A stretch of DNA of 49,131 nucleotides from Candidatus Binatia bacterium (GCA_046260515.1 JBHEPB010000307.1:1-49131); one strand, 5' to 3'. Positions 1 to 49,131 are shown, numbered from the stretch's first letter. The notes: generated by a model from the letters alone, not told the origin. A program made the numbers and translations.

Positions 1-172
1 CTTCGGCGCGGCGCCCGTGCTCGTCCCAGACCTGCCGGGCCAGCGACTCGAGCTTGTCGCGGCTGCGCGCCACGACCACCAGGTCGTGTCCGTGGGCCGC
101 GAACACCAGCGCCAGCTCGCGCCCGATCCCCGCCGAAGCCCCCGTCACCAACACCGACCCCTGCCTCGCCAT
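1..172 (-). CDS. SDR family oxidoreductase, N-terminal part (runs off window start)
   Basis: Manual translation from ATG at 172: MARQGSVLVTGASAGIGRELALVFAAHGHDLVVVARSRDKLE, with the TGxxxGIG Rossmann motif. Not in the ORF track. Confidence 0.85.
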   Translation of the reverse strand, partial: MARQGSVLVTGASAGIGRELALVFAAHGHDLVVVARSRDKLESLARQVWDEHGRRAE

Positions 173-187
173 CCCCCCACCCTAAGA

Positions 188-324
188 GAAACCCGGGACA
201 GGTACAGGTTTCTCCGTGCGCAAAATGGGGAGAGCTACATTCTTCTGAAAAATGTCCCTGTCCCCATTTCCGAAACCCGGGACAGGTACAGGTTTCTCCG
301 AAACCTGTACCTGTCCCGGGTTTT
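188..324. repeat. Compound REP/REPIN-like palindromic element (lone type A arm + type C hairpin + full type A hairpin)
   Basis: gaaacccgggacaggtacaggtttctccg at 188-216 and 272-300, inverted arm at 300-324. Intervening imperfect hairpin aaatggggagagctacatt (223-241) / aatgtccctgtccccattt (251-269). Confidence 0.9.
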
Positions 325-409
325 GGGCGGGGCGGGTCGCCATAGCCTTTTTCCTCGTGTAACCGGGGGGCCTCGCGGCCCGTGGCGGGCTCGCACGAGG
401 AGTACACGG

Positions 410-1267
410 ATGAAGTTCGGAATTGCGTTCGCCAACGCCGGCCCTTTCGCCGACCCGGAGATGTTCGCGCACCTGGTCACCACCGCGGAGAGCGTCGGCA
501 TCGAGTCGATCTGGACCGTCGAGCACGTCCTGGTGCCCTGCGGCTACGAGTCCACCTACCCCTACTCCCCCGAGGGCAAAATGCCCGGGCCCGAGGACTC
601 GCCCATCCCCGACCCCTTCGTGGCCCTGTCCTTCGCGGCCGCGCTGACCAGGAAGATCCGCCTCGCCACCGGCGTCCTCATCCTGCCCCAGCGCCACCCG
701 GCCTACGTGGCCAAGGAAGTCGCCTCGCTCGACGTGATCTCCGGCGGCCGCGTCATCCTCGGCATCGGCGTCGGCTGGCTCAAGGAAGAGTTCGACGCCC
801 TTGGCGTTCCCTTCGCGGACCGCGGATCGCGCACACGCGAGTCCGTCGAAGCCATGCGCAGCCTGTGGTCGCCCGGCCCCTCCACCTACCAGGGCAAGTG
901 CTTCTCCTGGAACAAGGTCGAGTCGAACCCCAAACCCGTGCAGGGCGCCAATGTGCCTATCGTCGTCGGCGGCCACGCCGATCTCGCCGCGCGGCGCGCC
1001 GCTCGCTACGGCAACGGCTTCTTCCCCGGCCGCGGCAGCGCGGCGCGCATGAAGGAACTGATCGGCATCCTCCACGAGGAGTGCTCCAAGGTGGGCCGCA
1101 AGCCGGCGGAGATCGAACTGACCGGCGGCATGATGATGCCCGACAAGGACTACGTTTCGCGCTACGAGGAGATGGGCTTCGAGCGCCTCGTCATCGCGCC
1201 GCCCGGCTACGACCGCGACGGCATTTCGCGAGGCTTCGAAGCCTTCGCCGAGGCCTTCCTGAAATGA
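410..1267 (+). CDS. LLM class (probably F420-dependent) oxidoreductase
   Basis: MKFGIAFAN...SIWTVEHVLVP...DPFVALSFAAALTRKIRLATGVLILPQRHP...GRVILGIGVGWLKEEF. GAGGAG RBS before ATG 410. Confidence 0.9.
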   Translation: MKFGIAFANAGPFADPEMFAHLVTTAESVGIESIWTVEHVLVPCGYESTYPYSPEGKMPGPEDSPIPDPFVALSFAAALTRKIRLATGVLILPQRHPAYVAKEVASLDVISGGRVILGIGVGWLKEEFDALGVPFADRGSRTRESVEAMRSLWSPGPSTYQGKCFSWNKVESNPKPVQGANVPIVVGGHADLAARRAARYGNGFFPGRGSAARMKELIGILHEECSKVGRKPAEIELTGGMMMPDKDYVSRYEEMGFERLVIAPPGYDRDGISRGFEAFAEAFLK

Positions 1268-2724
1268 TCGACATCGCCACCGCATCGGCCGTTGAACTCG
1301 CGGCCGCCATCCGTCGCCGCGAGATCGGCTGCCTCGAACTGCTCGACGCCTACGCCGCGCGCATCGCCAGGCACGACAAGGCCCTCAACTCCGTCGTCAC
1401 CCTCGACCTCGATCGCGCCCGACAGAGGGCCCGCGAAGCCGACGAGGCCCTCGGCCGTGGCGAGAACTGGGGCCCCCTGCACGGCCTGCCCATCACCGTG
1501 AAGGATTCCTTCGAGACGGCCGGCATCCGAACCACCGCCGGCTTCCCTCCGCTTTCCTCGCACGTGCCCGCTACCGACGCCGTCATCGTCGATCGCACCG
1601 TGAAGGCCGGCGCCATCGTCTTCGGCAAGACCAACCTTCCGGTGCTCGCCGCCGACCTGCAGAGCTACAACCCCATCTTCGGCGTCACCAACAATCCCTG
1701 GGACACCTCGCGTACCCCGGGCGGCTCCTCCGGCGGCAGCGCCGTGTCCACGGCCTGCGGCTTCACGTCCTTCGAGATCGGCAGTGACATCGGCGGTTCC
1801 ATCCGCACGCCCGCGGGCTGGTGCGGCGTGTACGGCCACAAGCCCACGCACGGCATCATCCCGGGGCGCGGCCACATCCCGGGGCCTCCGGGGATGATCT
1901 CGGAAGCCGACCTCGCGGTGGTGGGACCGATGGCGCGCAGCGCCGCCGACCTCGAACTGCTGCTTGGTCTCCAGGTGGGACCGTCGCCCGACCGCGGCCG
2001 TGCCTGGCGGCTCGATCTCCCGGCGCCGCGCCGCGAGAAACTTTCCGACTACCGCGTGGCCGCCTGGCTCGACGACGAGAACTTCCCGGTGGACGGCGCC
2101 GTGCGCTCGGTGCTGTCGGGCGCCGTGCAGGCCCTGCGCTCGGCGGGCGCCTCGGTGGACGAGGGCGCGCGGCCGGCCCTTCGCCTGGCCGACGTCTACG
2201 ATACCTACTTCCAGCTTCTCGCTCCCGTCATCGTCGCCGGCTTCCCTCCCGAAGAGGTGGACGCCATGACCCAGCTCGCCCAGTCCATGCCCGCCGACGC
2301 TCGCGACGGGCTGACGCTCATGGCCCGCTACGGCACCGCCGCCCACCGCGCCTGGCTGGCCGCCAGTGAGGAGCGCGAGCGTATCCGCGCGGCCTTCGCC
2401 GATTTCTTCACGCGCTACGACGTGCTGCTCACGGCCATCACGCCGGTGGCGGCCATCGCCCACGACCACAGCGAGCCGATGCCGCTGCGATCCATCGAGG
2501 TGAACGGCGCTCCGCGCCCCTACCTCGACCTGCTCGCGTGGATCTCGCCGGCCACCTGCGCCTACCTGCCGGCCACGTCGGCGCCGGTGGGCCGCACGGC
2601 CGGCGGCCTGCCCGTGGGCGTGCAGATCGTCGGCCCCTACCTGGAGGACCGCACGACCATCGATTTCGCGGCCAGGCTGGCCGAGGTGACGGGCGGGTTC
2701 GAAGCCCCGCCGCTGAAAGGCTGA
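1264..2724 (+). CDS. Amidase (amidase signature family)
   Basis: GPLHGLPITVKD, GKTNLP, PGGSSGGS, GSDIGGSIRTPA. ATGA overlap with the upstream stop. Confidence 0.93.
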   Translation: MIDIATASAVELAAAIRRREIGCLELLDAYAARIARHDKALNSVVTLDLDRARQRAREADEALGRGENWGPLHGLPITVKDSFETAGIRTTAGFPPLSSHVPATDAVIVDRTVKAGAIVFGKTNLPVLAADLQSYNPIFGVTNNPWDTSRTPGGSSGGSAVSTACGFTSFEIGSDIGGSIRTPAGWCGVYGHKPTHGIIPGRGHIPGPPGMISEADLAVVGPMARSAADLELLLGLQVGPSPDRGRAWRLDLPAPRREKLSDYRVAAWLDDENFPVDGAVRSVLSGAVQALRSAGASVDEGARPALRLADVYDTYFQLLAPVIVAGFPPEEVDAMTQLAQSMPADARDGLTLMARYGTAAHRAWLAASEERERIRAAFADFFTRYDVLLTAITPVAAIAHDHSEPMPLRSIEVNGAPRPYLDLLAWISPATCAYLPATSAPVGRTAGGLPVGVQIVGPYLEDRTTIDFAARLAEVTGGFEAPPLKG

Positions 2725-2803
2725 CGCGCGCGCCGCGAAACGGCGCTGGAGGCCGGCGCGTCAGCGAAACGGCGCCGTCTTCCAGCGTCGCAAGGGAGGA
2801 ACC

Positions 2804-4489
2804 GTGAGCAACACGCAACTGTACCGGGGCGGCCGCGTGAGGAGCATGGCCGGGCCCGCCGCCACCGCCCTCGTCGTTCGCGACGGCCGCGTCGTGGCAA
2901 CCGGCAACGACGACGACATGAAGACTGCAGCCGGCGCCGGCGCCGAGGTGATCGATCTCGACGGCGCCGCCGTGCTCCCGGGTTTCGTGGACACCCATCC
3001 CCACCTCTTCCACTTCAGCGTCCTCGAGTATCCCCTGGTCAAACTCTGGGACGCGGCCGACCACGACGACATCGTCGGCCGTATCCGCGAGCGCGCCGCG
3101 ACCACCGAGGCCGGAAGCTGGATCATGGCCACGCCGGTGGGCGAGCCCCACTACTTCATCCGCCGTTCGTACCGGGACCTGGCCGAACACGTGCTGCCCG
3201 ACCGCCACGTCCTCGACCGCGCCGCCCCCGACCATCCCGTGTGGATCCAGGCCTGGGGACCCACCACGCCCAACGTCTGCGTGTTCAATTCGATGGCGCT
3301 GCGCGAACTCGGCATCGACCGCGCCACCCCCACACGCCAGTGCAACGTCTGGATCGAGAAGGACGCCGACGGCGATCCCACCGGACGCCTGAGCGGTCCC
3401 GTCAACACCTACTACACGGGCGATTCGTGGATGGACGAGCTGCTGTCGCGGCTGCCCCTGCTCGATCCGAGCATCGCGGTGGCCGCCACGCTGGACGGCA
3501 TCGCCCGCTACCACCGGATGGGCGTCACGACCATCTACGAGGGCCACGTGATGGGCGCGGCCGAGATCGGCCTCTTCCAGGCTCTTCGGCAGATGGAGCA
3601 GCTGCGCATGCGCGTGCTGACGTCGCTGGAGGCCGAGCAGTACTCGATGCCGTGGCAGAAGCCGGCCACCGAGGAAGAGTTCCTCGCCACGCTGGCCCAG
3701 GCGCGCGAAATGACGTCGCTCCATGACGATCTGCTGCGCCACAACGGCGTCACGTTGTCGCGGGGCGGGCCGCTCAATCCCGGCTTCCTGCGCATGCGAG
3801 ATCCCTACATCGGCCCCTATGGCGAGCTGACGCGGGGCCGCGAGTTCGTGGCGCCCGAGCGCGAGACCATCGCGCTCGACTACTGCGCGACCCACAACCT
3901 GCGCCTCAACTTCATCGGCGCCGGCTACGCCGACCACGACGAGTTCCTGGCTCGCGCCGAGAAGCTGGCGGCGCGGGTGCCGGTGAAGCACCGGCGCTGG
4001 ATCCTCCAGCACAACTACCTGTGCACGCAGGACCACGCGCGGCGCTACGCCGAGCTCGGCTTCGTGGTGACCACCAGCATGTCGTTCAGCTGCGCCAAGG
4101 GTGACCTCTTCGAGAAGCGCATCGGCGCCCACGTGTGGGAAGACCTGATTCCGCTGAAACGCCTGCTGGAGGCGGGCCTCACCGTGGCCGCCGGCAGCGA
4201 CTGGGGCCCGAAGAACATCTTCGAGCACATCGCGCTGGCGGAGACCCACGAGTTCTGGGGCAGCGGTCGCCGCAACGACGGCCCCGCCCAGAAGGTTTCG
4301 CGTGAGGAAGCCGTGCGCATGTGGACCTGCGACGCCGCGGCTGCCCTCGGCTGGAAAGGCATCGGCTCCCTCGCCCCCGGCCACCACGCCGACTTCATCG
4401 TCCTCGACCGCGACATCCTCACCTGTCCCACCGAAGACCTCCCCGCCACGAAAGTCCTCCGCACCCACCTCGCCGGCGCCGCCGTGTGA
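2804..4489 (+). CDS. Metal-dependent amidohydrolase (amidohydrolase 3 / YtcJ-like)
   Basis: IDLDGAAVLPGFVDTHPH (HxH), AAGSDWGP, GSLAPGHHADFIVLDRD. GGAGG RBS before GTG. Confidence 0.9.
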   Translation: MSNTQLYRGGRVRSMAGPAATALVVRDGRVVATGNDDDMKTAAGAGAEVIDLDGAAVLPGFVDTHPHLFHFSVLEYPLVKLWDAADHDDIVGRIRERAATTEAGSWIMATPVGEPHYFIRRSYRDLAEHVLPDRHVLDRAAPDHPVWIQAWGPTTPNVCVFNSMALRELGIDRATPTRQCNVWIEKDADGDPTGRLSGPVNTYYTGDSWMDELLSRLPLLDPSIAVAATLDGIARYHRMGVTTIYEGHVMGAAEIGLFQALRQMEQLRMRVLTSLEAEQYSMPWQKPATEEEFLATLAQAREMTSLHDDLLRHNGVTLSRGGPLNPGFLRMRDPYIGPYGELTRGREFVAPERETIALDYCATHNLRLNFIGAGYADHDEFLARAEKLAARVPVKHRRWILQHNYLCTQDHARRYAELGFVVTTSMSFSCAKGDLFEKRIGAHVWEDLIPLKRLLEAGLTVAAGSDWGPKNIFEHIALAETHEFWGSGRRNDGPAQKVSREEAVRMWTCDAAAALGWKGIGSLAPGHHADFIVLDRDILTCPTEDLPATKVLRTHLAGAAV

Positions 4490-4547
4490 AACCCGGGACA
4501 GGTACAGGTTTTCGCGAAGCGAAAACCTGTACCTGTCCCGGGTTTTC
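4488..4547. repeat. REP/REPIN-like palindrome, type A
   Basis: gaaacccgggacaggtacaggttttcgc-gaa-gcgaaaacctgtacctgtcccgggttttc. Fills the whole gap between two convergent genes and overlaps both TGA stops. Confidence 0.93.
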
Positions 4548-5676
4548 ACGCTTCGAGGTGGGCGAGGGTTTCGACGTGGTCGGTTTGGGGGAAGAGGGCG
4601 TAGGGGGTGAGGCGGCGCAGGCGGAAGCGGCCTGCTGCCGTGAGGCGGGCGACGTCGCGCACGAGGGAGTCGGGGTCGCAGCTCACGTAGAGCAGGGTCG
4701 CGGGGTGCGCGCGGCCGAGGGCGCCGATCACCGCGTCGTCGAGGCCTTTGCGCGGGGGATCGACAATGACGACGGAGGCGCCGTCGATCACCTCCGCGCA
4801 GGTCGCCGCATCACCGGGGGCGACGACAGCCGCGGCGCTACGCTGCCTGGGCATCGCCGCGAGCCCCATCGCCAGGCCCCGCAGCCCGGCCGGATTCACC
4901 TCGTTGAAGCGCACCGACGAAGCGCGCCCGAGGAGCCCGAGGCCGAAGGCGCCGACGCCGCAGTAGAGGTCCGCCACGATCGCGCCGTCGGGAACGCGCG
5001 AGTGCACGTCCGCGACGAGTCGGTCGGCAAGATCGAGGTTGCTCTGCCCGAACGCGCCCGGAGGAAAGAAGACCTCCGCGCCGCCGATGCTCTCGCGCAC
5101 CGCCTCCTCGCCCGCGAGCAGGCGCCAGTCCTCGCCGAAGATGGCATTGCCGCGTCCCGTGTTGCCGTTCCACCACAGCCCCTGGAGTTTGTCGCCGAGG
5201 GCCCGGACCAGCTCGGCCGCCATCGGCTGCAGCGACTTCTCGCAGACGTCGTTGGCCACCAGTGCTACCTGCACCCGCCCGCTCGGGCGCTCGACCACCA
5301 CTTGCACGTAGCGCAGCAGCCCGACGTGGGGACGCTCGGCGTAGGGAGGCACGCCGGCGCTGCGCATCGCCGCGCGGATGGCGCGCGCCGCCGCGTTGAT
5401 GCGCGGATGCTGGATGTTGCAGTTGGGGATGTCCGCGATGTTGTGGGAGCCTTCCTGGAAGATGCCGAGCTTGGGCGAGGCGGCCCGTCCCCTCACCGCC
5501 AGTCGGGCGCGGACGCGGTAGCCGAGAGGCGCGCCTTCGACCACGGCGTCCAGAGTCGCTCCGCTGCGGGCGGCCAGTTCTTCCAGAAGGGCGGCGGCCG
5601 ACGCAGCGATGCCCTTCTCGCCGTAGCGGGGACAACCGGGACAGGGCGGGCGATGCGTGCAGGGCGGGATTCTCAT
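4546..5676 (-). CDS. RNA m5U methyltransferase (TrmA/RlmC/RlmD family, no TRAM domain)
   Basis: N-terminal CxxxxxCxxC Fe-S motif, FGQSN, DLYCGVG, VDPPRKGL, YVSCDP, FPQTDHVE. Confidence 0.88.
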   Translation of the reverse strand: MRIPPCTHRPPCPGCPRYGEKGIAASAAALLEELAARSGATLDAVVEGAPLGYRVRARLAVRGRAASPKLGIFQEGSHNIADIPNCNIQHPRINAAARAIRAAMRSAGVPPYAERPHVGLLRYVQVVVERPSGRVQVALVANDVCEKSLQPMAAELVRALGDKLQGLWWNGNTGRGNAIFGEDWRLLAGEEAVRESIGGAEVFFPPGAFGQSNLDLADRLVADVHSRVPDGAIVADLYCGVGAFGLGLLGRASSVRFNEVNPAGLRGLAMGLAAMPRQRSAAAVVAPGDAATCAEVIDGASVVIVDPPRKGLDDAVIGALGRAHPATLLYVSCDPDSLVRDVARLTAAGRFRLRRLTPYALFPQTDHVETLAHLEA

Positions 5677-5817
5677 GGAAGGAGTGAGGGAAGCTCGAGC
5701 AGGAAGGGGCGGGCGGGGCCCGGCATCCCACTTGCCGCGAACGCCGGGAATCGTGGCTATCGTCCGCCGCCGGTCGCGGCTACTTGTATCCCCGGCGTCG
5801 AAGAAGGCGCAATCGCG

Positions 5818-6462
5818 ATGAACACCGACGAAGTCAGGATCCGCTTCCCATCAGGCGACGTTGAACTCGACGGGCGCCTCGCTCTCCCCGAGACCTGCAC
5901 CCGCGCCTGCGTCGTCTGCCACCCCCACCCTCTCTACGGGGGCGACATGAGCAACCCCGTCGTCGTCGCCGTCACCCGCGCCATGGCCGGCGCCGGCATC
6001 GCCACCCTGCGTTTCGACTTCCGCGGCGTCGGCGAAAGCGGCGGCTCCCACGGCGGCGGAGCGCCCGAAGTGGAAGATGCCCGCGCCGCCGTCGATGCGC
6101 TTCGACAGGCGACCAGCCTCACCAACGTCGCCATAGCGGGGTATTCCTTCGGATCGGTGATCGCGCTGAGGCTGGCGGCGGAGAACGCAGCCGCCGCTGC
6201 GAAAGTAGCAGCCGTCGCCGCCATCGCCCCGCCCCTGGTGATGTTCGACGCCGCGGGACTGGCCGCCGGCCTCCGCATCCCCTTGCTCGTGATGGCCGGC
6301 GATCGCGACACCTATTGCCCGCGCCCGGATTTCGAATCGCTCCGCGAGCGTCTGCCCGCTTCGGCCGAAGCCGTCGTGGTGCCCGGCGCCGATCACTTTT
6401 TTTCCGGCCGCGAGGCCGACGTGGCGGCCGCGGTGCTGGGCTGGATCCAGCGCATCACCTGA
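5818..6462 (+). CDS. Alpha/beta-fold hydrolase
   Basis: CHPHPLYGGDMSN, LRFDFRGVGES, nucleophile elbow GYSFG, GDRD, GADHFF. Confidence 0.9.
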   Translation: MNTDEVRIRFPSGDVELDGRLALPETCTRACVVCHPHPLYGGDMSNPVVVAVTRAMAGAGIATLRFDFRGVGESGGSHGGGAPEVEDARAAVDALRQATSLTNVAIAGYSFGSVIALRLAAENAAAAAKVAAVAAIAPPLVMFDAAGLAAGLRIPLLVMAGDRDTYCPRPDFESLRERLPASAEAVVVPGADHFFSGREADVAAAVLGWIQRIT

Positions 6463-6490
6463 AGCCGCCCTGTCCGAGAGGAGGACGACC

Positions 6491-6853
6491 ATGAAGCTCC
6501 CCGTCGTCGCCAACATCCTGCGCCCCTTCGACGTTCGTCCGGCCGAGGAGGTCTTCGAGAAGATCGCCGCCGGCCCCGACTTCCTCTTCGAGCGCATCGT
6601 GTCGTTCGGGCATTCCACGCCGCCGGAAGTCTGGCTCGACCAGCCGCGCGACGAATGGGTGGTGCTGGTGAGCGGCGCCGCCCGCTTGCGCTTCGAGTCG
6701 AGCGATGCCGCCGTGGACTTCGGCCCCGGCGACGCCGCGATGATCCCCGCCCACTGCCGGCACCGCGTCGAGTGGACGTCGCCGGACGACGAAACGGTGT
6801 GGCTGGCCCTGCACTACCGGACTGGCGACGCGGCAGATAAACCCAGTAACTAG
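6491..6853 (+). CDS. Cupin domain protein
   Basis: ERIVSFGHSTP...WLDQPRDEWVVLVSGAARL...IPAHCRHRVEWT. GAGGAGG RBS. Confidence 0.88.
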   Translation: MKLPVVANILRPFDVRPAEEVFEKIAAGPDFLFERIVSFGHSTPPEVWLDQPRDEWVVLVSGAARLRFESSDAAVDFGPGDAAMIPAHCRHRVEWTSPDDETVWLALHYRTGDAADKPSN

Positions 6854-6945
6854 AAGGGGCCTGCGCGCAGGCGACGGGACGTTACGCTTCGCCCGTCAGG
6901 GCACCGGAGGCGTCGCGCCGACGACGGGACGACGCGCCCCGCGCG

Positions 6946-7581
6946 TCAGGCCACGCGCGCGGCGATGGCGAGGAAGTGGCAGGTGCTGCCGGCCAGCACG
7001 AACAGGTGCCAGACCGAGTGCGCGTAGGGGCGGCTCGACAGGAAGACGAAGCTGCCCAGCGTGTAGGACAGGCCGCCGGCCACCACCCAGACAACAGTGT
7101 CCGGCGGAAGGGACTGCATCAGCGAGGGCCCCGCGAACACCGCGACCCATCCCATGGCGAGGTAGCTGGTGATGGAAACCGCGCCCATGCGCCCCGTGAA
7201 GAAGTACTTGAAGACCATGCCGACCGCCGCCATCGTCCACACCACCGCGAACAGGGTCCAGCCGAGCACGCCGCCCACGCCGAGCAGCAGCAGCGGCGTG
7301 TAGGTGCCGGCGATCAGCAGGTAGATGGCGCAGTGGTCGAAGACCTGGAGGCGGCTCTTGGTCTCCGGATGCACGACGGCGTGGTAGAGCGTCGAGGACA
7401 GGTACACCAGGATCAGTGTCACCGAGTAGACAACCACGCTCGGCACTTCGAGGGGGTTGCGGCTGCCGAGGGACATGCCCACCAGCAGGATGGCGCCGAT
7501 GATGCTGGCCAGCAGGCCCGCACCGTGAGTGATGGTGTTGACGATTTCTTCGCGACGATGACGGTGAGGCAAACTTCCCAC
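6946..7581 (-). CDS. Hemolysin III / PAQR family membrane protein
   Basis: EEIVNTITHG, SSTLYH, DHCAIYLLIAGTYTP, HSVWHLFVLAG. GTG start at 7581 chosen from the GGGAG RBS and family length. Confidence 0.9.
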   Translation of the reverse strand: MGSLPHRHRREEIVNTITHGAGLLASIIGAILLVGMSLGSRNPLEVPSVVVYSVTLILVYLSSTLYHAVVHPETKSRLQVFDHCAIYLLIAGTYTPLLLLGVGGVLGWTLFAVVWTMAAVGMVFKYFFTGRMGAVSITSYLAMGWVAVFAGPSLMQSLPPDTVVWVVAGGLSYTLGSFVFLSSRPYAHSVWHLFVLAGSTCHFLAIAARVA

Positions 7582-7816
7582 GGACGGCTCCCGGATGCTG
7601 GACGACTGTTCCCCCGCTGCGCTCTGGCTGATCCGGTCCCCGGTCGGCAGGCCGCAACAAAGTCCGCAATCTATCCCGGTTCTTCGCGAGGCGTCCATGA
7701 GGTTTCCACGAAAAGTCGGTGAGGCGGATTCGATTCCTACCATCGGTGGGATATTCCCCGCCGATGCGGCAACGCGTTGCGCCATGGATTTGCGGCTCGC
7801 GAAGCGGCGACCAACC

Positions 7817-8953
7817 GTGAGCACCACCACCCGCGTGGTGCTGGTCGGGGCCGGCCACGCCCACGTCCAGGTGTTGCGGAGTTGGGCTGACAGTCCGCCC
7901 GCCGGCGTAGAGCTCACCCTCGTCGAGGACAGGAGCGAGGCCACGTACTCCGGGATGGTGCCGGGCTTCGTGGCCGGCGAGTACAGCCTGGCCGAGGCCC
8001 AGATCGCGGTGGCGCCGCTGGCCCGCCGCTGCGGCGCTACTCTCGTCGGGCGCCGCGCCGCCGGCATCGACCCCGTTCGCCGGATCGTTGAGGTAGAGGG
8101 CGCAAGTCCCCTGCCCTACGACCTTGCCAGCCTCGACCTCGGCGCCACAGTGCGCGGTCTCGACCTTCCCGGCGTGCGCGAGCATGCGCTGGCCACCCGC
8201 CCCATCGGCGACTTCGTGGCCGCGCTCGATGATCGCGTTTCCGAAATCGTCCGCGCCGGACGATCGGGCGAGATCCGGGTCGCGGTGGTCGGCGCCGGCG
8301 CCGCCGGCGTGGAACTGGCCTTCACGCTGAGGGCAAGGCTCGCCGCGGCCGGCGCGCCTCCGAACGTGTTCCTGGTCTGCGGCTCGGCCGGCTTCCTGCC
8401 CGGATTCGGCCCGGCCGTGCGCCGCCTGGCCGCCCGCGAGGCCGAGGCCGCCGGCATCCAGGTGGCGGCCACCTCGGATGCGGTCTTCGTAGACGGAGAT
8501 GGAGTGGGCTTCGCGACGGGCCACCTGGCGGCCGACCTGGTGGTGTGGGCCACCGGCGCCGCGCCGGGCGAGATGGCGGCGGCCTCGGCGCTGCCCCGCG
8601 ACGCCAAGGGTTTCGTGAGGGTCGGCCCCACGCTGGAGGTGCGGGGGTGCCCAGGCCTCTTCGCCGCCGGCGATTGCGCGGGCATCGAAGGCGCCGCCTG
8701 GGTTCCCAAGTCCGGGGTCTACGCGGTGAGGGCCGGACCCGTGCTGGACGCGAACCTTCGCGCAAGTCTGCGCGGCGAAGCGCTCGAGGCGTTCGTGCCG
8801 CAGCGCAACGCGCTTGCCCTGCTCAACCTCGGAGGAGGGCGAGCGCTGGCCACCAAGTGGGGACTCGCTTTCTCCGGGCGCCTGGCCCGGCGCTGGAAAG
8901 ACAGGGTGGACCGGGCCTTCGTGGAAGGCTTCCGGGACCACGGCGCGCGCTGA
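7817..8953 (+). CDS. FAD-dependent pyridine nucleotide-disulfide oxidoreductase (type often fused N-terminal to SelD)
   Basis: VVLVGAGHAHVQVL, YSGMVPG, VVGAGAAGVELA, LFAAGDCA, PKSGVYAVRAGPVL, WKDRVDRAFV. Confidence 0.85.
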   Translation: MSTTTRVVLVGAGHAHVQVLRSWADSPPAGVELTLVEDRSEATYSGMVPGFVAGEYSLAEAQIAVAPLARRCGATLVGRRAAGIDPVRRIVEVEGASPLPYDLASLDLGATVRGLDLPGVREHALATRPIGDFVAALDDRVSEIVRAGRSGEIRVAVVGAGAAGVELAFTLRARLAAAGAPPNVFLVCGSAGFLPGFGPAVRRLAAREAEAAGIQVAATSDAVFVDGDGVGFATGHLAADLVVWATGAAPGEMAAASALPRDAKGFVRVGPTLEVRGCPGLFAAGDCAGIEGAAWVPKSGVYAVRAGPVLDANLRASLRGEALEAFVPQRNALALLNLGGGRALATKWGLAFSGRLARRWKDRVDRAFVEGFRDHGAR

Positions 8954-8970
8954 CGCCGGAGCGGTCGGGC

Positions 8971-9168
8971 CTATCGGCCGGTGGCCGCGTCCTCGATGGC
9001 TTCGCCCGTCTTGCTCACGCCCTTGCCGACCGCTTCGGCTCCCTTGTCCATGGTCTTGCCGACGCGCTCGGCCGGGCCTTCGCCCTGGCGAGGGCAGCCC
9101 GCGAGCGCAATGGCGCAGGCCAGGCCGATGGTGATGAGTCCGAAGCTGGAGAGGTGGTTGGTGCGCAT
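8971..9168 (-). CDS. Small lipoprotein
   Basis: Signal peptide with lipobox LAGC, then EGPAERVGKTMDKGAEAVG. GGAGG upstream. Confidence 0.75.
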   Translation of the reverse strand: MRTNHLSSFGLITIGLACAIALAGCPRQGEGPAERVGKTMDKGAEAVGKGVSKTGEAIEDAATGR

Positions 9169-9380
9169 GGGAAAACGGGCCTCCGTGGTCGGTTTCACGT
9201 CCGATTAGCAGATCGTGGGTGCCTGTCCAGTCCCGATCGGGGTTTCCCCGCGGATGGGAACGCGGCGGATTGCGGGCCTGCCTCGTGCCGTGGTGGTTTC
9301 TACCGTCGCCTTCCGTGCGCCGCCTCGCCCCTGCTTTCCGCCGCCTTGCCGATGACGCGGCCGTCGCCTATCCAGAGCCG

Positions 9381-9866
9381 ATGAGCGAGCATCTCCAGCC
9401 CCACACCGAAGAAGACCGGCTTCGCCTGGCCGCCCACCGCCTCCTCCACGAGCTCGAGGAGGAGCCCCGCGACGCCCTGATCAGCCGCTTCTTCGTGGAG
9501 GAAGTGCCCCTCGACCACGTGCTGCTGGAGGAGAGCCACTCCAACTCCCGGCTCTTCGTGATCCTGAAGGGCTCCGTCAGCGTGAAACTACCCCGCGACG
9601 AACACCGCGTGAGCGAAGTGAAGCTGGCCACCCTCGGACCCGGCGACATGTTCGGCGAGTACTCGCTATTCGACCGCCACCCGGTCTCGGCCACCGTGTA
9701 CGCCACCGAGCCGACGCGCGTGGCGTGGCTGGAGAAGGCGGCGATGGATGAGTTTTTCCACGAGCACGGGGAGTCGGGGAGGAGATTTTACGAGGCGATT
9801 GCGAAGGTGTTGGTCGCGAGGCTCCGCGCGAAGGATGCGGAGTTGGATGTGGTGACGATTGGGTAG
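9381..9866 (+). CDS. Stand-alone cyclic nucleotide-binding domain protein
   Basis: LFVILKGSVSV...LATLGPGDMFGEYSLFDRHPVSATVYA. No HTH follows. Confidence 0.85.
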   Translation: MSEHLQPHTEEDRLRLAAHRLLHELEEEPRDALISRFFVEEVPLDHVLLEESHSNSRLFVILKGSVSVKLPRDEHRVSEVKLATLGPGDMFGEYSLFDRHPVSATVYATEPTRVAWLEKAAMDEFFHEHGESGRRFYEAIAKVLVARLRAKDAELDVVTIG

Positions 9867-10093
9867 CCAGTGTCCAAGCCGGGATTCCACGGCCTGACTG
9901 GCGTCAGGATGCGGCTGAGACGCCCGCTGCAACCAACCGGAGCCCCTGCTTCGTGAGGCGCAGGAGTCGACTGGCGAGGGCGTCACGGCCACGATCCGCC
10001 GGGGCCTCGAGTTGGTCGCGTCGCAGAGCGCGTGCGCAAAACTTCGCCAGCTTCGGGGACGTGTCGCGCTCTCCATCGACCTCCGCGGGAGAC

Positions 10094-10116
10094 GGCCCGC
10101 CGCGATCCGGCGGGCC
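10094..10116 (-). terminator. GC-rich hairpin just downstream of tmRNA
   Basis: ggcccgccg-cgatc-cggcgggcc, 9-bp stem 7 nt past the CCA. No U-tract. Confidence 0.45.
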
Positions 10117-10123
10117 AGGAAGG

Positions 10124-10481
10124 TGGTGGAGGCGGGGGGAATCGAACCCCCGTCCGAAAGTAATCCACAAAAACCTCTACACGCTTAGTCCTGGATTTAA
10201 TCTCATTCGGCGGAGCGCCCCAGAACAGGCTCCCGACGAACCAGCCGTCTACTGTTTCGGGCCGGCACCAGAAGGCGTAGCGCCGGATCCCTATCCCGAA
10301 TTGTTACGCCCTGTTCCACACATCGGGAGTGTCTGGGCAGGACGCCCGCCGCCTAATTAGGCAGCGAGAGCGTAATCGGTGTTATCCGCAGTTACGTTGT
10401 TTTTTACCGGATTAACGAGTCGGCAAAGCGCTCGGCGTGCAGCTCCTGCTTCATGACCCTCGTCGAGACCAGATCGCCCCC
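10124..10481 (-). ncRNA. ssrA: tmRNA; tag peptide (A)ADNTDYALAA at 10389-10357
   Basis: 5' GGGGGCGATCTGGTCTCGAC, 3' GGTTCGATTCCCCCCGCCTCCACCA, G3:U acceptor pair. Internal frame GCG GAT AAC ACC GAT TAC GCT CTC GCT GCC TAA. 358 nt. Confidence 0.97.
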
Positions 10482-10507
10482 AAGGTGTTCATCATTGAAG
10501 CATGGCG

Positions 10508-10536
10508 ACTATAAGGCCGCCGGCGGGGGGCGGCAA
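10508..10536 (-). promoter_or_regulatory. Sigma70-type promoter of ssrA
   Basis: TTGCCG-N17-TATAGT, 26 nt upstream of the mature 5' end. Confidence 0.7.
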
Positions 10537-10607
10537 GCTGAAAGTTCGTGGGCGCAGCCGGGGCGAGACATCCGGGGAGATACTCGCGGGGGCGCGTAAG
10601 CCCCGCC

Positions 10608-11333
10608 TCACACTCCGCCGCGCACCGCGCGGACGTAGTAGGCGGTGGGTTTCATGCCGGAGAACGCGTCGCCGGCGGCGAAGTACACGGTCCAGGCGTA
10701 AGAGGCGGAACCGACGTAGGTGGACGACGTCCAGTAGTAGTCCGGGCGCGTGCAACTGCACGAAGTGACCGTGCAGGACGCGGCGCAGGACGTGTGGAAG
10801 GGCGGGTAGGTGGAGGGACCGGAGGCGCCGAGGTTCACCAGCGAATCCAGCTCGAACCGGTTCGGCAGGCGCCAGTCGTCATGGCCGGCGAAGTTGGCGG
10901 CGTTGAGGCCCGCGATCTTCACCGTGACGGCCTCGAGCCAGGTGTACTTGTTGTCCTTGTCGTGGATGCTGCCGTCGTCGGAGAGCTTCTCCCACACGAG
11001 AGCGGTGGTGGCGTCGGTGACGGTGCCGTTGCCGTTGTCGGTAAAACTGCGGGCGGCGCCGAGCCCGGTCTGGCCGTCCTGGCCGGTGCCGGCGCATGAA
11101 ATCTCGGCCCCAGCGGTGTTGTAGCATTTGGTCTGGCCGGTCTTGAGGATGCCGCCGGACGGGTCGCACAGCAGGGTGATCGATTGGCCGACGGCGAACT
11201 TGAGCACCGACAGGGCGTCGGACGAGGTGACGGTGCCGGTCTTGTTGACGTCGCCGCAGGGGCTGCCGGCGGCGGCGGGCCCTGCGGCCAGCAGCACCGC
11301 CATAAAGATGGTCGCCGTGATCTTGTCGCGCAT
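10608..11333 (-). CDS. Secreted DUF1566 (Lcl C-terminal, C-type lectin-like) protein with N-terminal dockerin-like motif
   Basis: Signal peptide, CGDVNKTGTVTSSDAL, LKTGQTKCY, FTDNGNGTVTD.ATTALVWEK, DWRLPNRFELDSL, YWTSST...YVRAVRGG. Confidence 0.88.
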   Translation of the reverse strand: MRDKITATIFMAVLLAAGPAAAGSPCGDVNKTGTVTSSDALSVLKFAVGQSITLLCDPSGGILKTGQTKCYNTAGAEISCAGTGQDGQTGLGAARSFTDNGNGTVTDATTALVWEKLSDDGSIHDKDNKYTWLEAVTVKIAGLNAANFAGHDDWRLPNRFELDSLVNLGASGPSTYPPFHTSCAASCTVTSCSCTRPDYYWTSSTYVGSASYAWTVYFAAGDAFSGMKPTAYYVRAVRGGV

Positions 11334-11485
11334 GATGATTCCCCCCTGGCGGCGGTCGGCGTCGCCGGGGCGCAAGGTAGCCGACGAGGTTCCTCGAGGC
11401 GAGCCGCGCGGGGGGCTTGTTGCCAAGCAGATGGGCGGCGGATAGGGCTGCGGCGGCCCGGCCGCAGCGGCCCTCCTCTCCACCC

Positions 11486-12556
11486 ATGGCATCCCCAGCA
11501 GCTCGCCCCGCCCCCAGCCTGGTCGTGCGCGCCGGCCCCGAGGCCCTGGCGACGATCCGCAGAGAGGGCTTCCGGCCCGACGACTTCTCCACGATGCTCG
11601 GTGCCTCCGGCGGGCCGAAGTGGCTGGTCCTGTCGCGCCTCGACCGGATGCTCGCGCGGCGCTTCGTCGCGGGGCGGTCGGCGCCCCTGCACGCCTTCGG
11701 CACGTCGATCGGGGCTTTTCGCCACACCTGCCATGCCCAGGCCGACCCGGCGGCGGCTTTCGACCGTTTCGAGGAGGCCTACGTCGCGCAGGCCTACGAG
11801 AGGAAGCCGACGCCGGTCGAGGTGACGGACGAGAGCCGCCGCATCCTCGACGTGATGCTGGCCGGCGGCGACGATCCGCTGGCCCATCCCCACCTTCGCC
11901 TCCACGTCGGCACCGTGCGCAGCCGCAGGCCGGCTGCCACCGACGCGCGGGCAGCGCTCGTCCTCGGGCTTGGCGCGGCGGCGGCGGCCAACGCGGTGTC
12001 GCGGCGCCTGCTCGGGGTGTTCTTCGAAAGGGTGGTCTTTCACGCGACCGCCGCACCGGTGTTCGGCTTCGGCGACCTCGCCACCCGCCACGCGCGCCTG
12101 GACGCGGCCAACCTGCGCGCGGCCACGCTGGCCAGCGGCTCCATTCCGCTCGTGATGGCGGCCATCGAGGACGTGCCCGGCGGGCCGCGGGGGTTGTACC
12201 GCGACGGCGGCATCACCGACTACCACTTCGCGATGGACTTCGAGGCGCCGCCGGGGCTGGTGCTCTACCCCCACTTCTTCGACAGCATCGTGCCCGGCTG
12301 GTTCGACAAGATGCTCACGTGGCGCCGGGCCACGGGGCCGCTGCTGGCGCGCACGGTGTTCGTCGCGCCGTCGCGCGAGTTCGTGGCCACGCTTCCGGGC
12401 GGCAAGGTTCCCGACCGCGAGGATTTCGTCGCCTACTCCACCGCCGAGCGCCAGCGCATCTGGAAGCAAGTGCTCGCCGCTTCCCAGCGCCTCGCCGACG
12501 ATTTCGAGCACCTCCTCGAGTCCGACCGCCTGGTCCAGGCGGCTCGGCCTTTTTGA
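11486..12556 (+). CDS. Patatin-like phospholipase family protein
   Basis: GASGGPKWL oxyanion loop, GTSIG nucleophile, ASGSIP, YRDGGITDYH. Confidence 0.85.
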   Translation: MASPAARPAPSLVVRAGPEALATIRREGFRPDDFSTMLGASGGPKWLVLSRLDRMLARRFVAGRSAPLHAFGTSIGAFRHTCHAQADPAAAFDRFEEAYVAQAYERKPTPVEVTDESRRILDVMLAGGDDPLAHPHLRLHVGTVRSRRPAATDARAALVLGLGAAAAANAVSRRLLGVFFERVVFHATAAPVFGFGDLATRHARLDAANLRAATLASGSIPLVMAAIEDVPGGPRGLYRDGGITDYHFAMDFEAPPGLVLYPHFFDSIVPGWFDKMLTWRRATGPLLARTVFVAPSREFVATLPGGKVPDREDFVAYSTAERQRIWKQVLAASQRLADDFEHLLESDRLVQAARPF

Positions 12557-12616
12557 AACCCGGGACAGGTACAGGTTTTCGCTGCGCGAAAACCTGTACC
12601 TGTCCCGGGTTTTTTC
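12555..12616. repeat. REP/REPIN-like palindrome, type A
   Basis: gaaacccgggacaggtacaggttttcgc-tgc-gcgaaaacctgtacctgtcccgggttttttc between convergent stops. Confidence 0.93.
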
Positions 12617-13005
12617 TACAGGATCCGCTTCGAGGAGGCGTCTGGATCTCGCCGCTCGCCGGCTCGCGGCTCGCCCGGGTTTTTCGGATTTTCGCGGAGG
12701 ACGAAGCGGAGGCCTTGGGCGGTTTCCAGGGACATGGCTTCGGAGAGGGGCTCGTCGATGACGTCGATGGTAACGTCGGCGTTTCGGTAGGGCTCGATCA
12801 TCGCCGACTGCAGGTAGACCGGGATGCCGTCGACTTCGGCGGCCTTCTCGGCGGCCGACGTGAGGACGGCGTCTTCGTAGAGATGCGGCGCGGTGCCCTC
12901 GCAGCAGCCGCCATCGATCACAAAGGAAAGGGGTCCGCTGCGCTCGGCGCGGATGCGGTCGAGCACCTGGGCGGCGCGGGGGGAAAGGCGAACGGTGGTC
13001 ATCAT
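12616..13005 (-). CDS. DUF779 family (HesB-like) protein
   Basis: GGCCEGTAP motif and SLETAQGLRFVLR. Lies directly after an aldehyde dehydrogenase, the usual context for this family. Confidence 0.75.
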   Translation of the reverse strand: MMTTVRLSPRAAQVLDRIRAERSGPLSFVIDGGCCEGTAPHLYEDAVLTSAAEKAAEVDGIPVYLQSAMIEPYRNADVTIDVIDEPLSEAMSLETAQGLRFVLRENPKNPGEPRAGERRDPDASSKRIL

Positions 13006-13017
13006 CGCTCCAGGGAA

Positions 13018-13047
13018 GCGCGGCGGCGGCTTTCGCCGCCGCCGCGC
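13018..13047 (-). terminator. 13-bp hairpin with GAAA loop after ALDH (stabiliser or weak terminator)
   Basis: gcgcggcggcggc-tttc-gccgccgccgcgc, followed by only TT on the minus strand. Confidence 0.5.
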
Positions 13048-13051
13048 GCGA

Positions 13052-14557
13052 TCAGTTGAGCAGCAGTCCCAAGTAGAACTTGCCCTCGGGAGGCGTGCTC
13101 TGGCCCACGTGGATGTGCTTGGTCTCGTGGTACTCGGCCAGGCCCCATTTGCCGAGCTCGCGTCCCACGCCGCTCTGCTTGTAGCCGCCGAAGGGGAAAC
13201 GGACGTTGATCATGTGGTAGTCGTTGATCCACACGGTCCCCGTCTCGATGCGGCGGGCCACCGCCACCGCGTGGTCGGTGTTCTCCGACCACACCGCGCC
13301 GCCCAGCCCGTACACCGAGTCGTTCGCGATACGCACGGCTTCGTCCTCGTCCTTGAAGCGTATCACCGACACCACCGGCCCGAAGATCTCTTCCTGGGCG
13401 ATGCGCATCCTGTTGTCCACGCAGTCGAAGACGGTGGGCTCGTAGTAGTAACCCTTGCTCATGCCGTCGGGGCGCTTGCCACCGGCCACGCACTTGGCGC
13501 CCTGCTCGTGGCCGAGCTCCACGTACTTCTCGACGGTCTCGCGCTGGGAGGCGCTCACCAGCGGGCCCATGCCCGTGGTCGGGTCCATGGTGTCGCCGAT
13601 CTTGATGCGCGACATGCCGGCCAGCATTTTCTCCATGAACTCGTCGTGCACGCGTTCGTGGACGAGAATGCGGGTGCCCGACTCACAGATCTGGCCCTGG
13701 TGCATGAAGGTAGCGAACAGGGCGCCGAGCGCCGCCGTGTCCAGGTTGGCGTCGGGCAGAATGATGTTGGGCGACTTGCCGCCGAGCTCCAGCGTCACCT
13801 TCTTCAGCGTGCCAGCCCCGAGCTGCATGATGCGGCGGCCCACCTCGGTGGAACCGGTGAAGGCCACCTTACCGATGTCGGGGTGCGTGGCCAGCTCTTC
13901 GCCGGCGGTGCCGCCCGGTCCGCTGATCACGTTGACGACGCCGGCGGGCACGCCGGCCTGGGTGCAGATCTCGCCGAGGAGCAGCGTGGACACGGGCGTG
14001 ACCGACGCGGGCTTGAGCACCACGCAGTTGCCCGCCGCGATGGCCGGCGCGATCTTCCACGAGGCCATGATCATCGGGAAGTTCCACGGCGTGATGCCCG
14101 CGCACACACCGATGGGCTCGCGCACCACCAGGTTCTTGCTCGGGATGGGGACCGTCTCCTCGTAGTCCTCCTGGAGCATGGCCTTGTACTCGTCGCCCTG
14201 GATGAAGGAGCCGTAGTGGAAGAAGGTCTGGGCGGCGCCCGGCACGTCCATGCTCATGGCCTTGCGGATGGTGCCGCCGCCGTCCTGCACTTCGGCCGCC
14301 GCCAGCTCGTCCTGGCGCTCGAACATGGCGGCTGCCACGCGCTGGAGGATCTCGCCGCGCTCCTGGGGCGACTTGCCCCGCCACACGCCGCTGTCGTGGG
14401 CGGCCTTGGCGGCGGCCACGGCCTTGCGCGCGTCCTCGCGGTCGGCGACGGCCACGTTGCACCAGGCTTCTTCGGTGGCGGGGTTGATCGAGGGAGCGGT
14501 CTTGCCGCCCTTGGCGGACTCCCACTGGCCGTTGATGAACAGACCGTACTCTTTCAT
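13052..14557 (-). CDS. NAD-dependent aldehyde dehydrogenase
   Basis: ITPWNFP, FTGSTEVG, LELGGKSP, QGQICES, EEIFGPV, PFGGYKQSG. AAGGAG RBS before ATG 14557. Confidence 0.95.
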   Translation of the reverse strand: MKEYGLFINGQWESAKGGKTAPSINPATEEAWCNVAVADREDARKAVAAAKAAHDSGVWRGKSPQERGEILQRVAAAMFERQDELAAAEVQDGGGTIRKAMSMDVPGAAQTFFHYGSFIQGDEYKAMLQEDYEETVPIPSKNLVVREPIGVCAGITPWNFPMIMASWKIAPAIAAGNCVVLKPASVTPVSTLLLGEICTQAGVPAGVVNVISGPGGTAGEELATHPDIGKVAFTGSTEVGRRIMQLGAGTLKKVTLELGGKSPNIILPDANLDTAALGALFATFMHQGQICESGTRILVHERVHDEFMEKMLAGMSRIKIGDTMDPTTGMGPLVSASQRETVEKYVELGHEQGAKCVAGGKRPDGMSKGYYYEPTVFDCVDNRMRIAQEEIFGPVVSVIRFKDEDEAVRIANDSVYGLGGAVWSENTDHAVAVARRIETGTVWINDYHMINVRFPFGGYKQSGVGRELGKWGLAEYHETKHIHVGQSTPPEGKFYLGLLLN

Positions 14558-14774
14558 GGGGTTTCTCCTTGCCGGGGCGGCGGTCGATTTCGCTCGGACC
14601 CTACGCTCGGCCCTGGCTTCGATCAACAGATCCTGCCGCGATCGGCGGGCGCGGCAGGGCCTGCGCCGGCCGGAATTTCGCCCCGTCGACCTGCTTGACG
14701 TGGACCGGGCGGCCGAGTAACTAAGTGATGTTCCGTAAATCCTTTGGACGCCGCTGCGTCCCCTCCTGAATCCG

Positions 14775-15341
14775 GTGAGCGATCCCAGCAGTACCCCACC
14801 CTTTCCCGGTACCTACTGGGTAGTCCCCGGAAGCCTGCTCGCCGGATCCTGGCCGGGCGGGCGCGACGAGAAGTCCACGGCCGAACGCATGGCCGCCCTG
14901 CTCGACGCCGGCATCCACTCCGTCATCAACCTGCTTCCGGAAGAGGAAAACTTCGAGCACGCTCCGGGCGAAGTCTTCCAGCCCTACGAAGACACCCTCG
15001 AAAAGCTCGGCGAGTCGCGCGGCGTCGTGGTGGAGATCGAGCGCTACGCCATCGAGGACGCCAACACCATGACCGAGCAGGCCATGGAACTGGTGCTCGA
15101 CGCCATCGACGCCGAGATCGAAGGCCGCAACAGCCCCACCTTCGTCCATTGCTCCGACGGCAACGCCCGCACGGGGGTGGTCATCGGCTGCTACCTGGCC
15201 CGCCACGGCATCGCCAACGGCAAGGACGCCCTGGCCCGGATCAAGGAGCTTCGCTCGGCGGACCCCGTCTTCTCCCGCATCAAGTCCCCGCAGACCATGA
15301 CCGAAGAAAAGTTCGTGCTGCGCTGGCGCCAGGCCCGCTAG
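14775..15341 (+). CDS. Dual-specificity / tyrosine phosphatase family protein
   Basis: YWVVPGSLLAGSWPG and CX5R P-loop VHCSDGNARTG. Confidence 0.85.
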   Translation: MSDPSSTPPFPGTYWVVPGSLLAGSWPGGRDEKSTAERMAALLDAGIHSVINLLPEEENFEHAPGEVFQPYEDTLEKLGESRGVVVEIERYAIEDANTMTEQAMELVLDAIDAEIEGRNSPTFVHCSDGNARTGVVIGCYLARHGIANGKDALARIKELRSADPVFSRIKSPQTMTEEKFVLRWRQAR

Positions 15342-15424
15342 GGCGCCCTTCCCTTTCCACGGGTGCCCCCACTTCCCTGTTTCCGGTTCGGGGGATAAAG
15401 GATATCGCGCCCGGCGGGCGGAAA

Positions 15425-17239
15425 ATGGCCACCTTTTTCGTATTCCTGTCGCTGGTTGTCCAATCGGCCGTCGCGGTCGTCGCCATTCGCGCGCCGCGCG
15501 CGCCCCACACCCGTGCAGCGTGGTGGACCCTGGCGGCTGCTGCCGGCTTCAGCGCGGTGCGCCGCGGGATCGTCTTCATCGAGCACGTCCGCGGCACGCG
15601 CGACGTGCCGAGCCTCGTCCTCGAGGAACTGCTCGTTGTTTTCGTCTCCGTCCTGCTCTTCCTCGGCGTCCTGCAGCTGCGGCGCATCTGGGACGACGCC
15701 GACCGCGCCGCGGCCGCGGCGACCAAACGCGAGCAGGCCTTTCGCGAGGGCGAGGAGCTGTGGCAGCGCATCTTCGAGTTCGCGCCCGACGGCTACATCC
15801 TTCTCCACCTGGACGGACGGCTGGGCCGCCTGAACGTGGCGGCCGCCGAGATCGCGGGCGTGGACCGCGAGGGGAGCGAGGGGCGCAACATCCTCGAACT
15901 CGGCATCCTGGACGAAGACGGCATGGCCCAGGCCGCGCGCAACCTCGCCGCGCTTCAGCAGGGCACCGATCCCGGTCCGGCCGAGTACACCTTCCATCGC
16001 AGCGACGGCACCCAGAGGCAGGTCGAGATCATCGGCTACCTGATGGACGTGCGCGGCGAGAGGCTGATGCTCACCATCATCCACGACATCACGCGGCGTC
16101 GCAGCATCGAGGCCGAACTCCACCGCAGCCGCCTGCGCCTGGAGGAAGCCCAGCGCGTGGCCGGCATCGTCACGTTCGAGATCGATTTCCGGCGCGGCGT
16201 GATGTGGCTCAGCAACAAGGTGCCGGGGCTGGAGTCGGCCACGCTGCGCGACGGGGGCACCGAGATCCCGCTGGATACCGCGTTATCCTTCGTGCACCCC
16301 GACGATTTCGACCGCGTGATCCGGTCCATGGCGGCGGCTGGGGCGCCGGGGGGAAGCGGCGACGTGGTGGTGGAGTATCGCCAGCGCGACGTCGTGAGCG
16401 AGGGAGTGGCGACGGTGCACACCACGGCGCGCGCCGAGAAGGACGAGCACGGCGACGTGGTGCGCATGTTCGGCGCCACGCTCGACATCACCGCGATCCG
16501 TGCGGCCGAGCAGGAGATCCGCACGCTCAATGCCGTCCTCGAGGAGAGGGTGAAGGAGCGCACGTCCGAACTCGAGCGGGCCGTCGACGAGCTCGAAGCC
16601 TTCAGCTACTCGGTCTCCCACGACCTGCGTTCGCCGTTGCGCGCGATGGCGGGCTACAGCGAGCTGGTTCTGGAAGAGGATGGCGGGAGCCTTTCAGAAT
16701 CTTCGCGCGAGCACCTCGAGCGCATCCGCGCTTCGTCGGTGCGCATGGCGGGACTCATCGACGGGCTGCTCTCGCTTTCGCGTCTGACCCGGGCGACGCG
16801 CAACGACACTCCCGTAGACCTGTCGGAGATCGCGAGCGGCATCCTCCGCGAGCTGCGCATTGCGGAGCCCGACCGGGAAGTGGAAGTGGTGGTCCAGGAG
16901 GGCCTGGAAACCGTGGCCGATGCCGGGATGATGTCGCTGGTGCTGCAGAACCTGCTCGACAACGCCTGGAAGTTCAGCCGCTCGACGCCCCGGCCGCGCA
17001 TCGCCTTCGGGCGCACCCACCAGGGCGTCTATTTCGTGCGCGACAACGGCGTGGGGTTCGATCCCGCCCAGGCGGGCAAGCTGTTCCGGCCCTTCGTGAG
17101 GCTGCACCGCACGGACGAGTTCGAGGGCACCGGGATTGGGCTGGCGACGGTGGACCGCATCGTGCGCCACCACGGCGGCCGCGTCTGGGCCGAAGGACAC
17201 ATCAACAAAGGCGCCACCTTCTGGTTCACCCTCGCGTGA
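15425..17239 (+). CDS. Membrane PAS-domain sensor histidine kinase
   Basis: About three N-terminal hydrophobic segments, two PAS/PAC-like regions, H box SYSVSHDLRSPL, NLLDNAWKF, DNGVGFD, GTGIGLA. Confidence 0.93.
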   Translation: MATFFVFLSLVVQSAVAVVAIRAPRAPHTRAAWWTLAAAAGFSAVRRGIVFIEHVRGTRDVPSLVLEELLVVFVSVLLFLGVLQLRRIWDDADRAAAAATKREQAFREGEELWQRIFEFAPDGYILLHLDGRLGRLNVAAAEIAGVDREGSEGRNILELGILDEDGMAQAARNLAALQQGTDPGPAEYTFHRSDGTQRQVEIIGYLMDVRGERLMLTIIHDITRRRSIEAELHRSRLRLEEAQRVAGIVTFEIDFRRGVMWLSNKVPGLESATLRDGGTEIPLDTALSFVHPDDFDRVIRSMAAAGAPGGSGDVVVEYRQRDVVSEGVATVHTTARAEKDEHGDVVRMFGATLDITAIRAAEQEIRTLNAVLEERVKERTSELERAVDELEAFSYSVSHDLRSPLRAMAGYSELVLEEDGGSLSESSREHLERIRASSVRMAGLIDGLLSLSRLTRATRNDTPVDLSEIASGILRELRIAEPDREVEVVVQEGLETVADAGMMSLVLQNLLDNAWKFSRSTPRPRIAFGRTHQGVYFVRDNGVGFDPAQAGKLFRPFVRLHRTDEFEGTGIGLATVDRIVRHHGGRVWAEGHINKGATFWFTLA

Positions 17240-17311
17240 AACCCGAAACCCGGGACAGGTACAGGTTTCGCTCCGCGAAACCTGTACCTGTCCCGGGTTT
17301 CACCGGGTTTC
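17238..17311. repeat. REP/REPIN-like palindrome, type A, with duplicated termini
   Basis: gaaaccc-gaaacccgggacaggtacaggtttcgc-tcc-gcgaaacctgtacctgtcccgggtttc-accgggtttc. Outer IR cgcgtgaaacccg/cgggtttcacgcg spans 17233-17316. Confidence 0.93.
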
Positions 17312-17795
17312 ACGCGCGGCGGCGCATGGCGCGGGCGATTTCGCGCTTGGCGTCCTGGTCGCGGGCGGTGGCCCTCTTGTCGTGGAGCTTCTTGCCCTTG
17401 GCCAGGCCGAGTTCGGCCTTCAGGCGGCCGTTCTTGTCGAAGTAGATCTTGGTGACGACGAGGGTGAGGCCCTCGAGTTTCACGCGGCCGGCCAGGCGGT
17501 CGAGTTGGCGGCGGTGCAGCAGGAGCTTGCGGGGCCGGTCCGGATTGTGGTTGGCGGCCACCCCGGCGGGCTTGTAAGGGGCGAAGCGGCAACCCACCAG
17601 GAAGGCCTCGCTCTTGTCGATCCTCACGTAGGAGTCGGTCAGGTTGACGCCGCCCTCGCGCGCCGAGCGGACCTCAGTACCCGTCAGCTGCATCCCCGCC
17701 TCGAGCGTCTCCTCGATGAAGTAGTTGTGGAAGGCCTTGCGGTTGTCCGCAACGCGACCGCTGGTCTCCTTGGTGCGCGCCGCCGACTTCGCCAT
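17310..17795 (-). CDS. smpB: SsrA-binding protein
   Basis: NRKAFHNYFIEETLEAGMQLTGTEVRS, NHNPDRPRKLLLH, GKKLHDKR. Confidence 0.97.
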   Translation of the reverse strand: MAKSAARTKETSGRVADNRKAFHNYFIEETLEAGMQLTGTEVRSAREGGVNLTDSYVRIDKSEAFLVGCRFAPYKPAGVAANHNPDRPRKLLLHRRQLDRLAGRVKLEGLTLVVTKIYFDKNGRLKAELGLAKGKKLHDKRATARDQDAKREIARAMRRRA

Positions 17796-17835
17796 CGCCC
17801 GACCCTACCACGCCCCCCGCGCAGGTTGAACGCGC

Positions 17836-17890
17836 GAAAACCCGGGACAGGTACAGGTTTCGAAGAAACCTGTACCTGTCCCGGGTTTTT
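17836..17890. repeat. REP/REPIN-like palindrome, type A
   Basis: gaaaacccgggacaggtacaggtttc-gaa-gaaacctgtacctgtcccgggttttt. Overlaps the panD TAA. Confidence 0.93.
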
Positions 17891-18302
17891 AGCCCCAGAC
17901 TTTTTTCAGGTGGGCCTGGCCGGCGATTTCGTGCTGGCGGCCGAGGTCCACGGGGCGGTTGCGGTCGTCCACGAAGACGACCTTGGGCTTCCAGGCCAGG
18001 GCCTCTTCCTCGGGCATCCAGCCGAAGGCGGCGATGATGATGAGGTCGCCCACGTTCACCTTGTGGGCCGCGGCGCCGTTGACGCAGACCACGCCCGAGC
18101 CCGGCTGGCCCTCGATGGCGTAGGTCTCGAAGCGTTCGCCGTTGTTCACGTCCCAGATGCACACCGCCTCGTTCTGGATGATCCCGGCCCCGCGCAGGAG
18201 GTCCGGGTCGATCGTTACGCTGCCTTCATAGTGAAGGTCGGCGCCGGTGATGTTGGCACGGTGGATCTTGCCGCGAAGCATTTTGCGCATGTTGCTCTGC
18301 AT
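17889..18302 (-). CDS. panD: Aspartate 1-decarboxylase
   Basis: MLRGKIHRANIT.ADLHYEGSVTID (G-S cleavage site), NGERFETY, NGAAAH. Confidence 0.96.
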   Translation of the reverse strand: MQSNMRKMLRGKIHRANITGADLHYEGSVTIDPDLLRGAGIIQNEAVCIWDVNNGERFETYAIEGQPGSGVVCVNGAAAHKVNVGDLIIIAAFGWMPEEEALAWKPKVVFVDDRNRPVDLGRQHEIAGQAHLKKVWG

Positions 18303-18324
18303 GGAATCGTTTCTCCCGGGAAGT

Positions 18325-19230
18325 TCAGTTTGCCGCCACGCTCCGCAGGGGAACGCCGGTCGACAACCGTTCATGGACGGGGGTTGGGTCGGCCAAGTGG
18401 ATGTTGTCGATGAGCCGCACGGGGCCGAGCCATGCAGCTACCGCCATCACGCAGCGATCGTCGGCCACGGATGCGGCCCGGATCGTCTCGGGATCGACGA
18501 CTTCGAGATACTCGACGCGAAGCGCGCCGCAGCGATCGAGGACGGAAGAGGCCGCCGCTACCAGCGCCGCAGCATCACGCTCGCCGGCGCCGTAAGCGGC
18601 CGCCGCGGCGAGCAGGCCCGTGCGAACAACCGCCGCCGACTCGCGGTCGCCGGGCGCCAGCCGCGCGTTGCGCGAACTCATCGCCAGGCCGTCGCGCTCG
18701 CGCACGGTGTCACCCTCGACGATTCGGACGGGGAAATGCAGGTCGCGCACCATGCGCTTCACCACCTGCAGCTGCTGGAAATCTTTGCGCCCGAACACCG
18801 CGAAATCCGGCAGCACCATGTTCAGCAGGGCCGCGACCACCGTGGCCACGCCCTCGAAGTGCCCCGGCCGGTAGCGCCCGCAAAGCTCATCGGTAAGACC
18901 CGACACCGACACCCGCGACGCCGCTCCCGGCGGATACACTTCGTCGGCCGGCGGAAGGAAGAGCACGTCCACGCCCTCTTCCTCGAGCATGGCCGCGTCG
19001 GCGCCGTCGTCGCGGGGATAGTTCTCGAAGTCCTCGGCACTGTTGAACTGGGTGGGATTGACGAAGATCGAAACGACGACCACCTGAGCCGACTCGCGGG
19101 CCTGGCGCACCAGCGCGAGGTGCCCGTCGTGCAGGTAGCCCATGGTCGGCACGAAGCCGACCACCAGCCCGCCCGCGCGGGCCTGGCGGCTGATTTCCTG
19201 CATCTTGGCGATCGAGCGAACGATCTTCAT
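18325..19230 (-). CDS. panC: Pantoate--beta-alanine ligase
   Basis: GFVPTMGYLHDGH, SIFVNPTQF, RPGHFEGV, FGRKDFQQ, GLAMSSRN, RLIDN. Confidence 0.97.
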   Translation of the reverse strand: MKIVRSIAKMQEISRQARAGGLVVGFVPTMGYLHDGHLALVRQARESAQVVVVSIFVNPTQFNSAEDFENYPRDDGADAAMLEEEGVDVLFLPPADEVYPPGAASRVSVSGLTDELCGRYRPGHFEGVATVVAALLNMVLPDFAVFGRKDFQQLQVVKRMVRDLHFPVRIVEGDTVRERDGLAMSSRNARLAPGDRESAAVVRTGLLAAAAAYGAGERDAAALVAAASSVLDRCGALRVEYLEVVDPETIRAASVADDRCVMAVAAWLGPVRLIDNIHLADPTPVHERLSTGVPLRSVAAN

Positions 19231-19243
19231 GACGCCCCTCTGC

Positions 19244-20113
19244 TCAGGCTTCCTTCAGCAGGGGCACGGCGCGCGGCGTGGAGAACGAATGCGCGGCCGT
19301 CGGGAAGGCGCCGCGGCGCACCTCGCCGACGTAGCCCGCAAAAGCCTCGGTGGCCTGCTTGCCGAGCTCGGCGTAGCGCTTGACGAACTTGGGCGCGATG
19401 CGCTCCTCGAGGCCGAGCAGGTCGTGCATCACCAGCACCTGCCCGTCGCAGTCGGCACCGGCGCCGATGCCGATGGTCGGGATCGAAAGCGCCGCCGTGA
19501 TCTCGGCGCCCAGGTCGGCCGGCATTCCTTCCAGCACGATGGCGAAAGCGCCGGCTTCCTCGAGCGCAAGCGCGTCTTCGAGAAGGCGCTCGCGGCCGCC
19601 GGCCGCGCGGCCGCCGCGGCGGCCCTGGACCTTGTGGCCGCCCATGCGGTGCACGGACTGGGGAGTCAGCCCCACATGGCCCATCACGGGAATGTCGATG
19701 TCGGCCAGGCGCCGCACGGCTTCGGCCACGTGCACGCCGCCTTCGAGCTTGACCGCTTCGGCGCCGCCTTCTTTCAGGAGGCGGCCGGCGTTGGCGACGG
19801 CGGCTTCCACCGACACCTGGTAGGAGAGGAAGGGCATGTCGGCCACCACAAGGGCGCGGCGCCTTCCGCGCGAGACCATGCGCGTGTGGTAGACCATCTC
19901 GTCCATGGTCACGCCGAGGGTGTTCTCGCCGCCCTGCACGACCATGGCCAGCGAATCGCCCACCAGCAGCAGATCGGCGCCGCCGCGATCGGCCAGGCGC
20001 GCGAACGTGTAGTCGTAGGCCGTCACCATCGCGAGCTTGCGCTCGCCCTTGGCGGCGAGGACAGCCGGTACGGTTACCTTGGAATCTTCGAAGCTCGCAG
20101 CCCGCGTTGCCAT
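19244..20113 (-). CDS. panB: 3-methyl-2-oxobutanoate hydroxymethyltransferase
   Basis: [48 protein letters not shown]. Confidence 0.97.
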
Positions 20114-20215
20114 CGTCCGACCTCCCGTAAGGAGAAGGAGTGTCGGTAGCTGCGGCCCTCGCGAGGGACGGGCGCAGAAGGCCCGCCGTGCGTCTGCCGT
20201 TCCAACTTTCGACCT

Positions 20216-20304
20216 CCGTCTCGGTCCCGAGCGGCCCGGCGAGTTCCGGGCCCGCTCAGCAGGCGCCGCCGCCTAGGCGGTGACGCTCAACTGGATCCAA
20301 GCGG
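20216..20304 (-). promoter_or_regulatory. pan RNA motif-like stem (two bulged adenosines) upstream of panB
   Basis: CCG-CUUGG-A-UCC (20304-20293) pairs with GGA-CCGAG-A-CGG (20227-20216), one bulged A on each strand, directly 5' of panBCD. Confidence 0.7.
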
Positions 20305-20931
20305 CACGTAAACCTGGACTCCCTGTCCCATCGATCCGATCTCCCGAACGAGGTCGACCAGGTGGCCGCCATTTTCGACAAAGTCGATGTCCGAGCAACT
20401 GACGACGAGCAGCGGGGTGTCCCTGTAGCCGTGGAAGAACCTCCTGTAGGCTTCCGCGACCTTCTCCACATACGCCCGGCCGATCTTGCGTTCATACGGC
20501 CGGTCGCGCTTCTTCAGTCTTCTAAGCAGTACCTCGACCTGGGCATCCAGGAAAACGACGAGGTCCGGTTTTCGTATCCTGGCGTCCAGCAGCCCGTAGA
20601 TCCTCTCGTAGAGGGCGAGTTCGTCGGGCGCCAGGGTCAGCCCCGCGAAGATGCGGTCCTTCGCGAAGAGATAATCCGTCACCACCGACTGCTCGAACAG
20701 GTCCATCTGGACCAGTTCTTCCTGTTGGCGGTAGCGCTCCACCAGGAACGAGAGCTGGGCGGTCAGGGCGTAGCGCTCGGGCTCCTCGTAAAACCGCGGA
20801 AGAAACGGGTTTTCCTCCACCGGTTCGCCGACGAGCCTGGCCCCGTAGTGCTTGGCCAGGGCTCGCGACAGCGAGGACTTTCCGACACCGATGGCGCCCT
20901 CGACAGCGATATAGCGAGTTTCCTGCGGCAC
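20287..20931 (-). CDS. Deoxynucleoside kinase
   Basis: YIAVEGAIGVGKSSL P-loop, ENPFLPRFY, KDRIFA, PDLVVFL. GTG start chosen. Confidence 0.92.
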   Translation of the reverse strand: MPQETRYIAVEGAIGVGKSSLSRALAKHYGARLVGEPVEENPFLPRFYEEPERYALTAQLSFLVERYRQQEELVQMDLFEQSVVTDYLFAKDRIFAGLTLAPDELALYERIYGLLDARIRKPDLVVFLDAQVEVLLRRLKKRDRPYERKIGRAYVEKVAEAYRRFFHGYRDTPLLVVSCSDIDFVENGGHLVDLVREIGSMGQGVQVYVPLGSS

Positions 20932-21146
20932 CCTCTTTCCAAGCGACGGCCAGGCCGTCGCCGCTGCCCTCGCAGCGGCCAACCGCTGCGATCCTCGTTC
21001 CAGACGGGCCCCGGCTATCACGCAGGTGGAGTGGAGTCTACACGGCTCCCGATCGGGCACAGGACGCCCCGCCGGGCGGCGCGCGGCACTCGGACTCGCG
21101 CGCGACCCTGTGCTATTCTCCGCCGATACCAAAGGCGGCGGATGCG

Positions 21147-22328
21147 GTGAAAACAGCGGAAAAAGACGGGGCGGCGGTGGTGAACGGGAAGGCGGCGGAA
21201 ACGGCAAGGGCGCAGGCCGGCGGCGAGGCCCACCGCGGCGAAGCCGCCAAGGTTGCCCCCGGCGACATGCTCATCATCGGCCTGCCCGGCCCGGAACTGG
21301 ACGAGGAAGCCCTGGCCCTGCTCCGGGAGATCCGGCCCCTCGGCGTCATCCTGTTCCGCCGCAACATCGTCTCCACCGAACAGCTTCGCCGCCTCACGGC
21401 GGCCCTGCTCGAGGAAAGGCCGGACCTGCTGCTGGCCATCGACCACGAGGGTGGCCGCGTCCACCGCATGCCCGCCGACTTCACCCATTTCCCGCCCTCC
21501 CTGGTGATGGCCAGGAACGGCGACCCGGGGCTGCTGAAGGACGTGGCCAGGGCCCACGCCGCCGAGCTTCGCGAGGCCGGCTTCAACCTGACCTTCTCGC
21601 CGGTCCTCGACGTCCACACCAATCCGGACAACCCCATCATCGGCGACCGGGCCTTCGGGACCACGCCGGAGGAAGTCGTCCACAACGCCCTGCCTTATCT
21701 CCAGGGCCTCATCGAGGGCGGCATCCTGCCCTGCGGCAAGCACTTCCCCGCCCACGGCGACACGGCCCTGGACTCCCACCTGGCCCTGCCCGTCCTCCAC
21801 GCCGCCACCCACGACCTCCAGCGCCTGCGCAGCCTGGAGTTCCGCCCCTTCGCCCGCGCTATCTCCCAGGGCCTGCCGATGATCATGACGGCCCACGTGG
21901 TCTGCGAGGCCATCGACCCGGCCATGCCGGCCACGCTGAGCCCCCTGGCCATCGACGGCTGCCTGCGCCGCGACCTCGGCTTTGACGGCTACGTGATCTC
22001 CGACGACCTCGAGATGAAGGCCGTCGCCGACCACTTCCAGGTGGGCCGGGCGGCCGTGCTGTCCATCTTTGCGGGCTGCGACGGCTGCCTGGTCTGCGCC
22101 ACGCCGTCCCTCATCCGCGAGGCCCACGCCGCGCTCGCCGCGGCGATGGCCGACGGCGAGATCTCGGCCGCCCGCCTGGCCGAGGTGGCCCGCCGCCGCG
22201 ACAAGCTGCTGGCACGCTCGAAGCGCCTCGCGCGGGTGGAGACGGCGCCGGGCAGCATCGGTTCGAACGCGCACGCCGCCTTGAGCGCCAGGCTGCGCGG
22301 GGACGTCTCCGTTGTCGCCAAGGCTTGA
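21147..22328 (+). CDS. nagZ: Beta-N-acetylhexosaminidase (GH3)
   Basis: GVILFRRN, IDHEGGRV, IGDRAF, KHFPAHGDTALDSH, ISDDLEM. Start codon uncertain. Confidence 0.9.
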   Translation: MKTAEKDGAAVVNGKAAETARAQAGGEAHRGEAAKVAPGDMLIIGLPGPELDEEALALLREIRPLGVILFRRNIVSTEQLRRLTAALLEERPDLLLAIDHEGGRVHRMPADFTHFPPSLVMARNGDPGLLKDVARAHAAELREAGFNLTFSPVLDVHTNPDNPIIGDRAFGTTPEEVVHNALPYLQGLIEGGILPCGKHFPAHGDTALDSHLALPVLHAATHDLQRLRSLEFRPFARAISQGLPMIMTAHVVCEAIDPAMPATLSPLAIDGCLRRDLGFDGYVISDDLEMKAVADHFQVGRAAVLSIFAGCDGCLVCATPSLIREAHAALAAAMADGEISAARLAEVARRRDKLLARSKRLARVETAPGSIGSNAHAALSARLRGDVSVVAKA

Positions 22329-22356
22329 AGCGTTGGTGCTGCGCAGCCACGGGACG

Positions 22357-22914
22357 ATGCCCCGCCGCGCGGGTGCGGCGCGCCATGTCGGCACAGCGCT
22401 GGCGGTCGCCGCTTGCTGCTTCGCGGCGCCGGCGGCTCACGCGCAGGTCGGCAGCGGCGCGGAGCGCTACGAAGTCACCATCACTCCTCCGAAGAGACCG
22501 GGTAGCGAGGCGGCGCCGGCCGAGGTGGGTGATGCGCCTGCTGCCGAGGGCGCGGCGCCGACGCCGGCGGCCGATGGTGCCGCTCCACCGGTCGCGGTGG
22601 CGCCGGCCAGTCCCGCCGCGGGGATCAGCCTTCCTCCCGCCGATGCCGGAGCGGTGACGGCCAAGCCGGCCGCCAACCTTCCGATGCGCACGCTTCAGGT
22701 GGGCGCCTTCCGCCACCGCGGCAGCGCCAAAGAACTGCAGGGCGAGCTGGCCGCCGACTTTCCCGACGTGACGATGATCGAAGTGAAGTCGGGCGGCGAG
22801 CCTCTCTACCGCGTCAACGTCGGACGCCTGCCCAAGGGCAAGGCCCTCGACGAGCTGCGCGGCCGCCTGGCCGCGGCCGGCCACGCGTCCTTCGACGTAG
22901 AAGCGCCGCCGGCT

Positions 22915-22929
<15 letters not shown>
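22357..22929 (+). CDS. Secreted SPOR domain protein
   Basis: Signal peptide ending AHA, Pro/Ala linker, LQVGAF...LYRVNVG. Confidence 0.8.
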
Positions 22930-24040
<1,111 letters not shown>

Positions 24041-24054
<14 letters not shown>

Positions 24055-24958
24055 GCAGGCAATCCTCCAAACTTTTCTGGGGACGGAAACCGAGAAGGGC
24101 AGTTGCACGCGTGCCGTCCGCAAGCGTGCGCCAGCGAAGGTGCGCCCCGTCCATGGCCGCGGGTGCAACGCGGTCGGCCAGCGGCCCGGCCAGGGGCGGC
24201 GCGAAGACGCCGGCGGCGGCCAGCAGCCTCGAGAGCGGCACCACCTGGCGGCCCACCAGGTTAAGAACTTCGCCGCAGCGCTGGTCGATGGCGAGCACGA
24301 TGCCGCAGACGAGGTCGTCGTAGTGGATCACCTGGCAAGGCGGGTCGTAGCCGAGGACACGCACGGGAAAGGCCGCTTTCAGAAGGGCACCGAGGGGGCT
24401 GTCCACGGGGCCGCCGAGCACACTCGCGGTGCGCAGCACGCCCACGCGCACTCCGCTCGTCACCGCCCAGGTGACGAGGCGGCGCTCCACCGCACGCAGG
24501 CCCTCGGCCCAGCGCGCGTGAGCGGAAGCGAACACCGTTTCGCGCGGCAGGCGGCTGCGCTCATCGAAGACCAGGGGCGAGTCCACGGCCACGCCGTATA
24601 CAGCCGTGGACGACAGCATCAGCAGGGCCGGAGCGCTTGCGCCCCTTTCCACCGCGCGCTCGAGGGCGGAGACGATCACGTCGGCCAGCGCCGCGTCCGT
24701 CGCCCACGGCTCGGCCGGCGTGACCGGCGACCACGACAGGGCCAGCACCACGAGCGTCGACGGCTGCAGGTCGAGCAGCAGGTCGGCCAGCTCGCGCGCG
24801 CAGGAGGGAGAAGCAGGATCGAGGAGCTTGTCGCCGGCGGCGGCGGTGGTCGAGACGACCACGACGCGGCGATCGGCATCGGCGGCCACCATGGCGCGCA
24901 CGACATCGTGGGCCAGGGCGTCACGGCCGATCACGAGGATGGTTTCCCTGCCCGCCAC
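24041..24958 (-). CDS. NAD-dependent epimerase/dehydratase-like protein (degenerate)
   Basis: LSSTAVYG, VLRTASVLG, GYDPPCQVIHYDD, LGFRP. Canonical GxxGxxG and YxxxK not seen. Start uncertain. Confidence 0.7.
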
Positions 24959-24984
24959 GAGGGCGGCATAGCGCCACACCTTCG

Positions 24985-25013
24985 TTGACAAGTCGAGGAT
25001 GCCCCCCTAGCGT
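24985..25013 (+). promoter_or_regulatory. Sigma70-type promoter, probably giving a leaderless mRNA
   Basis: TTGACA-N17-TAGCGT, then 7 nt to ATG 25021. Confidence 0.7.
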
Positions 25014-25020
25014 CCCGCGC

Positions 25021-25461
25021 ATGGAATCCCAGTCGCACACCGAGGTGGTCCGGGCCCCCCTCGACCTCTGTTTCGACACGCTGGTCGACTTTGCGAAGTA
25101 CCCGGAGTGGTTCGGCGTGATCCGCTCGGCGCGCATCGAAGAGGCCGACGACGCGGCCGGCCGCTGGACCGTCCGCTACGAGCTGGACGCCATCCTGAAG
25201 ACCATCACCTACACGCTGGCCTACGACAGCGAGCGCCCCGGCCTGCTGACCTGGAAGATGACGACCGGGGACCTCAAAGCCATCGAGGGCCGCTACGACC
25301 TGGTCGAACTGGAGCCGGGCCTCGTGGAAGCGACCTGCACCCAGGCCATCGACGTCGGCCTGTGGGTTCCGGGCATCGTCCGCCGGGCCTTCGAGAGCAC
25401 GGCGGTGCGGGACTCGGTGCGCGAGTTCAAGCAGGCGGCGGAGGCGAAGGCGGGGGCCTGA
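25021..25461 (+). CDS. SRPBCC / polyketide cyclase-like (Coq10/RatA-like) protein
   Basis: CFDTLVDFAKYPEW, YTLAY, LTWKMTTGDLKAIEGRYDL. Confidence 0.82.
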   Translation: MESQSHTEVVRAPLDLCFDTLVDFAKYPEWFGVIRSARIEEADDAAGRWTVRYELDAILKTITYTLAYDSERPGLLTWKMTTGDLKAIEGRYDLVELEPGLVEATCTQAIDVGLWVPGIVRRAFESTAVRDSVREFKQAAEAKAGA

Positions 25462-25574
25462 CGGCCGCGGTCCGTCCCGCTCGTTTCCCGGTTTCTTTTC
25501 CCGGCCCGTTGGGCCGCCGGCCGCCCATTTCCGGCTCGCTTTCGTGGGCCCCGCCACAAGCCCCCTCCCAAACG

Positions 25575-25607
25575 AAAAACGCCGGCGCCCTTTCGGGCGA
25601 CCGGCGT
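25575..25607 (-). terminator. Intrinsic terminator after tRNA-Ala
   Basis: Minus strand ACGCCGG-T-CGCCC-GAAA-GGGCG-CCGGCGT-TTTT. Confidence 0.8.
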
Positions 25608-25631
25608 ATCTTGGCCGCGTACTGTCTTAGG

Positions 25632-25707
25632 TGGTGGAGACGAGCGGGATCGAACCGCCGACCTCCTGAATGCCATTCAGGCGCTCTCCCAGCTGAGCTA
25701 CGTCCCC
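25632..25707 (-). tRNA. tRNA-Ala (GGC)
   Basis: GGGGACGTAGCTCAGCTGGGAGAGCGCCTGAATGGCATTCAGGAGGTCGGCGGTTCGATCCCGCTCGTCTCCACCA. 76 nt, G3:U70, encoded CCA. Confidence 0.98.
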
Positions 25708-25724
25708 TCGAGCGCGGCGGGCGG

Positions 25725-25753
25725 ATACTAGACAGGACGGGCGTAGGGGACAA
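25725..25753 (-). promoter_or_regulatory. Sigma70-type promoter of tRNA-Ala
   Basis: TTGTCC-N17-TAGTAT. Confidence 0.6.
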
Positions 25754-25869
25754 CCGGCGGTGGGCCTTCGGACGGCCCCAAGCGATCCCCGCAGCCGCCG
25801 CCCCCGCGTGGACTGTCACGGGCTGCGCCCATAGACTCGGTCGCCCGCAAATTCCCGAAGGAGAGCCCG

Positions 25870-26487
25870 GTGCCCATTCTCGCCCTCGTCCGACACGGTC
25901 AGTCCCAATGGAACCTGGAAAACCGCTTCACCGGCTGGGTGGACGTCCCCCTCACCGACCTCGGCCTCACCGAGGCCCGCCGCGCCGGTGAGCTCCTGAA
26001 GGAGGCCGGCGCCGACTTCGACATCGCCTTCACCTCCGATCTTGTCCGCGCCCAGGAAACCCTGCGCATCATCCTCGAGGTGCTCGGCCGCAGCGACCTG
26101 CCCACCGAACGCGACAAGGCCCTGAACGAGCGCCACTACGGCGCCCTCCAGGGCCTCAACAAGGCCGAGACGGCCGCGAAGTACGGCAAGGACCAGGTGC
26201 ACATCTGGCGCCGCAGCTACGACGTGCCGCCGCCCGAAGGCGAGAGCTTGAAGGACACCGCCGCGCGCACGCTGCCCTACTTCGACGCGCGCATCCTTCC
26301 CGAGCTTCGCAAGGGCCGCAACGTGATCGTCGCCGCCCACGGCAACAGCCTCCGCTCCATCGTGATGCAGCTCGACAACCTGACGCGTGAGCAGGTGCTC
26401 GAACTCAACATCGATACCGGGGTGCCGCTGGTTTACGAGATGGCCGACGACGGCAAGGTGCTGTCGAAGAGAATCCTTCGGCCATGA
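25870..26487 (+). CDS. gpmA: 2,3-BPG-dependent phosphoglycerate mutase
   Basis: [43 protein letters not shown]. Confidence 0.96.
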
Positions 26488-27503
26488 CCCACACCCGCGC
26501 CATGGGCAAGATGGCCGTTGGCACGGCCATCGGCGCGCTCTGCCTGTGGATGGCGTTGCACAAGGTGGACCTGTCCGAGGTGGGCGCGGCCCTGCGCAGC
26601 TTCGACGGGCGCTGGGTGATCGCGGCCTTCCTCGTCAGCCTGGCCATCCAGCTGCTGCGCGCCCTGCGCTGGCAGGTCGAACTGACACCCCTGGCCCGCC
26701 TGCCCTACCCGCTGATGTGGCAGGTCGTGTCGGTGTCCTACATGCTCATCAACGTGCTTCCCTTCCGCCTCGGGGAGCCGGCCCGTCCCCTGCTCCTGTC
26801 GTGGAAGACGGGGCTGCCCATCCCGGCCATCGTCGGCAACTGGGTCTTCGAGAAGATGATGGACACGGCGGTGATGGTGCTGCTCGTGCACTGGACCCTG
26901 ATGATGGCGGACCTGCCGCCGTGGGCCCACCGCGCTTCGACCGGCAGCCTCGTCATGTTCTCGAGTCTTCTCCTGCTCGTGGTCGGCTTCTGGCTTCACG
27001 GCGAACGCTTCTACGATCGCACCCTGGCGCGCGTGCTGTCGGTGCATGCCGGCGAAAAGCTGCGCAAGATGCTGAGGGTGGCCCGCCAGGGGCTGCAGAT
27101 CCTTCCGGACCGCCGCCTGGTCGGCGCCGTCTTCGTCATCACGCTGGCGCTGTGGCTGCTGCCCATCCTGTCGAGTTGGCTGCTCATCCAGGCCTTCGGC
27201 TTCGACCTGCCGGTGGCGGCGGCCTTCGTGGTCTTCGTGTGCGTGGGCCTCGGCACGGCGCTGCCCAATCCGCCGGGCATGGTCGGCGTGTTCCAGATCG
27301 CTTCGGTGTACGCGCTGGGCGTTTACGACGTCCCCCAGCCCGAGGCGGTGGCCTACGGCATCGTGCTCAACGCCGTGCAGTTCTTCTCGCTGGTGCTCCA
27401 GGGCGTGCTGGCCATGCCGTGGATCGGCGTCGGGCTCGGCACCATTGCCAAAGCCGCGGTCGAGACTCCGCCGTCGGATTCCTGTCCGGCCTCGCCGCGC
27501 TGA
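26484..27503 (+). CDS. Lysylphosphatidylglycerol synthase TM / flippase-like membrane protein
   Basis: [35 protein letters not shown], multiple hydrophobic segments. Confidence 0.85.
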
Positions 27504-27507
27504 ACCC

Positions 27508-28821
27508 GTGGGAAGAACCAACCAGCCTTCCCTCTTCGGAGGCGAATCGTCCGGAGACGAAGGCAGCGCTGCGCCGCGCGCGGCGGGCGCCGCTCCTCGC
27601 GAACGCATCCCCTTGGCCGAGCGCCTGCGTCCTCGCAGCGTGGACGAGGTTGCCGGGCACGCCGCCCTGCTCGGGCCCGGAACTTTTCTCGGCGGGATGC
27701 TGAGGGGCACCTCGCCGCCGCGGTCGATGCTGCTGTGGGGACCTCCGGGCAGCGGCAAGACCACGCTGGCCCGCATGCTGGCGGGCAGCGCGGGCTACAC
27801 CTTCGTGTCGCTGTCGGCGGTGCTGGCCGGCGTGAAGGAACTGAGGGAAGTGCTCGGCGAAGCCCGCGATCGGCGGCGCCTGACCGGCAAGGGCACCATC
27901 CTGTTCGTCGATGAGATCCACCGCTTTCACAAGGGGCAGCAGGACGCCTTCCTTCCCCACGTGGAGAGCGGCGACATCGTCTTCGTGGGAGCGACCACCG
28001 AGAATCCTTCGTTCGAGATCAACGCTCCGCTGCTGTCGCGCTGCCGACTCGTGGTGCTCCAGACGCTTACCGATGACGATGTCGCGGCGGTGCTCGACCG
28101 CGCCATTGTCGATGTGGAGCGCGGCCTCGGTGGGCTCGGGCTGGAACTGGAGGCCGAGGCTCGGGGTTTTCTGGCGGCCATGGCCCAGGGCGATGCGCGC
28201 AGCGCGCTTGGCGCTCTGGAAGTTGCGGCGGACCTCGCGCAGGCGGCCGGCACCAAACGCATCGACCGCGAACGGGCGGCCGAAGCCCTGCAGCGTAAAG
28301 CCCTGCGCCACGACTCGACGGGAGAGGAGCACTTCAACGTCGTCTCCGCCTTCATCAAAAGCATGCGGGCGAGCGACGTGGACGCCAGCCTCTACTGGCT
28401 GGCGCGTTTGATCGAGGGCGGCGAGGATCCCCTCTTCATCGCGCGGCGCGTGGTGATCTTCGCCAGCGAGGACGTGGGCCTGGCCGACGCCGCCGCGCTA
28501 CCGCTGGCGATCGCCGCCCGCGATGCCGTGCACTTCGTGGGCATGCCCGAAGGACGCATCCCGCTGGCCCACGCCGTCGCCCACCTGGCGCGGGCCCCCA
28601 AGTCGAACCATGCCTACGTGGCCATCGACGCTGCCTTGGAAGAGGTGAGGACGAGCGGCGCCCTGCCCGTCCCCCTGCACCTGCGCAACGCGCCGACCGC
28701 GATGATGAAGAAGCTCGGCTACGGCCGCGGTTACTCCTACCCCCCCGACGCCGCCGACGGCGACAAGCCCCAGCCCTGCCTCCCCGAAGCCCTCCGAGGC
28801 CGCCGCTTCTTCCCAAAGTAG
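27508..28821 (+). CDS. rarA: Replication-associated recombination protein A (MgsA/RarA)
   Basis: PLAERLRP, WGPPGSGKTT, FVDEIHRF, GATTENPSF, SAFIKSMR, ASEDVGLAD, VPLHLRNAPT. Confidence 0.95.
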   Translation: MGRTNQPSLFGGESSGDEGSAAPRAAGAAPRERIPLAERLRPRSVDEVAGHAALLGPGTFLGGMLRGTSPPRSMLLWGPPGSGKTTLARMLAGSAGYTFVSLSAVLAGVKELREVLGEARDRRRLTGKGTILFVDEIHRFHKGQQDAFLPHVESGDIVFVGATTENPSFEINAPLLSRCRLVVLQTLTDDDVAAVLDRAIVDVERGLGGLGLELEAEARGFLAAMAQGDARSALGALEVAADLAQAAGTKRIDRERAAEALQRKALRHDSTGEEHFNVVSAFIKSMRASDVDASLYWLARLIEGGEDPLFIARRVVIFASEDVGLADAAALPLAIAARDAVHFVGMPEGRIPLAHAVAHLARAPKSNHAYVAIDAALEEVRTSGALPVPLHLRNAPTAMMKKLGYGRGYSYPPDAADGDKPQPCLPEALRGRRFFPK

Positions 28822-28905
28822 AAACCGGGGACAGGTACCGGTTGCGCTGCGTGCAACCGGTACCTGTCCCCGGTTTCCGAAAACCTGTACCTGTCCCGGG
28901 TTTTC
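28821..28905. repeat. Compound REP/REPIN-like element (perfect type B hairpin + lone type A arm)
   Basis: gaaaccggggacaggtaccggttgc (28821-28845) / gcaaccggtacctgtccccggtttc (28853-28877), then gaaaacctgtacctgtcccgggttttc (28879-28905). Confidence 0.92.
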
Positions 28906-29656
28906 AGAGGTCGGGGGGGTATTCGACGGCGACCAGGGCGAGGCCGGCGGCGGGGGCGGTGCGGCCGGCGCTCGCGCGTGAACCTCCGTCCAGGAGAGCG
29001 GCGAAGGTCGATTCGGGGAGGCGACCGAGGGCGACGTCCACCATGGAGCCGACGAGGGTGCGCACCATCTGCTTGAGGAAAGCGTTGGCGGTCACGCGAT
29101 AGGTGAGAACGGCGCCGTCTCGGGTCCAGGCGCTGGCCGAGACGAAGCGCCGCGTGCTGGCCGACGCGCAGTCCGCGGCGCGAAAGGCCGTGAAGTCGTG
29201 TTCCCCCACCAATGTCGCGGCCAGCGCGGCAAGCACCGTCATGTCCAGGGGATCGTGCACGTGCCAGCAGCGGTCGGCGAGGAAGGGCGACGGCGGCCGC
29301 CCGTTGACGATGGTGTACTCGTAGGAGCGCGACAGGGCGTGGCGCCGCGGATCGAAGGCGTCGTTGGCGCGCGCCAGGTCGGCCACGCAGATGCTCGCGT
29401 CGGTGAGCGCGTTGAGGGAGCGCTGGAGGCGTGCCAGGTCCGCGTCGTCGGCGACATCGAAGGCCATCACCTGGCCGCTGGCATGGACGCCGGCGTCGGT
29501 GCGGCCGGAGGCCGCCACGCGCACCGGAGCGCCGGTGACGATCGCGAGCGCCCTTTCGATTTCGCCCTGGACGGTGGGCTGCCCGGGCTGGAGCTGCCAG
29601 CCCGCCCACTTGGTGCCCAGGTACTCGACGGTTCCGCGTACGCGCATGGTTTGCAT
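28904..29656 (-). CDS. truA: tRNA pseudouridine(38-40) synthase
   Basis: GWQLQPGQPTVQ, SGRTDAGVHA, GEHDFTAF, NAFLKQMVR, TAPAAGL. Confidence 0.96.
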   Translation of the reverse strand: MQTMRVRGTVEYLGTKWAGWQLQPGQPTVQGEIERALAIVTGAPVRVAASGRTDAGVHASGQVMAFDVADDADLARLQRSLNALTDASICVADLARANDAFDPRRHALSRSYEYTIVNGRPPSPFLADRCWHVHDPLDMTVLAALAATLVGEHDFTAFRAADCASASTRRFVSASAWTRDGAVLTYRVTANAFLKQMVRTLVGSMVDVALGRLPESTFAALLDGGSRASAGRTAPAAGLALVAVEYPPDL

Positions 29657-29717
29657 CGCAAGAGGCGGGCAAGGGGCGGGCCAAAGGCAGGAATGCCCGC
29701 TTCCCGCCCCTCTCCGG

Positions 29718-31280
29718 CTAGGGCCCGACGCTCGCCGCCGCTGCCGTCGAATCGCCGCGCAGGCGGGAGCGACGGTTTTCCAGGCGATTCAGGGCGTCCA
29801 CGAAGGCCAGGGCGCTGGCCATCACCACGTCGGTGTGGGCCCCGTGGCCGCGCACGCCGATGCCGTCCTCGCGCACGAAGCAGCTCACGTCGCCGATGGC
29901 GTCGGTGCCGCCGGTGATGCCCTTCACCTGGTAGCTCTCCAGCTTGGGATGGATGTCGACGGCCTCCTTGATGGCGCGGTAACAGGCGTCCACGATGCCG
30001 TCGCCCACGGCGTCCACGCGCCGCGGCACGCCGTCGATGGCGATCTCCACGCTCGCGCTCGGCGAGCCGTGCATGGAAGAAGACACCTGCACGTCCAGCA
30101 GCTGGAATCGCCCCGCATCCTCACCGTCGTCGGCGCAAATCGCGAACAGGTCCTCGTCGAAGACTTCCTTCTTCTTGTCGGCCAGGTCCTTGAATCGCGC
30201 GAAAGCGTCGTTGACGTCCACGTGCTCCAGGCGAATGCCCAGTTCGCGCAGGCGATCGACGAAGGCGTGGCGACCCGAGTGCTTGCCCAGCACCAGCGAG
30301 TTGCTCAGGCGCCCCACCGACTCGGGGCGCATGATTTCGTAGGTGAGCTTGTTCTTCATCACCCCGTCCTGGTGGATGCCGGCCTCATGGGCGAAGGCGT
30401 TGGCTCCCACCACGGGCTTGGTGGGCGAGATGGCCACGCCGATCGTCTTCGAGAGGGTCTGGCTGGCGGGGTAGATCTGCTTGGTGTTCACGCGCGTGGT
30501 GACGCCGAAATGGTCTCGGCGCGTGTCCAGGGCCATGATCACTTCTTCCATCGCGGTGTTGCCCGCCCTCTCGCCGATGCCGTTGATGGTGCACTCGACC
30601 TGGCGGGCGCCGCCCTCGACGGCCGCCAGCGAGTTGGCCACGGCCAGGCCGAGGTCGTTATGATTGTGCGTGCTCCACACCACGCGGTCGCCGCCCGGCG
30701 TGCGCGTGCGCAGGGTGCGGAACAGGTCGCGCAGCTGGCCGGGCACCGCGTAGCCGGTGGTGTCGGGCACGTTGCACACGACCGCCCCAGCGGCGATCAC
30801 CTCGCCGAAGACCTGGATCATGTAGTCCACGTCGCTGCGCGAAGCGTCCTCGGCCGAGAACTCGATGTAGTCGACGTGCTGCTTGGCCCTCTGCACGGCC
30901 CACACCGCCGCGTCGATCACTTCCTGACGGCTCATATTGAGCTTGTGCTCCAGGTGCAGGTCGGACGTGGCGATGAAGACGTGGATGCCGGGGTTTGCCG
31001 AACCGTCCACGGCGGCCAGGGCCCTTTCGATGTCGCCCTCGCGGGTGCGGGCCAGGCTGAGCACGACGGGGCCGCGGACGGCGCCGGCCACGGCCCGGAC
31101 GGCCTCGAAGTCGCCCGGCGAGGCCGCGGCGAAACCGGCCTCGATGACATCCACCCCCAGGGCCTCCAGCTGCTGGGCGATGACGAGTTTCTCCTCGACG
31201 TTCATCGTGCAGCCGGGCGACTGCTCGCCGTCGCGCAGGGTGGTGTCGAAGATCCTTACCCAATCGTTCTGGTCGCTCAT
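29718..31280 (-). CDS. leuA: 2-isopropylmalate synthase
   Basis: IFDTTLRDGEQSPG, HNHNDLGLAVAN, NGIGERAGN, AHEAGIHQDG, LGKHSGRHA, C-terminal regulatory domain. Confidence 0.96.
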   Translation of the reverse strand: MSDQNDWVRIFDTTLRDGEQSPGCTMNVEEKLVIAQQLEALGVDVIEAGFAAASPGDFEAVRAVAGAVRGPVVLSLARTREGDIERALAAVDGSANPGIHVFIATSDLHLEHKLNMSRQEVIDAAVWAVQRAKQHVDYIEFSAEDASRSDVDYMIQVFGEVIAAGAVVCNVPDTTGYAVPGQLRDLFRTLRTRTPGGDRVVWSTHNHNDLGLAVANSLAAVEGGARQVECTINGIGERAGNTAMEEVIMALDTRRDHFGVTTRVNTKQIYPASQTLSKTIGVAISPTKPVVGANAFAHEAGIHQDGVMKNKLTYEIMRPESVGRLSNSLVLGKHSGRHAFVDRLRELGIRLEHVDVNDAFARFKDLADKKKEVFDEDLFAICADDGEDAGRFQLLDVQVSSSMHGSPSASVEIAIDGVPRRVDAVGDGIVDACYRAIKEAVDIHPKLESYQVKGITGGTDAIGDVSCFVREDGIGVRGHGAHTDVVMASALAFVDALNRLENRRSRLRGDSTAAAASVGP

Positions 31281-31315
31281 GATCCTGTCTCCGTCAGGCG
31301 GGTTCCCGGCGCCAC

Positions 31316-31347
31316 AAACACGAAAGCCGCGGGGACCCGCGGCTTTT
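31316..31347 (-). terminator. Attenuator terminator upstream of leuA
   Basis: Minus strand AAAAGCCGCGG-GTCC-CCGCGGC-TTTCGTGTTT, 35 nt before the leuA ATG. Confidence 0.78.
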
Positions 31348-31414
31348 CTGAGGTTTCGGTCCGCGGGGGTGAGGCTGGAAAACCCGCCCGCGGCTCGAAG
31401 GGATGTCGCCTTGG

Positions 31415-31489
31415 CTACACCACCGCCGATGCCCCGGACGGGCGTCTAAGAAGCAGCAGCGAGCTGGGGATGTGGGCAGGGCGAGTCAT
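31415..31489 (-). CDS. leuL: Leucine attenuation leader peptide (24 aa)
   Basis: MTRPAHIPSSLLLLRRPSGASAVV*, with four consecutive Leu codons CTG CTG CTT CTT, between a promoter and a terminator upstream of leuA. Confidence 0.82.
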   Translation of the reverse strand: MTRPAHIPSSLLLLRRPSGASAVV

Positions 31490-31498
31490 CGTGGGGGC

Positions 31499-31528
31499 AA
31501 ACTACCCGTGGCCCGGGTCGGGTGTCAA
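31499..31528 (-). promoter_or_regulatory. Sigma70-type promoter of leuL-leuA
   Basis: TTGACA-N18-TAGTTT, 9 nt before the leader ATG. Confidence 0.72.
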
Positions 31529-31605
31529 CCGGCGCCGGCGGCATCGGTCCGGCCGATCCCCCGCGCCGGCATTCCGCCGGGCCGTCCTCCGGAACGGGGA
31601 CAGCC

Positions 31606-32427
31606 TCAGGCGTGGTCGCCGCCCTCGGCTTTGGCGGGGGGATCCTCGTCCATCCCGGCGTCGCCGAAGGCGCGTTGCCCGCTGCGCCAGGCCATCACCG
31701 CCATCACCGGTCCCGAGGCCACGTAGAGCGAAATGCCCGTGAACAGGAACAGCGGATAGGCGGCAAGCGCGAAGCTGAACATCAGCACCGCCACCACGAA
31801 GGTGGACATGGGCTGGCGCCCGTGAAGCTTGAGGTTTTTGAAGCTGCTGTAGCGCACGGTGCTGACCATCAGCAGCGCGAGCGCATAGGTGAGCAGCAGC
31901 AGGGCCACGTGCTTGGGCGGCAATCCCGAGCGGCCAACGTAGCGATACATGAGCACCACCGACGCGAGCATCGCCGCCGAGCCGGGCACCGGCAGGCCGA
32001 GGAAGAAGCCGGGATCCACGCGCCCCACCAGCAGGTTGAAGCGCGCCAGGCGGATCGCCGAGCAGATCACGTAGAGGCCGACGGCCGACCAGCCCCAGAC
32101 TCCCCAGGGCATCAGCGCCCACTTGTAGATGAGGAGTCCCGGCGCCACGCCGAAGGACACGAGGTCGCAGAGTGAGTCGTACTCGATGCCGAAACGGCTG
32201 GTCGAGTTGGTCATGCGCGCTACGCGGCCGTCGAGGGCGTCGAAGATCTGGGCGGCCATGATGGCCAGGGCGGCGTCCGCGTAGCGGCCCTGCATGGTCT
32301 GCACCAGCGAGAAGATGCCGCAGAACAGGCCCGCCGAGGTGATCAGGTTGGGAAGGAGGTAGATGCCCCGCCTCGGGACCGCGTCCTGGAGGAGGGAGAG
32401 CCTGGCTTCACGCCGCCTGGGTTTCAT
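31606..32427 (-). CDS. pssA: CDP-diacylglycerol--serine O-phosphatidyltransferase
   Basis: YLLPNLITS, FDALDGRVAR...FGIEYDSLCDLVSFGVAP, RLARFN, FLGLPVP. Confidence 0.94.
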   Translation of the reverse strand: MKPRRREARLSLLQDAVPRRGIYLLPNLITSAGLFCGIFSLVQTMQGRYADAALAIMAAQIFDALDGRVARMTNSTSRFGIEYDSLCDLVSFGVAPGLLIYKWALMPWGVWGWSAVGLYVICSAIRLARFNLLVGRVDPGFFLGLPVPGSAAMLASVVLMYRYVGRSGLPPKHVALLLLTYALALLMVSTVRYSSFKNLKLHGRQPMSTFVVAVLMFSFALAAYPLFLFTGISLYVASGPVMAVMAWRSGQRAFGDAGMDEDPPAKAEGGDHA

Positions 32428-33073
32428 CGCTTGCTCCCGCCGCGTCGAGCCAGGCCAGGGTGGTCTGGCCCGCCCTCACGGTCTCCCCGGGCCGCACCGC
32501 CAGCCGCGCGTTGGGCGGCAGGTACACGTCCACCCGGGATCCGAACATGATGAGGCCGAATCGTTCCCCGCGGGCCAGGTGCCGCGGCGCCTTCACGCGG
32601 CACACGATGCGGCGAGCGAGCCAGCCTGCGATCTGCACCACGACCACTTCGGCGCCCGAGGCGGTGCGCAGCAGCAGGGAGTTGGATTCGTTGATGTCGC
32701 CCGCGTCAGCGCGATAGGCCGCGCCGAACTGTCCCGGCCGGTGCTCCGTCTTCTCGAGCATGGCGTCCAGGGGCGAGCGGTTCACGTGCACGTCCAGAGG
32801 CGACATGAAGATGGCGATCTTGGCGGTCGAGCCCGGCGCGAAACGGTGTGGCGACGCGCCCTGCTCGGCGAAGACCACGCGGCCGTCGGCGGGACAGAGA
32901 ACTGCCGTGGGATCGCCCGTGCCGCTGCGCTCGGGGTCGCGGAAGAACAGCAGCACGCCAAGGGCGACCAGGGCCGCGCCGGTGAAGGCGATCATCCCCA
33001 CCCCGAGCCCGAGGCCGACGGCGATCACCGCCGCGGTGCCCGCCATCGTCTTTCCTTCCGGGGCGAACTTCAC
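32408..33073 (-). CDS. psd: Phosphatidylserine decarboxylase
   Basis: FFRDPER, PADGRV, IFMSPLDVHVNRSP, QIAGWLARRI, GLIMFGSRVD. Confidence 0.94.
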   Translation of the reverse strand: MKFAPEGKTMAGTAAVIAVGLGLGVGMIAFTGAALVALGVLLFFRDPERSGTGDPTAVLCPADGRVVFAEQGASPHRFAPGSTAKIAIFMSPLDVHVNRSPLDAMLEKTEHRPGQFGAAYRADAGDINESNSLLLRTASGAEVVVVQIAGWLARRIVCRVKAPRHLARGERFGLIMFGSRVDVYLPPNARLAVRPGETVRAGQTTLAWLDAAGASDETQAA

Positions 33074-33113
33074 GCGCGCGTGTCCTCGACTCCCTGCCTT
33101 TCCGCTGTGGGAA

Positions 33114-34130
33114 TCAGTTCTTCGCCCGGTCGACGAGACGGTCCTTCTGCAGCCACGGCATCAGCGCGCGCAGCTTGGCGCCGACCTTCTCGATCTCGTG
33201 GTTCTCGCCTTCCTTCTGCAGCTCGTGGAAGTGGGGCAGGCCGCACTTGTACTCGGTGATCCACTCGTCGGCGAACTTGCCGGACTGGATCTCCGAGAGG
33301 ATCTCCTTCATCGCCTTGCGCGTCTCGTCGCCGATCACGCGCTTGCCGCGGGTAAGGTCGCCGTACTCGGCGGTGTTGCTGATGGAGTAGCGCATGTTGG
33401 CGATGCCGCCCTGGTAGAGCAGGTCGACGATGAGCTTGGTCTCGTGGAGGCACTCGAAGTAGGCCATCTCGGGCGCGTAGCCGGCGTCCACCAGGGTCTC
33501 GTAGCCGGCGCGAATCAGCTCGGTGAGCCCGCCGCAGAGCACGGCCTGCTCACCGAAGAGGTCGGTCTCGGTCTCCTCGCGGAAGGTGGTGCCGATGACG
33601 GCGGCGCGCGTTCCACCGACGGCGTCGGCGTAGGCCAGCGCCACGGCCTCGGTGTCGCCGGGCCCGTCCTGGTGGACGGCCAGCAGGCAGGGAACGCCCA
33701 TGCCCTTGGCGAACTCGCTGCGCACGAGGTGGCCGGGGCCCTTGGGGGCCACCATGAACACGCCCGCGTCGGCCGGCGGCACGATCTTCTTGAAATGGAT
33801 GTTGAAGCCGTGGGCAACCGCGAAGTACGCGCCCTTCTTCAGGTGGGGGCCGATCTCGGCGGCGTAGAGCTCGCCGGCGAGTTCGTCGGGCACCAGCATC
33901 ATCACGATGTCGGCCTTGGCCGTGGCCTCGGCCACCGGGAAGACCTCGAAGCCGGCGGCGCGGGCCTTGGCGGCCGAGCCGCCGTCGGGACGCAGGCCGA
34001 TGATCACCTTCACGCCGCTGTCGCGCGCGTTCATCGCGTGCGCGTGGCCCTGGCTGCCGTAGCCGATGATGGCCACGGTCTTGCCGGCAATCTTGTCCTT
34101 CTGCACTTCGCTCTTGTCGTAGATCTTCAT
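33114..34130 (-). CDS. ilvC: Ketol-acid reductoisomerase
   Basis: [52 protein letters not shown]. Confidence 0.97.
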
Positions 34131-34675
34131 CCGATGTTCTCCTTGGCGCCGTCGGCGGGTGCAGCGGCGGTCTCGAAGGTGAGGAGCTTCTCCCCACGAT
34201 AGAGGGCCGCGCTGCCCGTGCGGGCGATTTCCCTGATTCCGAGCGGGGCGAGCAGGCGGATCATCGCGTCGATCTTCTCCTGCGCTCCCGTGGTCTCGAT
34301 GATGCAAATGTTGGAGCCGACGTCCACGACGCTGGCCCGGAAGATGCTGACGATGTTCATCACTTCGGCCCGCGTGGCGGCCTCGAAGTTGACCTTGATC
34401 AGCGCGAGTTCCCGCTCGACGCACTCGCCCTCGCGGAAATCGACGATACTGATGACCGAGACCATCTTGTAGAGCTGGCGGGTCACCTGCTCGAGCACCG
34501 ACGCGTCGCCGCGAACGGTGAGCGTGATACGGGAGACGGAGGGGTCGAGGGTTTCGGCAACCGACAGGCTCTCGATGTTGTAGCCGCGGCCGCTGAACAT
34601 CGCCGAGACGCGCGAAAGCACGCCGAACTCGTTCTCGACGAGGATGGAGATGGTGTGCTTGGGCGAGTCGCTCAT
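34127..34675 (-). CDS. ilvN: Acetolactate synthase small (regulatory) subunit
   Basis: [48 protein letters not shown]. Confidence 0.95.
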
Positions 34676-34775
34676 GAATGGTCTCCTTGAACGGGAACAG
34701 CAGGCCCCGTGGCCCGGCGACCGCTGGTCCCGGGCCCGGGATCAGGCTGGAAACGGCCGGCGCGGGGGCCGTCGA

Positions 34776-35024
34776 TCAGGACCCGGAGGTGGCCTCCCCA
34801 CGCTCGCGACGGTAGTCGTCGAGCACGCGGATGATCTTGTCCTTCTCCGCGAGCTTCTGTTTCTGGAGCTCTCGGCGGCGAAGTTCCTCCTCGGTGGTCA
34901 GGTGCGGTCGCGCCGTGAGTGCATCGACCTCGGCCTTGAGCTTGGCGTGCTTCTCGTAGGAACGTCGAAGCCCGGCATTCTCCGGAGCGAGGGACCTCAC
35001 CAATTCTTCGTCTCGTGCATCCAT
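34776..35024 (-). CDS. DUF465 / YdcH family small coiled-coil protein
   Basis: LRRSYEKHAKLKAEV...LTTEEELRRRELQKQKLAEKDKI. AGGAG RBS. Confidence 0.85.
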   Translation of the reverse strand: MDARDEELVRSLAPENAGLRRSYEKHAKLKAEVDALTARPHLTTEEELRRRELQKQKLAEKDKIIRVLDDYRRERGEATSGS

Positions 35025-35059
35025 GGCGTTCTCCTGACCCTGTGGCCGCTGCGGGCGGG

Positions 35060-35088
35060 AAGGTATTCGCGCCATTGCGGGTTGTCAA
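35060..35088 (-). promoter_or_regulatory. Sigma70-type promoter for DUF465-ilvN-ilvC
   Basis: TTGACA-N17-TACCTT. Confidence 0.72.
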
Positions 35089-35125
35089 ACGCGGGCCCCT
35101 TGGAAAATCCAGCTTTTTCGCGGAG

Positions 35126-35890
35126 TTACTCGGAAGCGCCGAGCACCGCCACACGATCGCGGTTGGGACGCGCGCTGGCCGGTCCCACGTAGACAGGAAC
35201 GAGGGCATCCACGCGCATCGTCTCCCCGCGACGCAGCTTGGCCAGCACGAGCGCCGCCAGTCGATCGTCCGGACTGGAAGGAACCAAGCGAGGCTCGAGG
35301 CCGGCACCGCGCGCGGCATTCTCCAGTCTCGATCTCTCCTCGCCCGCGGCGCCTGGCTGGCTCGCGCCGGCCTCGGCCGGGGCGACCACGGCAGAACAGG
35401 CGCGACCGGCGTGCCGGCAGAAGTCCTCGACCTCGCTGGCTTCCACGATGCGGGCGGCCTCGAGTTCGCAGGCGGATTCGCGTTCGCGGCGCCAGACCGC
35501 GAGCACCCAGCGCCCGGATCCGGCGGGCGATGCCACGACCACGTCCTCGCCTTCGGTCGCCCCCCGCCAGGCCAGCAGCTCCAGGCTGCCGACTGCTACC
35601 GCGGGCAGGCCGTCCACGAAGGCCAGGCCGCGCAGGAAGGCCAAGCCCGAACGCAGGCCGGTGTAGGAGCCGGGACCGACGACAGCGCCAACGGCGGAAA
35701 GCTCGGCCGCCTTGCGGCCGCGGGCGGCAAACAGCCGGGCAGCTTCGACGGCCAGGTCCTCGGTGCGCGCGTAGCCGCCCGCCCTCGTGGAAAGCACGGC
35801 GACGTCGGCGCCGTGGGCGCCGGCCAGGATGAGCCCGGCCCCGCTCCCCGAGGTGTCCACCACGAGGACGAACTCGGCGAGCCCGCTCAC
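35126..35890 (-). CDS. tsaB: tRNA t6A modification protein TsaB
   Basis: VLVVDTS, GPGSYTGLRSGLA, VGSLELLA, LVPVYV. GTGA overlap with the rseP stop. Confidence 0.88.
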   Translation of the reverse strand: MSGLAEFVLVVDTSGSGAGLILAGAHGADVAVLSTRAGGYARTEDLAVEAARLFAARGRKAAELSAVGAVVGPGSYTGLRSGLAFLRGLAFVDGLPAVAVGSLELLAWRGATEGEDVVVASPAGSGRWVLAVWRRERESACELEAARIVEASEVEDFCRHAGRACSAVVAPAEAGASQPGAAGEERSRLENAARGAGLEPRLVPSSPDDRLAALVLAKLRRGETMRVDALVPVYVGPASARPNRDRVAVLGASE

Positions 35891-36972
35891 CCGACGACGA
35901 GGCGGACGATGTCGTTGAACACGACGAAGAGCATGAGGGTGCCGATCAGCACCATGCCGAACCCCATCGCGTACTCGCGCACGCGAAGAGGCAAGGGCTT
36001 GCCGCGGATGGCCTCGAAGCCCATGAAGGCCAGATGACCACCGTCCAGCACGGGGATGGGCAGCAGGTTGATGACGCCGAGGTTGACGCTGAGCAGGGCC
36101 ATGAAGAACAGCAGGGGCTGCAGCCCGGTCTGGGCCTGCCGGCTCGCCTCGGCAACGACGAGGATGGGACCGCCGAGGTCGCCCGCCGACACCCTTCCCT
36201 GGAAGAGGCGCATCAGCGTGCCGAGGATCATGGTCGAGTCCTGCCAGGTGCGCTGGGCAGCCACGGAGACGGCGCCGAGGGGACCGATGGGAATCAGTTC
36301 GTAGCCGCGGCTGACGCCGATCTGGTACGCGGAGGCGACGGCCTCGCCGTACATGTCGATCTGGTCGGCCAGGGTCGGAGTCACCTCGACGACGCGCGAG
36401 GCGCCTTCGCCGTCCACTACCTCGAAGCGCAGCGCGCGGCCCCGGCTGGCGGCAATGGAAGCGACCATCTCGTCCCAGGAGGAGATGGCCTTGCCGTCCA
36501 CCGCCACGACGGTGTCGGAAGAACGTAGCCCGGCGGTGTGGGCGGGGCGGTCGGGGGCCACCTGGTCGATGGTCGCCTTCTCGATGGGAACCGCTACGCC
36601 GTAGGCCAGGGCGCAGCCTGTCAGAATCACCACCGCGAACACGAGGTTGACGACGGGCCCGGCGACCACGATGGCGGCGCGCTGCCACAGCCGCTTGGAG
36701 GTGAACCCCCGGGCCGGATCGGAGGGGGCATCGGCCGAGTCCCCGCCCTCTTCCTCGAAGCCTGCCATGCGCACGTAGCCGCCCAGCGGAATGAGCGCGA
36801 CGCGGTAGACCGTCTCGCCCACCTGTTTCGCGAAGAGCGTGGGGCCAAAGCCCATGGAGAAGACGCGCACCTCCACGTTGCACCACTTGCCGACGAGAAA
36901 ATGCCCGAGCTCGTGAACGAAGATGACGACCGCGAGCACGAGGACCGCGGCCAGGAGACTGCCGGATGCCAT
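35887..36972 (-). CDS. rseP: RIP metalloprotease RseP
   Basis: HELGH, FSMGFGP, IPLGGYVRM, AGPVVN, one PDZ domain, NLLPIPVLDGGH. Confidence 0.96.
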   Translation of the reverse strand: MASGSLLAAVLVLAVVIFVHELGHFLVGKWCNVEVRVFSMGFGPTLFAKQVGETVYRVALIPLGGYVRMAGFEEEGGDSADAPSDPARGFTSKRLWQRAAIVVAGPVVNLVFAVVILTGCALAYGVAVPIEKATIDQVAPDRPAHTAGLRSSDTVVAVDGKAISSWDEMVASIAASRGRALRFEVVDGEGASRVVEVTPTLADQIDMYGEAVASAYQIGVSRGYELIPIGPLGAVSVAAQRTWQDSTMILGTLMRLFQGRVSAGDLGGPILVVAEASRQAQTGLQPLLFFMALLSVNLGVINLLPIPVLDGGHLAFMGFEAIRGKPLPLRVREYAMGFGMVLIGTLMLFVVFNDIVRLVVG

Positions 36973-37013
36973 GCCTTCTTTTACACCGGGCGGGGACCGA
37001 CCCGAAATGAGGG

Positions 37014-37814
37014 TCAGAGCCAGGTGAGGCTGGCGTAGTAGTAGGTGAAGACGATGGGCAGGACCATGCTGTCGGTGCGGTCCAGGACTCCGCCGTGGCC
37101 GGGCAGGATCCAGCCCGAGTCCTTGGCGTCGTAGGCGCGCTTGATCATCGACTCGGAGAGGTCCCCGATCTGGGCCAGCAGCGACAGCGTGGCCGTCACC
37201 AGCACGGACTCGACGAAGTCGAAGCGGCCGACGAGGATCATCTGGAACAAGGTGCCGATCACCACGGCCGAGGCCACCGAACCGGCGGCTCCCTCCACGG
37301 TTTTGTTGGGGCTGACGGTGGGCCACAGCTTGCGATGTCCCCACGAGCGGCCCGTAAAGTAGCCGCCGGCGTCGCTGGCCATCGCCGTGGCGAGCACGAA
37401 AAACACCAATCCCGGACCGTGGTCGATGGTCCTCAGCCACAGCAGGTGGGGCAGCAGCAGACCGCCGTACAGGGCGGCGAACAGGATCTGGCCGGCGCCG
37501 GCCACACTGCGGGCCATGTCTTCGGCCGTCGCGAGCGTTCCGAGCAGCACCCCGATCAGGGCGACGACGATGCCGGCCGACAAGGTGGCTCCCGACGAAT
37601 CGACGAGCATCGCCAGCGCGATCGACATGCCGGCGCCGACGGTGAGCAGGGTGGCACCGTAGATGCGCACCCTCTGCATCTCGGCCAACTCGCGCAGGGA
37701 CAGGAAGGTGACCGCAAGCACCACGCTGGAGTAGAGCGCCTCGGAGGCCCCGAGGATGAGCCAGATCAGGGTCGGGATGGCGACGAGGGCGGTGGCGATT
37801 CGCTGTTTCAGCAC
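37014..37814 (-). CDS. cdsA: Phosphatidate cytidylyltransferase
   Basis: SDAGGYFTG, VSPNKTVEG, GDLSESMIKR...KDSGWILPGHGGVLDRTDS. Confidence 0.96.
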   Translation of the reverse strand: MLKQRIATALVAIPTLIWLILGASEALYSSVVLAVTFLSLRELAEMQRVRIYGATLLTVGAGMSIALAMLVDSSGATLSAGIVVALIGVLLGTLATAEDMARSVAGAGQILFAALYGGLLLPHLLWLRTIDHGPGLVFFVLATAMASDAGGYFTGRSWGHRKLWPTVSPNKTVEGAAGSVASAVVIGTLFQMILVGRFDFVESVLVTATLSLLAQIGDLSESMIKRAYDAKDSGWILPGHGGVLDRTDSMVLPIVFTYYYASLTWL

Positions 37815-38555
37815 TCAAGCCTCCGCGGCGATCTGGGCGGTTGTCTTGCCGAAGCGGCGTTCGCGGCTACGATAATCGTCCAGGGCGGCCATCAGGTGGT
37901 CGCGGCGGAAGTCCGGCCACAACGCGTCGGTAACGTAGAGTTCGCTGTAGGCCACTTGCCAGAGCAGGAAGTTCGACAGCCGCATCTCACCGCTGGTGCG
38001 GATGAGCAGGTCGGGGTCGGGCACGCCGGCGGTCATCAGCGAATCGGAGAAGAGATCCTCGTCGATGTCCTCCGCGGCGATCGCGCCGTCGCGGACACGG
38101 CGGGCCAGGCGGCGCGCGGCCTGGACGATCTCCTCGCGGGCGCCGTAGCTGACCGCCAGCTGCACGGTCATCCCGGTGTTGTGGCGGGTCTGGTGCTCGG
38201 CGGCGCGCAGGTCGGCCAGCACTTCCCTCGGCAGGCGCCTCAGGTTGCCGATCGCGCGCAGGCGGATGCCGTGGCGCATCATCTTGCCGAGTTCGCTGCG
38301 TACGTAGCGGCGCAGCAGGGCCATGAGGGCGCCGACTTCACGCTCGGGCCGTTCCCAGTTCTCGGTGGAGAAAGCGTAGAGGGTGAGGAATTCGATGCCG
38401 ATCTCGCGCGCGGCCTCGACCACGTCGCGAACCGATTCCTTGCCGCGGCGGTGGCCCTGGACGCGGCTCAGCCCGCGCTGGGTGGCCCAGCGGCCGTTGC
38501 CGTCCATGATGATCGCCACGTGTCGCGGCAATCCGGCTCGGTTGGGGTCGGTCAC
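37815..38555 (-). CDS. uppS: Undecaprenyl diphosphate synthase
   Basis: HVAIIMDGNGRWA, YAFSTENWERP, DLLIRTSGEMRLSNFLLWQ, RERRFG. Confidence 0.97.
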   Translation of the reverse strand: MTDPNRAGLPRHVAIIMDGNGRWATQRGLSRVQGHRRGKESVRDVVEAAREIGIEFLTLYAFSTENWERPEREVGALMALLRRYVRSELGKMMRHGIRLRAIGNLRRLPREVLADLRAAEHQTRHNTGMTVQLAVSYGAREEIVQAARRLARRVRDGAIAAEDIDEDLFSDSLMTAGVPDPDLLIRTSGEMRLSNFLLWQVAYSELYVTDALWPDFRRDHLMAALDDYRSRERRFGKTTAQIAAEA

Positions 38556-38569
38556 CGTTTCAGGTCCCG

Positions 38570-39127
38570 TCAGACCGAAAGGATCTCGTGTTCCTTGGCC
38601 TTCACGATCTCGTCGATCTGCGCGATGCTCTCGTCGGTGAGCTTCTGGACCTTCTCGGCCGCACTGCGGTGATCATCCTGGGAGATCTCCTTCTCGGCCT
38701 CGGCTTCCTTGAGCATCTCGTTGGCATCGCGGCGGTGGCCGCGGGCCGACACGCGGTGGTGCTCGGCGTCCTTGCGCACCTGCTTGACGAGGTCCTTGCG
38801 CCTCTCCTCGTTCAGCTCGGGGATGGGCAGGCGAAGGAGGTTCCCGTCGCTCACGGGCGACAGGCCGAGCTCCGCCTTGCGGATGGCCTTGTCGATGGCG
38901 CCGATCGTGCTCCTGTCGAAGGGCTGCACCACCAGCAGCCTCGGCTCCGGGGCCGAGACGGTGGCGAGCTTGTTGAGGGCGGTGGAGCTGCCGTAGTAGT
39001 CCACGAACACGTGGTCGAGCAGGGCCGGCGTGGCGCGCCCCGCGCGGATGCGGGCGAGGTCGCGGCGCAGGGACACGACGGTCTCGTGCATCTGTCGGCC
39101 AAGTTCCTGCAGGATGTCTTCGATCAT
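38570..39127 (-). CDS. frr: Ribosome recycling factor
   Basis: IRAGRATPALLD..VDYYG, IPELNEERRKDLVK, KEISQDD. Confidence 0.97.
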   Translation of the reverse strand: MIEDILQELGRQMHETVVSLRRDLARIRAGRATPALLDHVFVDYYGSSTALNKLATVSAPEPRLLVVQPFDRSTIGAIDKAIRKAELGLSPVSDGNLLRLPIPELNEERRKDLVKQVRKDAEHHRVSARGHRRDANEMLKEAEAEKEISQDDHRSAAEKVQKLTDESIAQIDEIVKAKEHEILSV

Positions 39128-39159
39128 CGGGTTACCTTCATGGGTTCACCTTCACCGGT

Positions 39160-40839
<1,680 letters not shown>

Positions 40840-40843
<4 letters not shown>

Positions 40844-41700
40844 TCCGTGGGGCTCGTGTCGAAGTCGGCAGGGGCGAAGGAGCCCGAATCGAAGGTCGGG
40901 GCCGTGGCCCCGAAGGTCTGCTCGGCGCCGGCGCCGACGACGTCGCCGAAGGTGCCCGGCGCGCCGAAGGGAACCGAACCGTCGCCCTTGTCGGCGATCA
41001 CCCCGCGGGCCTCACTCTCGGCCGTGCCCTCGAGCACGGAGTCGGCGATCGCGCCACAGAACAGGCGGATGGCGCGAATCGCGTCGTCGTTGCCGGGCAC
41101 GCAGTACGCGATGCGGTCGGGGTCGCAGTTGCTGTCCACGACGGCGACGACGGGGATCTTCAGGCGATTGGCCTCGGACACCGCGATCTGCTCGCGATCC
41201 GGGTCGATCACGAAGAGGGCGTCGGGGGGCCGCTTCATCTCGCGGATGCCCGCGAGGTTGATATTGAGCTTGTCCAGCTCGCGCTGCATCAGCAGGCGCT
41301 CTTTCTTCTTGTAGGTGGCCGCGACGACCGGATCGCCGAGGGTTTCCTCGAGGCGGCGCATGCGGTCGATGGACTTCTTGATGGTCTGGAAATTGGTGAG
41401 CGTGCCGCCGAGCCAGCGGTTGTTCACGTGGTACTGCTTGGCGCGGTCCGCCTCGGACTTGATCGCCTCCTGGGCCTGCTTCTTGGTGCCCACGAACAGG
41501 ACCGTTCCGCCCCGGGCGGCGACTTCACGGACAAAGTCGCAGGCCTCGCGAAAGAGATTCACCGTCTGCTGGAGGTCGATGATGTGAATCCCGTTGCGGG
41601 CCCCGAAAATATAGGGGCGCATCTTGGGGTTCCATCGGCTCGTCTGGTTACCGAAGTGAACTCCGGCCTCCAGAAGCTGTTTCATCGTGACTTGGCTCAT
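40840..41700 (-). CDS. rpsB: 30S ribosomal protein S2
   Basis: [46 protein letters not shown]. Confidence 0.98.
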
Positions 41701-41976
41701 CCAGTTTTACCGTTCCTGCGTATCAAAATGGGGCCCCTTGCCGGGGCCGAACCCCGGCCCACTAACAGAGGCCCCCCAACGTTGCAACGCGCCCCACCCC
41801 CGGCGCCCGATCCGTCTCCACCCCAAGGGCTCAGCCTCCGGCCGGCCCCGTCGTCCCCGCCCAACGCCCCGAGGCCAGCCCGAAGGGCCTGGCCAACCGC
41901 CGCAGAACCCGCGGGCCAAGGGCTTCGCGATCGCGACTCGGCTGCGACCCACCAACCAGAACCGGCGACCGTCGCA

Positions 41977-42074
41977 GGCCGGGCGGGCTGGGGGGCCTGC
42001 GGGTTCGCGTCTCCGCAGCGAAGCGAAGCGTAGCGAGGACTAGCGAACGCGCAGGCCCCCCAGCCCGCCCGGCC
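41977..42074. repeat. Long inverted repeat (MITE/REP-like), unrelated to the GGGACAG family
   Basis: Perfect 25-bp arms ggccgggcgggctggggggcctgcg (41977-42001) / cgcaggccccccagcccgcccggcc (42050-42074), inner gttcgc/gcgaac, loop containing gcgaagcgaagcgtagcga. Confidence 0.8.
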
Positions 42075-42095
42075 ATCGCAACGCCGCAACCAGGA

Positions 42096-43607
42096 CTACT
42101 GATTCATCGAATCCAGGAAATCCTTGTTCGACTTCGTCCCCTTCATCTTCCCAAGCAGGAACTCCATGGCTTCCACCTGGTTCAGCTGGGTCAACAGCTT
42201 GCGCAGGAGGAAGACGCGGGTCAGCGCGTCCTTCTCCATGAGCAGGTCTTCCTTGCGCGTCCCCGACTTGAGAATGTCGATCGTCGGGAAAACGCGCCGG
42301 TCCATCAGGCGCCGCTCCAGGTGGATCTCGCAGTTACCCGTGCCCTTGAACTCCTCGAAGATCACCTCGTCCATGCGGCTGCCCGTGTCGACCAGCGCCG
42401 TGCCGATGATCGTGAGACTCCCGCCGTCTTCGATGTTTCGCGCCGCCCCGAAGAACTTCTTGGGTCCGCGCAGGGCGTTCGAGTCCACGCCGCCCGAGAG
42501 GATCTTCCCGCTCGGCGGCACCGTGGCGTTGTAGGCCCGGGCCAGGCGCGTGATGGAATCCAGCAGGATGACCACGTCGCGGCCGTGCTCCACCAGGCGC
42601 TTGGCCTTCTCGATGACCATCTCGGCCACCTGCACGTGGCGGGTCGGCGGCTCGTCGAAGGTCGAGGAGACCACCTCGCCCTTCACGGAGCGTTGCATGT
42701 CCGTGACTTCCTCCGGCCTCTCGTCGATGAGGAGCACGATGAGGATCACGTCCTTGTTGTTCTCGGCGATGCCGTGCGCGATGTGCTGCAGCATCACCGT
42801 CTTGCCCGTGCGTGGCGCCGCGACAATCAGGGCCCTCTGGCCCTTGCCGATCGGCACCAGCAGGTCGATGACCCTCGTGGTGTACTCGGCCGGGTCGTGG
42901 GAGAGCCGCAGCGGTTCGTCCGGGTAGAGCGGCGTGAGGTTGTCGAAGAGGACCTTGTCGCGCACGCGCTCGGGAGCGTCGTAGTTGATCGAGGAAACCT
43001 TGAGCAGGGCGAAGTAACGCTCGCCTTCTTTCGGGGAGCGGATGAGGCCCGACACCACGTCGCCGGTGCGCAGGCCGAAGCGGCGCACCTGGCTGGGGGA
43101 AATGTAGATGTCGTCGGGGCCCGGCAGGTAGTTGGAATCCGGCGCCCTCAGGAAGCCGAAGCCGTCGGGCAGGATCTCGAGCACGCCCTCGCCGTAAACG
43201 TTGCCGTTCTTGGCCGTCTGGGCCTCGAGGAGCTTGAAGATGAGTTCCTGCTTGCGAAGCGCCGCCACGCCTTCCACGCCGAGTTCGCGGGCAACTTCGG
43301 CCAGGTCGCGGACGCTCTTTTTCTTGAGTTCGGTCAGGTCGAGGGTGGGACTGGTGGATGCCTCGGCAGCCGCGATCTGGGCTTCGTCGGCCGCGAGGTC
43401 TTCCTTGGGAAGCCTCCCCTGGCCGCCCTGCCCCTCCCGGCCGTCCCCCCGGTTACCGCCGCCGCCGCCGCCGTCGCGGTTGCCGCCGCCACCGCCGCCG
43501 CCGCCACGACCGCGGCCATGGGACTTGCCCCCGTCGCGGTGACCGCGTCCGGAGCGTTCATCTCCACCTTTTCTTTCTCTGGCAGTTTCGCCGCCGCGTT
43601 CTGACAT
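42096..43607 (-). CDS. rho: Transcription termination factor Rho with N-terminal low-complexity extension
   Basis: [72 protein letters not shown] 43607 chosen as start. Confidence 0.97.
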
Positions 43608-43860
43608 CGGACTCGCTTTTGTGGTTGGGTCGGGGGCCGCTGGAGCCCTCCGGATTGGAGGACCGGGCCCGCCGAGGAATGGCCGTCGTCGGCCTGAGGG
43701 TTCGTCGGGTCTTACCGCGATCGGGGTGCTCAAGATCCGCACAATCCGGAAGTAACAACTGATTCGGGCGATCCTGCCCTGACGGTTGAGGCTTCGCTGG
43801 CTGCGGCGTCGTTATGCCGGAGAGCGGCGGAAACAGAGGGTTCCCGTGCGGTGTGACCTG

Positions 43861-43889
43861 ACGCTAATAGAACGAGGAGGGGGTGTCAA
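43861..43889 (-). promoter_or_regulatory. Sigma70-type promoter of rho
   Basis: TTGACA-N17-TAGCGT just after the rluD stop. Confidence 0.72.
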
Positions 43890-43900
43890 GGCGGGTTTCC

Positions 43901-44842
43901 TCAAGTCCGCGGCGGGGGCGAGGGCCGGCGCAGGGTCGCAAGGAAGGCCGCGAGGTCGCCGGCCGGCGAAGCCTCGACGCGCAAGCGCCGGTCACCGTCG
44001 GGGTGCTCGAACTCGATCGCCGCCGCGTGCAGGGCCTGGCGACCAAACGCGCTGCGGCTGCGTCCGCCGTAGACGCGGTCGCCCACGATGGGAAAGCCGA
44101 TGGCCGAGAGGTGGACGCGAATCTGGTGGGTGCGGCCGGTCAGCGGACGAACCTCGAGCAGCGTGAAGCCCTGGAAGCTCTCCACCGGCACATATTCCGA
44201 GACGGCCGAACGCGCCGGACGCCCGCTGATGGACATGCGCTTTCTCTCGGTGGGATGGCGCCCGATGGGCAGATCGATCCTGCCGCCCTCGCGCACGTTG
44301 CCGTGGACCAGGGCCAGGTAGGTCTTGCGGATGGTGCGGTCGCGAAACTGGCGGGAAAGGGCCTCGTGGGCCCGGACGGTCTTGGCCACCAGGATCACGC
44401 CCGAGGTGTCGCGGTCGAGGCGATGCACGATGCCGGCCCTCTCGCTCTGGCCGGGCCAGGCCAGGGAGGGGTCGTGGTGCAGCAGGGCGTGGACCAGGGT
44501 TCCCGTGCGGTTGCCGACCGCCGGATGCACGACCATCCCGGCCGGCTTGTTGATCGCCAGCATCGCCTCGTCCTCGTGGAGCACGTCAAGGGCGATCGCT
44601 TCTCCGACGAGAACCGCGTCCGAGGGATCGGCCACGGCCTCCACCAACTCGACGGTCTCGCCGCCGCGCAGCCGGTAGGACGCGCGCACCGGTTTGCCGC
44701 TCGCCTCCAGGCGATCATCGTCGGCAGCAGTCTTGATCTGCGATCGCGTGGGAGCGCCGTCCTGCCGCGAAAGCCAGGCGTCCAGCCTCTCCCCGGCGTC
44801 CCCGGCGGGCACCGGAAAAGCGGAGCGCCGCCACGTCGTCAT
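43901..44842 (-). CDS. rluD: RluA/RluD family 23S rRNA pseudouridine synthase
   Basis: S4-like N-terminus (RLDAWL), NKPAGMVVHP, GIVHRLDRDTSG, TGRTHQIRVH, RQALHA. Confidence 0.9.
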   Translation of the reverse strand: MTTWRRSAFPVPAGDAGERLDAWLSRQDGAPTRSQIKTAADDDRLEASGKPVRASYRLRGGETVELVEAVADPSDAVLVGEAIALDVLHEDEAMLAINKPAGMVVHPAVGNRTGTLVHALLHHDPSLAWPGQSERAGIVHRLDRDTSGVILVAKTVRAHEALSRQFRDRTIRKTYLALVHGNVREGGRIDLPIGRHPTERKRMSISGRPARSAVSEYVPVESFQGFTLLEVRPLTGRTHQIRVHLSAIGFPIVGDRVYGGRSRSAFGRQALHAAAIEFEHPDGDRRLRVEASPAGDLAAFLATLRRPSPPPRT

Positions 44843-45774
44843 GGGCCCTTGAGCGCGGCGAGGACCTGTCGCGCGCGCGCAACGTCGGCCCCGATCTGCC
44901 CGGCCAGGGCGGCGGGCGACTCGAAGCGCCGCTGGTCGCGGATCTTCTCTAGGAACTCGAGAACCATCGGCTTGCCGTAGAGGTCGCCGAACTCCGCAAA
45001 CAGGTGGGCCTCGATGACCCTGGAGGTGCCGCCGAACGTGGGCGTGGTTCCGATCGAGGTGACGCTGTCGATGCGGCGGCGCCCGAGCCTGGCAACGGTG
45101 GCGAACACGCCGTCGCCCGGCACCAGCGGGGTCGCGGGCTTCAGGTTGGCCGTCGCGAAGCCCAGCCCCTTGCCGCGCCCGGCGCCCTGCTCGATGCGGC
45201 CGCGGACGAAATGGGAGCGCCCGAGGAGGCGGCCGGCGGCCGAAACGTCGCCGGCGGCGATCAGGCCACGGATCACGCTAGAGCGAGCGACCACCCCGTC
45301 CACTTCCACCGGCGCGACCACTTCCACGGTGAAGCCGAGGCGCTCGCCGGCCGCCGTCAGAGTGGCGACGTTGCCGCCCCGATCACGGCCGAAGTTCAGG
45401 TCGTCGCCCACCAGCAGGTGGTCAGCGTCGAGAATCTCCGCAAGGAAGCGGCGCACGAAGTCGTCGGCGTCGATGGCGGCGAACTTGCGGGAAAAGTGCT
45501 GGACGACCGCCACGTCCACGCCCTCGGCGGCCAGCGCCGCGAGCCGGTCGGCCAGCAGCATCACGCCTGGAGGCGCGGCGTCGGGACGAACGACGGAAAC
45601 CGGATGGGGTTCGAAGGTGAGGACGACGGCCTTGGTACCGCGCGCTTCGGCTTCTCGCCGAAGCCTCTGGAGAATGACCTGGTGACCGCGATGAACCCCG
45701 TCGAAGTTGCCGATGGTGACGACCGGGCGACGCAGCAGACCGCGCGCCCTTTCGAGACTTCGCAGGACCTTCAT
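44839..45774 (-). CDS. ribF: Bifunctional riboflavin kinase / FAD synthetase
   Basis: TIGNFDGVHRGHQ, TFEPHP, GRGKGLGFATAN, IEAHL, IRDQRRF. Confidence 0.96.
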   Translation of the reverse strand: MKVLRSLERARGLLRRPVVTIGNFDGVHRGHQVILQRLRREAEARGTKAVVLTFEPHPVSVVRPDAAPPGVMLLADRLAALAAEGVDVAVVQHFSRKFAAIDADDFVRRFLAEILDADHLLVGDDLNFGRDRGGNVATLTAAGERLGFTVEVVAPVEVDGVVARSSVIRGLIAAGDVSAAGRLLGRSHFVRGRIEQGAGRGKGLGFATANLKPATPLVPGDGVFATVARLGRRRIDSVTSIGTTPTFGGTSRVIEAHLFAEFGDLYGKPMVLEFLEKIRDQRRFESPAALAGQIGADVARARQVLAALKGP

Positions 45775-45845
45775 GGGAAACGCCGCTTAGGCGACCTGGG
45801 GGACCGCCCGGCCCGGCCCGAAAGGGCGGCCGGCGCTCCCGAGGC

Positions 45846-46622
45846 TCACCCTCCGATCTCGGTCAGCATCCTCGACGCCTTCGCGGCCTCGCTGGTGCCG
45901 GGGTAGCGGTTGATGACCTTCTGCAGGCTCAACCTCGCATCGACGCGATCGCCCACGATGCGGAAGGCTTCCGCCTGGCGCAACAGCGCGGCCGGCGCGC
46001 GATCCCCGGAACCGTAGTTGATGGAGACCTGGTTGAACTCGATGATCGCGCGGTGGTACTGCCCCTTGCGGAAGTAGGACTCGCCGATCCAGAACTGGGC
46101 ATCGTCCGCGTAGGGCGAAGCGCCGTTCTCGTGGAGGTAGTTGCGGAAGGACTGGATGGCTTCGTCGTGGTCGCCGCCGGACAGCTGGCGCATCGCCGAA
46201 TCGTAGGTTGAGCCGACCAGTTCCGGCGGAACGCCGCCCTTGGCCGGTTCGGGCGTGGGAGCCGGGGCGGCCGCGACCGCCGGGGGTTCCGCAGTCGTTG
46301 CAGTAGTGGGAACGGCAGGCGGCTCTGTCGCGGGCGCCCCCTGCCTTTGCCAGTACGAGTCGTCCGTGGCGCCGGGACCGCCGGTGGGCCCGTAGACCGG
46401 ACGCCCTCCGGGGCGGCGCCCATACTGCATCTGGTCGATCGCGGCGCGTACCGATTCCTGCTCGCGGCGCAGGTCCTCGATGGCCCGGCGCTGCTCGAGG
46501 ACCAGGGTCCTCAGGTCGTCGTAGCGACGGTCCGAACCACCGTTCATCTGGGCGCTGCAGGCGGTGAACAAGGTCACCGCCGGCAGCGCGCAGATCAGTG
46601 CAGGAAGGCTCGGACGGGTCAT
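45846..46622 (-). CDS. cpoB: Tol-Pal system protein CpoB/YbgF
   Basis: Lipobox-like FTAC, coiled coil, TPR repeats (YADDAQFWIGESYF...YPGTSEA). Directly after pal. Confidence 0.88.
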   Translation of the reverse strand: MTRPSLPALICALPAVTLFTACSAQMNGGSDRRYDDLRTLVLEQRRAIEDLRREQESVRAAIDQMQYGRRPGGRPVYGPTGGPGATDDSYWQRQGAPATEPPAVPTTATTAEPPAVAAAPAPTPEPAKGGVPPELVGSTYDSAMRQLSGGDHDEAIQSFRNYLHENGASPYADDAQFWIGESYFRKGQYHRAIIEFNQVSINYGSGDRAPAALLRQAEAFRIVGDRVDARLSLQKVINRYPGTSEAAKASRMLTEIGG

Positions 46623-46634
46623 CGCAGGGGTCCT

Positions 46635-47162
46635 TTACTCGCTCAGATCGACGATGTGCCCGCGACGGTTCCGGCCCCAGCAGGCGTCCGACGCCTCCTG
46701 GCAGATCGGAAGTTCCTCGCCGTAGCTCACCGTGGACAGGCGCGAGGACTTCACGCCGAGAGCCACGAGGGCGTCCCGGACGGCCTTGGCGCGACGGGCG
46801 CCGAGGGCCAGGTTGTACTCGGCCGTGCCCCTGTCGTCGCAGTGCCCCTCGATCTCGGCCCGGCCCGACTCGCCGCGAAGCAGGTCGGCGTTGGCGCGAA
46901 CCGCTTCGGTGCCGGCGCCGTCGAGGTCCGCCGAATCGTAGGCGAAATAGATGTCCTCGAAACGGCCGCCGGAGCCGGCCTGCCCCGACCGATTGAAGTC
47001 GGCCAGGCTGCCCGAGCCTCCGAGGCTCTCGTCGGTCAGGCCGGCGTCGTCGCCTTCGCCCTTCTTCGAGGAGCAGCCGCTCGTCATCGCGAGGGCCAGA
47101 CTCATCCCCACCACCACGCTCAGCACGCTGAGCTTCCGCATCCCCACACGTCCAAGACCCAT
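46635..47162 (-). CDS. pal: Peptidoglycan-associated lipoprotein
   Basis: Lipobox TSGC, IYFAYDS, IEGHCDDRGTAEYNLALGARRA, VSYGEELP, NRR. Confidence 0.95.
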   Translation of the reverse strand: MGLGRVGMRKLSVLSVVVGMSLALAMTSGCSSKKGEGDDAGLTDESLGGSGSLADFNRSGQAGSGGRFEDIYFAYDSADLDGAGTEAVRANADLLRGESGRAEIEGHCDDRGTAEYNLALGARRAKAVRDALVALGVKSSRLSTVSYGEELPICQEASDACWGRNRRGHIVDLSE

Positions 47163-47241
47163 GCTCACCCTCTCTTGCACCCGTGTACGGGTGCGCCCTG
47201 TATTGTGTTCCGAATCGAGGCGTCCAAAGACTTTCGGCGCC

Positions 47242-48573
47242 CTATTCTAACCGTCGCGACCAACTTGGGGAACTATCATCCCCTTTGCCGGTGGTCAATT
47301 GTCGCTCCCACCTCCCGGTGATGTCGACGAGGAACAACTTGCGGTCGCTGGCCTGTTCGCGAGCGAACACGATGAAGCGCGAGTCGGGCGACCAGGTCGG
47401 GTCCTCGTTGGAACCCGAGAAGGTGAGTTGCCGGCCCTCGCCGCCGCCGGCCGGGATGACGAAGATGTGGAAATCGCGGCCGACGCGGCCGGCGTAGGCG
47501 ATCCAGCGGCCATCGGGTGACCACACCGGGGCGCAGTTGTAGCTGCCCGAGAACGAGATCCGCGTCGCCTGCTTGGACGACGGCGACATGGTGTAGACTT
47601 GGGGCGTCCCGCCTCGCGACGAACAAAAGGCCAGGCGCGATCCGTCCGGGGACCACGACGGATCGACGTCGATGCCCCAGTGGTCGGTGAGCCGCTGCTG
47701 ATCCTTGGTGGCGAAGTCGAGGAGGTAGATGTCGGTGTTGCCGCCTTCCTCACGGGCGACGGCCAGCGAGGCCCCGTCCGGTCGCCAGGCCCCGCCTACG
47801 TTGAGGCCCATCTTGGCCGCCAGCTTGCTCTCGGCCTTCGTGCCGAGGGCGATGCTGTAGAGTGAGGGCGCCCCACCCCGGAAGCTGGTGAAGACGATCG
47901 ACGAACTGTCCAGCGACCAGGAGGGCGCCATGGTCACGGTGCGGTGGCCGGTGATGCGCGTGACCGCCCCGTCGAAGGTGAAGGTATGGATCTCCTTGGC
48001 GAATCCGCCCCGATTGGAGACGAAGGCGATGCGCGAATCGAAGGGGCCCGGGGTGCCGGTAGTGAACTCCAGGATGGCATCGGCCGTCCGGTGCGCCATG
48101 CGGGCCACTTCAGCCTGGGGGCCGCGGAAACGGCGGCCGCCGAGCATGGCGCGGCCCGGGATATCGAAGAAGGCCACTTCCACCATCAACTCCGAGCCGC
48201 TGCGCTCGTAGCGTCCGAGCAGCAGGCCGTGGGCGCCGATGGTCTGCCAGTTGAGGAAGTTGACGTTCTGGGGTCCGAGGGGCCCGGCGGGGACGCCGTC
48301 GATGTAGGAGGCGGGATCGAGGATGCGGAAGAGGCCGGAGATCTCCAGGTCGCCGGCGAGCACCCTGGCAAACTCGGCCTCCAGTCGGGGATCGGCCGCC
48401 GAAACCGGCGCCAGGCCGGCCAGGGCGATCGGCACCCGCATCATTCCCGGGCTGGTCAGTTCGGCCCTCAGCGGGGCAGCTCCGGCCGGGCCGGCCCCGA
48501 GTGCCAGGACCACGCCGATACCGAAGCCGGCGAGGCGCGCGATTCGATTGCTGGATGTTTGCGTGACCACCAC
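47242..48573 (-). CDS. tolB: Tol-Pal beta-propeller protein TolB
   Basis: DLEISGLF, AHRTADAI, SRIAFV, repeated PSWSPDG (PD40) motifs. Start among tandem GTG codons after GGAGG. Confidence 0.93.
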   Translation of the reverse strand: MVVTQTSSNRIARLAGFGIGVVLALGAGPAGAAPLRAELTSPGMMRVPIALAGLAPVSAADPRLEAEFARVLAGDLEISGLFRILDPASYIDGVPAGPLGPQNVNFLNWQTIGAHGLLLGRYERSGSELMVEVAFFDIPGRAMLGGRRFRGPQAEVARMAHRTADAILEFTTGTPGPFDSRIAFVSNRGGFAKEIHTFTFDGAVTRITGHRTVTMAPSWSLDSSSIVFTSFRGGAPSLYSIALGTKAESKLAAKMGLNVGGAWRPDGASLAVAREEGGNTDIYLLDFATKDQQRLTDHWGIDVDPSWSPDGSRLAFCSSRGGTPQVYTMSPSSKQATRISFSGSYNCAPVWSPDGRWIAYAGRVGRDFHIFVIPAGGGEGRQLTFSGSNEDPTWSPDSRFIVFAREQASDRKLFLVDITGRWERQLTTGKGDDSSPSWSRRLE

Positions 48574-48608
48574 CACTTCCTCCCCCGTCGTCACGACCGG
48601 CGTCGCCC

Positions 48609-49131
48609 TCAGGGCTGCATCATCTCGCCGGCCCGGAACACGAACTCGACGTCCTCGAAATCCGCGCGGACACTGGCCGGAGGCGGCGTGAGGCCCCCCG
48701 TCGCCCGCACGGCGTTCAGCGCCGATTCATCGTACAAAGGGCTGCGCGAACGTTCCGTGACGCGAACGTCCGCGATGTTTCCATCGGCGAGTATACTGAA
48801 TCGGACCGTGGCTGCCAGAGTGGCGTCCTGTTCGCCGGCCCACACCCACTGCGCCTTGATGCTCTCGTACATGTACGCAAAGTAGGCGTAGAACTCGGGG
48901 CTGCGGTTGCCGGTTCCGCCGCCGCCGCCGTTCGGATCTCCCGAACGCCCGCCCTCGGCGGCGGTGCCGCCGCCCGGCGCCGCTACGCCCGGCTTGGAGG
49001 ATCCCGCATCGGGGCTTCCCGTCGCGCCTCCTGGCTTTTCGGCAGCCACGGCCGGCTTGGCCGGCTCCGGCGCGGCGGCCTTGGCGGGCTCGGGCTTGGC
49101 GGGTTCCGGTTTCTTCGCTTCCGGTTTGGGC
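48609..49131 (-). CDS. tolA: TolA/TonB-family protein, C-terminal part (starts beyond window end)
   Basis: PKPEAKKPEPAKPEPAK linker, then YMYESIKAQW...VRFSILADGNI...SRSPLYDESALNAV. Upstream of tolB. Confidence 0.8.
   Translation of the reverse strand, partial: PKPEAKKPEPAKPEPAKAAAPEPAKPAVAAEKPGGATGSPDAGSSKPGVAAPGGGTAAEGGRSGDPNGGGGGTGNRSPEFYAYFAYMYESIKAQWVWAGEQDATLAATVRFSILADGNIADVRVTERSRSPLYDESALNAVRATGGLTPPPASVRADFEDVEFVFRAGEMMQP

Follow-up and report, generated by a model that had tools for sequence, protein, structure and literature searches.

A REPIN population with one RAYT gene and hairpins fused to stop codons in a Candidatus Binatia genome

A 49,131-nucleotide stretch of DNA from Candidatus Binatia bacterium (GCA_046260515.1, JBHEPB010000307.1:1-49131), hereafter the window, carries a dispersed palindrome that meets gene ends at the stop codon itself, which raises the questions of what the palindrome is and how it became joined to the stops. 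An earlier note on this DNA had reported six hairpin loci with a common arm and nine stop codons overlapping them; all six loci were recovered in the window, and each of the nine stops either shares bases with the A-rich foot of an element or lies directly against it (Table 1). The nine bordering ORFs were all chosen by the codon-usage gene caller of this analysis, from which the gene calls derive, and all had Pfam hits. The 24-base arm, with up to three mismatches allowed, occurred 14 times in the window, versus 0 occurrences in 100 shuffles. Folded as RNA, the window doublets reached -51 to -62 kcal/mol (z scores of -10 to -13.6), with the stop codon inside the hairpin stem and a run of A and a run of T at either side. 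At the histidine kinase/smpB site, position 17238 is part of an additional incomplete foot (GAAACCC) beyond the limits of the full arm, and positions 17238-17311 hold a REPIN nested within remnants of a REP foot. The window matches to Rfam at the gathering score were the tmRNA and one tRNA only, the hairpins being unmatched.

Table 1. Repeat elements and adjoining stop codons in the window
Feature	Position	Strand	Details
Single REP arm	188..211	+	GAAA foot, CCCGGGACAGGTACAGG core, TTT; exact arm match; followed by the doublet at 272-324
REPIN, inverted doublet	272..324		Arms 272-295 (+) and 301-324 (-); arm match
REPIN between convergent genes	4487..4548		Full doublet 4488-4546; both stops at stem base
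Amidohydrolase gene stop, TGA	4487-4489		In stem base of REPIN 4488-4546
Methyltransferase gene stop, TGA	4546-4548	-	In stem base of REPIN 4488-4546
REPIN between convergent genes	12554..12618		Full doublet 12555-12613
Patatin-like gene stop, TGA	12554-12556		Overlaps REPIN 12555-12613
DUF779 gene stop, TAG	12616-12618	-	Run of six A, then CCCGGG
Nested REPIN	17237..17312		Full doublet 17245-17301; outer partial feet 17238-17244 and 17302-17311
Histidine kinase gene stop, TGA	17237-17239		Overlaps outer partial foot, not full arm
smpB stop, TGA	17310-17312	-	Overlaps outer partial foot, not full arm
REPIN after panD	17837..17891		Full doublet 17837-17889
panD stop, TAA	17889-17891	-	Overlaps foot
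Variant REPIN with third arm	28819..28906		Doublet 28821-28877, core CCGGGGACAGGTACCGG; third arm 28881-28904
mgsA-like gene stop, TAG	28819-28821		Adjoins or overlaps variant REPIN
truA-like gene stop, TGA	28904-28906	-	Overlaps third arm

The palindromes are REPINs, inverted doublets of a REP unit, in a REP/REPIN-RAYT system in which single units and clusters are also present. The genome, which is 84% complete in 364 contigs and in which repeats are likely to be under-assembled, held 279 arms, grouped in 147 clusters, across 4.06 Mb. Simple inverted (+/-) doublets made up 91 of the 147 clusters, a further 15 clusters contained a doublet, and 225 of 273 arms were identical to the consensus. 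The REP unit consists of an A-rich foot (G-A-A-A ... T-T-T-C) enclosing a GGGAC-type core, and the foot reads G followed by three or four A at 87 of the 102 ends that face a gene's 5' end; the GTAG that tags the GTAG REP superfamily is absent from it. The arms are almost always extragenic: of the 141 element ends facing the 3' end of a gene, just 5 fell within a called ORF. No target-site duplication (e.g., TA) of the kind that marks MITEs was found; the flanks were inverted rather than direct, and the 5'-facing flanks had no common motif.

One RAYT (HUH/Y1 tyrosine transposase) gene was found in the genome, on another contig at C78:2320-3072, as the single hit to Pfam Y1_Tnp (PF01797; 48 bits, cut-off 23). 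Arms of this family enclose it, two direct (+) arms lying upstream and one inverted (-) arm downstream, in agreement with the proposal of the earlier note that this was a REPIN-like family. Residues H74, H76, Y115, and Y136 were invariant across 14 homologues, and from the alignment Y136 is presumably the catalytic residue. The best relative of solved structure in a profile search was E. coli TnpA-REP (4er8; E = 1.1e-6), which ranked above ISDra2-type chains and places the protein nearer to TnpA-REP than to IS200/IS605 TnpA; the single sequence searched against solved structures gave no hit at E = 0.01. The only NCBIfam hit was the REP-associated tyrosine transposase equivalog NF047646 (E = 8.6e-18), and since its 64.6 bits fall below the 80-bit cut-off, the protein is read as a member of a divergent RAYT clade. 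Its closest named relatives were from Myxococcales-labelled metagenome-assembled genomes (approximately 50% identity), with many from Planctomycetota, although transposases are unreliable guides to taxonomy. The gene was single-copy, with one match each in the present genome (G000) and in the congeners G001, G002, G003, and G005; in G004 (96% complete), it was not matched by this query. A similar downstream flank (in G000, the terminal part of a leuD-like gene) followed the gene in G000, G001, and G005, and in the congeners the repeats on either side of the gene were those particular to the species concerned. On this sequence comparison, the RAYT gene occupies the same locus in congeners, as in vertical inheritance together with a repeat family that matches it. 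The arms of G002 and G000 differ by one base, and the difference is mirrored in both arms of the doublet.

The family belongs to a known kind. Like the REPtrons of Escherichia, Pseudomonas, and Stenotrophomonas, it comprises short, high-copy palindromes, mostly intergenic inverted doublets, with one unit-bracketed, single-copy RAYT at a fixed locus and a tendency to sit at gene 3' ends and in convergent gaps. Unlike in REPtrons, GAAA takes the place of GTAG at the foot, the element gives only part of the stop while T or TA comes from the flank, fused ends include each of the three stop codons, and the RAYT, besides scoring below the NCBIfam cut-off, is 250 residues long versus 165 in the 4er8 chain. 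Convergent REPs lying <20 bp from both ORF ends, and GTAG REP termini that often supply TAG, are described in the accessible part of PMC3733652, and the stop-fused hairpins are an extreme form of this previously reported gene-end habit. The same source, under "REPs and tyrosine transposases," describes TIRtrons, in which TIRYT genes are flanked by GGGGWSAS repeats. As far as its text and figure legends allow a comparison by motif, the two systems share a RAYT-like gene in species without GTAG REPs and flanking inverted repeats that also occur singly, paired, and clustered in the genome; the variant arm here (GGGGACAG) conforms to GGGGWSAS, as do the congener families of G001, G005, and G008 (GGGGTCAG, GGGGACAG), whereas the main G000 consensus, CGGGACAG, is one base off the TIRtron motif. 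The description of the family as uncharacterised was therefore too strong, given that its arms resemble the repeats flanking TIRYT genes and that stops supplied by REP termini are already on record in PMC3733652.

Among other bacteria, mycobacteria have intergenic repeats, the MIRUs, that share end bases with the stop and start codons of neighboring genes. They are translated direct repeats in operons, and they are not known to form hairpins or to be accompanied by a RAYT. The present genome adds a clear, countable REPIN population with a RAYT outside the well-studied proteobacteria.

Genome-wide, 65 of the 141 3'-facing element ends (46%) shared bases with a stop codon and 109 lay within 10 bases of one, whereas the nearest distances at 5'-facing ends were at least 7 bases, one overlap excepted. 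The arm count thus bears out the expected enrichment at zero distance from stops, and the claim that every gene end touched by an element is fused holds for the window and fails for the genome. The stops at the 65 fused ends were TGA (41), TAG-type (14), and TAA (10). T preceded GAAA at 41 of the 65 fused ends versus 6 of the 102 5'-facing ends, which indicates that the T is contributed by the flank and not by the element. In tandem contexts, 27 of 53 ends were fused, versus 1.5 expected by free placement and 11.2 if 40 nt were reserved upstream of the next start. REPINs occupied 7.6% of convergent gaps, 2.8% of tandem gaps, and 3.3% of divergent gaps (16 divergent gaps with a REPIN), and the median residual convergent spacer was 11 nt with a REPIN (n = 37) versus 39 nt without one (n = 448). 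The share of fused ends did not differ with presumed age, being 57/125 for consensus-identical and 8/16 for diverged arms.

These counts bear on one account of the fusion, in which the overlaps follow merely from chance and the compactness of gene ends, any element inserted into a tiny convergent spacer being forced onto both stops. Convergent spacers of 3 to 9 nt do occur at the same sites in some relatives, but they measure 51 to 142 nt in others, the median convergent spacer without a REPIN is 39 nt, and the far side of tandem gaps is roomy (median, 61 nt) while half of the ends there are fused. This account is very improbable, and as the sole cause of the overlaps, chance with compactness was rejected on the tandem count.

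Orthologous gene ends were then compared for 30 REPIN-adjacent genes and five congeners, with 49 to 50 control genes; the sites were drawn from ten repeat-rich stretches and are not a random sample. Scanning for a loosely defined motif, with 2 mismatches allowed over 12 bases, gave 945 hits, mostly meaningless, and stricter counts were used instead. The element was present or absent at orthologous sites among congeners, as the earlier note had anticipated for a mobile family. Seven of the 30 REPIN-adjacent genes were shorter than in all congeners, versus 0 of 49 controls (Fisher P = 0.0007), and a different REP family occupied the same gene end in at least one congener at 16 of 30 REPIN ends, versus 3 of 50 control ends (P = 2.6e-6). 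The ancestral stop position was kept in 18 of the 30 genes. Within the window, the relatives of the amidohydrolase had 4 to 9 extra residues in 9 of 9 cases examined, the patatin-like gene was 1 to 2 residues and the mgsA-like gene 2 to 5 residues shorter than in five congeners each, the DUF779 protein had a longer tail than in three congeners, and the panD stop was at the same position in five congeners. Spacers were affected as well: at C39:41472/41529, the 82- to 119-nt ancestral convergent spacer of the relatives is lost with both stops unmoved; at C295:11763, the REPIN of G000 occupies the place of a native terminator-like hairpin of G003; at the histidine kinase/smpB site, congener spacers are 5 to 142 nt; and between the panD REPIN and the smpB start, 40 nt remain.

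Such observations divide the three routes to fusion put forward earlier, namely, stop targeting, supply of new stops, and erosion of the flank: supply or erosion fits a minority of sites, where genes are shortened or whole spacers replaced, and for targeting, most of the genes compared keep the ancestral stop and no sequence target was found. In its fullest form, targeting means that the RAYT or the insertion process picks a position at or in the stop codon, so that spacing is zero from the outset. The unmoved stops are what this would predict, and fusion is as frequent at consensus-identical arms, which are presumably young, as at diverged ones. At C363:932, comparison with G005 gives a clean empty/filled pair (T[element]GAAGG versus TGAAGG), in which the element seems simply to have entered the stop after its T, all of the original DNA being retained, and at C295:8211, the far-side spacer equals the whole G001 spacer in length. 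Against integration aimed at stops, the flanks share no motif, T rarely precedes GAAA at 5'-facing ends, and the expected far-side "GA" remainder was seen at just 2 of the 27 fused tandem ends. Furthermore, in G003 and G004, relatives without A-footed repeats at these places, the stop was followed by A at 9 of 41 REPIN sites versus 16 of 78 control sites, TGAAA occurs at only 1.8% of ordinary gene ends, and neither the clipped genes nor the vanished spacers are explained by pure insertion. Stop-aimed integration is possible but doubtful.

The REPINs, non-autonomous partners of the single-copy RAYT gene, sit in slots at gene 3' ends that are shared across species, sister species filling them with REP families that match their own RAYT flanks. 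We consider it probable that the slots are long-lived and that fusion to stops came about through spacer loss rather than stop recognition. By analogy with E. coli TnpA-REP, the RAYT would bind the folded single-stranded REP and cut beside the foot. With a GAAA foot, a preceding T gives TGA and a preceding TA gives TAG, and a TAAA foot gives TAA; because the foot completes a stop codon, an element can abut a reading frame or take over its final codons with no read-through resulting. All other DNA between the coding sequence and the hairpin would be dispensable and is missing, the spacer having probably gone either when the element inserted or afterwards, through trimming or replacement. Zero spacing accumulates only at gene 3' ends, a spacer being kept on the 5' side by promoter and ribosome-binding sequences. 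The very stable RNA hairpin, with the stop codon in its stem, would act as a barrier at the transcript 3' end. Three observations sit uneasily with spacer loss: the 18 genes with ancestral stops are equally predicted by a stop-aimed mechanism, the C363:932 pair resembles a loss-free insertion, and equal fusion of consensus-identical and diverged arms does not fit slow spacer erosion, unless the sites are far older than their present sequences.

A third alternative is that zero spacing is held by selection, a two-way transcription stop, mRNA 3' protector, or termination brake working best when joined to the stop codon. According to the accessible part of PMC12306157, which cites original work (its reference 17), E. 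coli REPs within 15 nt (<16 nt) of a stop make ribosomes stall; the stalling is reported to reduce translation and to set off trans-translation. The present hairpins are like those in that a stable hairpin comes straight after the stop in a large share of copies, and unlike them in that the stop is inside the stem. The high stability of the hairpins, with the stop in the stem and A and T runs on either side, the excess of REPINs in convergent gaps, and their presence at the places of native terminator-like hairpins in relatives are in keeping with a selected function. As intrinsic terminators, however, the elements have the GC-rich hairpin with a T run of just 3 to 4 bases at 225 of 253 ends, and a simple terminator scan was passed by 2 of the 6 window loci, on one strand only. 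REPINs also lie in divergent gaps, and a hairpin a few bases downstream would terminate or protect equally, which leaves exact fusion unpredicted. Selection for zero spacing is improbable.

A broader version of the spacer-loss reading is unlikely though conceivable: RAYT-driven REPIN turnover in slots would rewrite gene ends by cutting at the foot and trimming, sometimes clipping the last 1 to 9 codons and making a new stop from the flank T and the element GA, and the stop-in-stem hairpin would couple termination to transcript 3'-end formation or tmRNA rescue. If true, C termini and gene 3' ends would be altered steadily, genus-wide, by a family of selfish repeats. Stop sharing (46%), clipping (7/30 versus 0/49), and slot use (16/30 versus 3/50), which receive at most passing mention in the accessible literature, are now quantified, and the slot pattern, provided that finished genomes bear it out, would help with the question of REPIN persistence and of cost or benefit to the host. 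For annotators, stops and short C-terminal tails beside such hairpins are partly repeat DNA. In the congener REP families, fused ends numbered 4 of 12 in G005, 2 of 13 in G001, 2 of 3 in G002, and 1 of 3 in G003; the sample, drawn from loci chosen by synteny with G000 repeat sites, is too few and too skewed for these counts to be given weight.

A search of the window's own genome (G000) with the Pfam Y1_Tnp model returned one match, on contig C78, at 48 bits (cut-off 23). The corresponding ORF encodes 250 residues, and its sole match to the NCBIfam models was that for the REP-associated tyrosine transposase (RAYT), at 64.6 bits, under the 80-bit cut-off. The HUH histidines H74 and H76 and the tyrosines Y115 and Y136 were invariant across 14 aligned homologues, and when the alignment profile was compared with solved structures, E. 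coli TnpA-REP (4er8) ranked first (E 1.1e-6), ahead of the IS200/IS605-type transposases. Two direct copies of the 24-base REP unit, or arm, precede the start of the gene, and one inverted copy follows it; the A-rich outer end of the latter (the foot, GAAA ... TTTC) provides the TAG stop for a leuD-like gene that lies next, on the opposite strand. The RAYT gene and the arms that bracket it form a REPtron arrangement, and the earlier note's view of a RAYT-driven family is therefore borne out: the palindromes are very probably a population of REPINs (inverted doublets of arms) with its RAYT.

Five genomes of the same genus (G001 to G005) were also searched. Single-copy RAYT homologues were present in G001 (61% identity), G005 (60%), G002 (55%), and G003 (48%), and none was found in G004 with the G000 RAYT as the query. 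Downstream of the RAYT, G000, G001, and G005 have similar sequence, corresponding in G000 to the end of the leuD-like gene, and each RAYT is flanked by the family of its own species, with the cores CCCGGGACAGGTACAGG, GGGGTCAGACCCC, and TCGGGGACAGACAC(C/T)GA, respectively; further variants occurred in G002 and in another genome, G008. Conserved in most of these families are the foot, with its A and T runs, and a core of the GGGG(A/T)C type; the remaining sequence differs. Related hairpins were many in G001 and G002, with only 2, 3, and 1 matches in G003, G004, and G005, respectively, and these few included gene-flank matches at the locus studied here. The families resemble the GGGGWSAS-motif repeats that flank the RAYT-like "TIRYT" genes described in passages of PMC3733652. 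Searches of the literature for REPIN, RAYT, or REP elements together with stop codons listed no work on this family, and the additional files of PMC3733652 may list relatives.

The G000 assembly (4.06 Mb in 364 contigs, 84% complete) contained 279 arms in 147 clusters, namely, 91 plain doublets, 33 single arms, and a remainder of groups; these counts are lower bounds because repeats break assemblies. Among the 273 arms with no more than two mismatches, 225 were identical to the consensus. The unit has the form GAAA-core-TTTC, and every end, viewed from outside, begins with G and three or four A's. In the window, the arm had 14 matches with up to three mismatches, versus 0 in 100 shuffles. An extra partial-foot pair, GAAACCC ... 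GGGTTTC, encloses one of the doublets at 17238-17311, where the sequence looks like one element apparently nested in the remnant of another.

Elements of the repeat family in the window, with forward-strand coordinates
Element	Position	Basis
Single arm	188-211	sequence read
Doublet	272-324	sequence read
Doublet	4488-4546	sequence read
Doublet	12555-12613	sequence read
Doublet	17245-17301	sequence read
Doublet	17837-17889	sequence read
Variant doublet with third arm	28821-28904	sequence read

Two other kinds of repeat were observed. A second, imperfect palindrome with the arms AAAATGGGGAGAGCTACATT and AAATGTCCCTGTCCCCATTT occupies 213-270 of the window, in the gap that separates the single arm from the doublet, and is a member of a minor family with the core GGGGACAGGTACA and A/T feet, which has about 18 arms in the genome and a core also present among the repeat families of G005. 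A composite element of about 160 to 250 bases was seen at C363:20939-21110 (contig:position in G000) and in about 17 further places (e.g., C113:441-695, C60:35497, and C214:32227), with 34 arm-like matches counted. In it, a long GC-rich palindrome (GGTCGGGCGCCGGGGC ... ) is preceded by one or two REP arms and followed by a partial arm.

Given the high G+C content of the window (68-71%), a codon-usage gene caller was purpose-written and trained on long ORFs of G000; it called 3523 genes (89% coding), with TGA, TAG, and TAA stops numbering 2435, 597, and 216, respectively. The nine ORFs that the earlier note had placed against the elements were all chosen by the caller, all had Pfam matches reaching nearly the last residue, and their stops do overlap or touch the A-rich foot, as had been read.

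Genome-wide, 253 outer ends were classified, of which 141 faced a gene 3' end, 102 faced a 5' end, and 10 had no called gene nearby. The stop codon shared bases with or abutted the foot (hereafter, was fused) at 65 of the 141 3'-facing ends, 41 of them by T+GA, 14 being of the TAG type, and 10 having TAA, with the T replacing the G. At the other 3'-facing ends, the stop lay 1 to 10 bases away (44 ends) or further (27 ends), or the called ORF entered the element (5 ends). The 5'-facing ends were at least 7 bases from the gene, bar one overlap, with a median of about 73. A T preceded GAAA at 41 of the 65 fused ends versus 6 of the 102 5'-facing ends, and the T is therefore the gene's and not the element's. 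Between tandem genes, 27 of 53 elements were fused to the upstream stop although a median of 61 nt was free beyond the element, against an expectation of 1.5 under free placement and 11.2 with 40 nt kept clear before the next start; this excess, with free room beyond, excludes chance or gene compactness as the only cause. In convergent pairs, both sides were fused in 8 of 29 cases. REPINs occupied 7.6% of convergent, 2.8% of tandem, and 3.3% of divergent gaps, and the leftover convergent spacer had a median of 11 nt beside a REPIN (n = 37) versus 39 nt without one (n = 448). The link to stop codons is almost certainly real, and it is strong, but it concerns about half of the ends rather than every gene end touched. 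Passages of PMC3733652 describe convergent REPs <20 bp from both ORF ends, REPs near the upstream ORF between same-direction genes, and GTAG REP termini as a frequent source of TAG stops.

Syntenic DNA of the five congeners was taken for ten repeat-rich G000 stretches, and the last 60 residues of each well-scored gene within them were compared. Of 30 genes that border a REPIN and had two or more orthologues, 18 stopped as most relatives did, 7 were shorter than all, 5 were mixed, and none was longer than all; among 49 control genes from the same stretches, the numbers were 37, 0, 9, and 3, respectively. The difference in genes shorter than all gave a Fisher P value of 0.0007, although Fisher tests overstate independence, given the relatedness among the congeners. 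The amidohydrolase of the window ends 4 to 9 residues short of its counterparts in 9/9 relatives, and the patatin-like protein, kinase, and mgsA-like protein lack 1 to 2, 1 to 27, and 2 to 5 residues, respectively, compared with congeners. The stops of smpB and panD are in the same position as in 5/5 relatives, and the DUF779 gene (12616-13005, minus strand) runs 9 to 23 codons past the stops of three congeners to the REPIN foot, with a 24-residue low-complexity tail outside the Pfam domain. Judged from its sequence, C363:932 appears to be a clean insertion with nothing lost (T[element]GAAGG versus TGAAGG in G005), and at C295:8211, the far-side spacer is as long as the entire G001 spacer. At C39:41472/41529, both stops are at the ancestral place and the 82- to 119-nt spacer of the relatives, which contains a native terminator-like hairpin, is missing; at C295:11763, the REPIN occupies the place of such a hairpin in G003. 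The spacers give as mixed a picture as the C termini: supply of a new stop or erosion of the flank, as proposed in the earlier note, is seen in a minority of cases, and 18 of the 30 genes keep the ancestral stop position. The literature searches for REPs and stop codons listed nothing on clipped C termini or on slots common to different families.

True targeting of insertion to stop codons, which would account for the fused ends directly, seems rather unlikely, and a sequence target at stops was supported by none of the target tests in G000 and in G003/G004. No shared flank motif was found at the 102 5'-facing ends of G000; the "GA" remainder expected beyond the element after insertion within TGA was found in only 2 of the 27 fused tandem cases; and at orthologous sites in G003/G004, an A following the stop was not enriched (9/41 versus 16/78 controls). 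At ordinary G000 gene ends, the frequency of TGAAA was 1.8%. A test for slow erosion was also negative, fusion being equally frequent for consensus-identical (57/125) and diverged (8/16) arms.

For 16 of 30 REPIN-adjacent G000 ends versus 3 of 50 controls (P = 2.6e-6), an arm from the family of another species stood no more than 70 nt from the orthologous stop in one or more of G001, G002, G003, and G005; a first-pass count gave 14/23 versus 2/44. Congener hairpins of their own families stand at the ends orthologous to 12554, 17237, and 17889 (in G001 stretches L044 and L003 and G005 stretch L042), and several congener arms at shared gene ends are likewise fused, as in G001, where TGA is directly followed by the A run of a GGGGTCAGACCCC unit. 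Since gene ends are reused by different families, the slots may be far older than their current occupants, which would reconcile the absent age effect with the missing spacers. The account that we prefer, and which has about an even chance of being right, is that elements hold long-lived slots at gene ends, that the DNA separating coding sequence from hairpin would be lost at insertion or in later replacement, and that, since a flanking T or TA together with the GAAA foot makes a stop, the element could abut the final codons or lie within them.

Folded as RNA, the window doublets had energies between -51 and -62 kcal/mol (z, -10 to -13.6), with the stop codons situated at the stem base. Selection favoring a hairpin with the stop in its stem, which is compatible with the other readings, would be a distinctly improbable cause of the fusion. 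Earlier work cited in a passage of PMC12306157 indicates that REPs <16 nt from a stop reduce translation via ribosome stalling. The window also carries a tmRNA gene (10124-10481, minus strand; Rfam RF00023, 199.5 bits) and smpB (17310-17795, minus strand), whose own stop codon is joined to a REPIN foot; their presence beside a repeat suspected of provoking trans-translation is curious and probably a coincidence.
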